This document shows, in pieces, positions 1 through 64,000 of a stretch of 64,000 nucleotides of DNA. The notes under the pieces were generated by a model. It ran no database searches. It was not told the origin of the DNA and saw nothing but the letters and a program-made list of their open reading frames with translations. The stretch is from contig JAAPAO010000007.1 in NCBI GenBank assembly GCA_013115145.1, positions 62,001-126,000 on the forward strand, in the 5' to 3' direction. The translations under genes were made by a program, and so were the position numbers. How positions within the stretch are numbered: the first letter of the stretch is position 1; each line of letters begins with the position of its first letter. Origin of the DNA: Perkinsus chesapeaki ATCC PRA-425 (lineage: Eukaryota > Protista > Perkinsozoa).

Positions 1-3000
1 TTCGCCGACAGGGTGCTGCCGAATCTGGCTACCGATCTGCAAGAAAGACTGGAACCTAGAGAAAGGTTATCCAACACGCTCAGCTTAGATGCCAGCCTGG
101 CGAATGACCTAAGTGAGATCGTAGAACCCAGGCTGCTCAATGATACGACAGAAAGGCTGGAGCCGGTACGCAGCAGGCCAAGTAACGAGAGGTCACAGCC
201 CATGCGAGTGAACTGCCGAACTGATAGAGAACTGCCCAAGTGAGTGAAGCCGATGGTGGATATCTTATAGATTGACCCTATCCTGGCGAGACCAAGGACA
301 GAAACACCACTACCTAGTCGAGTCATCGATCTTACAGACAGGCTGCTACCCAGGACGGCAAAGTCGACCAGAGTCAAGTCGCTTCCTAAGCGTGCGAAAG
401 ACCTCAGCGAAAGGGCGGAGCCGAAGTGGACGCTATCAAAGACTGATACTTGGCTACCAAAGCTTGCGGCGGAAAAAGCGGACATGACGCTACCAAACCT
501 TGCCGCCGACCTCAAAGAAAGCGAGCTTGCCAGGCCAACAAAATCGAAGACCGAATAGCAGCTGCCGAACCTAGCATAGCTCCGCACAGATAGGCTGCTG
601 CCAAGGTGAACTTCATCAAGTACAGAGAGAGCCGCTCCAACGCGAGACTGGGAGATAATCGACAGTCCGCTGCCGAGCCTGATAAAGCTCCTCAAAGACA
701 AGCTGCTACCGATGGCAGTAGAATCGAGAACAGTTAGCGACGAACTGAATCGCGCGAAAGACCTCAGCGAGAGCGAGGACCCGAAGCTGCTTTGACCGAC
801 CAGCGACATGGATGACCCCATGTAGCAGAACGATCGGAGAGAGAGCGTGCTACCGAATTCTGCCGAATCTAGTATAGACGTCTTGCTGCCGAGCCTAGCA
901 AACGACCTCAAAGAGAGGCTCGAACCGAAGAGGCCTCCAGCGATTACAGACAATTTATAAACCGAGCCGATTCGGGCAAGACCAGTTACAGATAAGCCAC
1001 TCCCGAAGCGAGCAACCGCGTGTAGTGACAACGAGCTCCCAAGTCCACAAGCGTCCAATACAGTCAAGCTCGCACCGAGTTGAGTGGAAGATAGAGCAGA
1101 GAGTGTGCTGCCAAATCGACTGAATGACCTCAGAGACAGCGAACTGGCTAGCTGAGAGGATGCAATCACCGACAGCTTGTAAACGGAGCCAACGCGTGCG
1201 AGGCCGTAAGCACTGATACCGCTACCGAATCGAGCTACGCTCCTCAGAGACAAGGAGCTGCCTAAGCCCACTGTGGCGAGGACAGTTAGGCTGGAGCCTA
1301 GTCGAGTCGAACCAAGAACAGACTGGGAACTACCAAACCTCATGAAGCTCCTGAGAGAGAGCGAGCTTCCAAGCAAAGCACCATCCAAGGCAGACAGACC
1401 GCTACCGAGGAAGCCACTGAGTGCTGCAGAGAGCGAGCTACCAGCTCTACAGAGGGACCGTACTGATAGAGAGCTACCAAGCTGCGCGTACCCAATGACC
1501 GAAGCCTTGGAGCCTAGGCGAGCAAAGGATCGGAGAGACAGAGAAGACCCGAATGCGGTACCGTCCAGAACGCTAGTGGACGAGCCCAGACGTGCAGCTG
1601 ATGCCGCGGAAAGGGTGCTTCCAAAACGCACGAGGGAACGCAAGGACAGCGAGCTGCCACAGGTTACGTGGTCTAGAACGGTAAGAGACGAACCTACTCT
1701 TGCAAGACCAACGGTAGACACCGCCGATCCGAGTCGAGCTATAGCCCGCAAGGACAAGGAGCTCCCGAGAGTGGTGAAGTCAAGAACGGATAGCTTGGAG
1801 CCAAACCTTGCGAGTGACCGAAGCGATAACGATGACCCACAAGTAGTTGCATCCAGAACGCTCATGGTGCCAGACAAGACGCTATCGCCGAACACCGATA
1901 CTGAGCTTCCTAGGCGGGCAAACGAGCGCAAAGATAAAGTGCTACCGAAATTGGTCATGCCAATCACGGAGAGTTCCGCGAGTGACTCAACTCGGAGCAC
2001 TCCGGCAACCGATAATCCGCTACCGGCTCTCACAACTGACCGGATTGACAGACTACTGCCAAGAGTAGTGAAATCAAGAACCGATAGATGCCCACTTAGC
2101 CTGGCGAATGACCGCAGTGAGAGTGACGATCCAAATGCTGCCTCACCAACCACGGATAAGGAGTCGCCAACCCGCAACCAAGAGTGTACCGAAAGCGAGC
2201 TACCAAGCCGAGCAAAATCTCTTAGGGACAGCGAACTGCCAAGTGTACAGACTTCCAAAGCAGAGAGCTTGCTACCTAACCTGGCAAACGATCGCATCGA
2301 CACCGATGAGCCAAAGCTGGCAAAGCTCAATACCGAAAGGTTTTCCCCTATCGATGCACCTTTCAGAGTAGAGATCGAGCTGCCGAGCCTTGCGAAGGCT
2401 CGGAGGGAGAGTGAGCTCGCGAAACTAGCCTGAGCTACGGCGGAAAGGCTATATACAGAGCCAATCCTTGCCAACCCAAGAACAGACACCGAGGAGCCGA
2501 GCCTCGCCATGCCTCTCAAAGACCAGGCGCTACCAAGTTTGACGAAGTCGAGAACGCTAGCTGAGCTTCCTAGTCTAGCAAATGATCGTAAAGACAGGCT
2601 AGATGCCAGATGTGTCTCTTTGACAACCGACATTGCATTACCGAGTCGGGCGCGACCCACTATCGAGAGGGAACTGCCGAATCTGGCGACGGACCTCAGG
2701 GACAGTGTACTGCCCAAAGCAGTGCATGTGAGCGCTGACAAGGAGCCTCCGAGCCTGGCGAAACTTCTTAGAGAAAGACTGCTGCCGAAGCCAGCGCTTC
2801 CTAGAACCGACATGCTGCTGCCAACGATCGCTTGCCCGAGGCAGGAAAGTGAGCTGCCTAACCTTGCCATAGCCTTCAATGAGACAGCACTACCGCAGTT
2901 CACGTAATCTAGTACACTCAATTTGCTGCCGAGTCTGGCAAAGGAGCGAAGAGAGAGCGAAGATCCCATGGCGCCTTGCCCGAGAACCGTGAGAGAACTA

Positions 3001-6000
3001 CCCGCGTTACAGCTACCGAAGGTCGACAGAGTGCTGCCGAGCCTCGACACCGCTCGTAAGCTAAGCGAGCTTCCAAATGATGCCCCATCGAAGATGGACA
3101 AGGTGCTACCGATGTTAGCTCTGCTGAAGACACTGAACGTGCTGCCGGCACGGCAAAAGCTTCTCAAAGAGAGACCGGAGCCGAAGGTAGCCATCGAGAC
3201 CGCTGAGACCGATGAACCTATACGCGCGACAGCTAAGACACTCAGTGACGATCCGGTTCGGATGAAGTTGCGAATCGACAGGGAGGAAGAGAACTGGGAG
3301 TATTCCACAACAGATAGGCGACCGCCGACTCTTGCTCGGCCGACAACAGAGACTTCACTGCCGAAGCGAGTAAATCCACGAACGGACATAGCTGAGCCCA
3401 TCAAGACGTAGTCGAAGATGGACACGGAAGAGCCTATCCTGGAAAGACCGAAGACCGAAAGCCTTCCACCAAGTCGACCAAAACTGGCCAGGGAAAGGGA
3501 GCTGCCGAAACCAGTGCAGTCGAGCACACTAAGACCCTTGCCTATGCGTGTGGAGTGGTATACTGAGGCAACACTGCCGATCCTAGCAAGAGAGCGTAGT
3601 GATAGAGCAGATGCGAGCGATGTAGCGTCGAATGCAGATAAGGTAGAGCCTAGACGCGTACTGGATAGCACACTCAAGTTGGAACCAAACCGCATAGAGG
3701 CTCGAAGGGACATAGAGCTACCTAGAGCCACATTGTCCAGAACCGACAAGGCACCGCCCATCCTAGCAGCGCTGAACATGGACAGCCCAGAACCCAGTCT
3801 GACGAAATCACGCAGCGAGAACGAGCTACCAAGGTTACAAAGCTCGAACACCGTGATGGAACTGCCGAACCTGGAGACCGAGCGGATCGAGAGGTTGCTG
3901 CCAAAATTAGCATAGTCGAAAACAGAGGCCGTACTACCGAGCCTACCGAAAGACCGCAGAGACAGTGACGAGCCGAAAGCAGATGCTCCAACGACCGACA
4001 GATCATGAAGGGAGCCGAGACGTGTGAGGCCGGCTACCGATACCGTGCTGCCAAACCTAGCGAAGGCTCTCAGTGATAGCGATGATCCCAAGTCGACGAA
4101 GTTCAGGACTGATATCGAGCTAGCAAGTCTGGATGCTCCGAACACCGAGAGCGTGCTGCCGAGCCGAGTGAAGGCGTTGAGAGAGAGGCTGCTTCCTAAG
4201 TTTGTCATATCAAAGGTCGAAAGGGGTTTGCCGTAGCGGGTTATCGCAGCAAAGGACACGCCGCTGCCAAACCTCATGAAGCTTCTCAAAGACAGGGAAC
4301 TTCCGAGAACTGCCGCGTCCGCAACAGACACTCTTGACCCGAACCGAGCAAATGATCGTAGGGAAAGAGATGAGCCAAATGTAGCACCTGCCACGACGGA
4401 AAGCTTGTACACAGAAGCCAGTCGAGTAACACCACCGACTGATAAGCCGGAGCCGAGTCGGGCGAAGCTCCTGATTGACAGGGCGCTACCGAAGATCATG
4501 GCATCAAAGGCAGATAGTCGCTTACCGAAGCGGCCAAAGGAACCAAGTGATACGGAGCTACCAAGATTCACCGAGTCGAGCGCACTAAGCGTCCTCGTTA
4601 AGCGAGAAAGACCGGTGATAGAGCAGCCGCTTCCTAGGCGCATCAGACCCCGGAGCGAGAGAGAACTGCCGAAACTGGTTGCGTCAAGAGCAGAGAGAGT
4701 TCGTCCAAACTGAGCTTGACTGAAAACGGAAATTTGGCTGCCGAATCGACCAAGGGACCGCAAGCTTAGTGAGCTGCCGAGGCTGACGAAATCAAATACA
4801 GAGGTAGGCGAGCCAAGTCGAGTGAAGCTGGTCACCGACAGAGTTGAGCCGAACGTACCATAATCGAGAACGGACAAAGCAGAGGCAAGCGTGGTAGAGC
4901 TATACACAGACATACTGCTGCCGAAGCGCGACACTGCCCGAAGAGAGAGGCTGCTACCGTAGGTCGTAGCATCGAGCACACTGAGAGAGTCACCGAGCCG
5001 AGCATCGGACATAACCGAAAGGACACTGCCTAGGCGCACAAAGGACCTCAGCGATAGACCAGATCCAAGTGCCATTGCACCCAATACACTCATAGAGCCG
5101 CTAACGCGTGACTTGCTAGTGAGTGACAGTGAGCTTCCCAGGCGAGCACTCCCTCTCAACGACAGGGAGCTACCGAGAGCAGCATAACCTAAGATGCTAG
5201 CGGATGCTCCGAGCCGTGCAAACGAGCGCAGAGAAAGAGAAGACGCCAGCTCTGTTTGGGCAATGACCGACAGCTTGAACACCGAGCCTATACGGGTCAA
5301 CCCAGCAACAGATAAGCCGCTGCCAACACGAGCGAAGCTGCGCACCGACAGAGAGCTACCCAAAGCAGTTCCAGCAATAACCGATAGCTTATATACAGAA
5401 CCTACCCGAGCCAAGCCAACAACGCTCAGACCGCTGCCAATTCGAGTGAACTGTCGAACCGATAAGGAGCTTCCGAGACATGCGTACTCCAAAGCACTCA
5501 AGGCACCGCTGACCCTGGCAAATGCTCGAACCGAAAGGGACGATCCGAGGTCAGTGAATCCGACCGCAGAGCAAGAGCCACCGAACCTAGCCCAACTAAG
5601 CGAGCTGAGGGCACTTCCAAGCCTTCCAGTACCAGCAACAGATATGCCGCTACCTAGTCGTGCGTGGGCACGGAGAGACATAGAGCTACCACAAGTGGCA
5701 AAGTCCATAACCGTGACTTTGGAGCCCATCCTGGCGAAGCTTCGCAAGGACAACGAGCTACCGAAGTCAGCTAGACTGGTTACAGACATGGTGCCCATAC
5801 CAATCATGTTGCCGACAATCGATAGAGAACTTCCCAATCGAGCAAAGCTTCTCAGTGACAAGGCGCTGCCGACATCAGTCTGTGCTATGACAGAAAGTCG
5901 GTACGCTGAACCCAAGCGGAGCAGACCGACCATTGACAAACCGCTGCCGAGTCTGGCTACATTACGGAGGCTCATGGAGCTACCACAACTAGCATAGTCC

Positions 6001-9000
6001 AAGACGGAGAGTTTGCTGCTAAGACGAGTGAGGCTTCGTAAACTGCATGAGCTACCGAAGCTAACTGCATCCAAAGCACTCAGTGTACTGCCGGTTCGTA
6101 ACCATCCCAGAGAGCTCGTCAATGAGCCGATATGCAGTCCAGTGGTAACCGATAGGGTGCTGCCAAGGCGACCGAATGAACGGAGGGAAAGGGTGCTTCC
6201 GAAGGAAGTGCACGCCAGGACACTCATCTTCTCTCCTACGCGTGCGAAGAACCTCAACGATAACGAGGAGCTCAATGATGCCGCTTCCAACACCGATACT
6301 TGACTCCCGAGTCGTCCAAATCCACGCAGCGAAAGGGTGGAACCGAAAGCAACTTCGTTAAGTACCGACAAGGTCGACCCTAAGTTTGTTGCGGCGAAAA
6401 CAGAAGCGACACTTCCCAATCTGGCCATGGTCCGTAAAGAGAGAGATGAGCCGAAGTCTGTGCTATCTAGGGCAGACAACTTGCTTCCGAACCTCGCTAA
6501 CGAGCGTAGTGACAAAGACGATCCAAATTGAGCTGCTCCTAAAATGCTTGTAGTGTCACCGAGCCGAGTCCAGGACAGTAAGCTCGCCGTCGAACCACCG
6601 CGTATCCCGTCGAAGACAGAGACAGTACTACCAAATCGAGCAAAGGAGCGGAGAGATAGACTGCTTCCAATAGCAACTTGGCACAGGGCGGAGCTTTGAC
6701 TGCCTAAGCGGGCAAACGATCGCAATGATAGGGAAGACCCGCAAGTGCTGCTGGCAAGAACTGAGATGGCACTGCCGCACCGAGACACTCCCGATACCGA
6801 TAGAACGCTGCCAAAGCGCACGAGAGTGCGGACGGATAACGAGCTTCCAAGGGTAACATAGTCCAGGATAGACGCAGATGAGCCAACACGGCCAAAGGAC
6901 CGGAGCGACAACGTTGAGCCAAAATTGCTGCAACCCAAAGTAGAGATAGAATCTCCCAGTCTAGTTGCTGACAACACAGAGGCCGTCGAACCAAGTCGGG
7001 CCATGGCTCTCAATGACAAGGAACTAGCAAAGCTTGATGTGGCGATAACAGATAGCTTATACAGAGAGCCAACACGTGCCAGGCCAGTCACCGAGATACC
7101 GCTGCCGAGTCTAGCCACCGAACGGAGGGACAACGAGCTCCCTAAGCATGCATAGTCAATGACCGTCGTTTTACTGCCGAGTCTAGCAAAAGACCTCAAG
7201 GACAGACTGGACGCGAAGGATGTCTTGCCCAAGGCAGACAAAGTAGAACCGAGCCTACACTGCGAGAACACGCTGGCGCTGCTGCCAAGTCTAGCAAAGG
7301 ATGTCAGGGAGAGAGCGCTACCCAGTAGTGTGAAGTCCAGTATGCTAACCTTAGAGCCGGTTCTAGCAAACGACCTCAGAGAAAGGGAGGAGCCAAGATC
7401 GGCGCAGGCGAGTGTGCTTGCCTTACTGCCGAAGCGAGCAAAGCTTCGCAAAGATAGCGAGGAACCAAAGGCAGTCGTACCGATGACGGACATACTAGAG
7501 CCGACCCGAGCAGCCCCATAAACCGAGCACGAACTACCGATCCTCAAAGCGGCCCTTAAAGACAGCGCACTGCCGAGGCAAGTACGATCAAGAACTGTCA
7601 ACTTGCTACCGAGCCTTGCAAAGCTTCTAAGGGAAAGCGATGAGCCCAGAGTTGCCTCTTCTACTGCGGAGAGAGATTGGCCTACTCTGACAAGCCCTTG
7701 TAGAGAGACATTGCTGCCTAGCCTGGCGAAGGATCGCAGAGACAAGGAGCTACCGAAGGTCATACCGGCTATGACGGAGAGGTCGTACACCGAGCCCAGA
7801 CGAGCTAGCCCGAAGACGGATACACCACTGCCGCAGCGAGCCATCGCCCGAACGGACAGAGAGCTGCCGATGAGCACGTAATCGAGAGCGCTAACCTTAC
7901 TACCAAGCCGGGCGAAAGATCTCAGGGACAGCGACGAGCCAAACTCGGTCTGCGCAAGGACTGATAGGGTGTCTCCAAGACTTGTAGAGGCAATCGCCGA
8001 TAGTGAGGACCCAACATTAACAGTACCAACCATCGAAAGGGAACTTCCGAGACGAGCGAAGCATCGCATAGATACGCTGCTGCCTAAAGTAGTGTAGTCC
8101 AAAGCGGAGAGCTTGCCACCTAGTCTGGCAAAGGTGCGAACGGACAAAGAGGAGCCAAGCTCAGCCTGTGCCACCGTGCTGAACCCAGAACCGAAGCGAG
8201 CAAAGGATCGCAAGGATAGAGAAGAAGCGCAAGTAGTAGCAGCTATAACGGAAAGCTTGTAGACCGATCCGATCCGAGCGAGCCCAACCACTGAAAGGCC
8301 GCTACCAACGCGGACAAATTGCCGCACCGACAGGGAGCTGCCGAGGTTTGTGAAGTCTAGAATACTAGTCTTGCTTCCGATCCTCGAGAAAGACCTCAAA
8401 GAAAGAGCGGAACCGAACTGGACGGAGTCTACTACGGACAATGTCGAACCCATCCTCGTATAATCAAGGACAGATAGCGAGCTAGATACTTGAGCTGCAC
8501 CAGTAACAGAGATGCAGCTGCCTAGACGGGCAAAGCTTCTCAGTGAGAGGCTGCTTGCGAGGTGCTGGGATGCTATCACAGAAAGCTTGTAAACTGATCC
8601 GATCCGGGTAAGCCCCTTCACAGACATACCGCTGCCAAGGCGTGCCATCGAACGCAGCGAAAGAGAAGAGCCCAGATCGACCTCAGATAGAACACTGCTG
8701 CTGCTACCAAATCGACTGAAGGACCGTATTGACAATGTGCTACCGATCTGACCGAAGTCGAATAAGCTCATCGACTGACCTAGTCGTGCAAGAGATTGCA
8801 GAGACATAGTGCTGCCGAGACGAGCACAGGACCTCAGTGAGAGAGAGCTGCCGAAACTCGCCTGTGATATCACAGACAAGGAGTATACTGATCCGACGCG
8901 AGTGAGGCCAGTGACAGATAAAGTACTCCCGAGGCGAGCGGTACCACGCACCGATAACGAGCTGCCAAGTTGTACAAAGTCAAGCACGCTAGCGTAGCTC

Positions 9001-12000
9001 CCGAGACGAGCGAAGGACCTTAGCGACAGCGAGGAGCCGAATGCAGTTGACGCCACCGCTGATAGAGAACTGCCGAGCGATGCAGTCTGGACGACTGACA
9101 GCGAGCTACCAATACGAGCTAAGCTCCGGACCGATAGCGAGCTAGCAAGAGTTGTGTAGTCAAGGACTGAGACTGAGCTACTTAAACGAGCAAAGGACCT
9201 CAGTGACAGCGTAGAGCCAAAGCTCCCTGCAGACAAGACTGAGACGCTACTGCTAATACGGGCCAAGCCGGCTACAGAAACACTACTTCCCATCCTGGCC
9301 ACTGCTCTTAGAGACAAGGAGCTCCCGACGGTTGTAGAGGCTATAACAGAGAGCTTATACATTGATCCAACTCTGGTGAGACCGAGGACCGATAGCCCAC
9401 TGCCGAGCCTTGCGAATGCGCGCAAGCTGAGCGAGCTTGAAAGACAGGCCGTGTCAACCACAGAGAGCTTGCTGGCCAGTCTGACGAAAGAGCGCAGAGA
9501 GAGGGAAGATCCCAAACCGATCTTGCCGATAACACTGAGGCTATCCCCGACGACACTCTTCCCGAGGACAGAGACTGTGCTGCCTAGCCTCAACATATCT
9601 CGCAAGGACAGGGAACTACCTAGAGTAACAAAGTCTAAGACAGTGACGTCGCTTCCAAGTCGAGCAAAGGAGCGCAAGGAGAGCGACGAGCCCATAGTAG
9701 ATGCGGCGATCACAGAAAGCTTGTAAACCGAGCCCACGCGACAGAGGGCCGCAACCGATATACTTGAGCCGAATCGAGCGATGCTGCGAACAGATAAACT
9801 GCTGCCAAGTGAGACCGCATCAAGCACCGATAAGCCGCAAGCGAGACGACCAGCAGCGGTCGCAGATAAGCTACTACCGAGTCGAGCGAAGCTCCTCAAA
9901 GACAGGGAGCTACCGAAACCCGAGTCGTCAATCACAGAGAGTCTATAAACGGATCCAACGCGAGCTAGGCCAAGCACAGAGATTCCGCTACCGAAGCGAG
10001 CAACGCTGCGTAGAGACAGAGAGGAACCGAAGTGGACAGCATCCAAAGTAGAAAGGGTCTCGCCTAAGCGGGCACGCGACACTGTCGATAGACCGCTTCC
10101 GCAACGACAGAAGTCACGTAGAGACAGAGAACTGCCGAGAGTCGTGAAGTCAAGAATAGACACACTGCTGCCGAGTCGAGCGAATGAGCGAAGAGATAGC
10201 GATGAACCAAATGCGGAGGTTGCTATAACTGATAGGTCATATACCGAGCCGATTCTCGCTAGACCTGTTACGGAAAGACCGCTGCCGATCCTGGCGAATG
10301 ATCGCAAAGAGAGCGAGCTCGCTAGGTTAGATGCTGCAATTACCGATATGCGGTAAACTGAACCTATTCTAGCTAGGCCACAAACTGACACACCGCTTCC
10401 GAGTCTTGCCATGGACCGTAGAGAGAGCGAACTCCCCAACAGACTGTAATCCAGTACAGTGACTTTACTGCCACACCGAGCAAAGGAACGGAGCGACAAG
10501 CTCGAGCCGAACTCCGTTGCGCTCATAATCGAGAGGGCAGAACCGATAGTTGCCGAGCTCAGTGTAGATAGGCCACTACCCAAGCGAGCAGCTGCACGAA
10601 CTGAGAGGGTGCTGCCTAGCACGAGGAAGTCGAGAACCGAAGCCTGGCTTGCTAAGCGAGCGAAGCTGCGTAATGATAGAGATGATCCTAACTCACTCTG
10701 TGCAATGATCGATAACGACTCGCCCAGTTCGGCACTGCCCAGGACAGATATAGAGCTGCCGAGACGAGCGAAGCTCCGCAGTGACAGAGAGCTTCCGAAA
10801 CCACTACAAGCGATAACCGAGAGCTGATACACCGATCCTACACGAGCGAGCCCATAGACAGAGGCTGAAGACCCAACGCGAGCTACACCACGTAAACTAA
10901 GAGAGCTCCCGAGAGTCACGAAGTCGAGAACGCTCAGTTTGCTACCGAAACGGGCGAAGGACCTCAGAGACAGCGAGGAGGCCAAACTTGCGTCGGCTAT
11001 GGTAGAGAGCTTGTAAAGGGAACCAAGACGCACTAAACCGGTTATCGAAATACCGCTGCCCAACCTAGCAAAACCTCTGACAGAGAGGGAGCTACCGATA
11101 CCCACGGCTGCGATAGCAGATAGTTTATAGACGGACCCTACCCGTGTGAGACCAGTAACAGAGAGGCCACTGCCGAGGCGAGCCATGGACCGCAGTGACA
11201 GGGAGCTACCGAGAGTGATGCAACCAAGAACTGTCGACGCACTCCCTAGCCTGGATAGAGAACGTAGGGAGAGGGACGAACCAAAGGCTACTTGGCCGAT
11301 AGTAGAGAGGCAGCTGCACATTTGCACCCGGCTAAGCACAGAAAGGCCACTGCCAAGCCTAGCAATAGCGCGAAGAGACATAGAGCTGCCCATTATAGCC
11401 TGATCTATCACAGACAGCTTATAAACAGATCCTACTCTGGCCAACGATGCTACGCTAATACCACTGCCGAAGCGCACAAACGACCGAAGGGAGAGTGAAC
11501 TGCCGAAGGACGCAGCTCCGATCACACTCAAATTGCTGCCCAGTCTGGCCATGCCTCGAAGAGACAGTGTAGAGCCAAATGACGCAGCAGATATGAGACT
11601 CATGGAAGAGGAGAGTCGAGCCCAACCTAGTATTGAGAGATGCGAACCAAACCTGGCACACGATCTTAGTGAGAGGGCGCTGCCAAGGTAGGCGCTGTCG
11701 ATGGTTGACAGCTTATAGAGAGAACCAATACGTGCTAGGCCGGTGACGGACACTCCACTGCCAAATCTGGCTACACCGCGGAGCGACAAAGCACTACCGA
11801 GAGCAACGTTGTCCAGAACAGTGAGTTGGCTTGCAAGCCTAGCAAACGAGCGCAGCGAGAGGGAGGATCCGAAGTGAGCGTCAGATGCTACTGAGAGAGC
11901 AGCACCCAACTGAGAGTCGGCGAAAGCAGAGATAACACTTCCAAAGCGTACAAGAGATCGAACAGACAGGCTGCTACCGAGGGTGGTGAAGTCGAGGACA

Positions 12001-15000
12001 GAAGCTGAGCTTCCGAGTCTGGCGAAGCTCCTTAGTGATAGACTGCTTGCAAAAGAGGAGGTGGCAATGACCGATAGTTGATAGACCGAACCAATACGTG
12101 CAAGGCCAGTCACAGAGATGCCGCTACCAAATCTAGCTGTTGACCTCAAGGATAGAGAAGAGCCGAAACTTGTGTAATCCAGGACAGAAATTGACTCGCC
12201 AACACGGCAGGCACTAAGCAAACTCAGTCCCGAGCCGATCCTAGCGAAGCTCCGTAACGAAGTAGAGCTTCCGAGATGAGAGAAGCCAACTGTGGAGAGG
12301 CTAGCGCCCAGAGAAGCAGTCGAGACTGCACTGATGGAGCTACCCAACCTGGCCATTGACCTCACCGACAAGCTGCTGCCGAGGTGAACAAAATCAATAA
12401 TAGAAGCACTGCTACCCGCTCTCATGAATGACCTCAAAGAGAGAGAAGATCCCAAGTGCGCCTCGGAAATGACAGAGAGCTTGTAAACCGATCCTATCCT
12501 GGCGAGTTGCTGGACTGAGATGCCCGAACCGAGTCGGGCAAAGCTGCGTACTGACAAAGCACTGCCTAGAGCAGCGGAAGCAATCGTAGAAAGATAGTAG
12601 ACAGAGCCTACCCGGGCCAGGCCAAGGACCGATGCACCGCTGCCAAGTCTAGCAAAGGACCGCAGAGATAGTGAGCTCGCTAGATTGGTAGCATCGTAGA
12701 CCGATGTTCGGCTTCCAAGCCGAGAAAACGAACGGAGGCTAAGCGAGCTGCCAAAGTCAGCCTGTTCCACCACTGAGAGGGAGTCTCCGAGCTTAGCTTG
12801 ACCATAAAGCGAGAAACTACTTCCTATACGGGCGAAGCTTCTCAGGGATAGTGCGCTAGCAAACTGCGCGCGATCTATCACAGACAGGCTGTAGGCAGAG
12901 CCAACGCGGGCTAGGCCAATAACAGAAATGCCGCTGCCCAGTCTAGCGAAGCTCCTCAACGAGAGTGAGCTACCGAAGGTGATGCAGTCAGTAACCGAAA
13001 GCTTCGATCCTAGTCTGGCAAAGGCTCTCATAGAGCAACTGCTGCCGAGAGCGGCACTATCAAGAACTGAGAACTTGTCGCCAATACGAGTTCTGCCCAA
13101 AGCGGACAAGGCGCTGCCTAGACGAACCGTGCCTGTGACTGACATAGAAGAGCCCAGCCGGGCAGTAGCTCTGAGAGACATTGAACTACCAAAGCATGTG
13201 TAGTCCAGAGCAGAAAGCTTGCTGCCGAGCCTAGCGAAGCTCCTCAAAGATAGGGATGATCCGAAATGGGCACTCCCTACAGCTGAGACCGCAGTCCCTA
13301 TCATAGCCCGACCGAGGGCAGATACGCCACTTCCGATACGCATTAACTGGCGTAAAGAGAGCGAGCTTCCCAACGAAACTGCATCCACAGCAGACAGAGT
13401 GGAACCGACTCGAACCTTCGAGAGAACCGACAAGGAGCTACCGAATCGGGCAAAGCTTCGGCACGAGAGCCCACTGCCTACCCACACCGACGAGATCGTC
13501 GACACGGAGCCTGCACGAGTCCAGCCGAATACGGATAGACTGCTACCGAGCCTACCGAATCTCTGAACGCTTAGCGATGAGCCAAGATTGACGAAGCTAA
13601 GGACAGAGATGGCGCTGCCTAGCCTCGCTACACCGAGAGCAGTCAAAGAGGAACCAAGTCGAGCAGCTGTCATGACGGACGCACTGCTACCGAGGCGAGC
13701 AAACGACCGCAGAGAGAGGGAAGACCCAAAGGCGCCACTATCCAATACGGACATCACACCTTTCACGTAGCTATAGGCCTCAACTGATAGGCTACTACCA
13801 ATATGGGTGGATCCGCAAACAGATGCAGAAGAGCCCATACGAACGTATCCTCTCAGAGATAGAGAGCTGCCGAGGGTAGTATAGTCAAGAACTGAATATC
13901 TTCCGCCAGTAAGGGACCTACCCGCTGTAGAGAGGGAGCTGCCGAGGCGGGCGATCGCTCGTAGGGAGAGGCCGCTACCAAAGCTGCTGTACCCCACCGC
14001 ACTCAGGCTGGAGCCCAGGCGACCCCAGCCAAGAGCAGATAGAGATCCACCGATACGGGTGCAGCTAGCTGCTGAAGCAGAACTTCCAAGACGAGCGAAA
14101 GCGCGAAGTGACAGGGAGCTGCCGAAGGCCGCATAGTCGAGAACAGTTGTATGGCCACCAAGCCGAGCAAATGAGCGCAGCGACATGCTGCTGCCGAAGT
14201 TCGCGTTTTGATAAGCAGATATGGTAGAGCCAGCCCATAACGCCCCTGCGCTTGACAGTACGCTACCGAGGCGAGCAAAGGAGCGCAAAGAGGCCGAGGA
14301 ACTGATAGTTGCCACTCCGACTATGGAAAGGGCATCACCAAATCTAGCCAAGCCATATATGGAGTACGTTGAGCCAAGGCGAGCCATCGACCTCATTGAT
14401 AGACCCGAGTTTAGGAATACTGTATCAAAAACTGATAGTGTGCTCCCGAGCATGCCGAGACCGGCCAGCGACAGTCGACTGCCGAGTCTTGCGAAAGACC
14501 GAACCGACAGAGATGAGCCTAACTCGACCGCTCCATACGCTGATAGCGGTGTCAAACCAGTGAGCTGGCCAGAGATGCTAACACAGGAGCCGAACCGCGC
14601 GAAGCCTCTAAGGGAGAGAGAACTTCCAAGGTTTGCCTGCTCGAACGTGCTCAACGAGCCCAGGCGAGAATCGGCGAAGACTGAGAGGCCGCTGCCCAAG
14701 CGAGCGGAAGCACGCAATGACATTGTGCTACCGAGAATGGTGTAGTCGAGAACGCTAACCTTACTCCCTAACCGAGACAGAGAGCGAACCGAGAGAGAGG
14801 ATCCCAAGGTAGCTGCTGAAAAGGCTGATAGGACATTACCGAACCTTGCAAAAGAGCCCAGGGAGAGCGAGCTGCCTAGGTTGCTTTGATCCAGGATACT
14901 GACCCTGGAGCCGAACCTAGCGAAACTGCGGAGCGATATAGAGCTAGATAAGTGAGTGTAGTCTACGACTGAGAGAGAGCTGCCAATAAGGGCAGACCCC

Positions 15001-18000
15001 ACCGTTGAGATTGCGCTGCCAAACCGAGCAAACGTGCGCATGGATACAGCAGAGCCAACGACCATCATATCCACAACAGATAGGGTTGCCGACAATCGTG
15101 TCGTGCCTAGAATAGACGCTGAGCTACCAACCCGCATGAGGCTTCGCAGAGATAGAGAGCTGCCAAGAGTGGCCGCCCCTACGGCTGTTAAGGATGCTCC
15201 GAGTCGCGAAATTTCTGATAGGCTCATACTGCTGCCAATGCGACACATCTGTCGCAAACTCAGAGATGATCCGAGAACGGTAGCATCTAAGACTGACAAG
15301 GACGAGCTCAAACGTCCAAGAGAGAGAACGCTGATAGATGAACCGAACCGGGCCATGGAGCGGAAGGAGATGGAACTCCCAAGGGACGCGCTGGAGAGGA
15401 CCGACAGAGAAGCATCCAGCCTGGTAACGCCAAGTACCGACACGCCAGATCCAAACCTAGCAAAGTGACGAAGAGATAAGGAACTGCCCAAGGCTCCAAA
15501 GTCCAGTATGGATGAAGAACCGCTAATGCGAGCCATACTCCTTACCGACAGGGAGCTGCCTAGGGTGCTGAAGTCCAAGACAGACATCTTACTGCCAAGT
15601 CGGCCAAAAGAGCGCAACGATAGAGTGCTACCGAACGCTGCCTGCGATAACGCGGATACCGCTCCACAGAGTCTGGTCTTTCCGTAGGTGGATAGCTCGC
15701 CACCCAGACGAGCGAATTGTCTTAAAGACAAAGAGCTCCCCAAAGACGCCGAATCGAAGAGTGAAACCTTCCCGGCCAGACGAGAGGCCCCGGCCACGGA
15801 GAAGGCGGAGCCAAACCTTGCCTGGGATCGTAAAGACAGGGTTGATCCCAGAGACGCTGCCTCGAAGGCTGAAAGCCTGCCACCAAACCGAGCAAACTGT
15901 TGTAGAGAAAGAGAGCTGCCTAGATGCATGCTATCGAAGATAGATATCTGGCCACCGAGGGAGGACTTGCCCGAAATGGATAGATTGCTACCGAGCCTAG
16001 CCATTGCCCTGAGCGAGAGGGTGCTGCCCATGGTCATTTGACCTAGCACAGTCAACGCGCCACCGAATCGAGAGGCACTGGTTACTGATACCGAGCTGCC
16101 GATTCGAGCTACAGCTCTCAAAGACAGTGAACTTCCTAACACCGCGCAGTCAAGGACCGATACGGAACCACCAATGCGAGAGAAGGACCGCAGGGATAGA
16201 GAAGAGCCGAAGGAGGCTTCTCCCAATACACTTAGAGCGGCGCCAACCCGAGTAATATCTAGCGCAGAGCACATAGAACCGATTTGAACAACGCCGACTA
16301 CAGAGAGTGCGCTGCCAAGCCGGGCGAACTTCCTGACAGAGCAGGAGCTTGCGCAGGTAACGAAGTCAAGTACGGAGGTCGACATGCCAATGCGGGCACG
16401 GTCGAAGAGAGACACAGCGCTACCAATCCTGGCAACATAGCGAAGGGAAAGTGAGCTTCCCAGAAGACCGAAGCTGAGAGCTGATAAAGAACCGACGCGG
16501 GCACCCGCTGCAGTTGAAAGGGAAGAACCAAATCTCGCAAAGGTCCTCAAGGACAGAGAACTACCGAGGGCAGCCATGTTCACTGCGGACATAGAGGAGC
16601 CGACAAATGCGCTGCTAAGCGAAGACAGGGAGCTACCCATCCTGACGAAGCTTCGAGTTGATAGAGCACTGCCGACTAAAGTAGAGCCGCAAATGGATGC
16701 AGACGAGCTCAATTGCGTCTTGCCAACCACCGATAGAGCCCCACCAACTCTGGCGAACGACCGCAGGCTCAGCGAACTGCCAAGGGCAGCAGCCTCAACA
16801 ACAGAGAGGCCACCACCATACCGTCCATGGCTGACTACTGACAGAGACGAGCCTAGCCTTGCCACCGAGCGGAGAGATAAGCTGCTACCCAGCGTGACGA
16901 GGTCAACAACACTAAGGCTGCTGCCGATTCCCCCAAAACCAAGGATGGAGTACGAAGAGCCTAACCTACTGAAAGACCTCAATGACAAGGACGAACCGAA
17001 AGCCATAGAGTCCAGTACAGAGAGGTGGCTGCTGAGCCGCGTTTGCCCAAATACCGATAGGGCTCCACCAGCACGAGAGAACGAGCGGGCTGATAAGGAG
17101 CTCCCCAGCTGCGCAAAGTCGAACAGAGACACACCACCCCCGAAGCGGCCAATGCCACGAAGGGACAAAGTGCTCCCCAGAGTAGTGCAATCGTATGCCG
17201 ATACCGCACCGCTGAAGCGGCTATAGCTTCTAACGGACAGTGATGATCCAAAGGTGACAGCGTCGAGAGCTGACAAAGTTCCGGCCATACGAGTGCCGGT
17301 AAAAACTGATATATCGGAGCCAAATCTGGCGAAGTTACGCAAGGAGAAGGAGCTACCGAGACTGATGAAGTCTGTTGAGGAGACCTTGCTACCAAGTCGG
17401 GCGAAAGACCGTAGCGACATACTCGAGCTGAAGGTGGCCGCAGATACCACGGACAGGGCGCCTCCGAGAGCTGAGTCACCAAAGACGCTGACTGAGCTGC
17501 CAACACGGGCGAAGCTCCTCAGAGACAGGGTGCTGCCTAGAGTTACGGCACCTACCACAGAGGTGGCTGCTCCGAGCCTAGAAGCACCGAAGACAGATAC
17601 AGAAGAGCCAACGCGGAGCTGAGCACGGAGAGATAGCGCACTTCCGACGGTGACGAAGTCCATAACGGATGAGCTTCCTCTGAACCTTGACCAGCCATAG
17701 CAAGATAGGTTGCTGCCAAGGCGTCCGCTGCTCCTCAATGAGAGGGATGAGCCGAGGTTGAGGTAGTCCAATATAGAACACGAGGATCCGAAGCGGCCTG
17801 CTCCAGCAAGTGACAGCTGGCTACCAAGCTTGGCGATGCTGCGGATGGATAAACTGCTACCAAGGACGGCCATCTCAAATGCAGATAGGCTGCCACCTAG
17901 ACGACTCGCACCCGCGACAGAGACTGCAGATCCGAGCCGAGCATATCCACGAAGGGAACAAGTGCTACCCATGTGGACGGCATCGAAGACACTAAGGATC

Positions 18001-21000
18001 GAGCCAAGGCGAGCAACACCGTAGAGGGAGAGACCGCTGCCTAGCCGTACACAGGAACGCAGCGATACCGAACTGCTCATTTCTACCTGTTGGAAGACCG
18101 AGAGGACACCGCCAAGACGGGACTTGCTGGCAGCGGAGAAGGCACTCCCCACCCTCGCGAAGGACCGCAAGGACAAAGCACTGCCAAGGTTACTACTGCC
18201 CAGAGCTGAAAGGGCCGCACCACAGGCTGCCGTGGACGTCACAGAGAAGGACGAGCCAACTCTTCCGAAGCCGCGAAGAGATAGTGCTGACCCAAGCAAG
18301 GTAGCATCTAAGGTCGACAGAGCAGCACCAAGCCTTGAAACGGCAGTCACACTGACAACAGAACCGAAGCGGGCAAAGGATCTCATTGACACTGAGGATC
18401 CGAGGGCAGCAGCATCGAGGACGCTCATACGAGAGCCAAACCTGGCCAAGGCGCAGGCCGAGAAGGAACTTCCAAGCCTAGCCATTCCACGGAGGCTAAG
18501 AGTGCTGCCGAGGTGCAGCTGTTGTACAACAGAAAGCTTGCCACCAACACGCGCGAATGAGCGAAGCGACAAGGACGATCCAAGATGAACCTCCGCCAGA
18601 ACGGACAGACTATCGCCAACTCGAGCCAGATCAAGGATCGAGGTGGCAGAGCCGACAATAGCGGTGCCGACCAGTGATAAGCTGCTGCCAAATCTCGCGA
18701 AGTCTCTTAATGAGAGGGAGCTCCCGAGGAGCTGGCGGTCGACGAGGGACATGGTCGAACCGAAGCGAGTCCAGGAGAAGACCGAGAGGCTACTACCGAA
18801 CCTCGCGAGTGTCCGAAGTGAGAGGGCGCTGCCAAGCTGGGTGTAGTCCAATATTGATACTTTGCTGCCCAGCCGAGCGAAGGACCTCAGAGAAATGCTA
18901 GATCCGAATTCAGTTCGGCTTAGTACACTCGCGGAAGCTCCGAACTTCGCCTGACCAATAACTGACACACCACTGCCGAGGCGAATGGCGGCACGAAGAG
19001 ACAGTGAGCTACCAAGAGTGGTGGCGTCAACCACAGAGACCGTCTTGCCCATCCTGGCTTTGTCGAGAAGAGACAAAGATGAACCAAGACGCACAACATT
19101 ACGTAGGGACAGGCTGCTGCCTAACGTGAAGTAGTCTAGTATGGAGGCTGATGAGCCTAACCTGGCGAAGGTGCGCAGGGAGAGCGAGCTGCCGAGCTCG
19201 GCTTGTTCGATAACCGAGAGGCCAGATACACGAGCGAGACCAACTGCTGAGACCTGGCTGCCTAGCCGGAGGGCGCATCGTACTGACAACGCGCTGCCGA
19301 AGAGGACGTAATTGAGAGCGCTCAGCTTCGAGCTCAGTCGAGCCTGAGTTCTAAGAGACAAAGAACTGCCGAGGTGAGCGAAGTCAACGGTGCTAATGCT
19401 CTTCCCGAGCCTTGCGAAGCCTCTTATAGACAGGGTGCTACCGAAAGTGGTCGCATCGAGTACGGACAGAGAGTCACCAAGTCGGGTCCAGTCGAGGACG
19501 GAAAGAGACGAGCCGACGCGGACAAGTCCGAGAGTCGACAGACTGCTTCCGATGCGACTGGTGCTGCGCAAAGATAGGCTGCTGCCGAAAGCAACGAAAT
19601 CCACTGTACTCAAAGAGGCGCCGAGCCTGACAGTGGAAAGGGCCGACATGGAGCTGCCCAACCTGGCGAAGCTCCGTAAGGATGCCGCACTTCCCAGATG
19701 AGTGACGTCTACCACCGACAAGGATATACCGACGCGAGCTCCACCAACAGCAGAGATCGAGCTTCCCAGTCTAGTAGAAGCTCGTAAGGACAGAGCACTG
19801 CCGAGGAAGGTTGCCCCCACGGCACTTAAGCTGGCTCCGAGCCTCGATGTAGAACATACGGAAATAGAACTTCCTAATCGAGCGAATCCTCGAGTTGAGA
19901 GGGAACTTCCTAAGTGAGTGAAGTCCAGCACCGACAGGTCCTGCCCAAGGCGAGTGGTATCAAGCGCGGACAGAGGGCCACCAATGCGAGTGTCCGACAG
20001 AACGCTGATCGTGCTTCCTATCCTAGCAGCGGCTCTGATGGATAAAGTGCTACCGAAAACAACCTGGTCGAGGACCGTCAGGGAAGCACCCATCCGTGTA
20101 GCGCCTATCACTGACACTGTGCTGCCGGAACGGAAGAAGCTTCTCAATGATAGAGAACTACCGAACTCAGAGACATCTAGCACAGACAGGGAACTGCCTG
20201 CTTTAACGAAGCTCCTCATTGACAGCGAGGATCCAAACTGAGCCTTGCACATTACGGAGATTTGGTCACCGAGCCGAGAGATACCTCGGACCGATATAGC
20301 CGAGCCTACTCGAGCAAATGCCCTCAGGGATAGCGAGCTAGCAAGAGTCGATGAGCCAATGACGCTCAACGCATCGGCCATACGGGTACGGCCGAAGATG
20401 GACAGTGAACTCCCGAATCTCGCCAATCCTCGAAGAGACAATGAGCTGCCCAGCTCGGTGGCGGCCAAAACTGAAGCACCATCCGATATTCGAGCAAAGG
20501 ACCGCATCGAAAGCGAGCTTCCTAGGTGAGTCTGACTCACGACGCTCAAGGAGGATCCAGCTCGAGCAAGACCAAGCAACGAGCACCCACTTCCGAGCCT
20601 TCCGACAGCTCGAAGGGATAAGCTGCTGCCGAGATTGGAATAATCGAACAATGATACCCGACCGCCGAAGCGAGCAAACCGTGTGAGCGAGAGAGAGCTG
20701 CCAAGAGTCATTGCATCAACGGCCGATAGGGCAGACTGGAATCGTGCCAAGCCGGAGACAGAGAGATCGCTACCAAGGCGAGCTGTCGCTCTAACAGATA
20801 GAGTGCTTCCAAGAGCGACGTAGTCCATAATGGAGAGATAGCTTCCGGCCCTGAGGAAGGAACGAACCGAGAGGGAAGATCCGACCGTAGTGCAGTCCAG
20901 AACGGAGAGAGAGCCGCCGAACCGGGACAGGCCATACGCGGAGCAGCAGCTGCCGAAACGAGACAAGCTCCTCACAGACAGTGAGCTGCCCAGCCACACG

Positions 21001-24000
21001 TGGTCAAGCACAGACACGGAAGCACCAAGACGAGCAGCACCGAACACGGATGCCGCACTGCCAGCCTTCATGAAGGCTCTCAGCGATAAGGAGCTGCCAA
21101 GATGGACCATGTCGAGCGCAGTTAGCGACTCTCCGAGCCGCGCACGTCCGGCAAGGGACAGTGTACTGCCAACCCGGAGCATCTCCCTCAGAGAGAGGGA
21201 AGAGGCCAAGGTTGCGAAGTCGAGCACTGAAAGGCTGTCACCAAACCTCACGGATTCCATCGCGGATAAGCTGCTACCAATGCGTAGGTAAGCTCGTAAC
21301 GACAGCGTGCTGCCCATATTGACGAAGTCGAACACCGATACGGAGCTGCCTACTCTACCAAAACCGAATACGGATAGAGCCGAACCCAGGCGAGTGAAAG
21401 ACCGTACCGAGAGAGCGCTCCCAAGTAGGAAGAAATCAGCGACGCTGATTGAGCTACCGAGCCTGACCGCAGAGTAGACGGAAAGCCTAGAGCCAGCTCT
21501 GGCGAACCCTCTCAAAGAAATAGTGCTGCCGAGGGCAGCGCTGTTGAGGAGGGACATGGTGCCACCAAGGCGGGCTCCTGCGAATACTGATAGACCACTG
21601 CCAATGCGTCCTAGAGATTTCGTCGAAAACGTAGATCCAAGAGACGCCATGTCAAGCAAGGATAGGGAGGATCCAAAGCGGGAAGCTCCAGCTACGCTCA
21701 GAGTGCTGCCGAACCTCGCCAGGGATCGTAGTGACATAGAACTACTCAGAATTGCAAATCCAACTGCAGATGTTGCGGCGCCGAGGCGGCTAGTGGACTG
21801 CAATGAAAGACCACTTCCAAGTCTTGCGAAGCTCCGAATGGACAGAGAACTACCGAGAGCGGCCGAGCCAAGGGAGCTCGTCACGGCACCTAGCCTTGAA
21901 GTACCGAACGCTGAGAATTGACCACCAAACCTAACGAACTGGCGGAGAGACAGAGAGCTTCCCAAAACGGTAGAGTCCAGCAAAGTAGTACTACTCCCCA
22001 GCTTACTGGTACCGTAAAGACTGAGGGCTGACCCCAGGCGAACAAAGGCGCGTAAAGATAGGGAGCTGCCGAAGTGGGCTTGGGCGAGTACCGTGAGTTG
22101 ACTGGCAAGCTTAGAAGCTCCTAAGACGCTAACCGAGCTGCCGACGCGAGCAAATGTTCTCAATGACAGGGCGCTAGCCAAAGTGACTGTATTGACGGTA
22201 GAAAGGACACTGCCTAATCTAGCTGTGCCAAAGACCGAAAGCCTGCTTCCCATTCTGACAAGGCCACGAAGGGACAGACTACTCGAGAGAGCAGTGTAGT
22301 CAACAGCACTGAACGAGCTTCCGAAACGAGCCAAGCCGAACACCGACAGGCAGCTACCAAATCTGGCAACTGATCGCAACGACATCACGCTGCCCATAGA
22401 AGCCCAGTCGAATAAAGAGATTGACTCTCCGAACCTCGACTTGGCTGCAACACTTAGCGAGCTGCCTAGCCTGGTGAAGGACCTAGCAGATAGGCAGGAA
22501 CCAGCGTAGATCCAGTTATCTCCTGAGAGGGCGGAGCCCAGTCGTACAGCCTCGTATACAGATAGAGTGCTGCCAAGTCTAGCATAGTGACGCAAGGATA
22601 GGCTCGAGCCAAGTGTGACGAAGTCAAAGATGGAGGCACTGGAGCCTTGGCGAGCAAGACCGAATAGTGAGAGGGCCGAACCGAGCTTCTGAGTACAACG
22701 CACTGACAGAGTGCTGCCCATATGGGTAAAGTCTAAAACCGACAAAGCGCTTCCAAACCGGGTGGCACCAAAAACGGACACCGAACTACCCACTCGGAGA
22801 AGATCTCTCAGGGAGAGACAGCTGCCCAAGGCCAGGAAGTCCAGAGCCGACAAGGAGCTTCCGATGCGCTGACATCCTACGGTAGACAGAGCAGAGCCAA
22901 CCCGGGCAAAAGTACGCAAGGAGAGAGTACTGCCGAGAGTCGCTCGGTCCAGGCCACTGAGAGAGCTGCCAAGCCTCGAGCCACCGAGTACTGACAGAGA
23001 GCTGCCGACGCGCACGAACGTACGGACTGAGAGATTGCTGCCCATGCTAGCCAAGTCGGCAACAGATGCTGAACCCCCAATCTTCGCATAGCCCCACACA
23101 GACATAGCACTCCCCATACGAGCGCCAGATCGAAGAGAAAGACTGCTGCCAAAGTTGGCGCACCCTAACACCGACAAACTCTTACCAAGTCTAGCATAGG
23201 ACCTTAGAGAAAGAGTCGATCCAAAGGAACTGGCATTCAACGCACTAAGTGTGCTGCCAAGTGAAGCTCTGCCGAGCGCCGAAACGAGACCGCCAATGCG
23301 GGCTTGGCCATATGCTGAGGCACTGCTGCCCAAGCGAGAAAAAGACCTCAACGACAGAGTGCTGCCCACGAATGCCGAGCCGACGGTCGACAATGTGCTT
23401 CCATAACGTACAAGACCGAAGGTGCTGATCTGACTGCCGGCCCTTACGTAAGACCTTAGAGATAGTGTCGAGCCTAGCGTGGCAGCATCGAAAAGTGATA
23501 AGGCAGATCCGAACCGCGCCAAGGAGAAACAGGATAGAGCCGATCCAGCACGCGTAACACTGCGAACCGACAAAGCGCTGCCATAGCCAACCATGTCAAA
23601 CACGCTCAGGGATGCTCCGAGGCGGGACAAGCTGCCAACGCTTAGTGCACTGCCGGCACGAATGAAAGACCTCAACGACGTAGCTGATCCCATCTGAACA
23701 TAGTCCAAGACTGACAGGGCGCTGCCAAGCCTAGCCACACCGTACACAGTGAGGCCTGAGCCAAGTCTAACGAAGCTACGGGCCGATAGACAGCTGCCGA
23801 GTTGTTTCTGCCCAACGACTGAGCACTCAGTACCGATTCGGCACGAACCCAGCACGGATACACTCGAGCCCATTCTGAAAGCAGCTCTGAGAGAAAGGCT
23901 AGAACCTAGGGTGGTGGAGTCTAGAGCTGTCAGCGTTCGACCAAGCCTGAGGGTCTCTACTATAGAGATAGCACTGCCAATCCTGAGCAGCTGCCTCAGG

Positions 24001-27000
24001 CTCAAAGAGGAGGCCAGCGTAGTCGAGGCCAGCACTGACATACTGCTGCCGAGACGCGCTGAACCGTACACCGAGGCCACACTGCCGCATCTCGAAAAAG
24101 CTCTCACTGACGCACTTGAGCCGAGGAACACACAGTCCATGACGGACATGGCTGAGCCGAACCTCGAGATACCGAGTACAGACAAGGTGGAGCCCAGTCT
24201 GATAAGGCTACGCAAAGAAGTGCTGGAGCCGAGGGCTAAATAGTCAAGGACACTCATAGAGCTACCGATCTGAGATTTTAGCATCACCGAGGCCGCACTG
24301 CCGATCCGGGCAAAGTTGCGCAATGACATAGCACTGCCGAGGTGGGCAGCTCCAAGGATTGAGACAACAGAGCGGATTCGAGCAAGGCCGAACGTAGATA
24401 GATTGCTACCGAATCGAGCCACAGCACGGAGAGATAGAGCGGAGCCCAGAGAGGCATAGTCGAAGGCAGACGTTTGTTTGCGAAGGCGAGAGCAGCCTGT
24501 TACACTAAGGGCACTGCCTAGTCGAACGATCGCCCTTAACGAGAGCGAGCTGCCGAAGTGAGAGAACCCCACCACTGACAGACTAGAGCCAACTCGGCCC
24601 ATGGAGGCAATCGAGAGGCTACTGCCAAGTCTGGCAAAGTTGCGGATAGATAGGCTTGATCCAAGGTTGACGTAATCTAGGATTGATAGAGCCGACTGAA
24701 TATTGGTTTGACCGAATGTCGCACTACTGCCAAGCTTGAGAATACCCTGAACGGAGAGGCTCGAGCCCAGAGACACCTGGTCTAGAACCGATAAGGCGCT
24801 TCCAAAGCGAGCAAGCCCGAACGTCGACATGGCGCTGCCGACACGTAGGAAGTGCCTCACTGAGATGGAGCTACTGAACGTCGCACAGTCGCAAACGCTG
24901 AGAGCGGATCCTAAGCGGGCTAAAGAGAAGAGAGAGAGGTTGCTGCCCATCTTCATTATGGCGCGGAGGGAGAGCGCAGAGCCCAGGTTCACCAGGTCAA
25001 GCACCGACAGCTGCGAGCCGAGCCTCGCCGCACCGAAGAGCGAATAGGAGCTACCAATCTTGGCCGTAGACCGCAGAGAAAGAGAGGAGCCTAGGACGCT
25101 GATGTCCATCACGGATAGCGCACCAAGCCTGGTGGCGCCTACGATTGACACAGTGTTACCGGATCGGACAGCTCCACGAATGGAAAGCGTACTGCCGATG
25201 CTGGCCCAATCAAAGACGGAAACCGAGCTGCCCAGCCTGGCCAAACCAAATAGAGACACCGAGCTGCCGGACCTCGAGAAGCTTCGGAGAGATAACGCGC
25301 TAGAGAAATGCACACAGTCGAGAGAGGACAGGGAACTGCCCAGCCTCAACACACTATGCAAAGACAGGCCACTGCCAAACCTGGCCACAGATCTTACCGA
25401 AAGAGAGCTACCAAGCAGTGCGAAGCCGATTACTGACAGAGAAGAGCCGAGTCGACCCGTACTAAGGAGAGATACACTAGAACCGAACTTGGCCATAGCC
25501 CGCAACGACACCGAGCTGGCGAGAGCACAGAAGTCCATAATGGAGGTTCGATCGCCGTGTGAGACTCGGCCTAGCACACTCATACCGCTGCCAATTCGAG
25601 AGGCAGAGCGAACAGACAATGTCGAGGCCAGAGTAGTGAAATCGAGTACTGAAAGCGAGCAGCCGAACCTTGTCCTACCAAAGGCCGAAACAGCCGAGCC
25701 AAACCGGCTGAAACTCCTCAGGGAGAGGCTCGAACCCGCAGTGGCAAAATCTAAAACCGATAAGGCTGATCCAAGGCGAGCCAGACTAAGCATGGACAGA
25801 CTCGATCCCATTCGCATGGTGCCACGGAGGGAGAAGGCGCTTCCGAGGTTAACAAAATCGAAGGTCGAGAGGCTGCTGCCGATTCGGGTAACACCGTATG
25901 TTGACATGCCCGAACCAAGACGAGAGAAGCTGCGGATGCTCACCGAGCTGCTGACAGTGACCAAATCGACAGTGCTCACCAGCGAGCCGAAACGAGCGCC
26001 ACCGTAGGCGGAGATAGTGCTGCCAATACGGGCTACGTTACGTAGAGAGAGGGAGCTGCCGAGCTGCAAGAAGTCAAGAGCGGAGCATGCCGAACCAAGC
26101 CTCGCCGCACCGAAGAGCGACAGACTACTACCCATGCGAGCGGCTTGGCGCAAGGAAAGGGTTGAGCCGAAGCTGACCGTATCAAGCACAGAAACGCTGC
26201 TACCAATACGTGAGGTCCCGTAGCATGACAGGAGACTGCCAAACCGGCTGAATGATCGGATAGATAGAGACGATCCAAGGTGGGCGTGTGCAACCACAGT
26301 GAGGACCGAGCCAAACCTGGCCGAGCTCAAGAGACTCAAAGAGCTTCCCAAGCGAGAATAGGACCTCAGGGATAGGCTACTTCCAAGGTGAACTTCGCAG
26401 ACTGTCGATAAAGCCTTGCCGAGGCGAGCACCAGAATAAACGCTTATGGAGCTGCCAATGCGGCTATAGATACGCAATGACAGAGAGCTGCCTAGCGTGG
26501 CGAAGTCAAGGGCACTAAGGAAGCCGCCGACTCTGCCGTGTGATACCACTGAAAGAGAGCTGCCGACTCTGACAAACTGCCTGACGGAAAGAGAAGAACC
26601 GAAGTCGACCAATCCCAGCACGCTGAGAGATGAACCGACACGTGTGACGCCTAGCAGAGAGCATGCGCTGCCGACCTTCGCAGAGAATCGAATAGACAGC
26701 GCGCTGCCAAGATTGGCAAAGTCAACGGCAGAGATAGAGGCACCGAGCCGAGTCCGACCAAGCGCACTTAAGCTGCTACCAAACCGGGCCATGTTCCGGA
26801 GTGAAAGACTGCTGCCGAGAACAGCAGCATCGAAGGCTGAAAGTCTGCTGCCGAGACGGCCCATGCCGAGGATGCTCAATGACGATCCGAATCTGGCGAA
26901 TCCAGATAAGGATACCGTACTGCCTAACGACGCGAAGTCCAAGATAGAGACCGAGCTGGCAAGACGGAGGCAAGAGAATGCCGACAGGGTTGAGCCCATG

Positions 27001-30000
27001 CGGACGAAGTTCCTCAAGGACAGGCTACTGGCGAGATGGACAAAGTCCAATGCGCTCAGAGAGGATCCCAGACGAGTCACACCAACAATGCTCAGGGAGG
27101 AGCCTACTCGGGCAAGCCTCCTTACAGATAAGCTGCTGCCAAGTTGGACGAAATCTATGGCACTGAGGTCTTTGGAGAGTCTGGCCTGACCAAGAACGGA
27201 CAGAGATGATCCAACTCGGGCGAAGCACCTGACGCTCAAGGCCGAGCCCATGAGAATGAAATCAGTCGTAGACTGGCTTGCGCCAAACCTTGCAGTACAC
27301 ATAGTTGAGATTGAGGAGCCTATCCTCGCCATGTATCGCACTGAGAGAGCGCTACCCAGGGCAGCCTGCTCCATGAGGCTCATGCTCGAGCTGAAGCGCG
27401 CACCGCCCAGCATAGACAGTCCTGAGCCTAGACGGAAGAGAGATCGAGTAGATAGTGAACTGCCCATAGAAAGGAAGTCCAGCACCGAGAAGGATGCACC
27501 AAACCGAGCTGCTGATGTGACAGAGAGGGTGCTGCCATACCGGGCGAAGTGCCTAACAGACAGGGCGCTGCCAACAGTAACGAAGTCCATGACAGAGTTT
27601 GAGCCACAGAAGCGAGTCTTGCCAAATACAGATAGGCCAGAGCCCAGCCGAGAAACACTCCTTAAGGACACCGTGCTACCGATAGCTGCTAGATCCAGTA
27701 CGCTCAGACTGCCACCGAAGCGAGCAATCCCGAACAAGGACATTCTTGAGCCCAGCCTGGCCGCTGACCGTATAGACAGTGAGCTACCGAGCGCTGTTGC
27801 TCCGACGACTGAAAGGCTCTTGCCGAGTCTCGACGTTGCATAGAGTGAGAGTGAACTACCCATGCGGGCCGCTGCTCTCAGGGAAAAGGCGCTGCCCAAA
27901 GCTATGCAGTCTAGAGCTGACAGCTGGCTGCCTATACGAGACATACCATACACTGACAATGCACTACCGAACCGAATGAAACTACGTGCTGAGAGACTTG
28001 AGCCAATATGGCAACGGCCGACAGCACTTACAGCGGAGCCGACTCTGGCAAGGCCAGCTATGGAGATACCCGAGCCCAGTCTGGTAGTGGTCCTCACAGA
28101 GAGGCTGCTGCCCAAATGTAGATAGTCAAGCACCGACATTGATTTCGCCAGGCGTGCGCCGCCGGCGACACTGAGAGAGCTAGACAAACGGACCATAGTA
28201 CGCACCGACAGGGAAGACCCAAGTTGGAGGAAGTCCAATACACTCATGTCGCCACATATTTTAGCACGACTCAGAACAGATAAAGAGCTACCAAGACGAG
28301 CCAGCTGCCGCAGAGAAAGAGACGAGCTGAATGTGGCAAAGTCAACGAGGCTGATAGAGTCACCGAAGCGGGCCATGCCAGTAAGGGAGAGGCTAGAGCC
28401 CATCCTAGTAAAGGACCGCAGGGACAGAGAGCTGCCCATAGCAGCATGAGCGAGAGTAGACAAGGACCCACCCAATCGAGACCTATCGAACACGGTGAAA
28501 GAGCTGCCGAACCTCACGAAGCTTCTTAAAGACAAAGAGCTCGACACTGCTGTACACTTGAGGACAGATAGCGATCCACCAAGCCTAGAACTTTCGAAAA
28601 CAGAGAGGCAACTGCCTAGCCTGGTGAATGCTCGAAGCGACAGTGAGCTGCCCAGTTCCACGTTGGCCATAGAGCTCATGCAGCTGCCGAGCCGAGAGGC
28701 CGATAACACCGAGATACTCGAGCCGACTCTGGCAGTCGCTCGAAGTGATAGAGAAGAGCCAAGAAGGATGGAATCCATTATAGATACCTCTGAACCGAGT
28801 CTAGCCAGGCTGAAGAGCGAGCACTGGCTGCCGAGACGTGCTTGGCCTCTCAGGGACAGAGTGCTCCCGAACGAGGCAAATGCTAAGACGCTCAAGGCCG
28901 ACCCGAGGCGAGCCGAACCAAATAAAGAGCAGGTGCTGCCCATCCTAGCAAAGGTGCGCAGAGAAAGGGACGAGCCGATGGCTGTCTCGTGCATTATGGA
29001 GGTTTGAGAACCAATGCGGGCCATACCAACAGTGCTTATGGAGGAACCGATACGAGCAAAATCTCTAATTGACAGAGAGCTGCCTAAATGGACTGCGGCG
29101 AGCACAGACATAGTACTGCCCAATCTAGCCATACCCAAGGCAGAGACACGACCACCGATGCGGACGAAGTTCCTTAAGGAAAGAGACGAGCCGAGGCCTG
29201 CAGAGTCCAGGACGGACAGCTGCTCACCAACACGCGCTCTTGATACTACGGATAGGCTGCTACCTACTCTAGCGAATGTACGCAACGATAGAGAGCTTGC
29301 TAGTGTAGTGAAGTCAACTGTTGAGAGAGTACTGCCTAGTCTAACAAGGCCGAACGTGGAGATAGAACTGCCCATGCGAGATGAGTCTCTAAGGGACAGC
29401 GAGCTACCCAAATGGAAGTAGTCTAGAACTGAACATGCCGAGCCAACTCTAGTGACACCGAAGATGCTCTGGTGGGAGCCAAGACGGGCATAGCTTCTGA
29501 GGGATAGGGAACTACTGAAGTAACCACCATCGAAGACAGAAAGAGAGGATCCCAGCCTCGCCACACCCATTACAGAGAAACCGCTGCCGAAGCGAGCGAA
29601 CCTAGCTAGGCTCAGAGAGCTGCTCAAATGCACCGCATTAAGGACGGTGAGTGCTGAGCCGAAGCAGGCCTTGGCCATGACGGAGCAAGTCGAACCCAGT
29701 CTGGAGAACCCTCGTAAGGAAAGGCCACTGGCGATCTCCGTGAAACTTAAAACAGACATAACATCCCCAAGCCTGGCCGCGCTGAGCAGCGAGATGGTAC
29801 TGCCTAACCTGGCAAATTCGCGGAGCGATAGCGAGCTGCCCAAGTGAGTGAAGTCCAGTATCGACGCTGCTGAACCGAGCCGGGTCACAGCAAAGGCCGA
29901 ACAAGAGCTGCCAAGCCTTGCAACTGCCCGGAGAGAGACAGAGCTACCGAATGCCGCAAAGTCGAGGGCACTGAGGGAGAGGCCGAGCCTGGCTAGACCA

Positions 30001-33000
30001 AATGAGCTAATGCTACTGCCGAACCGACTGAACGAGCGGAGTGACAGGGAGCTGCCCAAAGTGGCGAAGTCAAATACAGACAGCGAGCTGCCAAGTCTTG
30101 ATACGGATAGGATCGAGACTGTAGAGCCTACTCGAGCCAAGTTTCTAAGAGAGATTGCGCTGGAGAGGCAGGCGAAATCAAGCAGCGACAAGGAAGACCC
30201 GAGGCGCGCACAGCTCAGAGCTGTTAGTGAGCTACCCAACCGGAAAAAGGCTCTTGTAGAAAGAGAGCTGCCGAGGTGGGCCTCCGAGACCGTGGAGAGG
30301 TAGGCTCCGGTTCTCATGCCATCGGCGACGGACAGACTGGATCCCAGACGAACATGAGCACGCAGGCTTAGAGAGGATCCAAGGGTTGCATAGTCTACCA
30401 TGGACATGGAACTACCAAACCTGGAGGCGCCGAAGAGAGATATAGTAGAGCCCATGCGAAAGAAGCTTCTTAATGACTGAGAACTGCCGAGGCTGACCCA
30501 GTCGAGAGTGGACATACTGCTGGCTAGCCGGGTAACCGAGAAAACCGAGAGCGTGCTGCCCACTCGGGAAAAGGTCCTCAAGGATAAGGAGGAGCTCATA
30601 CTGCTGTAGTCCAGAACAGACATAGAGCTAGCAAGTCTAGCTAGACCAATAACAGATATCGCAGAGCCAGCTCGGGCAACGGCTCGGATGGATAAAGTTG
30701 AGCCGAAGGAAGCACTATCTAGCAAGGACATGCAGCTGCCGAACCTCACCATACTGAAGACCGATAGCCTGGAGCCCAGGCGAACGTAGCTCCGCAGAGA
30801 GCAAGAGCTGCCAAAGTTGGCAAAACTTAGGACTGATGCGGACTCACCGAGCCTGGCCAAGCCAAACATAGACAAGGAGCTACCGAGTCTAGCTAGGGAC
30901 CTTACCGACATGGAGCTGCCCAAATGTAGGAAATCTAACACGCTCGCACTGGAGGCGAGACGGTTGCGGCCCACAGTAGAGAGAGCGCTACCGAGGCGGG
31001 AGAATCCTCGAAGACTAAGAGAACTACCCAAGTGGACGAAGTCAAGGGTGGACATACTTCCACCTAAACGGTACGATCCGAATGCAGAGACGCTAGATCC
31101 GAGTCGAGCAAATGACCGCAGGGAAAGGCTACTGCTGAGTAGAGCCTGACCACAGGCTGACAAGCTGTCACCGACTCGTGCACGGCCAAAAGCTGACAAA
31201 CTACTACCAAACCGAGCAAAGGTTCTCAAAGAGAGGCTGCTGCCAAGCCGAGCGAAATCCAGAACGGAAACGCTGGAGCCGAGCCGAGCGCCTTCTAGAA
31301 GGGACATAGAGCTACCGACGCGGAGAATCTTACGGATAGATAGAGCACTGCCCAAAGAAGCAAAGTGCATAACGCTCATGCTACTGCCAAATCGTGCACC
31401 GGCAAAGACCGAGAGGGTAGAGCCCAGCCGGGCAAAGGAGCGCAGGGACATGCTCGACGACAGCCGGGCGGCGTCGAGAACGGATATAGATCCGCCTACC
31501 CTGGCTAAGCCGAACGCAGAGAGGCAACTACCGAAGCGGGCCAAACCGCGGATTGAGATCGAAGAACCAAGGTGGGTAAAGTCAACCAGTGATATCGATG
31601 AACCGAATCGACCGACACCAAAGATGGAGAGGCTGCTGCCTAGGCGGCCATAGGACCTAATGGACAAGCCCGATCCAATTTGGAAGAAATCAGTAACCGA
31701 GATGGGAGCCACTGCTCGGAGCTCTCCAGTAATAGAGACCGAGCTGCCCATCCTGGCAACACCACGCAGCGATAGACAGCTGCCGAGCATGAGATAATCT
31801 AGAACAGACAGAGAACCAGCGAGTCTCGTTCGATCAAATACTGTCAGACTGCTGCCCAGTCTGCTGACACCTCGTAGTGAGAGAGTAGAGCCTAGCTGAG
31901 CAAAGTTGAGGATCGAGACCGATGAACCGATCCGACCTCCACTCAATGTTGACAATGAGCTTCCTAGTCGCATCGCTGCACGAAGAGATAGCGACGAGCC
32001 AAGAATGAGGTAGTCCAGAATGGAGGTAGAACGGCCTATTCTAGTATTAGTGAACACTGATAGAGAGGAGCCGAGTCTGGCCAGAGACCTGAGGCTCATC
32101 GAGCTGCTGCTCGCCACGCAGTCCATCACCGATAGTGCGTCTCCAAGCCTTGACAGCCCATAGACAGAGATATAGCTGCCCATTCTGGAGACAGACCTTA
32201 CCGATAGTGAAGAGCCAAATTGTGTGTAGCTCAAAGCCGAGAGCACGCTGCCGAATCGGGCAAGACCGTACACACTAACAGCGCTACCAAAGCGCATGAA
32301 GGAGCGCAGTGACATCGTAGAGCCAAGCATGACAAAGTCTAGGATAGACCCGCTGCTGCCTGCCCGGAGTAGCGAAACCATCGACAGAGATGATCCCAGC
32401 CTAGCAGTTGACCGAAGGGAAAGACTGCTGCCAAGAGAGGCGAACTCCACCAGTGACATACGGCTGCCGAGACGGGCCTCACCGAAGGTCGAAAGATATG
32501 ATCCGAGGCGAGCGAATGATCTCAGAGATAGGGTACTACCAAGCTCGACGGAGTCAAGTGTGGATAGCGTTGACCCCAGCCTGCCCATACCAAACAACGA
32601 AAGCGCCGAGCCACCTCTGGTGAATCCTCGAATAGACAAGGTACTGCCGAGATCGACGAACCCCAAGGTGGAGAAGGAGCTACCACAGCGGGCCATGGAG
32701 AAGGTCGAGATGGTGCTCCCGAGACGAGCGAAGGTCCGGAGGGACAGAGAACTCGAAACGGCAGTGTAGTCGAGAGCCGATAAGGATGCTCCAAAGCGGG
32801 CAGTGCTGCACAAGGACAGAGTGCTGCCAAGGCGGCCAGTTCCCCGGACACTCAGGCTGCTACCCAGCTGAAGGAAATCCAAGACAGTTGCGGAGCATCC
32901 CAGTCTGGCAAGGTCGAACATCGACAGTGAGCTACCGAGCCGAGCGTAGGTCTGTAGGGAGAGGGAACTGCCCAAGTGGAGGAAGTCGAGCACAGAGACA

Positions 33001-36000
33001 GAAGATCCGAGCCTGGTCCTGTCGAAGGCCGAGACCGAGCTGCCAAGTCTAGAGAAGCTCCTGAGAGATAGAGAGCTGCCAAGGTGGCTGTGATGGAGAA
33101 CGGAGAGAGCGCTGCCCAGCCGAGCTACACTGTAAACCGATACACTTGAGCCGAGGCGCGCTGTAGATCTAAGGCTCAAGGAACTTCCTAGAGTGGTCGA
33201 ATCGAACAGAGATATGGTAGAACCGAGTCTAGCACAAGAGAAGGCACTCAGTGTGCTGCCAAGCTTGAGGAAGCCTCTAGCACTGATAACGGAGCCGGTC
33301 CACAGAGAACCATGGATGGAGAAAGTGCTGCCTAGGCGAGCATAGGATCTGATGGATAAAGCGCTACCAAGGCCACTGTAGTCCAGGACAGATAGCTTCT
33401 TCCCAAGCCTCGCCCAGGAAAAGACTGAGATGTTGCTACCGAGACGAGCGCATGCTCTGACCGACAGGGAGCTGCCCAGGGCAAGATAGTCCAGTATGGA
33501 CAAGGAGCTGCCAAGCCTCGATGAAGAGTACACTGACAACCCGGATCCCAGGCGACCGGTAGCCCGCACGGAGAGGGTCGATCCCAGATCGCAGAGCTGA
33601 CGGGCCGAGAAGTAGTCTGAGAGCTGTGTCGAGCCGAAGACTGAGAGAGTACTGCCCAGTCTGATGAAGGACCGTAGGGACATCGACGACCCGAACTGGA
33701 CGTAGTCGAACACTGACGCTGAGGAACCGAGACGAGAATACCCAAAGACTGACAGAGCGCTGCCAGCTCGGGCAAATGACCTAACCGATAGCGTCGACCC
33801 TAGTGTGGCGTAGGCGAGCATGGAGAGATCACTACCGAGACGGGCTGAGCTGAAAGCCGAGACCGAGCTGCCGAACATGCCCATAGCACGGAGAGATAGG
33901 GAGCTGCCCAGCCAAGAGTGATCCAGGGCGCTGATCAAAGATCCGAACTTGGCCATGCCGTACAGAGACAGGGTGCTACCCGAGCGGACAAAGCCTCGCA
34001 GAGAAAGCGCGCTTCCTAATGCGACAAGGTCGACAGTGCTGAGCGACTGGCCAAGCCTAGCGCCACTGAAGACCGTGAGGCTGCTTCCGGCACGGAGAAG
34101 CCCACGCAGCGACAGGGAGCTACCTACCAGGCTGTAACCGAGGACAGAGATGCCAGATCCGATGCGAGCGGAGCCAAAGGAAGACAAGCTCGACCCTAGA
34201 CGGGACATGGCTCGGAGGGAAAGGGAGCTGCCGAGATCAGCCCACGCCAGGCTCGAGACAGAGCTTGCGAGCCTGGCAGCTGCTGCCAAGGATAAAGTAG
34301 ATCCGAGCCTAGCCACTGCACGCAGAGACATCGACGAGCCGAGAGCGAGGAAGTCGAGAACCGACGAGCTGCCGCCGATCCGCGCTCCACAGAAGGTCGA
34401 GAAGGTAGAGCCAAATCGAACTAGGGACCTCACAGAGAGGGCGCTGCCGAGGTGGGAGAAGTCACAGACGGACATCCCCATACCCAAGCGGGCCGAAGCA
34501 TAGGACGACACCGATGACCCAAACCTCATCAATGAACGCATGGACAGTGAGCTTCCAAGCCCGACACAGTCCAGGACCGAAACGGTGAGCCCCAGTCTGG
34601 TCGTAGAGAAGACCGACGCCATTCGACCAAACCGAGCGTGCTGCTGGAGGGACAAGGTGGATCCTAGGGTAACGTAATCGAGAACGGAAAACGAGCAACC
34701 GAGGCGACTTAGACCGGCCACCGAGAAGGCTGATCCGATGCGAGCATGGCCTCTCAAGGAGAAGGCACTACCAAGATGAACAAAGTCGAGGACCGAAACT
34801 GAGTCGCCCATCCGGCTCATACCGTATACCGAGATGCGGCTCCCAAACCGAGAGAAGTCCCTAAGAGATAGAGAAGATCCTAAAACAGTGAAATCAAGCA
34901 CGGAAGACGACGAGCCTAAAGTAGACACTCCGAACAAGGACATGGTGCTGCCGGCACGAATGACCCCACGAACCGATAAGCACGAGCCTAGTGCGCTGAG
35001 GTCTAGAACACTGAGACCGGAGCCGAGCCTAGTAGTGCCGAATATAGAAACTGTGGAGCCCATCCTAGCAGCTGACCTCAGTGAGAGTGCCGAGCCAAAC
35101 GACAGCTGCCCTAGAACCGAAAAAGAACTACCTAACCTCGAGGTGGCGTACACAGATAGGGTACTGCCTAGCCTCGAACTGGACCGAATACTCATGCTAG
35201 AACCCATTGTGAGGTAATCGAGCACCGACAGGCTTTGGGCGAATCTGCTCGCTGCCGCAACCGAAACGGTGCTACCAGCTCTAATGAACGAGCGAAGAGA
35301 TAGAACACTGCCAACAGCTACGAAGTCCAACACTGAGATGCTACTGCCAAACCGTGACACGCCATAGGTCGAGACGTGGCTGCCTAGGCGGGCCACTGAC
35401 CGCAGGGACAGTGCGCTGCCCAACGCTGTGAAGGTCATCACAGACAGAGCCGAGCCTAGCCGCGTCGTCGCCAGGAGAGAGATAGTACTCCCAAAGCGAG
35501 CAAACGAACGTATTGACATGGACGAGCTCAGTGTCGCGAAGCCCAGACTTGAAATCTGAGAGCCGAACCTTGTCTGGCTGAAGACCGAGATAGTGCTTCC
35601 GAGTCGGATAAGGCTGCGTAGAGAGAAGGCACTGCCGAGGTTCACGCAGTCATACGTGGACAGTACGCTGCCAAGGCGAGCCAAGCTAAAGACCGATACT
35701 GCAGAGCCAGCTCGGAAGAAGGCCCTCAACGACATGCTGCTGCCCAAGGCCAACATGTCCAACATAGAGACTGAGCTGCCCTGGCGAACCTTACTATAAA
35801 CCGAGAGAGAGCTACCGAACCTCATGCTCGAACGGATGGACATGGTACTGCCCAGGTTGACAAAGTCTAAGACAGACATGCTGCAACCGATGCGAGCCAT
35901 GCCGTAGGCTGAGCAGCTCGAGCCGAACCTAGAGAAGGATCTTATAGAGATAGCACTGGCTAGGTTGGTAAGGTCCAAAATGGAGAGAGAACTGCCCATA

Positions 36001-39000
36001 CGAGCTTGGCCAAACAGACTGAGCGTGCTGCCAAAACGGGCAAAGTTGCGGACGGAGAGGGAGCTGCCGAGGGCCATAAACCCGAGGGTCGAGACCGAGC
36101 TAGCCATTCTCGCCACAGCAAAGACCGAAAGACCGCTGCCAGCTCTGGCGAAAGTTCTCAATGAGAGTGACGAGGCACAGGTGGCGAAATCTAGCAGGGA
36201 TATCTGCGACCCTAACCTGGCCATACCAACCACAGAAAGGCTGCTGCCGAGGCGAGCAAAGGATCGCAGTGACTGGGTCGAGCCTAGAGCCGCAAAATCG
36301 AGCACAGTAACGGTGTGGCCGAAGCGCGCTAGACACTCTAAGGAAAGAGAACTGCCAAGGCGAGCAAATGCCCGTAGAGAGAGAGCACTGCCACCTAGGC
36401 TGAAGTCTAGCACAGAGAGGCTAGAGCCAAGTCTGGAGCAACCGAAAACTGAGACCGAGCTGCCAACTCGACCCAAGGCTCGTACCGATAGTGCAGAGCC
36501 AATGGCTACGCTGTCCAAAGCGGAGAGTGTGAGACCAAGACGAGCTCTGCTGAATACACTGAGGGTGCTGCCGAGCCGAGCGAACTGACGCATGGAGACA
36601 GTGCTGCCAAAGTGGGCCGCGCTAACCACGGAAAGGTGACTTCCTAGTCTACAGAGACCGAAGGCCGAGACAGAGCTACCAAAGCGAGCCAAACCACGCA
36701 GAGAGAGAGCGCTCCCCATAGCCGAGAAGTCGAGAACGCTGGCGGTACTTCCAGCACGAAGACAACCAAACGTCGATACCGTAGAGCCGAAGCGGGCGAA
36801 TGACCGCAGTGATATGGTGCTGCCGATCAGTGTGTAGTCCAGCACCGACAACGAGGACCCGAGCCTCGCCCAACCGTAGGCTGATAGAGTACTGCCGAGC
36901 CTGGCCTGGCCACGGAGAGACAGCGATGAACCCATCAATACAAAGGAGAGAGCAGACAAGCTGTCACCGAATCGGCTCAGGCAGTGGGCGGACAAGGCAG
37001 AGCCGAGCCTGGTAAAGGCTCTAGTGGAGAGTGCCGAGCCGAGGTTGATGAGGTCCAGCGCTGTAATGCTGGCACCGATGCGAGCCAGACCGACCGTGGA
37101 TAGAGCGCTGCCGATGCGGGCCAGGTTACGAAGAGATAGGCTGCTACCGAGCTGGAAGAAGTCTAGGATGCTGACTGTCGATGCCAGACGGGCTAGGCCG
37201 ACCAAAGAGAAGGAACTGCCAAATCTGCCGAACTCCCTCAAGGACAGTGAGCTGCTCAGTACAGCAAAATCTAGTATAGAGGCTGATGAGCCAAACCGCG
37301 CCAAACCAAAGGCAGAGACAGTCGAGCCCATACGAAGGAAGGACCTCAGTGAGAAAGTGCTGCCTAAATGGGCAAAGCCTAGCACGGAGAGAGAGGTGCC
37401 GAGCCGAGCTTGGCCATAGACAGACAGCGCAGAGCCGGCCCTTGCCGCCGATCTCAAAGACATGGACGAGCCCAGGTGAACCCAGTCCAGGACGGACACA
37501 CTGCTGCCGAGCCTCGCCATACCGAAGGCTGAGACACTTGACCCGAGCCTGGAGAAGGACCGGAACGATAGCGAACTGCCAGTGTGAGCGTAGTCTAGAA
37601 CGGATAGATTATCGCCTATGCGAGCACCGGCCACCAACGATAGAGAGCTGCCGACCCGGACGTACTCCCTAAGGGACAAGCTGCTTCCCAGAGTTGAGGA
37701 GTCCAGGAGTGACAGAGCCGAACCGAAGCGTCCAAGACCGCACACTGACAGAGCACTGCCGAGCCTGTTCACCGCTCTGAGACTCAGGGAGGATCCCAAA
37801 GCCGACGCATCTAGTATAGAGAAGCCGCTGCCCATACGGAAATGGGTGTGCATGGACAAGGACGATCCTAACCTTGCTGCTGCTCGAAGAGACAATGTGC
37901 TGCCTAGGGCTATAGAGTCCAGGACAGATAGGCTGGAACCAATACGAGCCAGACCATAGAAGGAAAGGCCAGAGCCAAACCTAGTAAAGCCTCGGATGCT
38001 CATCGCCGAGCCGAGGTTGGCGAAGTCCAAACCGGAAAGCGACGAGCCGAACCGTGCCATGCCGTAAACCGACACCGATGAGCCAGCTCGAGCGAAGCGA
38101 TGAAGAGACAGAGAGGATCCCATGGTTGTGAAGTCGAGCACCTGAAGAGCAGCATGTCAGCCAGGCGGCAGGCTCGTACACTTACGCTCAGGCTGGCGCC
38201 AAGGACGGCACGATCGAATATACTGCACGAGCTACCTATCCTAGCAAAGCCTCTCAGACTCAATGACGAACTCAGAGTTGTGAGATCCAGAACGGAGAGA
38301 GATGCTCCGAACCGAGAGGTTCCGTATCTGAGGACGCCTTCAACGGTCTAGGGGAGAGAGGCACGTACAGAGAGGCTGAGCTGCCCAGTCTCATGAAGGA
38401 CTGCAAGGATAGTGCGCTGCCGATATTGATGAAATCTAATGTGGTCAGAGATTGGCCCATACGAGCTCGACCTAACAAACGACTATCGCTGAGCATGTAT
38501 TCGAAGCTCGACCCTTACCTGCAACCGACATGTAGCTTCCCAGTCTGAAGGATGCCCTTATCGATGCCGAGCTGCCCAGAGCAATCTACACAGGCAGCGC
38601 TCATCCAGGCCGCTCCAGGCCGACGAGTATTTCCTTACCCAGTCCAGTACGGAGAGGCGGCTTCCAAGCCTTGTTGTGCCATATAAGGACAGTGCGCTGC
38701 CAATCCTGGCATACGTTCGGATCGAGGTCGAGCTACCGAACGTTGCATAGTCCAGAACCGATAACGACGATCCAAACATCTAACAAGAGTAATCCGGGGA
38801 GGAACAGAGGACGGTCCTACCGCCGAGTTGAAGAGAGATAGGCCACTGCCAAGCTTAGCGAAGTTGTATACAGACAGGGAGCTGCCCATTGAGACATAAT
38901 CGAAGATGCTGACCGTGGAATGCAGAACTGCTGAGCCGTACACCTAATAGGCAGACAGTAAGAGTGTATTTCCATACGTTAAGGAGATCCCTACGCTGAG

Positions 39001-40162
39001 ACCGTAGCCAGACTCTGGTGCACCACTTTGAGGATCTGTAGGCTCCGAGTTACCGATGTTGATGAAGCCCTAAACATGCCATCACCGGCTGTGCTAGCTA
39101 GGATGTCCTACGTGAACGGAGAGGCTGGATCCGACTCTACCAACCTCCTGGACGCTTATGGTGCTGCCGAGGCGGACAAAGGACCGCACAGACAGGGTCG
39201 AGCCGAGCACCACACGGTCGTACATATGCCTACAGACAAGCAAACCAACTCCATCGAGATGAGGCCCCCAACATTCAACCTACACATAGTTCCCCAAGCG
39301 AGCGAATCCCATAACGGAGATCTGTGGTCTCTTTGATGCATCTGGATCCTCGGGGTCGTCGGGTTTACCTAGGCAAGTGGAGGGTGAAGAGTCCACTGAG
39401 ATCAGACCACATCGCACCAGGTCGCTTGGTCGAAATCCAGAGATTCGAGAAGAACTGAGCCTGCCTCCAGAAGGCCGACTCGCCCGTCACCGACAACGCA
39501 GCCGAGAAATGAACGGCTTCTTCAACCTGGCAAGCATCCGTGGGAAGCATATCCTGCCCGTCCCATGGCGTACCGAAAGCGACTTCTTAAAGACGGCCAC
39601 GTCGAGCACCTCCATTGAACTGTTAAATATGGCCTTTTTGTAATATCGAGGGAGCTCAGCTAACATGCCGAATTCAAGTAGATAACTTTCAAAAGAGTCT
39701 ACCTGAACCATCCGGTGCAGCTATCATAGCTCCTCCTTCTCGTTGATCATCCAACATCAATATCAACACTGATACCGGATCGGCACCTAGGATGCATAAC
39801 TATCTCGTCAGCAGGCGCCGTCTTCTTCATGCTCACCGATGATGTCGTGGGCCATAATGTGTAAATCGGTCTTCATTTCAACTCCTGTAAGTTCTTTTTT
39901 CGCCACAAAATCCCACTGTGGCAGGCCGTGCTTATTCAAAGCAAACCTCGAGGCCTATACCCGCAATACCAACGCTCACATAGGCAGCATCCAGCCTACC
40001 TGTGCGGGGCTGGGGTCGACCGTCAATGGCCCCAACAGTGTTATATCACCACGTCGACCAACTAGCACCCACCCTTGGACGAGCTGAAATGACGGAGTAA
40101 ATAGAGCATTCGGCGGTGTAAGGATCTACCTGTAGTGGCAGGATTAATAACCACAGTATCAT
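1..40162 (-). CDS. Giant secreted tandem-repeat protein (at least 13,169 aa, 3'-truncated by the window); about 1,050 copies of a 12-aa Ser/Leu/Gly/Arg-rich repeat, probable beta-solenoid
   Basis: Manual translation of the minus frame (codons at + positions 3k..3k+2) gives e.g. LGSSLSCRSVARFGSTLSA at 3-59 and ARFGSGLSVTGLARIGSVYKLSVI near 950-1020. The ORF track lists no minus ORF in this frame over 1-38 kb while both other minus frames are fragmented, as expected if the frame is stop-free to the window edge. Spot checks found no stop; I did not check every codon. Exons (+ coordinates): 40130-40162, 40000-40083, 39837-39954, 39703-39786, 39574-39659, 39418-39526, 39284-39368, 39112-39229, 38995-39069, 38821-38943, 38639-38779, 38519-38585, 38369-38471, 38186-38327, <1-38141. 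All introns are GT-AG and all phases are consistent. The N-terminus is MILWLLILPLQLVQG-WVLVGRRG (signal-peptide-like). Confidence 0.9.
38142..40129 (-). other. Cluster of 14 short spliceosomal introns (41-54 nt) of the giant repeat gene
   Basis: Introns at 38142-38185, 38328-38368, 38472-38518, 38586-38638, 38780-38820, 38944-38994, 39070-39111, 39230-39283, 39369-39417, 39527-39573, 39660-39702, 39787-39836, 39955-39999 and 40084-40129. Example: 38142-38185 reads GTAAGTG...CTCTTCAG on the minus strand. Removing them restores an open frame and the repeat register. The donor of 39369-39417 (GTGCGA) is the weakest call. Confidence 0.85.
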
Positions 40163-41338
40163 TATATGCAACCAAGTGTGCATGGAACAGGTATGCATCT
40201 TATTAACAACCTGAATCAGTTATATAGCGTGTTGTGATGGTGGTGATGGTGATGCTACTCTCTTTAAATGAATTGTCAACCTTGCTGTATCGATAATAGC
40301 AGAGGCCGAATTATGCCATGCCCAAGGTACTAGCCTTGTCCGGGTCAAAATCCCGAAAAAGGTGAAACCTACCAAAACCAAAGCCATTTATCGTACGCCC
40401 CAGGTTTGAATAGACTAGGTCATCGTAGCAGCTATATTGATGCAGATGCAGATATACATCGCGGATTGTAATGATATATATCTTAATTTGTGCGGACGTA
40501 CTAGTCGATTAATACCACTAATATTCACATTATAACAGGCGAAGAGGAGGTGAATAGGTCAGAAAGAGAGTGTTCAGCATGGATAGAGGCCGTCATAGAC
40601 GAGCATCTATCTTTAGGAGCTATATTAAGATCCAATCGGTATCGACAGAGATAGCAACATCGTTTAGCGTATTAATTAACGAACCCAACAAGCACTGATA
40701 TGTGATATAATATCATCATAGATCGTCGAGTTCATTATTAACCCATCGGAAGGATAAACATCAGATTTACTAATAGGATTCATATCGTTTAAATTAAATT
40801 TGGCTGACAGCAACCAGCCCGAACATCACAAAATCCACACTTAAAACGATGTGAGAAGGCTCAAAACCGGATGATAACCACCATCAAAATAAGCTATAAC
40901 ATTATTAGAGTCAAACCGCACAAATAAGACTGTTAACAGCGTCATAGTGGAGTCAGTACAAGCAGCGCAAGCGGCCATCTCGAGCAAGTTCCGATCAGTT
41001 TCAATCTTGCGCTGTCACTTGCTTATCTTGCATTTCTTGTATTTTCTCAACGCAGCGCGCTATAACGCGTGTCGATCACGTCGCAACACTCGAAAATTTG
41101 TATGGAGTTGCTACTCCTCACTCTACTGATAAGCTCTGTATTTCCTGCTTGGTTCGTCATTACGTAATACGAACATGGCATAGTAAGCGGAGCAATATCG
41201 TATCTAGTGATCATCGGGCTCGCTTTATCCTGTGCTCGTCGAGTGTAGGATTGACCAGTGTATCGCACACTTAACATTTGACAAATAGACTAATACTGCT
41301 ATCAGCGGTCCTCGTGGTCATTGATATGGCTCACAGGC

Positions 41339-42380
41339 ATGTCCCACCTTAAGCGAGCAGACGGTTCCGAGCTACCGAAAGGGTTATCGGCTTTGTACAA
41401 GTAAAGAGGGAATGTCGGTTAAAGCCTTCTACTTTATTATAGGCGGTTTTCGCAGAGCAGCTATAGTGATGACGACAAGGAAATGAATAAAGACACGGAT
41501 GACTTGGACCATCTTAAAATATTGTTGGCCATTGAGGCTAGTAGACGGAAGAAGGCCACACAGTAGGCATGCATATCCAAGGTCGACCCGTGCACCACGG
41601 CCTCACTTAGCGATCTGCTCAAGATGAGACGGGCCCATGATCAGCAGTTTCTAGAGGAACAGCGCGTCAAACGAGCCGTTTTCGAAGAGAAGGATCGCGA
41701 GGTGAGGGAATGATGGTTAGCACGCAAGCCGCCGAGGAAGCTTAGGTCACCGACCTCCTGGATGAGCTCCACAGGCTCAAGTTCAACAACCAAACTTTGC
41801 GCCACAAACTCCAATCAAGAGAAGCACTCCGTTCTGCTTCCGACTATAAGAAACTGGTAAATCTAACTGAACATACGATCCAAGGCTGGCTTGTAGGTTA
41901 GCGAATGTAATCGATCATCGAGTCGCACTAGCGATGCTGCTCCATCCAAGAGTGCCCGTATGGCAAAGGAACACAACACAACCACTGAAAGTTCCCGGCA
42001 GCTTGTACGTCCTGCCACACGGGAGCCGCCTCTCGCCGGCAGCGAGACAGCACTCGTGCAGAAACCTCATGTGACTTCTGAAGACGTCGGTGGAGCAATC
42101 ACAGTTCCTAAGGTCCGGTCGACATCGAGCGCTGGCCAGGTTCGGTTGGCTACGGTATGATGATACAATGTAGACAGTGAGCAAGTGCTTCGTGGGTTCA
42201 GGCTGGCCAGGAACCGTGGGACAAGCGGCTGGAGCGTAAAGTGGCGATGCATCGCAAAAATGAAGAATTGCAGAAGTCTATCTGGGACATGTACTCGTTC
42301 GTTCACTTAGTTGCCGGTTTGAGTCTCCGAGTCTGTAGGTATTATATTTGGCATGATTCCTTCAACTACCATTAGCTACC
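41339..42380 (+). CDS. Hypothetical multi-exon protein with coiled-coil segment
   Basis: Splicing short GT-AG introns gives MSHLKRADGSELPKGLSALYKRFSQSSYSDDDKEMNKDTDDLDHLKILLAIEASRRKKATHDLLKMRRAHDQQFLEEQRVKRAVFEEKDREVTDLLDELHRLKFNNQTLRHKLQ.... No family recognised; the start and 3' end are approximate. Confidence 0.6.
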
Positions 42381-42542
42381 ATTTACCATGCTTAGGTGTT
42401 GTAACATCATAATCATCATCAGCTTGTGTTAGCTTTAGTTCTCATTACTATAAACTCACACAAGGAGAGGTAACGACAAAATCTTGGTTGTATAAAATCA
42501 TCATGCTTAACAATACAAATTAGTCAGATCAGGAACGACTAC

Positions 42543-43358
42543 TTATTGAAATGATTTAGATGACGCTCTACGGCTCGTTGGGGCGGTCGACGGAGCTGAA
42601 CCTGTGCGGTAATCAGGATACACTCCAGTTGACGAACCGTACCGGGTTGCCGTCGCTGCACCGGCAAAGTACTTGTCGGTAGCTTACCCAGCTTGTCTGG
42701 GGTTGGCTCCGGCACTACTGGTGCTACTACTGGTTTAGGGCTGCTACTCCGACATCGCACCAATGCGAGGAGCGATGATCCTGAGTTAGACGTGTCGACA
42801 ACTAGCATGCTAACCGCCCACCGAATCGCTTCAGGATTGGCTGTCTGCTCCTAGCCGTCTGCTTTCGTAAGGCCTCTGCAATGGCTAAAACATTAACACA
42901 ATTTGACAGTGAAAGGTTTGATATTGAGGAACCTTTTTCCTCCTCAGCTTTTTCTTTATTATACTGTAGAACCATCGCCAGTAAATCTTGATCGTTATCC
43001 TGGACACTTGTGTGAATAGCCCGCGCGAGGTTAAATTACCCTTATCATGCCCTCAAGCAGGGGGTATAGCTTATACATGGTCCTATCTTCAGACGGTGGT
43101 AGCATATCTACACGCTCTATCATTCCTCTTACCATACCTCACCAGCTCACCGTAGTCCCCATACATTAAATCGAAGGCATTGGGCCGGTACGCTGTTCTG
43201 GTGAAAGGACCTAAACCGTCGCGATTGCCGCCGTCTCTCCAAAGTGGCTGATGCGTACGTGGTGGCTCCTCCAGTAGGCATCCCTCTCGAGGCAGAGACC
43301 GTCTTCTAACAGCATTACGACGAGCCACTACTGATGCAGCAACCGCTGCATGCATCAT
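42543..43358 (-). CDS. Hypothetical multi-exon protein
   Basis: The ORF pieces MMHAAVAASVVARRNAVRRRSLPREG...DYGELVR, DRTMYKLYPLLEGMIR, DNDQDLLAMVLQYNKEKAEEE and ...RCRSSSPKPVVAPVVPEPTPDKL are separated by short GT-AG introns and end ...RRASSKSFQ*. One junction is unresolved. Confidence 0.45.
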
Positions 43359-43798
43359 TAACACAGGGGATTGGGGAAGAGGATGGTGACCTTGCCGTCA
43401 TCAACGCCACGTCACGTCCGTTGAGGAAATGCAAGTGCGCAAGTGGTGGTGGAAATGGCAGGTTCGTTAGTGATTCAATGAACGCGGTGAAGCACGGTGC
43501 CAGTTGGGCAGTAACGCTAGCGTAACAGTGACGTATTGGTACCTTCCAGCATTGTAGACTGATCATCTTGCTCTTGGTCCAAGTTGTACCCAGAGACGAC
43601 TGGGCGAGGTGGCCCCTGAATTCCGGTCTGCGTCTCGAGCATGTTGGGGGTCGTCGAGTTGTTGGTGTATTGGTCATCCTTTCAGGAATTTCGGTTCTTC
43701 TTTCTACTCTCTACTAGACAGCTCCGGTCTAGTATTATCATTCACCTAACGACAGCGGTAGAAGTTAGCAACCTTACCAACGTCCTCATCACCACAGC

Positions 43799-46700
43799 AT
43801 GCTATCAACGAAGTCACTCTTCACCTCGTCGAGTGCCGCCGCTCGCACTGTAGCGGCTGCCGCGTCCGCCTCTCGGATGCGAGCATTTGCCAGCAGCACT
43901 GTTAACCACTCATCATCGGAGGGTTATACGGAACTGGTAGAACCTGCATGGAAACGGAAAGGAGCCAAGGTAAGCAAACTGTTAAGTGGTTATTCTTGTA
44001 TCGTAACACTTTTGCTACTCAGGGTTTAAAGCAGTTCCCACAGAAGCAGCTCCCCTATGACGGTTGCACTGCAGCCGCCTATGTGGCATATGCTTGGTCG
44101 GAGCAAGCAATGGTAAGCAATAGAAATCAAGTCTCCTGTTGATGACTTCGACTTCAGATTTATCCGATCACGCCCGCCACGCCAATGGGAGATGTTATGG
44201 CTAATTGGGCCGGTCAAGGTCGAAAGAATCTTTTCGGCAGCGTATCTAAGGTTACTCAAATGCAATCTGAGGGTGGCGCTGCTGGTGCCGTCCATGGTGT
44301 CCTCGATGTTGGTGCTCTTGGTACTACATTCACCTCCTCGCAAGGACTACTTTTGATGATCCCCAATATGTACATAATTGCCGGGGCTCTCAACCCTTGT
44401 GTTTTCCACGTTGCCGCACGTGCCATCTCGAAGCATGCATTATGTATCTTTGGTGACCACACCGATGTCATGGGTACTCGACAGACCGGTTGGGCCCAGC
44501 TATCCGGCCATAGTGTGCAGGCCTCTATGGATATGGCATTGGTGGCTCATATTGCTACATTGAAGAGCTCTGTTCCCTTCGTTAACTTTTTTGATGGCTT
44601 CCGTACTTCACATGAGATCAACAAGATCAACATCATACCGTATGAGGCCATGGAGCAGCTTGTGCCGTGGACCGAGCTGGCAGCCTACCGTGCCCGAGGC
44701 TTGAATCCTAACAGACCCCATTCGCGTGGTCTAGGCCAGTTCGCTGACACATTTTTCCAGAACTCGGAGGCCGTCAACAAGTACTATGACAACACCCCTG
44801 GCATTGTGCAGTCGGTTATGAACGATGTTGCCCACGTCACCGGCCGCCACTATAAAAACTTCTTCTACTACGGCCACCCTCAAGCTGAGTATGTCACTGT
44901 CATCATGGGCTCCGGCAGCTCTACTGTAGAGGAGACTGTAAACTACATGAGTGCTCGTGGAGAGAAGGTTGGCCTTATCCGTGTCCATCTGTACAGGCCG
45001 TGGGACGCGGACTCCTTCCTGAGTGCCTTACCCCACTCGGTTAAGCGTCTTGCTGTCCTTGATCGCACCAAGGAGCAGACTGCCATTGGTGAACCACTGT
45101 TCTTAGATGTTGCAGCTACACTGCAGTCTGTTGGCAGCACTATGAAGGTGGTGGGTGGTCGTTATGGTCTCGGATCCAAGGAGTTCACTCCAGCCATGGC
45201 TGAAGCTGTCTTTGACAACCTAAAGCAGTCCAGGCCAGTTGAGAACTTCTCCGTCGGTATCGAGGACGACATCACTCATCGGTCTATTAAGGTTGGCCCA
45301 GAGCCGGATGTTTCCGCCCCGGGTACCAGACAGTGCTTGTTCTGGGGCATGGGATCGGATGGTACAGTATCTGCCAATAAGAGTGCAATCAAGCTCATTG
45401 CCGACAACACCGACCAGTACGTCCAGGCCTACTTCGCCTATGATTCCAAGAAGTCCGGCGGTTGCACCATCTCCCATCTTCGTTTCGGCCCGGAGAAGAT
45501 AGAGTCCCCTTACGCCATCATGAACGCCGACTATATCGCCGTGTCCCAGCGAACTTGGCCACACAAGTTTCCGAGGGTCATCGTTGAGACCCTGAAGCCC
45601 GGCGGTATTGCTGTCTTCAACTCTGCTTCCAAGACGGCCGAGGATTTCCTCGCTGAAATGCCTCAGCCAGTTATCAACCAACTCGGTGAGAAGAAGGCTC
45701 ACATCTACACCATCGATGCCTCTAAGGTGGCTCGGGACAACGGCTTAGGTCGCCATACCAACAACGTCCTGGCTGCTGTATTTTTTAAATTGGCTGATAT
45801 TATCCCCTACGAGAGCGCTGAGAGGTTGCTGAAGGATGCAATGAAGAAGGCTTACTCGGCGAAGGGTGATGATCTTGTACAGAGGAACTTTAAGGGTGTC
45901 GATGCGGCTATTGCTAATTTGGTCGAGATACAGTACGACCCGCAAGTCTTCAGTACCTACTCTAAGCCCGAGGATGTCGATCCTACTAGGCCCGCCTTCT
46001 GTACTGATCTCATGGATAAGCTCAATGCTTTAGAGGGCAACAATCTGCCCGTATCTTCCTTCGACCCTCGTGGTCACTACCCACCAGCCACAACCCAGTA
46101 TGAGAAGCGTGGTGTGGCTCTGACTATCCCTATAGTGGATATGGATAAGTGTACTCAGTGTAACAAATGCTCGGCTATCTGCCCTCATGCCGCTATTCGC
46201 CCCTTCCTCATCTCACAACTCGAGGCTGATGTCGCCCCCAAGGCCTTTGACATGCGAATGGCCAAGGGTGGCAATGACGTCGCTGGTATGATGTACCGTA
46301 TCCAGGTTGCCCCTGAGGACTGTACTGGTTGCGAGGCCTGCTCCTGGGCATGCCCGGACAACGCCCTGACTATGACACCGTTGGAGGATGTTGTAGAGGT
46401 GCAGCGTCCCAATTGGTCATTTGCCATGAGTATCCCCAACCGTGGCTATATGGTGGACCGCCACACCCTCAAGGGTTCACAGTTCCAGCAACCTATGCTT
46501 GAATTCTCGGGTGCCTGTGAGGGCTGTGGTGAGACTCCTTATGCCAAGCTCGTCACGCAGCTCTTCGGTGAGAGGATGGTGGTTGCTAATGCCTCTGGTT
46601 GCTCCTCCGTCTGGGCTGGCACTGCTGCCTTCAATCCTTTGGCGGTCAACAGTAAGGGCCAGGGCCCTGCCTGGGGTAGGTCCCTTTTCGAAGATGCAGC

Positions 46701-49404
46701 TGAGTACGGTCTTGGTATGGCTAGAGCTGTTCAAGAGCGCCGTCTGAATCTGAAGGAGAAGGTTCAAGAGCTGGTCGATGATGAGGAGTACAAGGTCTTG
46801 CTGAGCCCTGAACTTAACAACGCCTGTCACGAATGGTTGGAGAAGTACAATGACTCCAAGATCTGCCAGGAGCTTGCTGATGACATTCCCTCCATGCTCG
46901 AGGCTACTTCCGGCCTCCGCCATGTCCCTTTGGTCCAGGAGATCCTATCTATGAAGGACCTCTTCCCTAAGATATCGCAATGGGTGTGGGGAGGTGATGG
47001 CTGGGCTTATGATATCGGCTTCGGTGGCCTGGACCATGTCCTTGCTTCGCAGACCGATCTCAATGTTCTGGTCATGGATACCGAGGGTTACTCCAACACT
47101 GGTGGTCAAGTGTCCAAGTCTACCAACTTGGGTGCTGTGCAGAAGTTCGCTCCCACTGGCTATCGTCGTGCCAAGAAGGACCTCGGTGCCATCGCCATAG
47201 CCTACGGTGACGTCTACGTTGCCTCGATCGCCATCGGTGCCAACTACGCACAATCGGTGAAGGCTCTTGTCGAGGCTGAGGCCTTCCCCGGTCCCTCGCT
47301 GGTCCTGTGCTACTCTCCTTGCATCGAGCATAAGATTCTCTATCCTCGTGGTTTGTCCCGTCTGGCTGAGGAAATGAAGAAGGCTGTCGACTCGGGTTAT
47401 TGGACCCTCTACAGATACAACCCAGCTCTGACCCCTCACGGCCAGAACCCCTTCACTCTGGACTCTAAGCACTTATCTATTGATGTGGGCCACTTCACCA
47501 AGCTCGAGAACCGTTTCGAGATTCTCAAGCGTACTCATCCCGAGGTGGCCGAGCAGCTCAAGACAAGCCTTCAGAAATGGACACAGGAACGTCTTGAGAA
47601 CTTCAAGTGGATGGAGAAGCGTGGCGCCCCCTCTGAGGAGGCCGCTGGTCCTGCGCTCGACGTCCTCGTTGGTTCCGACACCGGCACCACTACAGAGTTA
47701 GCCAACCGCTTCGCCAATCTATGTCGGTCTAGGCAGTTCAACGTTGCTGTCCATGAGCTCGACGAGATCACTCCGGAGTCTCTGCGTGCCATGAGCAACG
47801 TGGTTGTGCTGTGCTCTACAGCTGGTGAGGGTGACTTCCCCAACAACGCCCATGCTTTCTGGGAAGGACTGTCAGATCCCGAACTTGAGGAGGATTTCCT
47901 TTCCTCTACCAAGTTCTCTGTATTCGGTCTCGGTGACACCGGCTACAAGCACTTCAATGCCGCCGCTAAGAACATCGAGCAGCGTATGCTTGAGCTTGGT
48001 GCTGTGAAGTCTCAGGACATCGGCCTCGGTGATGACAAGGATGAGGACAAGTACGAGACTGCCTTCGAGTCTTGGCTACCCGACTTCTGGAAAATCCAGA
48101 ACGCCCCTGAGTCGCCTGATGAGCATGAGATCCCAGAGCCTATTGTGGAGTTGGAGGTCGTCGGCAAGGAGTTGGCCTGCAAGTACCAGAGAGTGCATCC
48201 CCCGAAGACCAAGACCATCACTCTCACCAAGAATGAGCGTATCACTTCGCCCGATTACAACCGTATCATTCGTCATCTCATCTTTGACGTCCGTGGTGTC
48301 GACTTCTCTTACCTTCTTGGAGATGCTCTTACTATCTATCCAGACAACGACCCCGCCTTGGTGGAGGACTTCTTGGATTGGTACAGGGTTGATCAGAGCC
48401 AGTGGTATCACGTCCGTGGCACTAAAGACCTGGACGCTCGCCGTGCCGCGAGCTATCGTCACCCTATGACAGCCAGGCAGATCTTTGGTGAAGTTGTGGA
48501 TATTACTGGTAGACCTAATAAGTTCTTCTACAAGCAGCTGGCCAAGTTCGCTGTCGACGAGGATGAGCGTAAGGCACTCGAGACCATCGTGGCCGACACC
48601 CCCGAAGGCCATGCCGCTTACAGCGCCTTGTCTACCGAGTGTGTGAACTACATTGATGTCCTCAAGAAGTTCCCCAGCGCCCATCCACCACTGGAGCATC
48701 TTATGTCCCTTGTGCCGTGCATAAAGCCAAGGCTCTACTCCATTGCTTCCTCTCAGCGTTATGTCAATGACAAGGTTGAGCTTGTTATTGTTGTGAACGA
48801 CTGGAAGACCCCCAGTGGTGCTCTGAAGCGCGGTCTCTGTACCAACTACGTCGACAGGCTGGCCACTGATGGACAGGAGGATCTCACTCACAAGGTGGTC
48901 GTGTCGGTTACGCCTGGCACCTTCAACTTGCCTCCAACTTTAATGGAGCCCTACATTATGACTGGTCTTGGTACTGGTTTGGCGCCCTTCCGAGCCTTCA
49001 TTCAAGAGAGAGCTTTCTTCAAGAGACTTGGTTATGAGACTGGTCCCATGTGGTTGTTCTATGGCTGCCGATATCGCGCTAAGGACTACATCTTCGGTGA
49101 CGAATTGGAGAAGTATGCCGAGGAAGGCGTCATCACCCATTTGAAGCCCGCTTTCTCACGCGATCAGAAGGAGAAGGTCTATGTTCAGCACAAGATGCTT
49201 GAGAGTAAAAATGAGTTGTACGAGGATCTCATCACCAAGGGTGGCTACTTCTATCTTTGCGGTCAAGCTGGTCAGTTGGAGATTGACGTCAGGAATGCTA
49301 TTCTTACGGCAATCAAGGAGGGTGGAAACATGTCCGCTGAGGAGGCCCAGAAGGTATTTAGTAAGTTTGACGAAGAGGGCCGATACTGCCTCGAGCTCTA
49401 CTAA
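43799..49404 (+). CDS. PNO: Pyruvate:NADP+ oxidoreductase (pyruvate:ferredoxin oxidoreductase fused to an NADPH-cytochrome P450 reductase-like domain), about 1835 aa, with a mitochondrial-type presequence
   Basis: Exons 43799-43969, 44023-44112 and 44158-49404. PFO N-terminus DGCTAAAYVAY..IYPITPATPMG; two 4Fe-4S motifs CTQCNKCSAICP and CTGCEACSWACP; SGACEGCGETPY; TPP-binding GGDGWAYDIG. C-terminal part: flavodoxin VLVGSDTGTT, FAD-binding PRLYSIAS, NADPH-binding GLGTGLAPFRAF, FYGCRY, AFSRDQ and YLCG. The N-terminus MLSTKSLFTSSSAAARTVAAAASASRMRAFASS is Ser/Ala/Arg-rich with no acidic residues. Confidence 0.96.
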
Positions 49405-50141
49405 GCCCGTAGCGGTATTCGATGACTACTGAGGTTACTCTGCAAAATGCGTACCATTATGTCACGTCTTCAGCACTTTTCACTTGGTTGCCTGGTATTT
49501 ACTGTCGGCATCCATTTTTACTGCAAAATAGGCTCTTGTGGTTCGGTGATGTAAAGTCGCCATCTTGCTCATTTTATCGCGTCCTGATCTGTGGCTGCTA
49601 GCACTAGAGATTTTTTAAAGGATTTCATTGGTTGGTTGTTGTTGCTGGTGCTACTGCTATCCGTGCGTGTGTGGCATTCATTAGCCCTGATATAATATGC
49701 TAACACTTTTTATCTCATTCAAGGTGGTGAAGCTATTCGGTAGTAATACGACATCTATTAGCTGTCTGTGAACGTTATTAATCAGTAGTTGTTGAGTTAT
49801 TCAGTTTGTCAGCGGAACCTGTTCATTTAGCTGGGCTTCAATTAGCTATTGTAATAGTGCCGTTTCGGAGAGTGTTATTATGAACAGGGCTCGGCTGGTG
49901 CTACAGTTCTTTGGGCAGTAGTAGATACCGCATGTGAGTGGGCGGCGAAGTAACCTGCTCCACCCCACTGATAACGATCCATAAATTACAGAAGCCAGTT
50001 ATGTCACCAGAACGTGAAGTGTCTGTCGTTACTAATAAAGTGAGTTTTTGTTTGTGGCTCATGGTGGCTGTGGTGTTCACTGGATAACACAAGACCCCTT
50101 TGCGATCAGTAGTGATGACACATAAAGTATACACGAGTAGC

Positions 50142-51233
50142 TCATAGATAATCCTCATTGGCGTTATCCATCGAAATGATAGCATATCCGATTGCTGCAA
50201 CAACGGCAACAACTACAACAATAACGGGCACCAGCGATTGGTTGTCATTAGCTAAGCCTATGGCAGCGAAACGGTCGTCTTCTTTTGAATTGGGGTCGAA
50301 CACATTCTTCTCGCTTCCTCCAAGCCGTTTGCAAAACCTCGTGAAGTCCTGAGTGGAGGCATCATCCCAGCAGATAACATGTCGTTGTGACCCACCTTGC
50401 AGGCGAAGACAGCTTCGTCATTGGCAAAGCCGCACTCGGCACAAGTCTTGGCTCCGTCAGGCGGGGGTATCCGATTGAAATACCCATGGGTAGGATAGAA
50501 CCTGCGTTCTGATAAATCTACCGGCATACCTAGCGACTTCCCCACCGCGAAGTATCCAAAAATTCGGGGAAGAGTTCTCGGAAGTCCTTGTCCTGGAAAA
50601 AAGAATAACAAAGTCTCAACAGCAGCAGCGCTTACAAATTTATTCTTGGCGAAACTATTGATGGCGCATTTCTCCCGATAGGCTGCTGACGCCGACATTC
50701 CTCCGGTTGTCCGAGGCTCCGTTTTGTCCAACATAAAACTAACTAAACCTGATCGATGGAGAATAATCCGTATCTTTGCTACCAGCGAGGAGGAGCGCTA
50801 CCAATGAGGATGGTCTCAACGCGCCAACTTGGATTCCAGGATTCTGGATGAAAGTCGGACATGGACAGGCAAAGCTTTGTATGAGTCTCGAACCTCCCTA
50901 AGATACATTGACCATCAGACTTCGGTGAAGTTGGCATCAGTGATACCATTGGGAGTGATCATATAGATCGCTGGTGGCTTGAGGGGGTACATCGGAGGGA
51001 ACACCAATTTGCCATGGTACACTCCACCATAGTAAGGAGTGTCTTCGGGAAGATCGAAGACTACAAAGTGCCATTCAAGCATGCTTTTAGTAGAAGGCAT
51101 CGCATCGATCTGAGCCGGGCATGACCTGCCAAGTGCCTACTGTCTTCTCTGCTGCTCGTACGCCCGTAACCTACTTTTTCAAAGCCTGTAGTTCACGAGT
51201 TAATCGCGAGACTGCTTGTCTGTTCTCAGACAT
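50142..51233 (-). CDS. UBC6: Ubiquitin-conjugating enzyme E2, Ubc6/UBE2J family, tail-anchored
   Basis: Spliced translation MSENRQAVSRLTRELQALKK..MLEWHFVVFDLPEDTPYYGGVYHGKLVFPPMYPLKPPAIYMITPNGRFETHTKLCLSMSDFHPESWNPSWRVETILIGLVSFM, with the catalytic Cys in KLCLS. C-terminal hydrophobic anchor LVPVIVVVVAVVAAIGYAII before the stop. Confidence 0.92.
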
Positions 51234-51356
51234 ATTACAAAAACGTGTTAAATACTAAACATTGCATATCTTGCCATAGTACCCTCACTTATCGCCAGCA
51301 ACCGGACACTGAAACTAGACTCTTGGTGCTTTTGAAACGTTGATTGTTGGTAAACT

Positions 51357-54300
51357 CTAATCGGTAGGAGTTGCCGCCGAAGCTGTCGCTTTGTCGAGCT
51401 CGGCTTTCCTCTCAGCCTCTCGAAGCCGCAGCGGAATGTAGTCTTTCATATCTTCCTCCTCCACCAAGTCGCCAACATCAAGCTGGAGGATGTCGCAACT
51501 GCCAAGACGAGAACTATCGATCCGCCGAACGTCGCCTTCGGTAGTAGCCTACTGTCTCGAGCCGAGTAGCTCTGCCATGGAGGGTCTGGTCCTGCCAAAG
51601 TCACCATGGACGAATTCCTTGATATACATTCCGGCACTGCACGCCAGGGACACCTGAGGGGAGTTCAGTAGGCCATGATGGCTGAGCCTATGGTGCCCAC
51701 TTTGAGGTAATGTGGATTTATCATCTCACAGGTGATGCTATGCATTATTTTAGTCCGCATGGCGTTGGCTCGTCTGTGCATGACTCGAAGAGGAGTCCTC
51801 TGATGGATCTCCAACTCCTTCATAGCGTTCACCCTCTCCACGACTTCCTCGGTAACCGGGTCCTCACACCACACGACACACACGTACCTGAGGTTGTTAA
51901 TAATAATAACAACATCTAAGGTATAGACCCTGAGAGAATTGAAGACTGATAATAAAAGACCCCATAGTAGTAATGATATAATAAATGTAATGGTATAATA
52001 GTAACAAATGTAGCTCCCTCCATTCCCTTCCCCTGAGCATCGCCTACACTTTAGTGTGTCTCTCACTAGACCAGCCTAGCCATTCCATAACATGCTTATC
52101 AGCTGGATGGATGAACATAACTTCAAAGGCATCGGTCTTGGCAGCAAGAGAAGGCCAGTCCACCTTGTGGTGCGGGAGGAGCAGGTTCCTGTGGGCATCT
52201 GGTATCTAATGGACGATCTGGACCCCCTATGGAACGATCTGTATGGATCCACCCTACCTCTACAGCAAATGGTCGGCCGTTGCCAAGCATTCTAACATCC
52301 ACGTCCTCTCGACCAGCACTGCAGAAGCTACACCGTTTCCAGTCAGCACCGAGGGCCTCGCAAATGGGCTCTGACCGGAACGCGTGGATCCCGCCGCGGA
52401 GAAGGTACAGATCGAGTACGAACTTTGGGGGTGTGTTCACAAAATGGGTTTTATATCGGCGGTAACTAATTTGGCTGCAGATATCCCTGCTGGAGGGGAT
52501 CCAGCTTCATCGATGTGCTCTGATGACTCAATTTTAATAATATAGCACCGATGATCATGTTGCTACTTCAAAACAATAGTTCTACGATCTTTATGTCCTT
52601 ACAGCCTCGTGGTAAGCAAATGGATATTATTACTAAGGGCAATCTCCGAGGCCGACGTCTCGCACCGGCTACGTGGCTTGGCACCATCCCGGACAACCCA
52701 TGGTGTCTGGGATATCTTCCTGCTGAACTTCCTATACCTCCCAAAGAGGTAAATACTGTCACGATTGATAACAGCCTCTAGAGTTGGTCTAAACTGAGCT
52801 GTATTAGGATACGCCTTCATGCACTTCCTCAAGTCATCCACACCTACATTCGACATCATAACCCTCCGCCCTCCCCTCCACCCTACCAAGTAGCATTTCC
52901 AGGCGCTCGGAGCTCTGCCCTCTCATAGCCTTTATAATAGTGTTGGCCGATGGCAGGTCCTCTGGCTCAGAGCCCTCTGGTGATGATTCCGTGGAGGGCT
53001 GTTGAGAGATGATGCCTGCACTACGGTGACAGTGCCTACTACCTCCTCAGTGGAGGACGATTCTCCTCTATTTTTATCTCTTCGCCATCGGCCCTTCCCT
53101 TTGCCACCTTTCCGTGCAAACTTCCTATCATCTTTCCATTCTAGTGGGGAGGACAATCATAAGACATAATCATCACAGCAGTCCCTTCCTACTCGAAGGT
53201 GGTCTGATCCTCTGTTCACTGGCCAACGCTGAGCACTCTAACCTGTCCGCCTCCGGGGAGTTGACCTATAACAACCGAGCATCCCCGACCAACGATGCTT
53301 TACTATAAAAGTCCGATCTAGAGACTGACGTTCGAGTCCCGTGTATGAGGTCGAGGTAACGGTTACCTGGTGACCCCTAGCTACCCAAGCTAGTAATAAC
53401 CGTCCCTATACACCCTCACGGAAACGACGCTGAATGATGGAATAAGCTTCCGAAGGCACTACAGTCTACTTTCCGTGGAAGAGTGAATATTTGTTACTAC
53501 TTCTAGAGTAACTCTAAAGTAGGCATCTGCCACTGGTGGTGATGCAGCCAAGGTCTCCTGTGTCACACCAGGGGTCATCTTACGCATCTTGTTGATCAGC
53601 TCGGGCAGCAACACCCACCGCAATACCTCCCGGACCTCTGGAACCTGATAACACTGCTACGTATCTGGTACGCTCTTCCAGAGGGATACAAATGAGTATA
53701 GCTTTTAAGGAGAAGGACACCAAGTGATGGCCTAAGAAGCGTCCCCGGTTTTGTATTGAAAATGCATCTTGCACAAACCGTCACGATTCCCTAATGTATA
53801 CTCTTTTCGTTGGGAACGCTGGTATGTACAAGGTAGATCACCGAGCACCAGGAAGCACCGAGCCCTCAAGATGGCACCGTAGTAGCACTCAGCTGCCTCC
53901 GCCGACCACCGCCCGCTATAGTACCTCCTCCACTTGATCCTTCTCGTATAGGACCTTCTCAATAAACCCACGGACTACCAGCGCTGGTGGCAGACGAGTC
54001 GATAGGACCAGATCGTAGGTGTCCTCGAAACTGAGCAATACTTTACACCCACGGGAAGGCCACCTTCAATTTACCCTGATGAGTTAATAGCCGCGATGAT
54101 GTCCTCCATTACAGGGTTCTCATGCTTAATCCGACATGGGTCCTCTAGAAGCCCGAAACAGCCACCACAGAGATACTCCGGCTCCGGTCTGAAGCCATGG
54201 CAATGTCCTCTTCCCTCTCTGGAAGGCCCGCTGCTCCGGTTGTACTACCTGCTATCAGTTGGTGGGCCAACCCATTGCTCAGGTTTGTATCGTTCTGGCT

Positions 54301-54367
54301 CCTTGATGCCCTCATAACGCAGACCGCATCGCCAGCACAGATAATCTGCCGAGGGCGCGCTCGACAT
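51357..54367 (-). CDS. PUS10: tRNA pseudouridine synthase Pus10 (multi-exon)
   Basis: Motifs LCWRCGLRY (N-terminal CxxC), YLFGRYRKFSRKISQTPW, catalytic SAGREDVDVRMLGNGRPF, EIHQRTPLRVMHRRANAMRTK, CSAGMYIKEFVHGDFGRTRPS and CDILQLDV. The internal exon boundaries are not all resolved. Confidence 0.9.
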
Positions 54368-54724
54368 TATTAGACCGTCTCGAGCGTCTAGATCTTCGCC
54401 GTCACTTGAACGCAACTCAACTCCGTAGTACGGGAAAGTCTTAGTGGTCCGCTAGTAAATACGAAGGTCCTTGCTCCGAACTGCCGTCAGCAAGCAGCGT
54501 AACCAACACCAGTAGAGGACTGCGGGCCGGACAGCTGAGGAGCTAGAGGGGCTCCAACGCTCAAAAAGTCCACGAAGGAGAAAACTCTGGTGTGGTGGTG
54601 GAGCGAGATCTCGCTGCTACTGATGATGGGGAGAGGACGAAGAATGGAGGCTATTATTGCCTCTGGTCACACAAGGCAACCGACTAGTGTTAATAATACA
54701 GACATGGTACTTATAGATTACTAG

Positions 54725-54832
54725 CGACAACAACAACAACACCGAAGTGTAGAACAGTTACAGTAGGGCTACGACAACAACAACAACACCGAAGTGTAGA
54801 ACAGTTACAGTAGGGCTACGACAACAACAACA
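54725..54832. repeat. 47-bp direct tandem duplication (about 2.3 copies) containing (CAA)n
   Basis: The unit cgacaacaacaacaacaccgaagtgtagaacagttacagtagggcta starts at 54725 and 54772 (identical copies), with a partial third copy at 54819. Confidence 0.9.
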
Positions 54833-55014
54833 GCTGGGGGTAGTAATACGACAAGGAGGGACATCAGACATAGTCAATAATGGTGCTGGTGATGATGGCA
54901 ACAGCAACAACAATACACCTAGTGCAGAAGAACAGATGGGCTTAGATAATGATGTGCTTGTTCACTGTGGTGATGCTGCTGCTGGGATACTGGCATCACT
55001 TCTCGGTAATGATG

Positions 55015-57873
55015 TTACATCAACCTAGAAAGGATAACTAATGATGGAGTATACAATAGTTGCCTTACAGTTATAGGGCTCCCAGCTCCAGTGCTTGATG
55101 CTGCTGCTGCTGCTGATGCCTGCTTGCCTGTTGTTGTCGTTGCTGACTGCTTACCACTATTAATCTCTATAACGCCATTAGAGGTAGAATGGGAGGAGGA
55201 GGAGCATGCTTCATCCTGGGGAAAAGGTACATGAACTGATGAGATGGACGGGCTTGATGGACTTGTAGAGGAGGCGGAGGAGGAGGATAGGCTAGCTATC
55301 AAGGACGCCAAGGTTGAAGGGTCTCCAACTACGGACAAAATGTAACCCAGCAAGCAGCTTCAACCTTACCTTCACTGCGATGACCAGGCATACTGTGGCT
55401 GGCATTGCCGGTAGCCACCACCGGGCGACGAGGGACATTCGGGGACCTATGACATGGTGAAGTGGGGAAGGGACAGGAGACGGGAAGGGTACTCTGAGAT
55501 GGATGAGGAGGATACTGCCGAGTTGAGAGGGTTCCACCAACTCTGAAAAGGCAAAGTCACGCTGCTGCCGGTGCTGGGACAAATAACAAGGGGGAACTTA
55601 CAGAGTTGCTGGGAGTGAAGGTGGCTGCAGTGGCGCTGAGATGGCTGCTACTACTGCTGGCCCCGGAGGTCCCAGTAGTACCAAGATCTGAGGAAGAAGC
55701 GGTACAACCACCTGCTACTGGAGGTTTTACCAAACTGGCCGGAAAAACCGCCGAAGGAGCCGAAGTCAACACTGTCGCTGCTATTGCTAGCATTGGTGCT
55801 GCCAGTGTGAGGGCCAGATCCCGCCACGGACACGTTGGTGCCTGCAAAGATACTCACCATGGCAGCACTGAAATGACTGATGTGATGAGAAGGAGAGGAA
55901 GAGATGGTTACAATCCACTGATTTGTTAAAGAAGAAGCACCCATGGGAAAAAACCTTAATAGATTTGCGAAATTCCAGTCTCCCAATAGCAAAGCGAAGA
56001 GAGGGTCCTTACGTACCTGTAGTAGGGGCGTTCCGAGGTGATGTGGCAAGGGGGCCAAAGGGGCTGGCAGCCTCAGCTCGACCAAAGCCATAGGAGCGCA
56101 TCAACTGCTCGGCAAGTTTGGCCAAGGAGTCACTGAAATTGAACACGCTCGGTTACCAGGTATGAAGGAGAATGCTTACTCGGGGGCAAGTGAAGTGGTA
56201 GCAGGAGGGTCAGCAGCAGCAGGGACGGCATCCCAGGACGAAGTGAACCCACCTCGTGAGTAATCAACCTGCGCAGCAGGTGAGGTGGTGAGGTGGCGGC
56301 AAGGACCACTGGACTCACGCTAGGGGTAAAAGAGGGAGCATCAACACTTAGGTTGCTAGCGGCACTGCTGCCTCGTTCGGCCAGGACGGAGCCTGTTGTG
56401 AAGTTGTCAAACGAGGACAGGGATGGCGCCAAATCTTCCGAGTGCGCCGATGACGACAATGGAAGGGCTTGTGAGAAGGCATTGGGCATGATGGACTCGA
56501 ACCCAGGAGGAGGGGTATTAACCTCAGACTCACTAAGCTCCTCTTGGGTGGGAACTAAGACACCACAAACAACGACTATGCGGCTGCGGCGGGAGAGGAA
56601 GAAGGCTGCCTCCTACAAAACTGTGTATTGCGTCCATCGTAGCCTCCGCCATGCCTTGAGGCCGCTGGGCCATTGGACGTCACTTGGGTCTGCTGCTGCT
56701 GGTGCTGCTGCTGTGTTGGTACACTGGATGGCATTCGGTTGCTACCACCCGCAACACCTGATGCCCGTCTAGTCTTGAGGAATGCTACTGAAGTCGTACT
56801 ACCCATCTTGGATGCCACAGAGGCCGCTGTTGCCGCGACCTGCGGATCGGTCGGAATACTGGCGCCATTTTGAAAACCGCAATAGACCATGTAGTTCTCC
56901 ATCAACTGCTCAGCGAGCTGGACGAACTGACTGTGCGAGCGAGACCTGCGGGAGCAAAGATATCTTTGCGCACTCGGAAGATTTTCACTTGATAGCGTTA
57001 TATATCTGCCCCTTGAGATTGTATTCTTCTAAAAATGCATCGGGAGCATGTCGCCTAATGATGCGAAGGAGGTCTCGCTTGCTTAGATTAGCATAATCCG
57101 GCCCAAACTCTGCCAGGACCTATCACATGCCAATGGCTGGTGAAGGACAAAAGCATACAGCCTACCATCTCTGTTGTCGAGTACTGTGTAGGAGGGTACT
57201 GCTCGGCCAGTGGAGGGACCTCCCCTCGAACTTGACCGCTCACAGCCCCTGCACTGTGGTAATGGTTGCGTAGAGATTGCCTAGTCGGCCTGGATGGCGC
57301 CGGAGCACCTTGAGTGTAGGCTAAGGCTGTTGGTGACAAAGATGCTGATGAGGTGGGGGTGCTGCGGCTTGGAGCAGCTGCCACAGGATATGTGGCTGAT
57401 GATGATGATGACGACGATAATAATAATAACTCTCCCAAAGCCGGTGAGGAGGCGGTTGATGCTAACTGAGGGGCAACCATCGGATCTGACAAGGACATAG
57501 AAGGCATCCTAAGCCCAAGCGTACCTTGCAGGCTTCGACCTCTGATATGTGGGGGCATCCCTCCCTTTACGGTCCCTCTGGGCGGCATGCCTCCAGTCCA
57601 CTGCGTCGGAGCTGCTGGATTAGCTGCTCTCATGCCTTCACTGGGCTGGTGGCCTTGCATGTGATTCGCACTTCCTTGATGATGCCGTGGTCCTGAGGGG
57701 TTGTTAGTCGTCCAACCATTTGCTGTTGTTGCTGTTGATTGGGCGGCAAAGACAGAGTTGGCCAGGCCCTCTGTGCCTCCTAGATAGGCCTGGAAGGGAT
57801 CGGAGGTGTTCCGATCGGCAGAAGAGGAAGAGGAGCCGATGCGAGGATTATGGGACGACGATGGCACCGCCAT
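55015..57873 (-). CDS. Hypothetical low-complexity (Ser/Ala/Pro/Gly/Gln-rich) multi-exon protein
   Basis: Long minus-strand ORF pieces (57088-57900, 56576-56905, 55015-55353) are joined by short GT-AG introns, e.g. TTEM|VLAEFGPDYANLSKRDLLRIIRRHAPDAFLEEYNLKGQIYNAIK|SRSHSQFVQLAEQLMENY. No family recognised; the boundaries are approximate. Confidence 0.55.
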
Positions 57874-58059
57874 AATGGGTAATAACAAAAGCCCTTCCAT
57901 ACCGCACTTCCCTCAAATCATGCCCCCCACAACCCCCTGTTATCCACTTCCGTCACAAGCCAACACCACAAATGGTAGTGGAAACGACAGTCATCATATC
58001 ATCAAAAGTAGCAGCCCTTATGGCCTGAGTCTGGGCTACTGGTAATATAACAGTGCTGC

Positions 58060-60039
<1,980 letters not shown>

Positions 60040-60378
60040 TTATTAAGTCAACTGAGAGGTTATTGCCAATATCCACTGTGTGACTTCTGACCATAGCGTT
60101 GGCATTCCAAAGGTCCCAGGTTCCAATCCCACCGGAGTCATTTTTCGGCAATTAATTCCCAACGCACCTTGAGACCGTGCCACTGGTCCATTCCTATAGC
60201 GGTGTTCTAACATCTATCCTAAGCACTCCAAACTCTGATATCTTCCTTCATATCGTTCACCATCACTTGCCGGTTTCTTTCCTATCTCCTCTAGCACGGC
60301 AGCTTGCCAATGGCTGTCTAGGGTCGGTCGCGAGAATGGTCATGGTAATGGTTGTTAGAGTTTCATATTACATCACTA

Positions 60379-63300
60379 ATGGGCCTCCTCCGTAGTGAGA
60401 CCATGAAGCACGGGACACTGGTCCTGCCCACGGACAGGGCCAGAGAGTTCGTGGACGTCATTGGCTACTCTGTACGGCGATCAAACCAGATTATTAATAC
60501 CACATTTCCTTCACTTCAGACTCGGATAGAGTTTGAGGACATGAACAGTGCTAGTATGAACCGGAACTATAGGAAATACGTTCAAAGGTAATAGTGAGCT
60601 GACTGGGAGGGGCAGGAGGAGGCTTTGGTAGGATTGAGGAGCTTGAGAGGATCATACGGTTCTTGGAGGCCGAGATAGAGACAGCAGCGCCACACACTAA
60701 GATTCGGAAAGGGCATATAAATACATTTCTAATGGAGACGGCCGATGTACTAAAGGGGATATCGGTAGAGCTAGAGGGAGGCTGTTCAGAGCTACAGGCT
60801 TGATACTGTGGAGGTCGATCTTAAGAGGATCTACAAGCGATTTGTTAAGTTCCAAGAGAACAACGCGTAAGCACGCAGGGCTGGACGGTCGGGCGGGAAT
60901 GGTGGCTGTGGTGGGCAGGGAGCTGGTCACGTCGAGGAACGCTGCGCTGGAGGAGAAATATGTGTGTTTTGCGGCCAGCAACTCGCAGGTGTATCTGAAT
61001 AGTACGGGTGGAGATGGTAATATTATCTATTTATTATTACCTATATAAAATTGTATATAGGCCTTACTGGGACTGGTGTGATGGCTGGCAGCAGTCCACA
61101 GGAGGTAGTAAGTATCATTGTTAAGCAAGGATAGTATTGTCGTATAGGCGTCCCTGATAGAGGAAGGGGAGGCGCTGACTGGAGGCTATGGTCGATCATC
61201 TCGGGCAACTGCTGGTGTCTCCTGTATTGCCGGTGTGCTCCTACAGGTGGGATGAGATGGGGTTGGGGTGGGAAGAGCTGGTATTATTTTAGTCGGACCA
61301 AGCACGATTCGCCAGAACGCTGTTTCGGGCAACTTTTGGCAATACGTAGGAGGAATCTTTGCGCACTGCGAAGAATTTGCAATTGCAGATTCACCGATTT
61401 CGTACAAATACCTGAGCCTCTACGAGACGCCAAGACCGGCGAGAACGAGTACTACAGCGTCTTCGTTGTCTATTTCCAGGTGAGGGAGTGGGGTATCTTG
61501 AGGTCGACTTCCGACCCTACGTGTTAGAACACCCTTTTGGTTGTCCTCTAGAACTTTCCCCGCCTTTCTGCTTGCGCAGAGGTGGAAAAAATAGTATCTT
61601 CTTCGCCGACATTCCTCCATCTCAGGGATACTCAGCCACTACTGGGAGCATGGCTCAGAAGATCAGGAGAATCTGTACCGCCTTTGGTGCTCGTATGTAC
61701 CCATGGCCACATAGCGAGGCTGAGGCCAACTCGAGGATGAGGGTAGCCATCTTTGCCACACCTCTTGTTACTGGTCCCTAGGTCCTAGATGAGCTGTTGA
61801 TCGATAAGCTGCAGGCATTAGATGCATACAGGAGGTTCATTGGGGTAGTGCGGAAAAGGGGACGGGAGAATGGTAATGTGTTAGTATTCAGGAGGAGGTA
61901 GATCAACTAGTGGAGCCTGTGAGACTCGGAGGGAACTCCCTAATTGAGGATTGGTCATTGTTCTTGGCTAAGGTAGTAGTAGGTCAGGGCCGTGGATCCT
62001 ATTATCGACCGGGCATGGTCCTGTCGGCATCCCCGATGGTCATTGGTCTTTATTTAGGAAAAGGGTATCTACACCTTACTGAACAAGTTCGAAGGCGACG
62101 TGACACTACGGTGTGATTGCTGGTATCCAGCGGAGGAGGAGGATGACATTAGGCACACGCTATTTCGGATGAGTTCAACTAACATGGTATGCTGGAAGTG
62201 GGGTATCTTGGGTCGACTGGAAAGATACTTTACAGGTCGGAGCGATGCTCCTTACTGACCATGATCGATTGTATTCTGCTGCTGCCGTGGATGAGGAGGA
62301 TGCCAGTGGGCACAGTAAAGGCCCACCGACGTATATGAAGACCAATGAGGTCACCCAAGTCGCCCAGGATCTGGTCGATACGTAAGTGGTCGCGGGTTCG
62401 ATCCCGGCATCCAGCATCAGATACGGTGTTCCTCGGTATAAGGAGGCTAACCCGGCCCTGTTCACAATAGTGACATTCCCCTTCCTCTTTGGTGTTATGT
62501 TTGGTGATGTCGGCCACGGTGCTATGCTATTCCTCCTAGGCATGTGGGCTATCATACAGGTAACCTCCTCCTTGCCGTGTACAGTACAGTTCTGTTGTAT
62601 GTGTCTTAGGGCCCTCAACTTGACCGCAGTTTTCCTATGCTACGCAAGCTCCGGTATATGGTCGTGGCCATGGGGTTCTTTGCCATATATGCTGGTAGCT
62701 TCCCCTGGTTCCTCCGCCCTATCTATCTCTTCTCAGGTCTGATGTATAACGATTTCTTCGCTGTTGGCCTTAATTTGTTTGGCAGCCGGTAGCGCCCTTA
62801 TCCCTGTTGCACAAGAACTGTCTCCTTTTTAGATGGGACTGCTCCGGCATCACATGCCGTCCTCTATATGATATAACGAACACGGGAAATCAGAAGGGTA
62901 AGGCAGCATCTCCTCCTGTGGTAGTGGCGGCCACGGGCGATGGTTCAGGATCCTACCCCTACACTGGTCCCTACCCCTTTGGGCTTGATCCAGTCTGGCA
63001 TGGCGCTACTAACGAGCTTGTATACGTTAATTCGATGAAGATGAAGACCTCAGTTCTGTTTGGTAATGCCGTCATAAGCTTTGACAAAGTGATGTTCCGT
63101 CAGGCGTTGTTCAAATGCTACTTGGCATCTTTCTTAAGTTCTCAAATGCTATATATGAGAGAAGCGCGCTTGACCTGTTTTGTGAGTGCATACCGCAGGT
63201 AGAGGATGATGTTAGCATTCCTGTATCACCCGGTTGTTTTTTTTAGTTGGTATTCCTCCTGAGCTTCTTCGGATATATGGATTGGATGATTCTGTACGCC

Positions 63301-64000
63301 CCTCCCCTCCCCCTCCTCCATCGGGTACCTGCTGTTGTTGTTAGGTATAAGTGGACCCACGACATCACATTCAATCCGGCACCAGGGCTCATTAACACTC
63401 TCATCGCTATGGGCCTCGGCCAAGGTGTTAAGCCTGGTCAAGTTCTCTATCCCAGTAGGAAGAGCCTCATTCGGGTATTGGTGATGGTATCTTTTGTCAG
63501 ACCAGGGATGGTGGCAGTCTTTGCTCATATTACTAGCTTTGGTTAGCGTCCCTATTATGCTCATACCAAAGCCATTAATCCTATGGTGGAGACATCGGGA
63601 AACAGAGTAAGATATAATATGTATTCAGGAGAATGATGCACTGTGTGTGCTGTTGTAGTGAGCAGTTTATGGAGCGTCAACGTGCCCATGCAGTGCGGCG
63701 TCGCGATGAGGCTGGAGTCGGGCTTATGGATGGTGGCGACTCTGTCGAGATGGTGAGTTGATGGGTTAGATGATGGTTATGTCTGCTTAGGTTGAGGGTG
63801 GATCGTCGTCCTCCTCCTCATCCTCCTCTACAGCGGCTTGGGATACCACTCGCCCACATACCTCCTCCGGCCCATCCAAGAAGAAGGTCACCGAGGATGA
63901 AGAACAAGAGTTCGATCTTGGTGATGTTGTTATACATCAAGTCATAGAAACAATAGAGGTATCATCAAATCCTTGCTGCTGTTGCTGCTGTTGCTGCTGC
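60379..64000 (+). CDS. VPH1: V-type H+-ATPase V0 subunit a (multi-exon, 3'-truncated by the window)
   Basis: [17 protein letters not shown]..., [59 protein letters not shown] and [12 protein letters not shown], separated by many short GT-AG introns. Confidence 0.95.

Follow-up and report, generated by a model that had tools for sequence, protein, structure and literature searches.

The window (the whole 64,000-nucleotide stretch of DNA that was analysed) contains on its minus strand a real, unannotated protein-coding gene with a product of at least 13,169 amino acids, laid out in fifteen exons: fourteen micro-exons followed by a single exon of at least 38,141 nt, which starts at position 38141, directly after an AG acceptor, and the frame of which runs on past window position 1. 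The fourteen introns are short (41–54 nt each), bounded by GT and AG, and all in phase. Translation of the minus-strand frame from 38156 to 3 gave 12,718 codons and no stop, as against 194–766 stops in each of the remaining five frames of the same stretch; spliced together, the fourteen upstream exons and the giant exon provide 13,169 codons without a stop. The part of the protein encoded in the window amounts to 1.345 MDa and has a strongly basic repeat core (pI 11.7). An earlier, sequence-only reading of this DNA had proposed a giant gene of about 1.4 MDa or more with an uninterrupted minus-strand frame, fourteen in-phase micro-exons and at least 13,169 residues; our exon model reproduces that residue count exactly, and the mass given above comes from the window part alone. 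The same reading held that every plus-strand shadow open reading frame lies in one frame, which is true of most of them (36 of the 45 that start with ATG and span at least 60 aa) but not of all.

Exon boundaries at the 5′ end were set using a splice-site weight matrix, an intron-length-ranked search and homology. The positions of the last eight introns are fixed by a 12-residue register that runs across the junctions, while the first six junctions are backed by two relatives with which the spliced N-terminus aligns from end to end: P0141 (E 2e-40), which is an intron-free open reading frame on its own contig, and P0151 (E 8e-39). The junction between exons 4 and 5, which sits in a 10-residue gap of the P0141/P0151 alignment, appears the least certain. 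Exon 1 (40130..40162, with its start codon at 40162-40160) encodes most of a hydrophobic leader, MILWLLILPLQ; P0141 and P0118 begin at this same leader, and translation could alternatively start further upstream, from an in-frame ATG at 40198 or at 40183. Beyond intron 1 (40084-40129; 46 nt, GT..AG), exon 2 (40000..40083) supplies the end of the leader (LVQG), a predicted signal-peptidase site (VQG-W, cleavage at the hyphen) and the start of a conserved head motif (WVLVGRRGDITLLGPLTVDPS). Exons 3 (39837-39954), 4 (39703-39786) and 5 (39574-39659), taken from the best splice path through the block 39574..39954, encode the rest of a non-repeat head module (approximately residues 16–120) and the first degenerate repeat units (FNSSMEVLDVAVFKKSLS), and both P0141 and P0151 can be aligned with their product. 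Early dodecapeptide units that are partly degenerate, interrupted once by a short non-repeat insert (GFINIGNSEPTDPQSGAPESGYGLS), occupy exons 6 (39418-39526), 7 (39284-39368), 8 (39112-39229), 9 (38995-39069), 10 (38821-38943), 11 (38639-38779), 12 (38519-38585), 13 (38369-38471) and 14 (38186-38327), the last micro-exon before the giant exon. The choice of intron 6 (39369-39417) is backed by alignment of AQFFSNLWISTKRPG with AQFYSSIYISSQRPG.

The N-terminus of the product is hydrophobic (MILWLLILPLQLVQG), and the leader is predicted to be cleavable, signal-peptide-like and conserved in relatives, which carry small-x-small sites (ARA-W, VRC-W, AQG-F, ADA-F) at the same alignment column as VQG-W. 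A start at the ATG at 40162 makes for a short leader of 15 aa that lacks a basic n-region. Entry into the secretory pathway, proposed earlier from the hydrophobic N-terminus, is consistent with such a leader. Between leader and dodecapeptide array lies a conserved head module of about 100 residues; a Pfam scan of the homologous head modules found no family, and AF2 modelling of the module with its homologues returned a pLDDT of 33.5.

The window part of the protein carries about 1,077 tandem units of the form G1-S2-x-x-S5-x7, and its autocorrelation peaks only at multiples of 12; Arg recurs every 12–24 residues. The giant exon accounts for 1,054 units (1,018 of them exactly 12 aa long), with glycine at position 1 in 87%, serine or threonine at position 2 in 84% and at position 5 in 99%; both positions are occupied by serine or threonine in 874 of the 1,054, providing candidate O-glycan acceptors. 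Segmentation divides the giant exon into two zones. Zone I (12942..38141) comprises about 700 units in a regular A-B-C triplet (A, LGSSLSLRSFAR; B, LGSxLSVxGxAR; C, LGSSLSVLDFxx), which together form a 36-residue super-repeat, with an autocorrelation of 0.51 at lags of 36, 72 and 108 compared with 0.38 at other multiples of 12; in bins of 100 units, G1 is present in 85–93% of units and S/T5 in 100%. Zone II (1..12941, its left end open) comprises about 350 units, in which A-C pairs are interspersed with 14-residue variants (xGSVY[KQ]LSVIAxx and xGSGxSVxGLAR[VI]G) and the 36-residue periodicity decays; all 29 of the 14-residue units lie at or below window position 12,941. A Pfam search of three 1,000-aa pieces of the array returned sub-threshold noise only, with no match to Bactofilin or Hexapep and, as previously suggested, no recognisable catalytic domain.

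A phmmer search yielded 1,385 representatives at E ≤ 1e-3, of which 53 passed E ≤ 1e-30, and its top match reached E = 1e-105 at 36–40% identity; relatives at up to that E-value include repeat proteins with a C-terminal Peptidase_S74, and in P0001, P0003 and P0013 PF13884 follows the repeats. Named relatives come from Vitrella, Symbiodinium, Durusdinium and Perkinsus olseni, in keeping with the likeness to unannotated protist repeat proteins that the earlier reading had suggested. A search for relatives of 5,500–17,500 aa found none, and some distant bacterial relatives carry Bactofilin matches. An alveolate host is supported by the neighbouring PNO gene, with best named matches in Amoebophrya sp. 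A120 (64%) and Prorocentrum (56%), and by the same gene plan in P. olseni. An Atlas feature search pointed to clusters labelled Nucleocytoviricota, a possible giant-virus link for which a viral_contigs scan found no close relative; the fourteen spliceosomal introns and the adjoining eukaryotic PNO gene speak against a viral genomic context of the phage tail-fibre type.

The P. olseni locus (JABANM010004015.1, assembly GCA_013115895.1) is annotated only as a 421-aa hypothetical protein, KAF4749888.1, which corresponds to the micro-exon 5′ end. It shares with the present gene the leader, the head motif (WVLVGRDGTITFLG), the micro-exon plan of that 5′ end and a similar GC content (55.8%). Beyond the annotated part, a frame missing from the annotation runs for at least 3,464 codons without a stop and shows 12/36 periodicity and the unit consensus of the present array. 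Identity between the two genes falls to about 48% in the array and to 36% in the first 66 residues (leader and head start), with no detectable similarity at the DNA level. Judged by these alignments, the P. olseni gene is a diverged orthologue or paralogue.

An October 2025 preprint describes TLP-12, a glycosylated three-chain fibre built on a GSxxSx7 dodecapeptide and resolved by cryo-EM (CryoSeek), in which glycans sit on positions 2 and 5 of the unit and each 12-mer forms two strands (beta1 at 4–6, beta2 at 10–12), and links it to giant alveolate proteins ending in an S74/ICA autocleavage domain (bioRxiv 10.1101/2025.09.30.679562). One of these, A0A8J1ZHD7 from Amoebophrya sp. A120, has 19,853 aa, 1,263 GSxxSx7 repeats and a C-terminal ICA domain; the fibres themselves are known only as pond-water particles, and the candidate genes come from motif search alone (bioRxiv 10.1101/2025.09.30.679562). 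The present gene resembles TLP-12 and its candidate precursors such as A0A8J1ZHD7 (the latter compared by description) in its dodecapeptide with G1 and serines at 2 and 5, its more than 1,000 units, its giant size and its alveolate host, and resembles TLP-12 also in having relatives with a C-terminal Peptidase_S74 and, by prediction, two short beta-strands per unit: an AF2 monomer of a 216-aa array segment with self-alignment (pLDDT 66.5) was all-beta, each 12-mer forming two strands where the preprint places them. Searched against the PDB with Foldseek, this model had no match (best E 0.43), and an Atlas shape search with it was uninformative; a PDB sequence search detected no TLP-12 chain and only weak LpxA echoes (E 0.045). 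Set against these likenesses are the 36-residue A-B-C super-repeat, the zone of 14-residue units, the leader and head module, the fourteen-micro-exon 5′ end and the basic core, all absent from the main text of the preprint; for the present gene, the C-terminal ICA domain, the trimer and the glycans are putative.

We put at roughly 0.8 the probability that the window region represents the 5′ two-thirds of a single gene from a myzozoan alveolate, with a perkinsid-like gene structure, and that its product is a TLP-12-type glycofibril shaft protein. The sequence-only reading had seen here its best candidate for an undescribed system, a suggestion overtaken by the resolution of the G-S-x-x-S-x7 fibre and its linkage to giant alveolate proteins; because it belongs to the family shown by the 2025 cryo-EM preprint, the gene adds a new member to a recently described kind rather than a new system. 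The same reading’s extracellular structural fibre is most likely correct, although for the present gene we infer both secretion and fibre formation.

Two other groups of fibres invite comparison. Phage tailspikes and tail fibres with Peptidase_S74 (endosialidase K1F, the T5 L-shaped fibre) and metazoan MYRF are alike in that a C-terminal S74 domain, putative in our case, would trimerise, template a triple beta-helix and cleave itself off. Unlike the phage fibres, the present gene is eukaryotic and nuclear, with spliceosomal introns and a predicted signal peptide; its shaft is 100-fold longer, is built on a different repeat and lacks a phage-type enzymatic or receptor-binding head, and no S74 domain was seen in the present window. 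TLP-4 (tetrapeptide), TLP-3 (tripeptide), TLP-2 (dipeptide) and the Chlamydomonas mastigoneme protein MST1 are extracellular fibres with most of their mass in O-linked glycan on a simple repeat backbone. In all of them the backbone is an extended chain, linear or of polyproline type, instead of a folded triple beta-helix of 12-mers, and they show no sequence similarity to the present protein.

The gene might instead encode a real giant repeat protein that folds as a single-chain beta-solenoid or adopts some other assembly unlike TLP-12—in a wall, an adhesin or a cytoskeletal polymer akin to the bactofilin and hexapeptide beta-helices—rather than a glycosylated three-chain fibre. The regular all-beta repeat of the AF2 monomer, the faint echoes of the LpxA hexapeptide beta-helix and the Bactofilin matches on some distant bacterial relatives are compatible with this view. 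We nevertheless consider it improbable, as the array samples match neither Bactofilin nor Hexapep, the periodicity is 12/36 and not 6/18, the G1/S2/S5 dodecapeptide fits the density-derived motif of TLP-12, the closest long relatives bear a trimerising S74 chaperone and one 36-residue super-repeat fits two turns of a triangular helix with 18 residues per turn, the geometry of TLP-12.

The continuity of the array was assessed against contigs of sequencing runs. A single 84-kb contig from run X1 covers the tested stretches, which short contigs from another sample (X2, X3, X5) also tile at 99–100% identity, with 0–1 differences over both tested 6-kb stretches. In 40 kb TRF picked out no more than two tiny arrays, and the longest DNA repeats that are exact within the array measure about 70–80 nt. 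In a sequence so highly repetitive at the protein level, units could have been mis-joined, expanded or collapsed during assembly, so that the true gene would be shorter, longer or interrupted; the second-sample contigs are short (0.4–1.5 kb), many ‘joints’ with sides of 20–30 nt are reported, and the single long contig may itself be the source of the window. Such an artefact is nonetheless very unlikely, given that the units are too diverged at the DNA level to be confused, that the independent contigs tile both stretches almost without difference and that a mis-join would rarely preserve both frame and 12-residue register across 38 kb. The X1 contig runs 29.6 kb further to the left of the window, where exact same-strand repeat matches reach approximately position -22,168; with the array continuing for at least 22 kb, the whole protein probably measures 20,000–22,000 aa, mostly from one exon of about 60 kb or more. 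To our knowledge, few known proteins or coding exons would exceed these in size.

Comparison of codons within the array bears on its coding status. Unit-to-unit identity at codon positions 1, 2 and 3 is 0.43, 0.57 and 0.29, respectively (chance, about 0.27), and the invariant Ser, Arg and Leu positions of the repeat are each encoded by both of their codon families. A natural variant copy of the stretch 35762..35874 (an allele or recent paralogue from sample S2, with 17 differing sites) shows 15 of 17 changed codons to be synonymous, the other two being M>I and L>M; the probability of at least 15 of 17 changes falling at codon position 3 is 4.5e-6. With third positions at chance identity and variant changes so largely synonymous, the repeat is conserved at the protein level only, and at that level purifying selection acts on it. 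Base composition is strongly skewed, just 7.5% of second codon positions being A; position-specific base composition predicts about 250 stops in the coding frame, where there are none (P ~2e-109). No RNA run was listed as containing the stretch, and two RNA runs carrying the same species label, both tiny (about 4 Mb of contigs), yielded nothing from the region. That the locus is a non-functional relic or non-coding satellite, left open by biased composition and unmatched in those RNA runs, is close to refuted by the missing stops, which that same composition predicts, by third positions saturated while the peptide motif is kept, by the synonymous variants and by conservation of the gene plan in P. 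olseni, where protein identity is 48% and DNA similarity undetectable. On this codon and variant evidence, the satellite, pseudogene and mis-assembly readings were rejected.

For the TLP-12-type shaft protein, the structure of TLP-12 and the homologues suggest the following course of assembly. The chain would enter the ER, and three chains would be nucleated by a C-terminal Peptidase_S74/ICA domain, expected to the left of the window. They would then zip into an intertwined triple beta-helix of triangular cross-section, with two short strands per 12-mer, after which the ICA domain would be released by self-cleavage. In every unit Ser2 and Ser5 may bear large O-glycans, making up a continuous glycan shell. 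The outcome would be an extracellular fibre of about 1 µm for the window part and about 1.4–1.8 µm for the whole gene. Candidate roles for such a fibre are a surface coat, a wall or flagellar hair, or interaction with a host.

The distribution of residues among the unit types admits a further, tentative proposal. In G1 numbering, Arg7 occurs in A, Gly8 in B and Asp8 in C, with Arg11 in A and B only; since a 12-mer in TLP-12 geometry covers two of the three sides of the triangle, 36 residues make exactly two turns. Each unit type would thereby keep to a fixed face, with charged corners stacked in a fixed order. The A-B-C super-repeat might then act as a built-in register code, a vernier against slippage among three chains, each about 20,000 residues long, as they zip from a C-terminal chaperone; together with the head module as a possible anchor or cap, it would mark a perkinsid glycofibril sub-type with its own assembly rule. 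We regard this as possible but doubtful.

The window supplies a complete, homology-validated 5′ gene model—leader, head and fourteen micro-exons—for a TLP-12-type gene, and adds structural detail to that kind, namely the 36-residue super-repeat, the zonation and the basic core. It also illustrates how annotation misses or truncates such genes, the deposited P. olseni model ending after 421 aa. Perkinsus and other perkinsids can be grown in culture and the present genome is perkinsid-like, which opens a route to testing the location and role of the fibre directly; if the register-code reading is true, culturable Perkinsus would provide a way to learn what these fibres are for.

On the minus strand, a single reading frame runs from position 38156 down to 3 with no stop in 12,718 codons; the five other frames across the same stretch contain 194–766 stops, and around 250 would be expected in the minus frame from its own position-specific base composition (P ~ 2e-109). 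This bears out the claim of the sequence-only reading that one minus-strand frame stays in register across more than 38 kb. Its companion claim, that every plus-strand shadow ORF lies in one frame, holds for most (36 of 45) but not all of them. GC content is uniform across the region (0.54–0.58), and its AT skew is strong as far as ~38–40 kb, where it stops.

Upstream of the acceptor at 38142/38141, repeat units change frame across short GT..AG gaps, and eight introns are pinned by the unbroken 12-residue register. For the non-repeat 5′ part, all stop-free splice paths were ranked using weight matrices together with the span of lengths among the eight register-fixed introns. The resulting minus-strand gene (hereafter the giant gene) consists of exons 1–5 (40162–40130, 40083–40000, 39954–39837, 39786–39703 and 39659–39574); exons 6–10 (39526–39418, 39368–39284, 39229–39112, 39069–38995 and 38943–38821); exons 11–14 (38779–38639, 38585–38519, 38471–38369 and 38327–38186); and giant exon 15 (38141 to <1), which is open at the window edge. 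The eight introns fixed by the register are the last eight. The 14 introns span 41–54 nt and the spliced model comprises 13,169 codons with no stops, the same figure as had been proposed, with 14 in-phase micro-exons, as the minimum protein length. The first 175 spliced residues align over their full length with the N-terminal ends of the homologues P0141 (E 2e-40) and P0151 (E 8e-39), and this alignment decided between two candidates for intron 6; the least certain junction, between exons 4 and 5, falls within a 10-residue gap of it. Two small RNA runs (~4 Mb of contigs) contained no match to the region.

Positions 40200–44100 are AT-richer (GC ~0.45–0.50), contain no ORF of ≥150 aa and presumably hold divergent promoters for the giant gene (minus) and its neighbour (plus). 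The latter (44185–49404, plus strand) is an intron-free 1,739-aa ORF encoding a PFOR–cytochrome P450 reductase fusion (pyruvate:NADP+ oxidoreductase), with POR_N, POR, EKR, Fer4, Flavodoxin_1, FAD_binding_1 and NAD_binding_1 domains; unnamed metagenome proteins resemble it most (74%), and the best named matches are from Amoebophrya sp. A120 (64%) and Prorocentrum (56%). A look-up in the assembly collection found no record of this precise protein.

The 12,718-residue translation is 24% serine, 16% leucine, 11% glycine and 8% arginine, with five prolines, and it forms a degenerate 12-residue repeat whose autocorrelation has peaks at multiples of 12 and nowhere else. Dynamic-programming segmentation yielded 1,054 units, 1,018 of them exactly 12 residues long, with an amino-acid identity between units of 0.40. 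Unit-versus-unit identities at codon positions 1, 2 and 3 are 0.43, 0.57 and 0.29 (chance at position 3, ~0.27); both codon families are used for the invariant serine (TCN and AGY), arginine (CGN and AGR) and leucine (CTN and TTR), and Tandem Repeats Finder detected next to no repeats in the DNA. A second sample yielded a contig with a variant copy, an allele or else a recent paralogue, that differs from the window at 17 sites in 35762–35874; read in the minus frame, 15 of the codon changes are silent and two alter the residue (M>I and L>M). The array is an old repeat maintained by purifying selection on the protein; both recent amplification of the DNA and a relic are excluded.

The predicted product opens with a leader, MILWLLILPLQLVQG, ending in a small-x-small site that abuts the conserved motif W/F-[VI]-L-V-x-x-x-G-x-I-T-L/F-LG; equivalent sites in five relatives read ARA↓W, VRC↓W, AQG↓F and ADA↓F, a pattern predictive of a cleaved signal peptide. 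A head module of ~100 residues follows, for which no Pfam family was found and AF2 gave no usable model, and then an array of ~1,077 dodecapeptides with the consensus G-S-S-L-S-[LV]-[RL]-x-[FL]-A-R-[LF] (numbered from Gly1), conserved across units at G1 (87%), S/T2 (84%) and S/T5 (99%). In the exon's first ~6,000 residues (zone I), three unit types keep a strict A-B-C order, giving a 36-residue super-repeat with autocorrelation of 0.51 at lags 36, 72 and 108 versus 0.38 at the remaining multiples of 12. Zone II (below 12,941) introduces 14-residue variant units (GSVY[KQ]LSV) together with A-C pairs, and the 36-residue periodicity fades. Non-repeat inserts nowhere exceed one unit in length within the array, which therefore hides no intron or globular domain.

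The part of the product encoded in the window amounts to 1.345 MDa, with a pI of 11.7. Its basic core (1–38141, minus) has 1,067 Arg against 404 Asp+Glu, a positive charge that may be balanced by acidic glycans; the 13,169 residues include 21 Pro and only 15 N-x-S/T sequons.

The contig spanning the window in sequencing run X1 is 84,329 bp long and, as window position 1 is contig position 54,754, another 29.6 kb lies to the left. Exact same-strand array matches of 42–78 nt extend to record position 76,923 (window −22,168), which puts the exon at ~60 kb at least and the protein, probably, at no fewer than ~20,000 aa. A second X1 contig (72,320 bp) carries short array near-matches (1–5 mismatches per ~40 nt) on the opposite strand, pointing to one or more giant paralogues within this genome.

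Word-indexed and exhaustive searches recovered 1,385 representative relatives at E ≤ 1e-3 (best 1e-105), the named ones from Vitrella, Symbiodinium, Durusdinium and Perkinsus olseni, and one a Trinity transcript; the longest close relatives carry Peptidase_S74 C-terminal to the repeats. A language-model feature search with 36861–38156 (minus) placed unnamed clusters nearest (scores 0.96–0.97), their few labelled members being Nucleocytoviricota; a scan of viral contigs found no close relatives.

The family is described in a single literature source, on TLP-12, a pond-water fibril solved by cryo-EM at 3.0 Å, whose core is a triangular triple beta-sheet of three intertwined dodecapeptide-repeat chains (bioRxiv 10.1101/2025.09.30.679562). 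There, Gly1 is invariant, Ser2 carries an O-glycan of ≥7 sugars and Ser5 one of ≥11, and strands occupy residues 4–6 and 10–12, with a rise of 9.6 Å and a twist of −11.3 degrees (bioRxiv 10.1101/2025.09.30.679562). Giant proteins of alveolates are put forward as its precursors, for instance A0A8J1ZHD7 of Amoebophrya (19,853 aa, 1,263 repeats, C-terminal intramolecular chaperone autocleavage (ICA) domain), among ~150 candidates of unknown function in six alveolate species or strains (bioRxiv 10.1101/2025.09.30.679562). Our dodecapeptide unit fits the TLP-12 motif, and an AF2 monomer of the repeat has two strands per unit at corresponding positions. The earlier proposal of a giant secreted structural fibre is supported as the most likely reading; the accompanying suggestion of an undescribed system is not, the dodecapeptide fibre having already been reported. 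The giant gene is a further member of the described TLP-12 family, adding useful detail. Neither a signal peptide nor a super-repeat is mentioned in the main text of that report, and we noticed no mention of the head module.

In the mechanism we propose, the leader would drive co-translational translocation, a predicted C-terminal S74/ICA domain would trimerise three chains, triple beta-helix folding would spread toward the N-terminus, the ICA domain would cleave itself off and outward-facing Ser2 and Ser5 would receive O-glycans. At 0.78–0.96 nm per unit, the window part would form a fibre of ~0.8–1.0 µm and the whole gene ~1.4–1.8 µm. Each TLP-12 12-mer covers two of the triangle's three sides, so that a run of 36 residues completes exactly two turns; A-B-C order would then hold every unit type on a face of its own and might, purely as a hypothesis, encode inter-chain register.

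On the ENA metagenome scaffold of an uncultured relative (L001:8521–18362, plus strand), leader, head and first repeats form one intron-free 404-aa ORF, the uninterrupted P0141; after a frame change near 9670–9700, possibly a tiny intron, a 2,895-codon array ORF runs off the contig end. The annotation of Perkinsus olseni (GCA_013115895.1, JABANM010004015.1) covers only the micro-exon 5′ end, as the 421-aa KAF4749888.1; downstream, at 1917–12308 (plus strand), at least 3,464 further codons lie unannotated in one frame free of stops. This frame shares the consensus unit, the 36-residue super-repeat and the 12/36 periodicity of the giant gene, to which it is 48% identical without DNA similarity. 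The deposited P. olseni model truncates a giant gene. The plan has thus been conserved over deep divergence, and annotation routinely misses it.

What the first reader, a model, noticed from the sequence alone, without database searches (positions are those of the whole stretch)
1..39300. 12/24-aa repeat predicts a beta-solenoid filament hundreds of nm long with Ser ladders
Seen: a strict 12-aa (36-nt) period, G-S-x-L-S-[VL]-x-x-F-x-x-[LI], mostly alternating a 'VLDFVx' unit with an 'LRSFAR' unit to give a 24-aa super-repeat, with about 1,050 units. Established: short repeats with a Gly turn and regularly spaced hydrophobic residues typically form beta-helices or beta-rolls with about 4.8 A rise per coil. 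Inference: a single-chain rod of about 250 nm (24 aa per coil) to 500 nm (12 aa per coil) with stacked Ser, Arg and Asp ladders. Candidate roles are a sporangial or cyst wall scaffold, flagellar hairs, extrusome filaments, a functional amyloid-like adhesin, or a flat surface binding polysaccharide or mineral.
Basis: inference. Interest (0 to 1): 0.78.

Follow-up and report, generated by a model that had tools for sequence, protein, structure and literature searches.

The report
Giant sugar-fibre core protein gene
This is a real gene for a protein of more than 12,900 amino acids built from about 1,070 copies of a 12-residue unit; it matches a family shown in 2025 to form three-chain, sugar-coated fibres, so it is probably a micrometre-long trimer and not the single-chain coil first proposed.

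Summary
The minus strand carries a stop-free frame from 38156 to 3 (12,718 codons) that runs off the window. Short 5' exons extend it to about 39312. The main exon splits into 1,054 units, 1,019 of them exactly 12 aa, with G1 89%, S2 85% and S5 97%.

One detail is wrong. The dominant super-repeat is 36 aa, made of three unit types (LSLRSFARL, SVFGxARL, SVLDFxxL), not 24 aa. 24-aa doublets and a 14-aa variant appear only in the C-terminal-side half.

GSxxSx7 is the motif of the TLP-12 glycofibril (bioRxiv 10.1101/2025.09.30.679562). That fibril is three parallel chains in a triple beta-helix, with large O-glycans on S2 and S5 and a helical rise of 9.6 A per unit. Its candidate source proteins, giant alveolate proteins, carry a C-terminal S74 autocleaving chaperone domain.

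Homologues with 38-59% identical repeats carry Pfam Peptidase_S74. This gene's own C-terminus lies outside the window. The AlphaFold monomer is all-beta but low-confidence and matches no known solenoid.

Predicted length in the window is about 0.8-1.0 um. No RNA evidence was found.

The scan already reported a sister gene on another piece of this genome. This is a new member of a known kind.

The parts
3..38141 (-). Giant last-visible exon: 12,713 codons with no stop, running off the window start, so the C-terminal part of the protein is missing. It is made entirely of GSxxSx7 units.
   Evidence: splice acceptor CTTCAG ending at 38142
21956..38120 (-). Zone 1 (about aa 13-5,400): near-perfect 36-aa super-repeat (B-C-A)n, including uninterrupted runs of 45, 76 and 36 super-repeats.
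12903..21955 (-). Zone 2 (about aa 5,400-8,418): B-C-A triplets mixed with 24-aa B-A doublets.
3..12902 (-). Zone 3 (aa 8,419 to the window edge): B-C-A, B-A and B-C-K patterns. K is a 14-aa variant, GSVYKLSVIAxxxF, i.e. an A-type unit with two residues inserted between S2 and the second Ser. There are 29 copies, between window 12902 and 278.
38186..38327 (-). Exon (142 nt) encoding ...YGTSRF GASLSVLDLTTL SSSLSLRGFARI GSSCSIFDRAVL GASLS. It is followed by a 44-nt intron, 38185-38142 (GTAAGT...CAG). The 12-aa register is kept across the junction.
38369..38471 (-). Exon (103 nt) encoding RARM GQSLTTLDFINI GSALSLQSFMRL GSSAS(L); the intron 38368-38328 follows it (GTACGT...CAG).
38519..38585 (-). 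Exon (67 nt) encoding IAL GSSASIRASFRL GSYMSVA(G); the intron 38518-38472 follows it (GTAAGG...TAG).
38639..38779 (-). Exon (141 nt) encoding MF GSSLSVLDYATF GSSTSIRTYARI GSALSLYGTTRL GSRLSVLDW; the intron 38638-38586 follows it (GTAAGG...TAG).
38821..38943 (-). Exon (123 nt) encoding VY GSAVLHSTVSIFDYVSM GSSLSVYNFAKL GSGLSLFNSA; the intron 38820-38780 follows it (GTAGGA...TAG).
39112..39312 (-). Tentative first two exons (39312-39284 and 39229-39112), with a candidate start ATG at 39312 (MGFARLGNY...) or 39226. The protein would begin directly with repeat units, and no signal peptide is seen. The join to the next exon (intron 39111-38944) does not keep the 12-aa register and is uncertain.
   Evidence: no RNA support

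Best explanation
The gene encodes the protein core of a TLP-12-type glycofibril. Three identical chains would run in parallel and intertwine into a triple beta-helix with a triangular cross-section. Each 12-residue unit contributes two short strands (about residues 4-6 and 10-12) on two adjacent faces. Gly1 and the small residues 1-3 sit at a corner, and the bulky residues 4, 6 and 12 face the core. Ser2 and Ser5 point outward and carry large O-linked glycans that form a continuous sugar shell. Folding and trimerisation would be started by a C-terminal S74 intramolecular-chaperone domain that then cuts itself off. At 9.6 A per unit, the roughly 1,074 units in the window give about 1.0 um of fibre (0.84 um using the paper's 18 units per 14 nm). 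What is shown here: the gene, its unit structure, protein-level purifying selection, and homology to S74-bearing repeat proteins of alveolates. What comes from the paper: the trimeric fold, the glycans on S2 and S5, and the rise. What is inferred: that this particular protein trimerises, is glycosylated, ends in an S74 domain and is extracellular.
For: (1) Motif: G1 89%, S2 85%, S5 97% plus 3% Thr over 1,019 units; S/T occupies 1,930 of the two glycan positions. This equals the GSxxSx7 motif of TLP-12 (paper). (2) Bulky hydrophobic residues sit at positions 4 (90%), 6 (81%) and 12 (94%). Position 10 is small, Arg11 (61%) and Ser5 lie between them, and positions 7-9 break the alternation. This fits two short strands per unit, as in TLP-12, and not one long strand. 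There are only 5 Pro in 12,718 aa. (3) Homology: 1,383 cluster representatives at E<=1e-3 and 53 at E<=1e-30. P0005, P0008, P0010, P0001, P0003, P0273 and P0276 have 38-59% identical repeats of the same B/C/A types. Each is followed by Pfam PF13884 Peptidase_S74 (E 1e-9 to 1e-13, above the cut-off) and the S-D-x-R-[LM]-K motif typical of the S74 cleavage site. (4) Named relatives are alveolates: Symbiodinium necroappetens and S. microadriaticum, Dinoflagellata sp. MGD, Vitrella brassicaformis and Chromera velia. The neighbouring PNO gene is closest among named proteins to Amoebophrya sp. A120, at 64%. (5) Extracellular context in relatives: a weak, sub-threshold TSP1 match in the Vitrella protein; VIT plus VWA domains with a signal-peptide-like N-terminus in P0281; and, in the Chromera protein, a source label of Sushi domain (no Pfam hit here) followed by a hydrophobic transmembrane-like stretch. 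(6) It is a real coding gene. It has 0 stops against about 390 expected. Ser2 and Ser5 use all six codons of both classes (AGY 64% and 13%). Codon-position identity between super-repeats is 0.47/0.65/0.31, and five introns preserve the 12-aa register. The DNA is present in two independent sequencing studies.
Against: The C-terminus of this gene is outside the window, so its own S74 domain was not seen. There is only an unchecked scan note of an autocleavage domain 27.8 kb further on. No RNA run holds the stretch, so expression and the 5' exon model are unconfirmed. No signal peptide is visible at the candidate N-terminus or within about 800 nt upstream, which sits oddly with a heavily O-glycosylated extracellular fibre. 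The paper assigned TLP-12 to alveolate proteins by fit of a degenerate motif to the density and by fold search, not by proteomics. The paper's reference proteins could not be fetched for a direct alignment. No trimer could be modelled with these tools. A word-based search for 5,500-17,500-aa relatives found none.
Confidence: 0.78

Rival explanations
1. Single-chain beta-solenoid or beta-roll rod. One chain coils on itself with 12, 24 or 36 residues per turn, making stacked Ser, Arg and Asp ladders without obligatory glycans or trimerisation.
For: The AlphaFold2 monomer with a 33-row self-alignment is all beta, with GS turns every 12 residues. A 36-aa super-repeat could equal one triangular coil. 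There are weak profile similarities to left-handed beta-helix LpxA (E 0.08).
Against: Mean pLDDT is only 62.8, and two of the five models fall below 32. Foldseek finds no solved solenoid (best TM 0.13-0.26, E>=0.012). The nearest ESM Atlas shapes are a mixed bag of elongated models. Close homologues carry the S74 domain, whose known role is folding trimeric triple beta-helices. The solved fibril with this motif is a trimer. Mixed 24/36/38-aa spacings in zones 2-3 would break a fixed coil size.
Confidence: 0.08
2. A related but different assembly or location. It could be an intracellular or wall-embedded beta-filament (bactofilin-like polymer, cyst or sporangial wall scaffold, extrusome thread) that shares the repeat but is not a free glycofibril.
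For: No signal peptide was found. The core is very basic, with net charge +774 and pI about 11.7. A distant S74-bearing relative, P0029, gives sub-threshold-stretch bactofilin hits.
Against: Conservation is strongest exactly at the two glycan-bearing Ser and the corner Gly. Alveolate relatives show signs of an extracellular or membrane setting: VIT and VWA domains, a weak sub-threshold TSP1 match, and a transmembrane-like stretch.
Confidence: 0.11
3. Not a functional gene: a satellite-like array, or a dead gene that happens to stay open.
For: No RNA run holds it. There is no Pfam family for the repeat.
Against: It has 0 stops in 12,718 codons against about 390 expected and 194-766 in the other frames. 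Third-codon positions are near saturation (31% identity) while second positions stay at 65%. Ser is conserved through both codon classes. Introns keep the repeat register. A homologue, P0005, comes from a transcriptome assembly.
Confidence: 0.03

Closest known systems
TLP-12 glycofibril and its candidate alveolate source proteins (e.g. Amoebophrya sp. A120 A0A8J1ZHD7: 19,853 aa, 1,263 GSxxSx7 repeats, C-terminal ICA domain); Li et al., bioRxiv 10.1101/2025.09.30.679562
   Same: The same dodecapeptide, with invariant Gly1 and Ser at positions 2 and 5. More than 1,000 tandem units in a giant protein. Alveolate neighbourhood. Homologues end in an S74/ICA domain.
   Different: Here the units fall into three types in a strict 36-aa cycle over the first roughly 5,400 aa. 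A zoned C-terminal half follows, with 24-aa doublets and a 14-aa insert variant. The core is strongly Arg-rich. This gene's own ICA domain, trimer state and glycans are unverified. The paper reports no super-repeat or zonation in the text read.
Viral triple-beta-helix fibres with a C-terminal S74 intramolecular chaperone (phage K1F/endoNF endosialidase tailspikes, phage T5 L-shaped tail fibre; Pfam PF13884)
   Same: The same C-terminal domain family in this protein's homologues, including the S-D-x-R-x-K motif typical of the S74 cleavage site. A parallel homotrimeric beta-helical stalk as the expected product. The nearest ESM Atlas clusters are viral hypothetical proteins.
   Different: Viral stalks are tens to hundreds of residues, not more than 12,000. 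They have no GSxxS glycan motif. This one is cellular, in a eukaryotic gene with spliceosomal introns.
Single-chain beta-solenoids (LpxA-type hexapeptide left-handed beta-helix, pentapeptide repeats, curli CsgA, beta-helical antifreeze proteins)
   Same: Short Gly-punctuated repeats with alternating hydrophobic residues, and a beta-rich prediction.
   Different: No significant sequence or fold match. The unit length and the Ser2/Ser5 signature differ. The homologous family is tied to a trimerisation chaperone.
Other CryoSeek glycofibrils (TLP-4 tetrapeptide, TLP-3 tripeptide and TLP-2 dipeptide cores)
   Same: Peptide repeats whose conserved hydroxyl residues carry a thick, ordered glycan shell.
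   Different: Those cores are linear threads without folded beta structure. The repeat here is 12 aa and forms a beta-sheet core.

Membership tests
TLP-12-type glycofibril core proteins | Tandem dodecapeptide with Gly at position 1 and Ser/Thr at positions 2 and 5 (GSxxSx7) | tested here: met
   1,019 of 1,054 units are exactly 12 aa; G1 89%, S2 85%, S5 97% plus 3% T
TLP-12-type glycofibril core proteins | Giant protein with on the order of 1,000 or more units | tested here: met
   At least 12,713 codons in one exon plus about 240 in the 5' exons, about 1,074 units, still open at the window edge
TLP-12-type glycofibril core proteins | C-terminal intramolecular chaperone autocleavage (Peptidase_S74) domain | not testable with these tools
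   The C-terminus lies beyond the window start. The feature is met in homologues P0001, P0003, P0005, P0008, P0010, P0273 and P0276 (PF13884 above cut-off). An unchecked scan note places an autocleavage domain 27.8 kb further on.
TLP-12-type glycofibril core proteins | Sequence homology to the alveolate candidates named in the paper | tested here: inconclusive
   The paper's accessions could not be fetched. Significant hits to Symbiodinium, Vitrella, Chromera and an unnamed dinoflagellate were found, but no Amoebophrya repeat protein was retrieved (one search was blank for 5,500-17,500 aa).
TLP-12-type glycofibril core proteins | Parallel homotrimer forming a triple beta-helix (C3, rise 9.6 A, twist -11.3 degrees) | not testable with these tools
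   Only monomer prediction is available; the monomer model is low-confidence (pLDDT 62.8). The hydrophobic pattern 4, 6 / 10, 12 is compatible.
TLP-12-type glycofibril core proteins | O-glycans on Ser2 and Ser5 | not testable with these tools
   Only indirect: these are the most conserved positions, and Ser is kept through both codon classes.
   pLDDT 62.8; Foldseek against the PDB best E 0.012 with TM 0.13; PDB profile search best E 0.08

The most novel reading that the evidence does not exclude
The fibre is built in zones along its length. The first roughly 450 units follow a strict three-unit cycle (net charge about +2, +1 and -0.6 per unit), which in an in-register C3 trimer would give an axial charge band every three units (about 2.9 nm). 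The C-terminal-side half switches to two-unit cycles and a 14-aa unit that moves the second glycan site by two residues. Such zoning would make a micrometre-long fibre with different glycan spacing, stiffness or binding along its length. Combined with a strongly cationic core and no visible signal peptide, this would be a variant assembly or export route not described for TLP-12.
Probability: 0.2. Interest if true: 0.6.

Novelty: new member of a known kind. Interest (0 to 1): 0.45.

Why it matters
TLP-12 fibrils were found in pond water with no source organism and no function. A sequenced alveolate genome carrying complete genes of this family gives a place to test three things: where such fibres are made, which glycosyltransferases decorate about 2,000 Ser per chain, and what the fibres do (coat, adhesion, host contact). 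The gene also shows that a repeat array of more than 38 kb can be held by purifying selection alone. Synonymous sites are saturated and there is no homogenisation. Such giant genes are also easily missed by ORF tracks and gene callers.

Tried and rejected
- Pfam on three 600-aa slices of the repeat: no family.
- PDB profile search: only LpxA at E about 0.08.
- Foldseek against the PDB with the AlphaFold monomer: nothing at E<=0.001.
- ESM Atlas by features and by shape: viral hypothetical clusters and unrelated elongated models, not diagnostic.
- Word-based search for 5,500-17,500-aa relatives: none at E<=1e-10. This says nothing about the ~20,000-aa proteins, which are out of range.
- RNA evidence: no RNA run holds the stretch. 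The two small runs guessed to be RNA laid nothing, so splice sites rest on sequence alone.
- Tandem Repeats Finder sees only two 2-copy arrays because the DNA repeats are about 48% identical.
- A signal peptide was looked for in all three minus-strand frames up to 40100 and not found.
They were read exon by exon.
The PNO neighbour only places it among myzozoan alveolates.
Full report
**1. What is in the sequence**

The + strand of 1-38,000 has a strong A-over-T skew (about 0.3) and GC of about 55%. Translating all six frames shows one stop-free frame on the minus strand, from 38156 down to 3. It has 12,718 codons and runs off the window. The ORF lister misses it because it touches the window edge. 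The other five frames of the same interval carry 194-766 stops. Base composition predicts about 390 stops in the open frame, and there are none.

The product is 24% Ser, 16% Leu, 11% Gly and 8% Arg, with only 5 Pro. Net charge is +774, pI about 11.7, and mass 1.3 MDa before any modification.

**2. Repeat anatomy**

A profile built from 36-aa blocks covers 12,004 of 12,718 residues, and no non-repeat domain is present. Segmentation gives 1,054 units: 1,019 of 12 aa, 29 of 14 aa and 6 of 11 aa. The main position frequencies are:

| Position | Residues |
|---|---|
| 1 | G 89% |
| 2 | S 85% |
| 4 | L 61% |
| 5 | S 97% (+3% T) |
| 6 | V/L 70% |
| 11 | R 61% |
| 12 | L/F/I 80% |

The super-repeat, however, is 36 aa and not 24. 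Autocorrelation is 0.426 at lag 36, 0.369 at lag 24 and 0.347 at lag 12.

There are three unit types:
- B: G-S-S-L-S-L-R-S-F-A-R-L, net charge about +2.
- C: G-S-x-L-S-V-F-G-x-A-R-L, net charge about +1.
- A: G-S-x-L-S-V-L-D-F-x-x-L, net charge about -0.6.

Residues 13 to about 5,400 are almost perfect (B-C-A)n, with uninterrupted runs of 45, 76 and 36 super-repeats. From about aa 5,400, B-A doublets are mixed in. From aa 8,419 (window 12902) a 14-aa variant, GSVYKLSVIAxxxF, replaces some A units. This agrees with another scan note on the same stretch.

**3. Is it a real gene?**

Several lines say yes.
- Super-repeats are only 48% identical in DNA. Identity at codon positions 1, 2 and 3 is 0.47, 0.65 and 0.31.
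- Identity does not depend on distance (0.483 for neighbours, 0.478 for distant pairs), and no pair exceeds 69%.
- Ser2 and Ser5 are written with all six Ser codons of both classes.

The array is therefore old, not homogenised, and held by selection on the protein. This also explains why Tandem Repeats Finder is nearly blind to it.

Upstream of 38141 the repeat continues in other frames. The pieces are joined by 41-54-nt introns with GTAAGT, GTAAGG, GTAGGA or GTACGT donors and YAG acceptors. Five junctions keep the 12-aa register exactly. The first two exons and the start (ATG at 39312 or 39226) are tentative, and no signal peptide is visible.

I read these exons one by one and did not join them for any search. 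The DNA is present, nearly identical, in two independent sequencing studies. No RNA run holds it.

**4. What it is**

Pfam has no family for the repeat. An exhaustive HMMER search with a 720-aa slice finds 1,383 cluster representatives, 53 of them at E<=1e-30. The closest have 38-59% identical repeats of the same three unit types and then a C-terminal Peptidase_S74 domain (PF13884, above Pfam's cut-off). All keep the S-D-x-R-[LM]-K motif typical of the S74 cleavage site.

Named relatives are alveolates:
- Symbiodinium species.
- An unnamed dinoflagellate.
- Vitrella, where the protein gives a weak, sub-threshold TSP1 match.
- Chromera, where the source labels the protein 'Sushi domain-containing' (no Pfam hit here) and a hydrophobic transmembrane-like stretch follows the repeats.

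An unnamed relative has VIT and VWA domains and a signal-peptide-like N-terminus. The neighbouring gene (about 43799-49404, + strand) is a pyruvate:NADP+ oxidoreductase. Its closest named relative is Amoebophrya sp. A120.

A scan note on a sister gene pointed to a 2025 study, which I found and read. The TLP-12 glycofibril was solved at 3.0 A from pond water. It has these features:
- It is a trimer of GSxxSx7 dodecapeptides woven into a triple beta-helix.
- Each unit has two short strands (residues 4-6 and 10-12).
- Glycans of about 7 and 11-14 sugars sit on positions 2 and 5.
- Helical rise is 9.6 A and twist is -11.3 degrees.
- Candidate source proteins are about 20,000 aa, from alveolates, and end in an ICA (S74) domain.

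The hydrophobic pattern here fits that two-strand topology: bulky residues at positions 4, 6 and 12, a small residue at 10, and Ser5 and Arg11 between them.

**5.

AlphaFold2 on 360 aa, with 33 in-register slices of the protein as its alignment, gives an all-beta model. Mean pLDDT is only 62.8 and pTM 0.59, and two of the five models fail. It matches no solved solenoid and only assorted elongated shapes in the ESM Atlas.

So beta structure is supported and a monomeric solenoid is not. At 9.6 A per unit, the roughly 1,074 units in the window give about 1.0 um. Using the paper's 18 units per 14 nm gives 0.84 um. If the gene really runs to the autocleavage domain noted 27.8 kb further on, it would have about 1,860 units and be about 1.8 um long. 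That figure rests on an unchecked note.

**6. Verdict**

The gene is best read as a new member of the recently described TLP-12 glycofibril family. A sister gene on another piece of this genome was already reported by the scan.

Still open are this gene's own C-terminal domain, its expression, its route out of the cell and its function.

Noticed in passing
window 43799-49404 (+): Pyruvate:NADP+ oxidoreductase (a PFO fused to a flavodoxin/FAD/NAD reductase). Two short 5' exons encode a Ser/Ala/Arg-rich N-terminus (MLSTKSLFTSSSAAARTVAAAASASRMRAF...) that looks like a mitochondrial-type presequence. The best named relative is Amoebophrya sp. A120 (64%); unnamed metagenomic proteins reach 74%.
   Followed up: partly
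window 54725-54832: A perfect 47-nt tandem repeat, 2.3 copies at 100% identity, in otherwise non-repetitive DNA.
   Followed up: no
P0029 and P0039 (hits): Asn-rich proteins of 2,783 and 3,620 aa carry a different 12-aa-like 'xLSVxG' repeat without the GSxxS signature. P0029 ends in Peptidase_S74 and gives bactofilin-like hits. P0039's source names it a bactofilin/phage baseplate protein, on a 748-kb contig. The repeat-plus-S74 design therefore extends beyond alveolates, probably to viruses or bacteria.
   Followed up: partly
P0145 (hit): A 2,125-aa protein annotated from the crab Petrolisthes manimaculis matches the repeat (E about 2e-20). It could be contamination from a parasite or symbiont, or a chance low-complexity match.
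   Followed up: no
window 40100-41300: An AT-rich stretch (GC about 45%) between the giant gene's 5' end and the next genes, probably the promoter or intergenic region. A small intron-containing ORF rich in charged residues lies on the + strand at about 41440-42300.
   Followed up: no
P0002 and P0272: Proteins of 1,570-1,780 aa from long ENA contigs match over more than 90% of the query at 28-32% identity. In P0002, whose sequence was read, many Ser/Gly are replaced by Pro/Leu ('LDSALLALD', 'GPSPF'). These may be decayed or diverged copies of the repeat in another genome.
   Followed up: no
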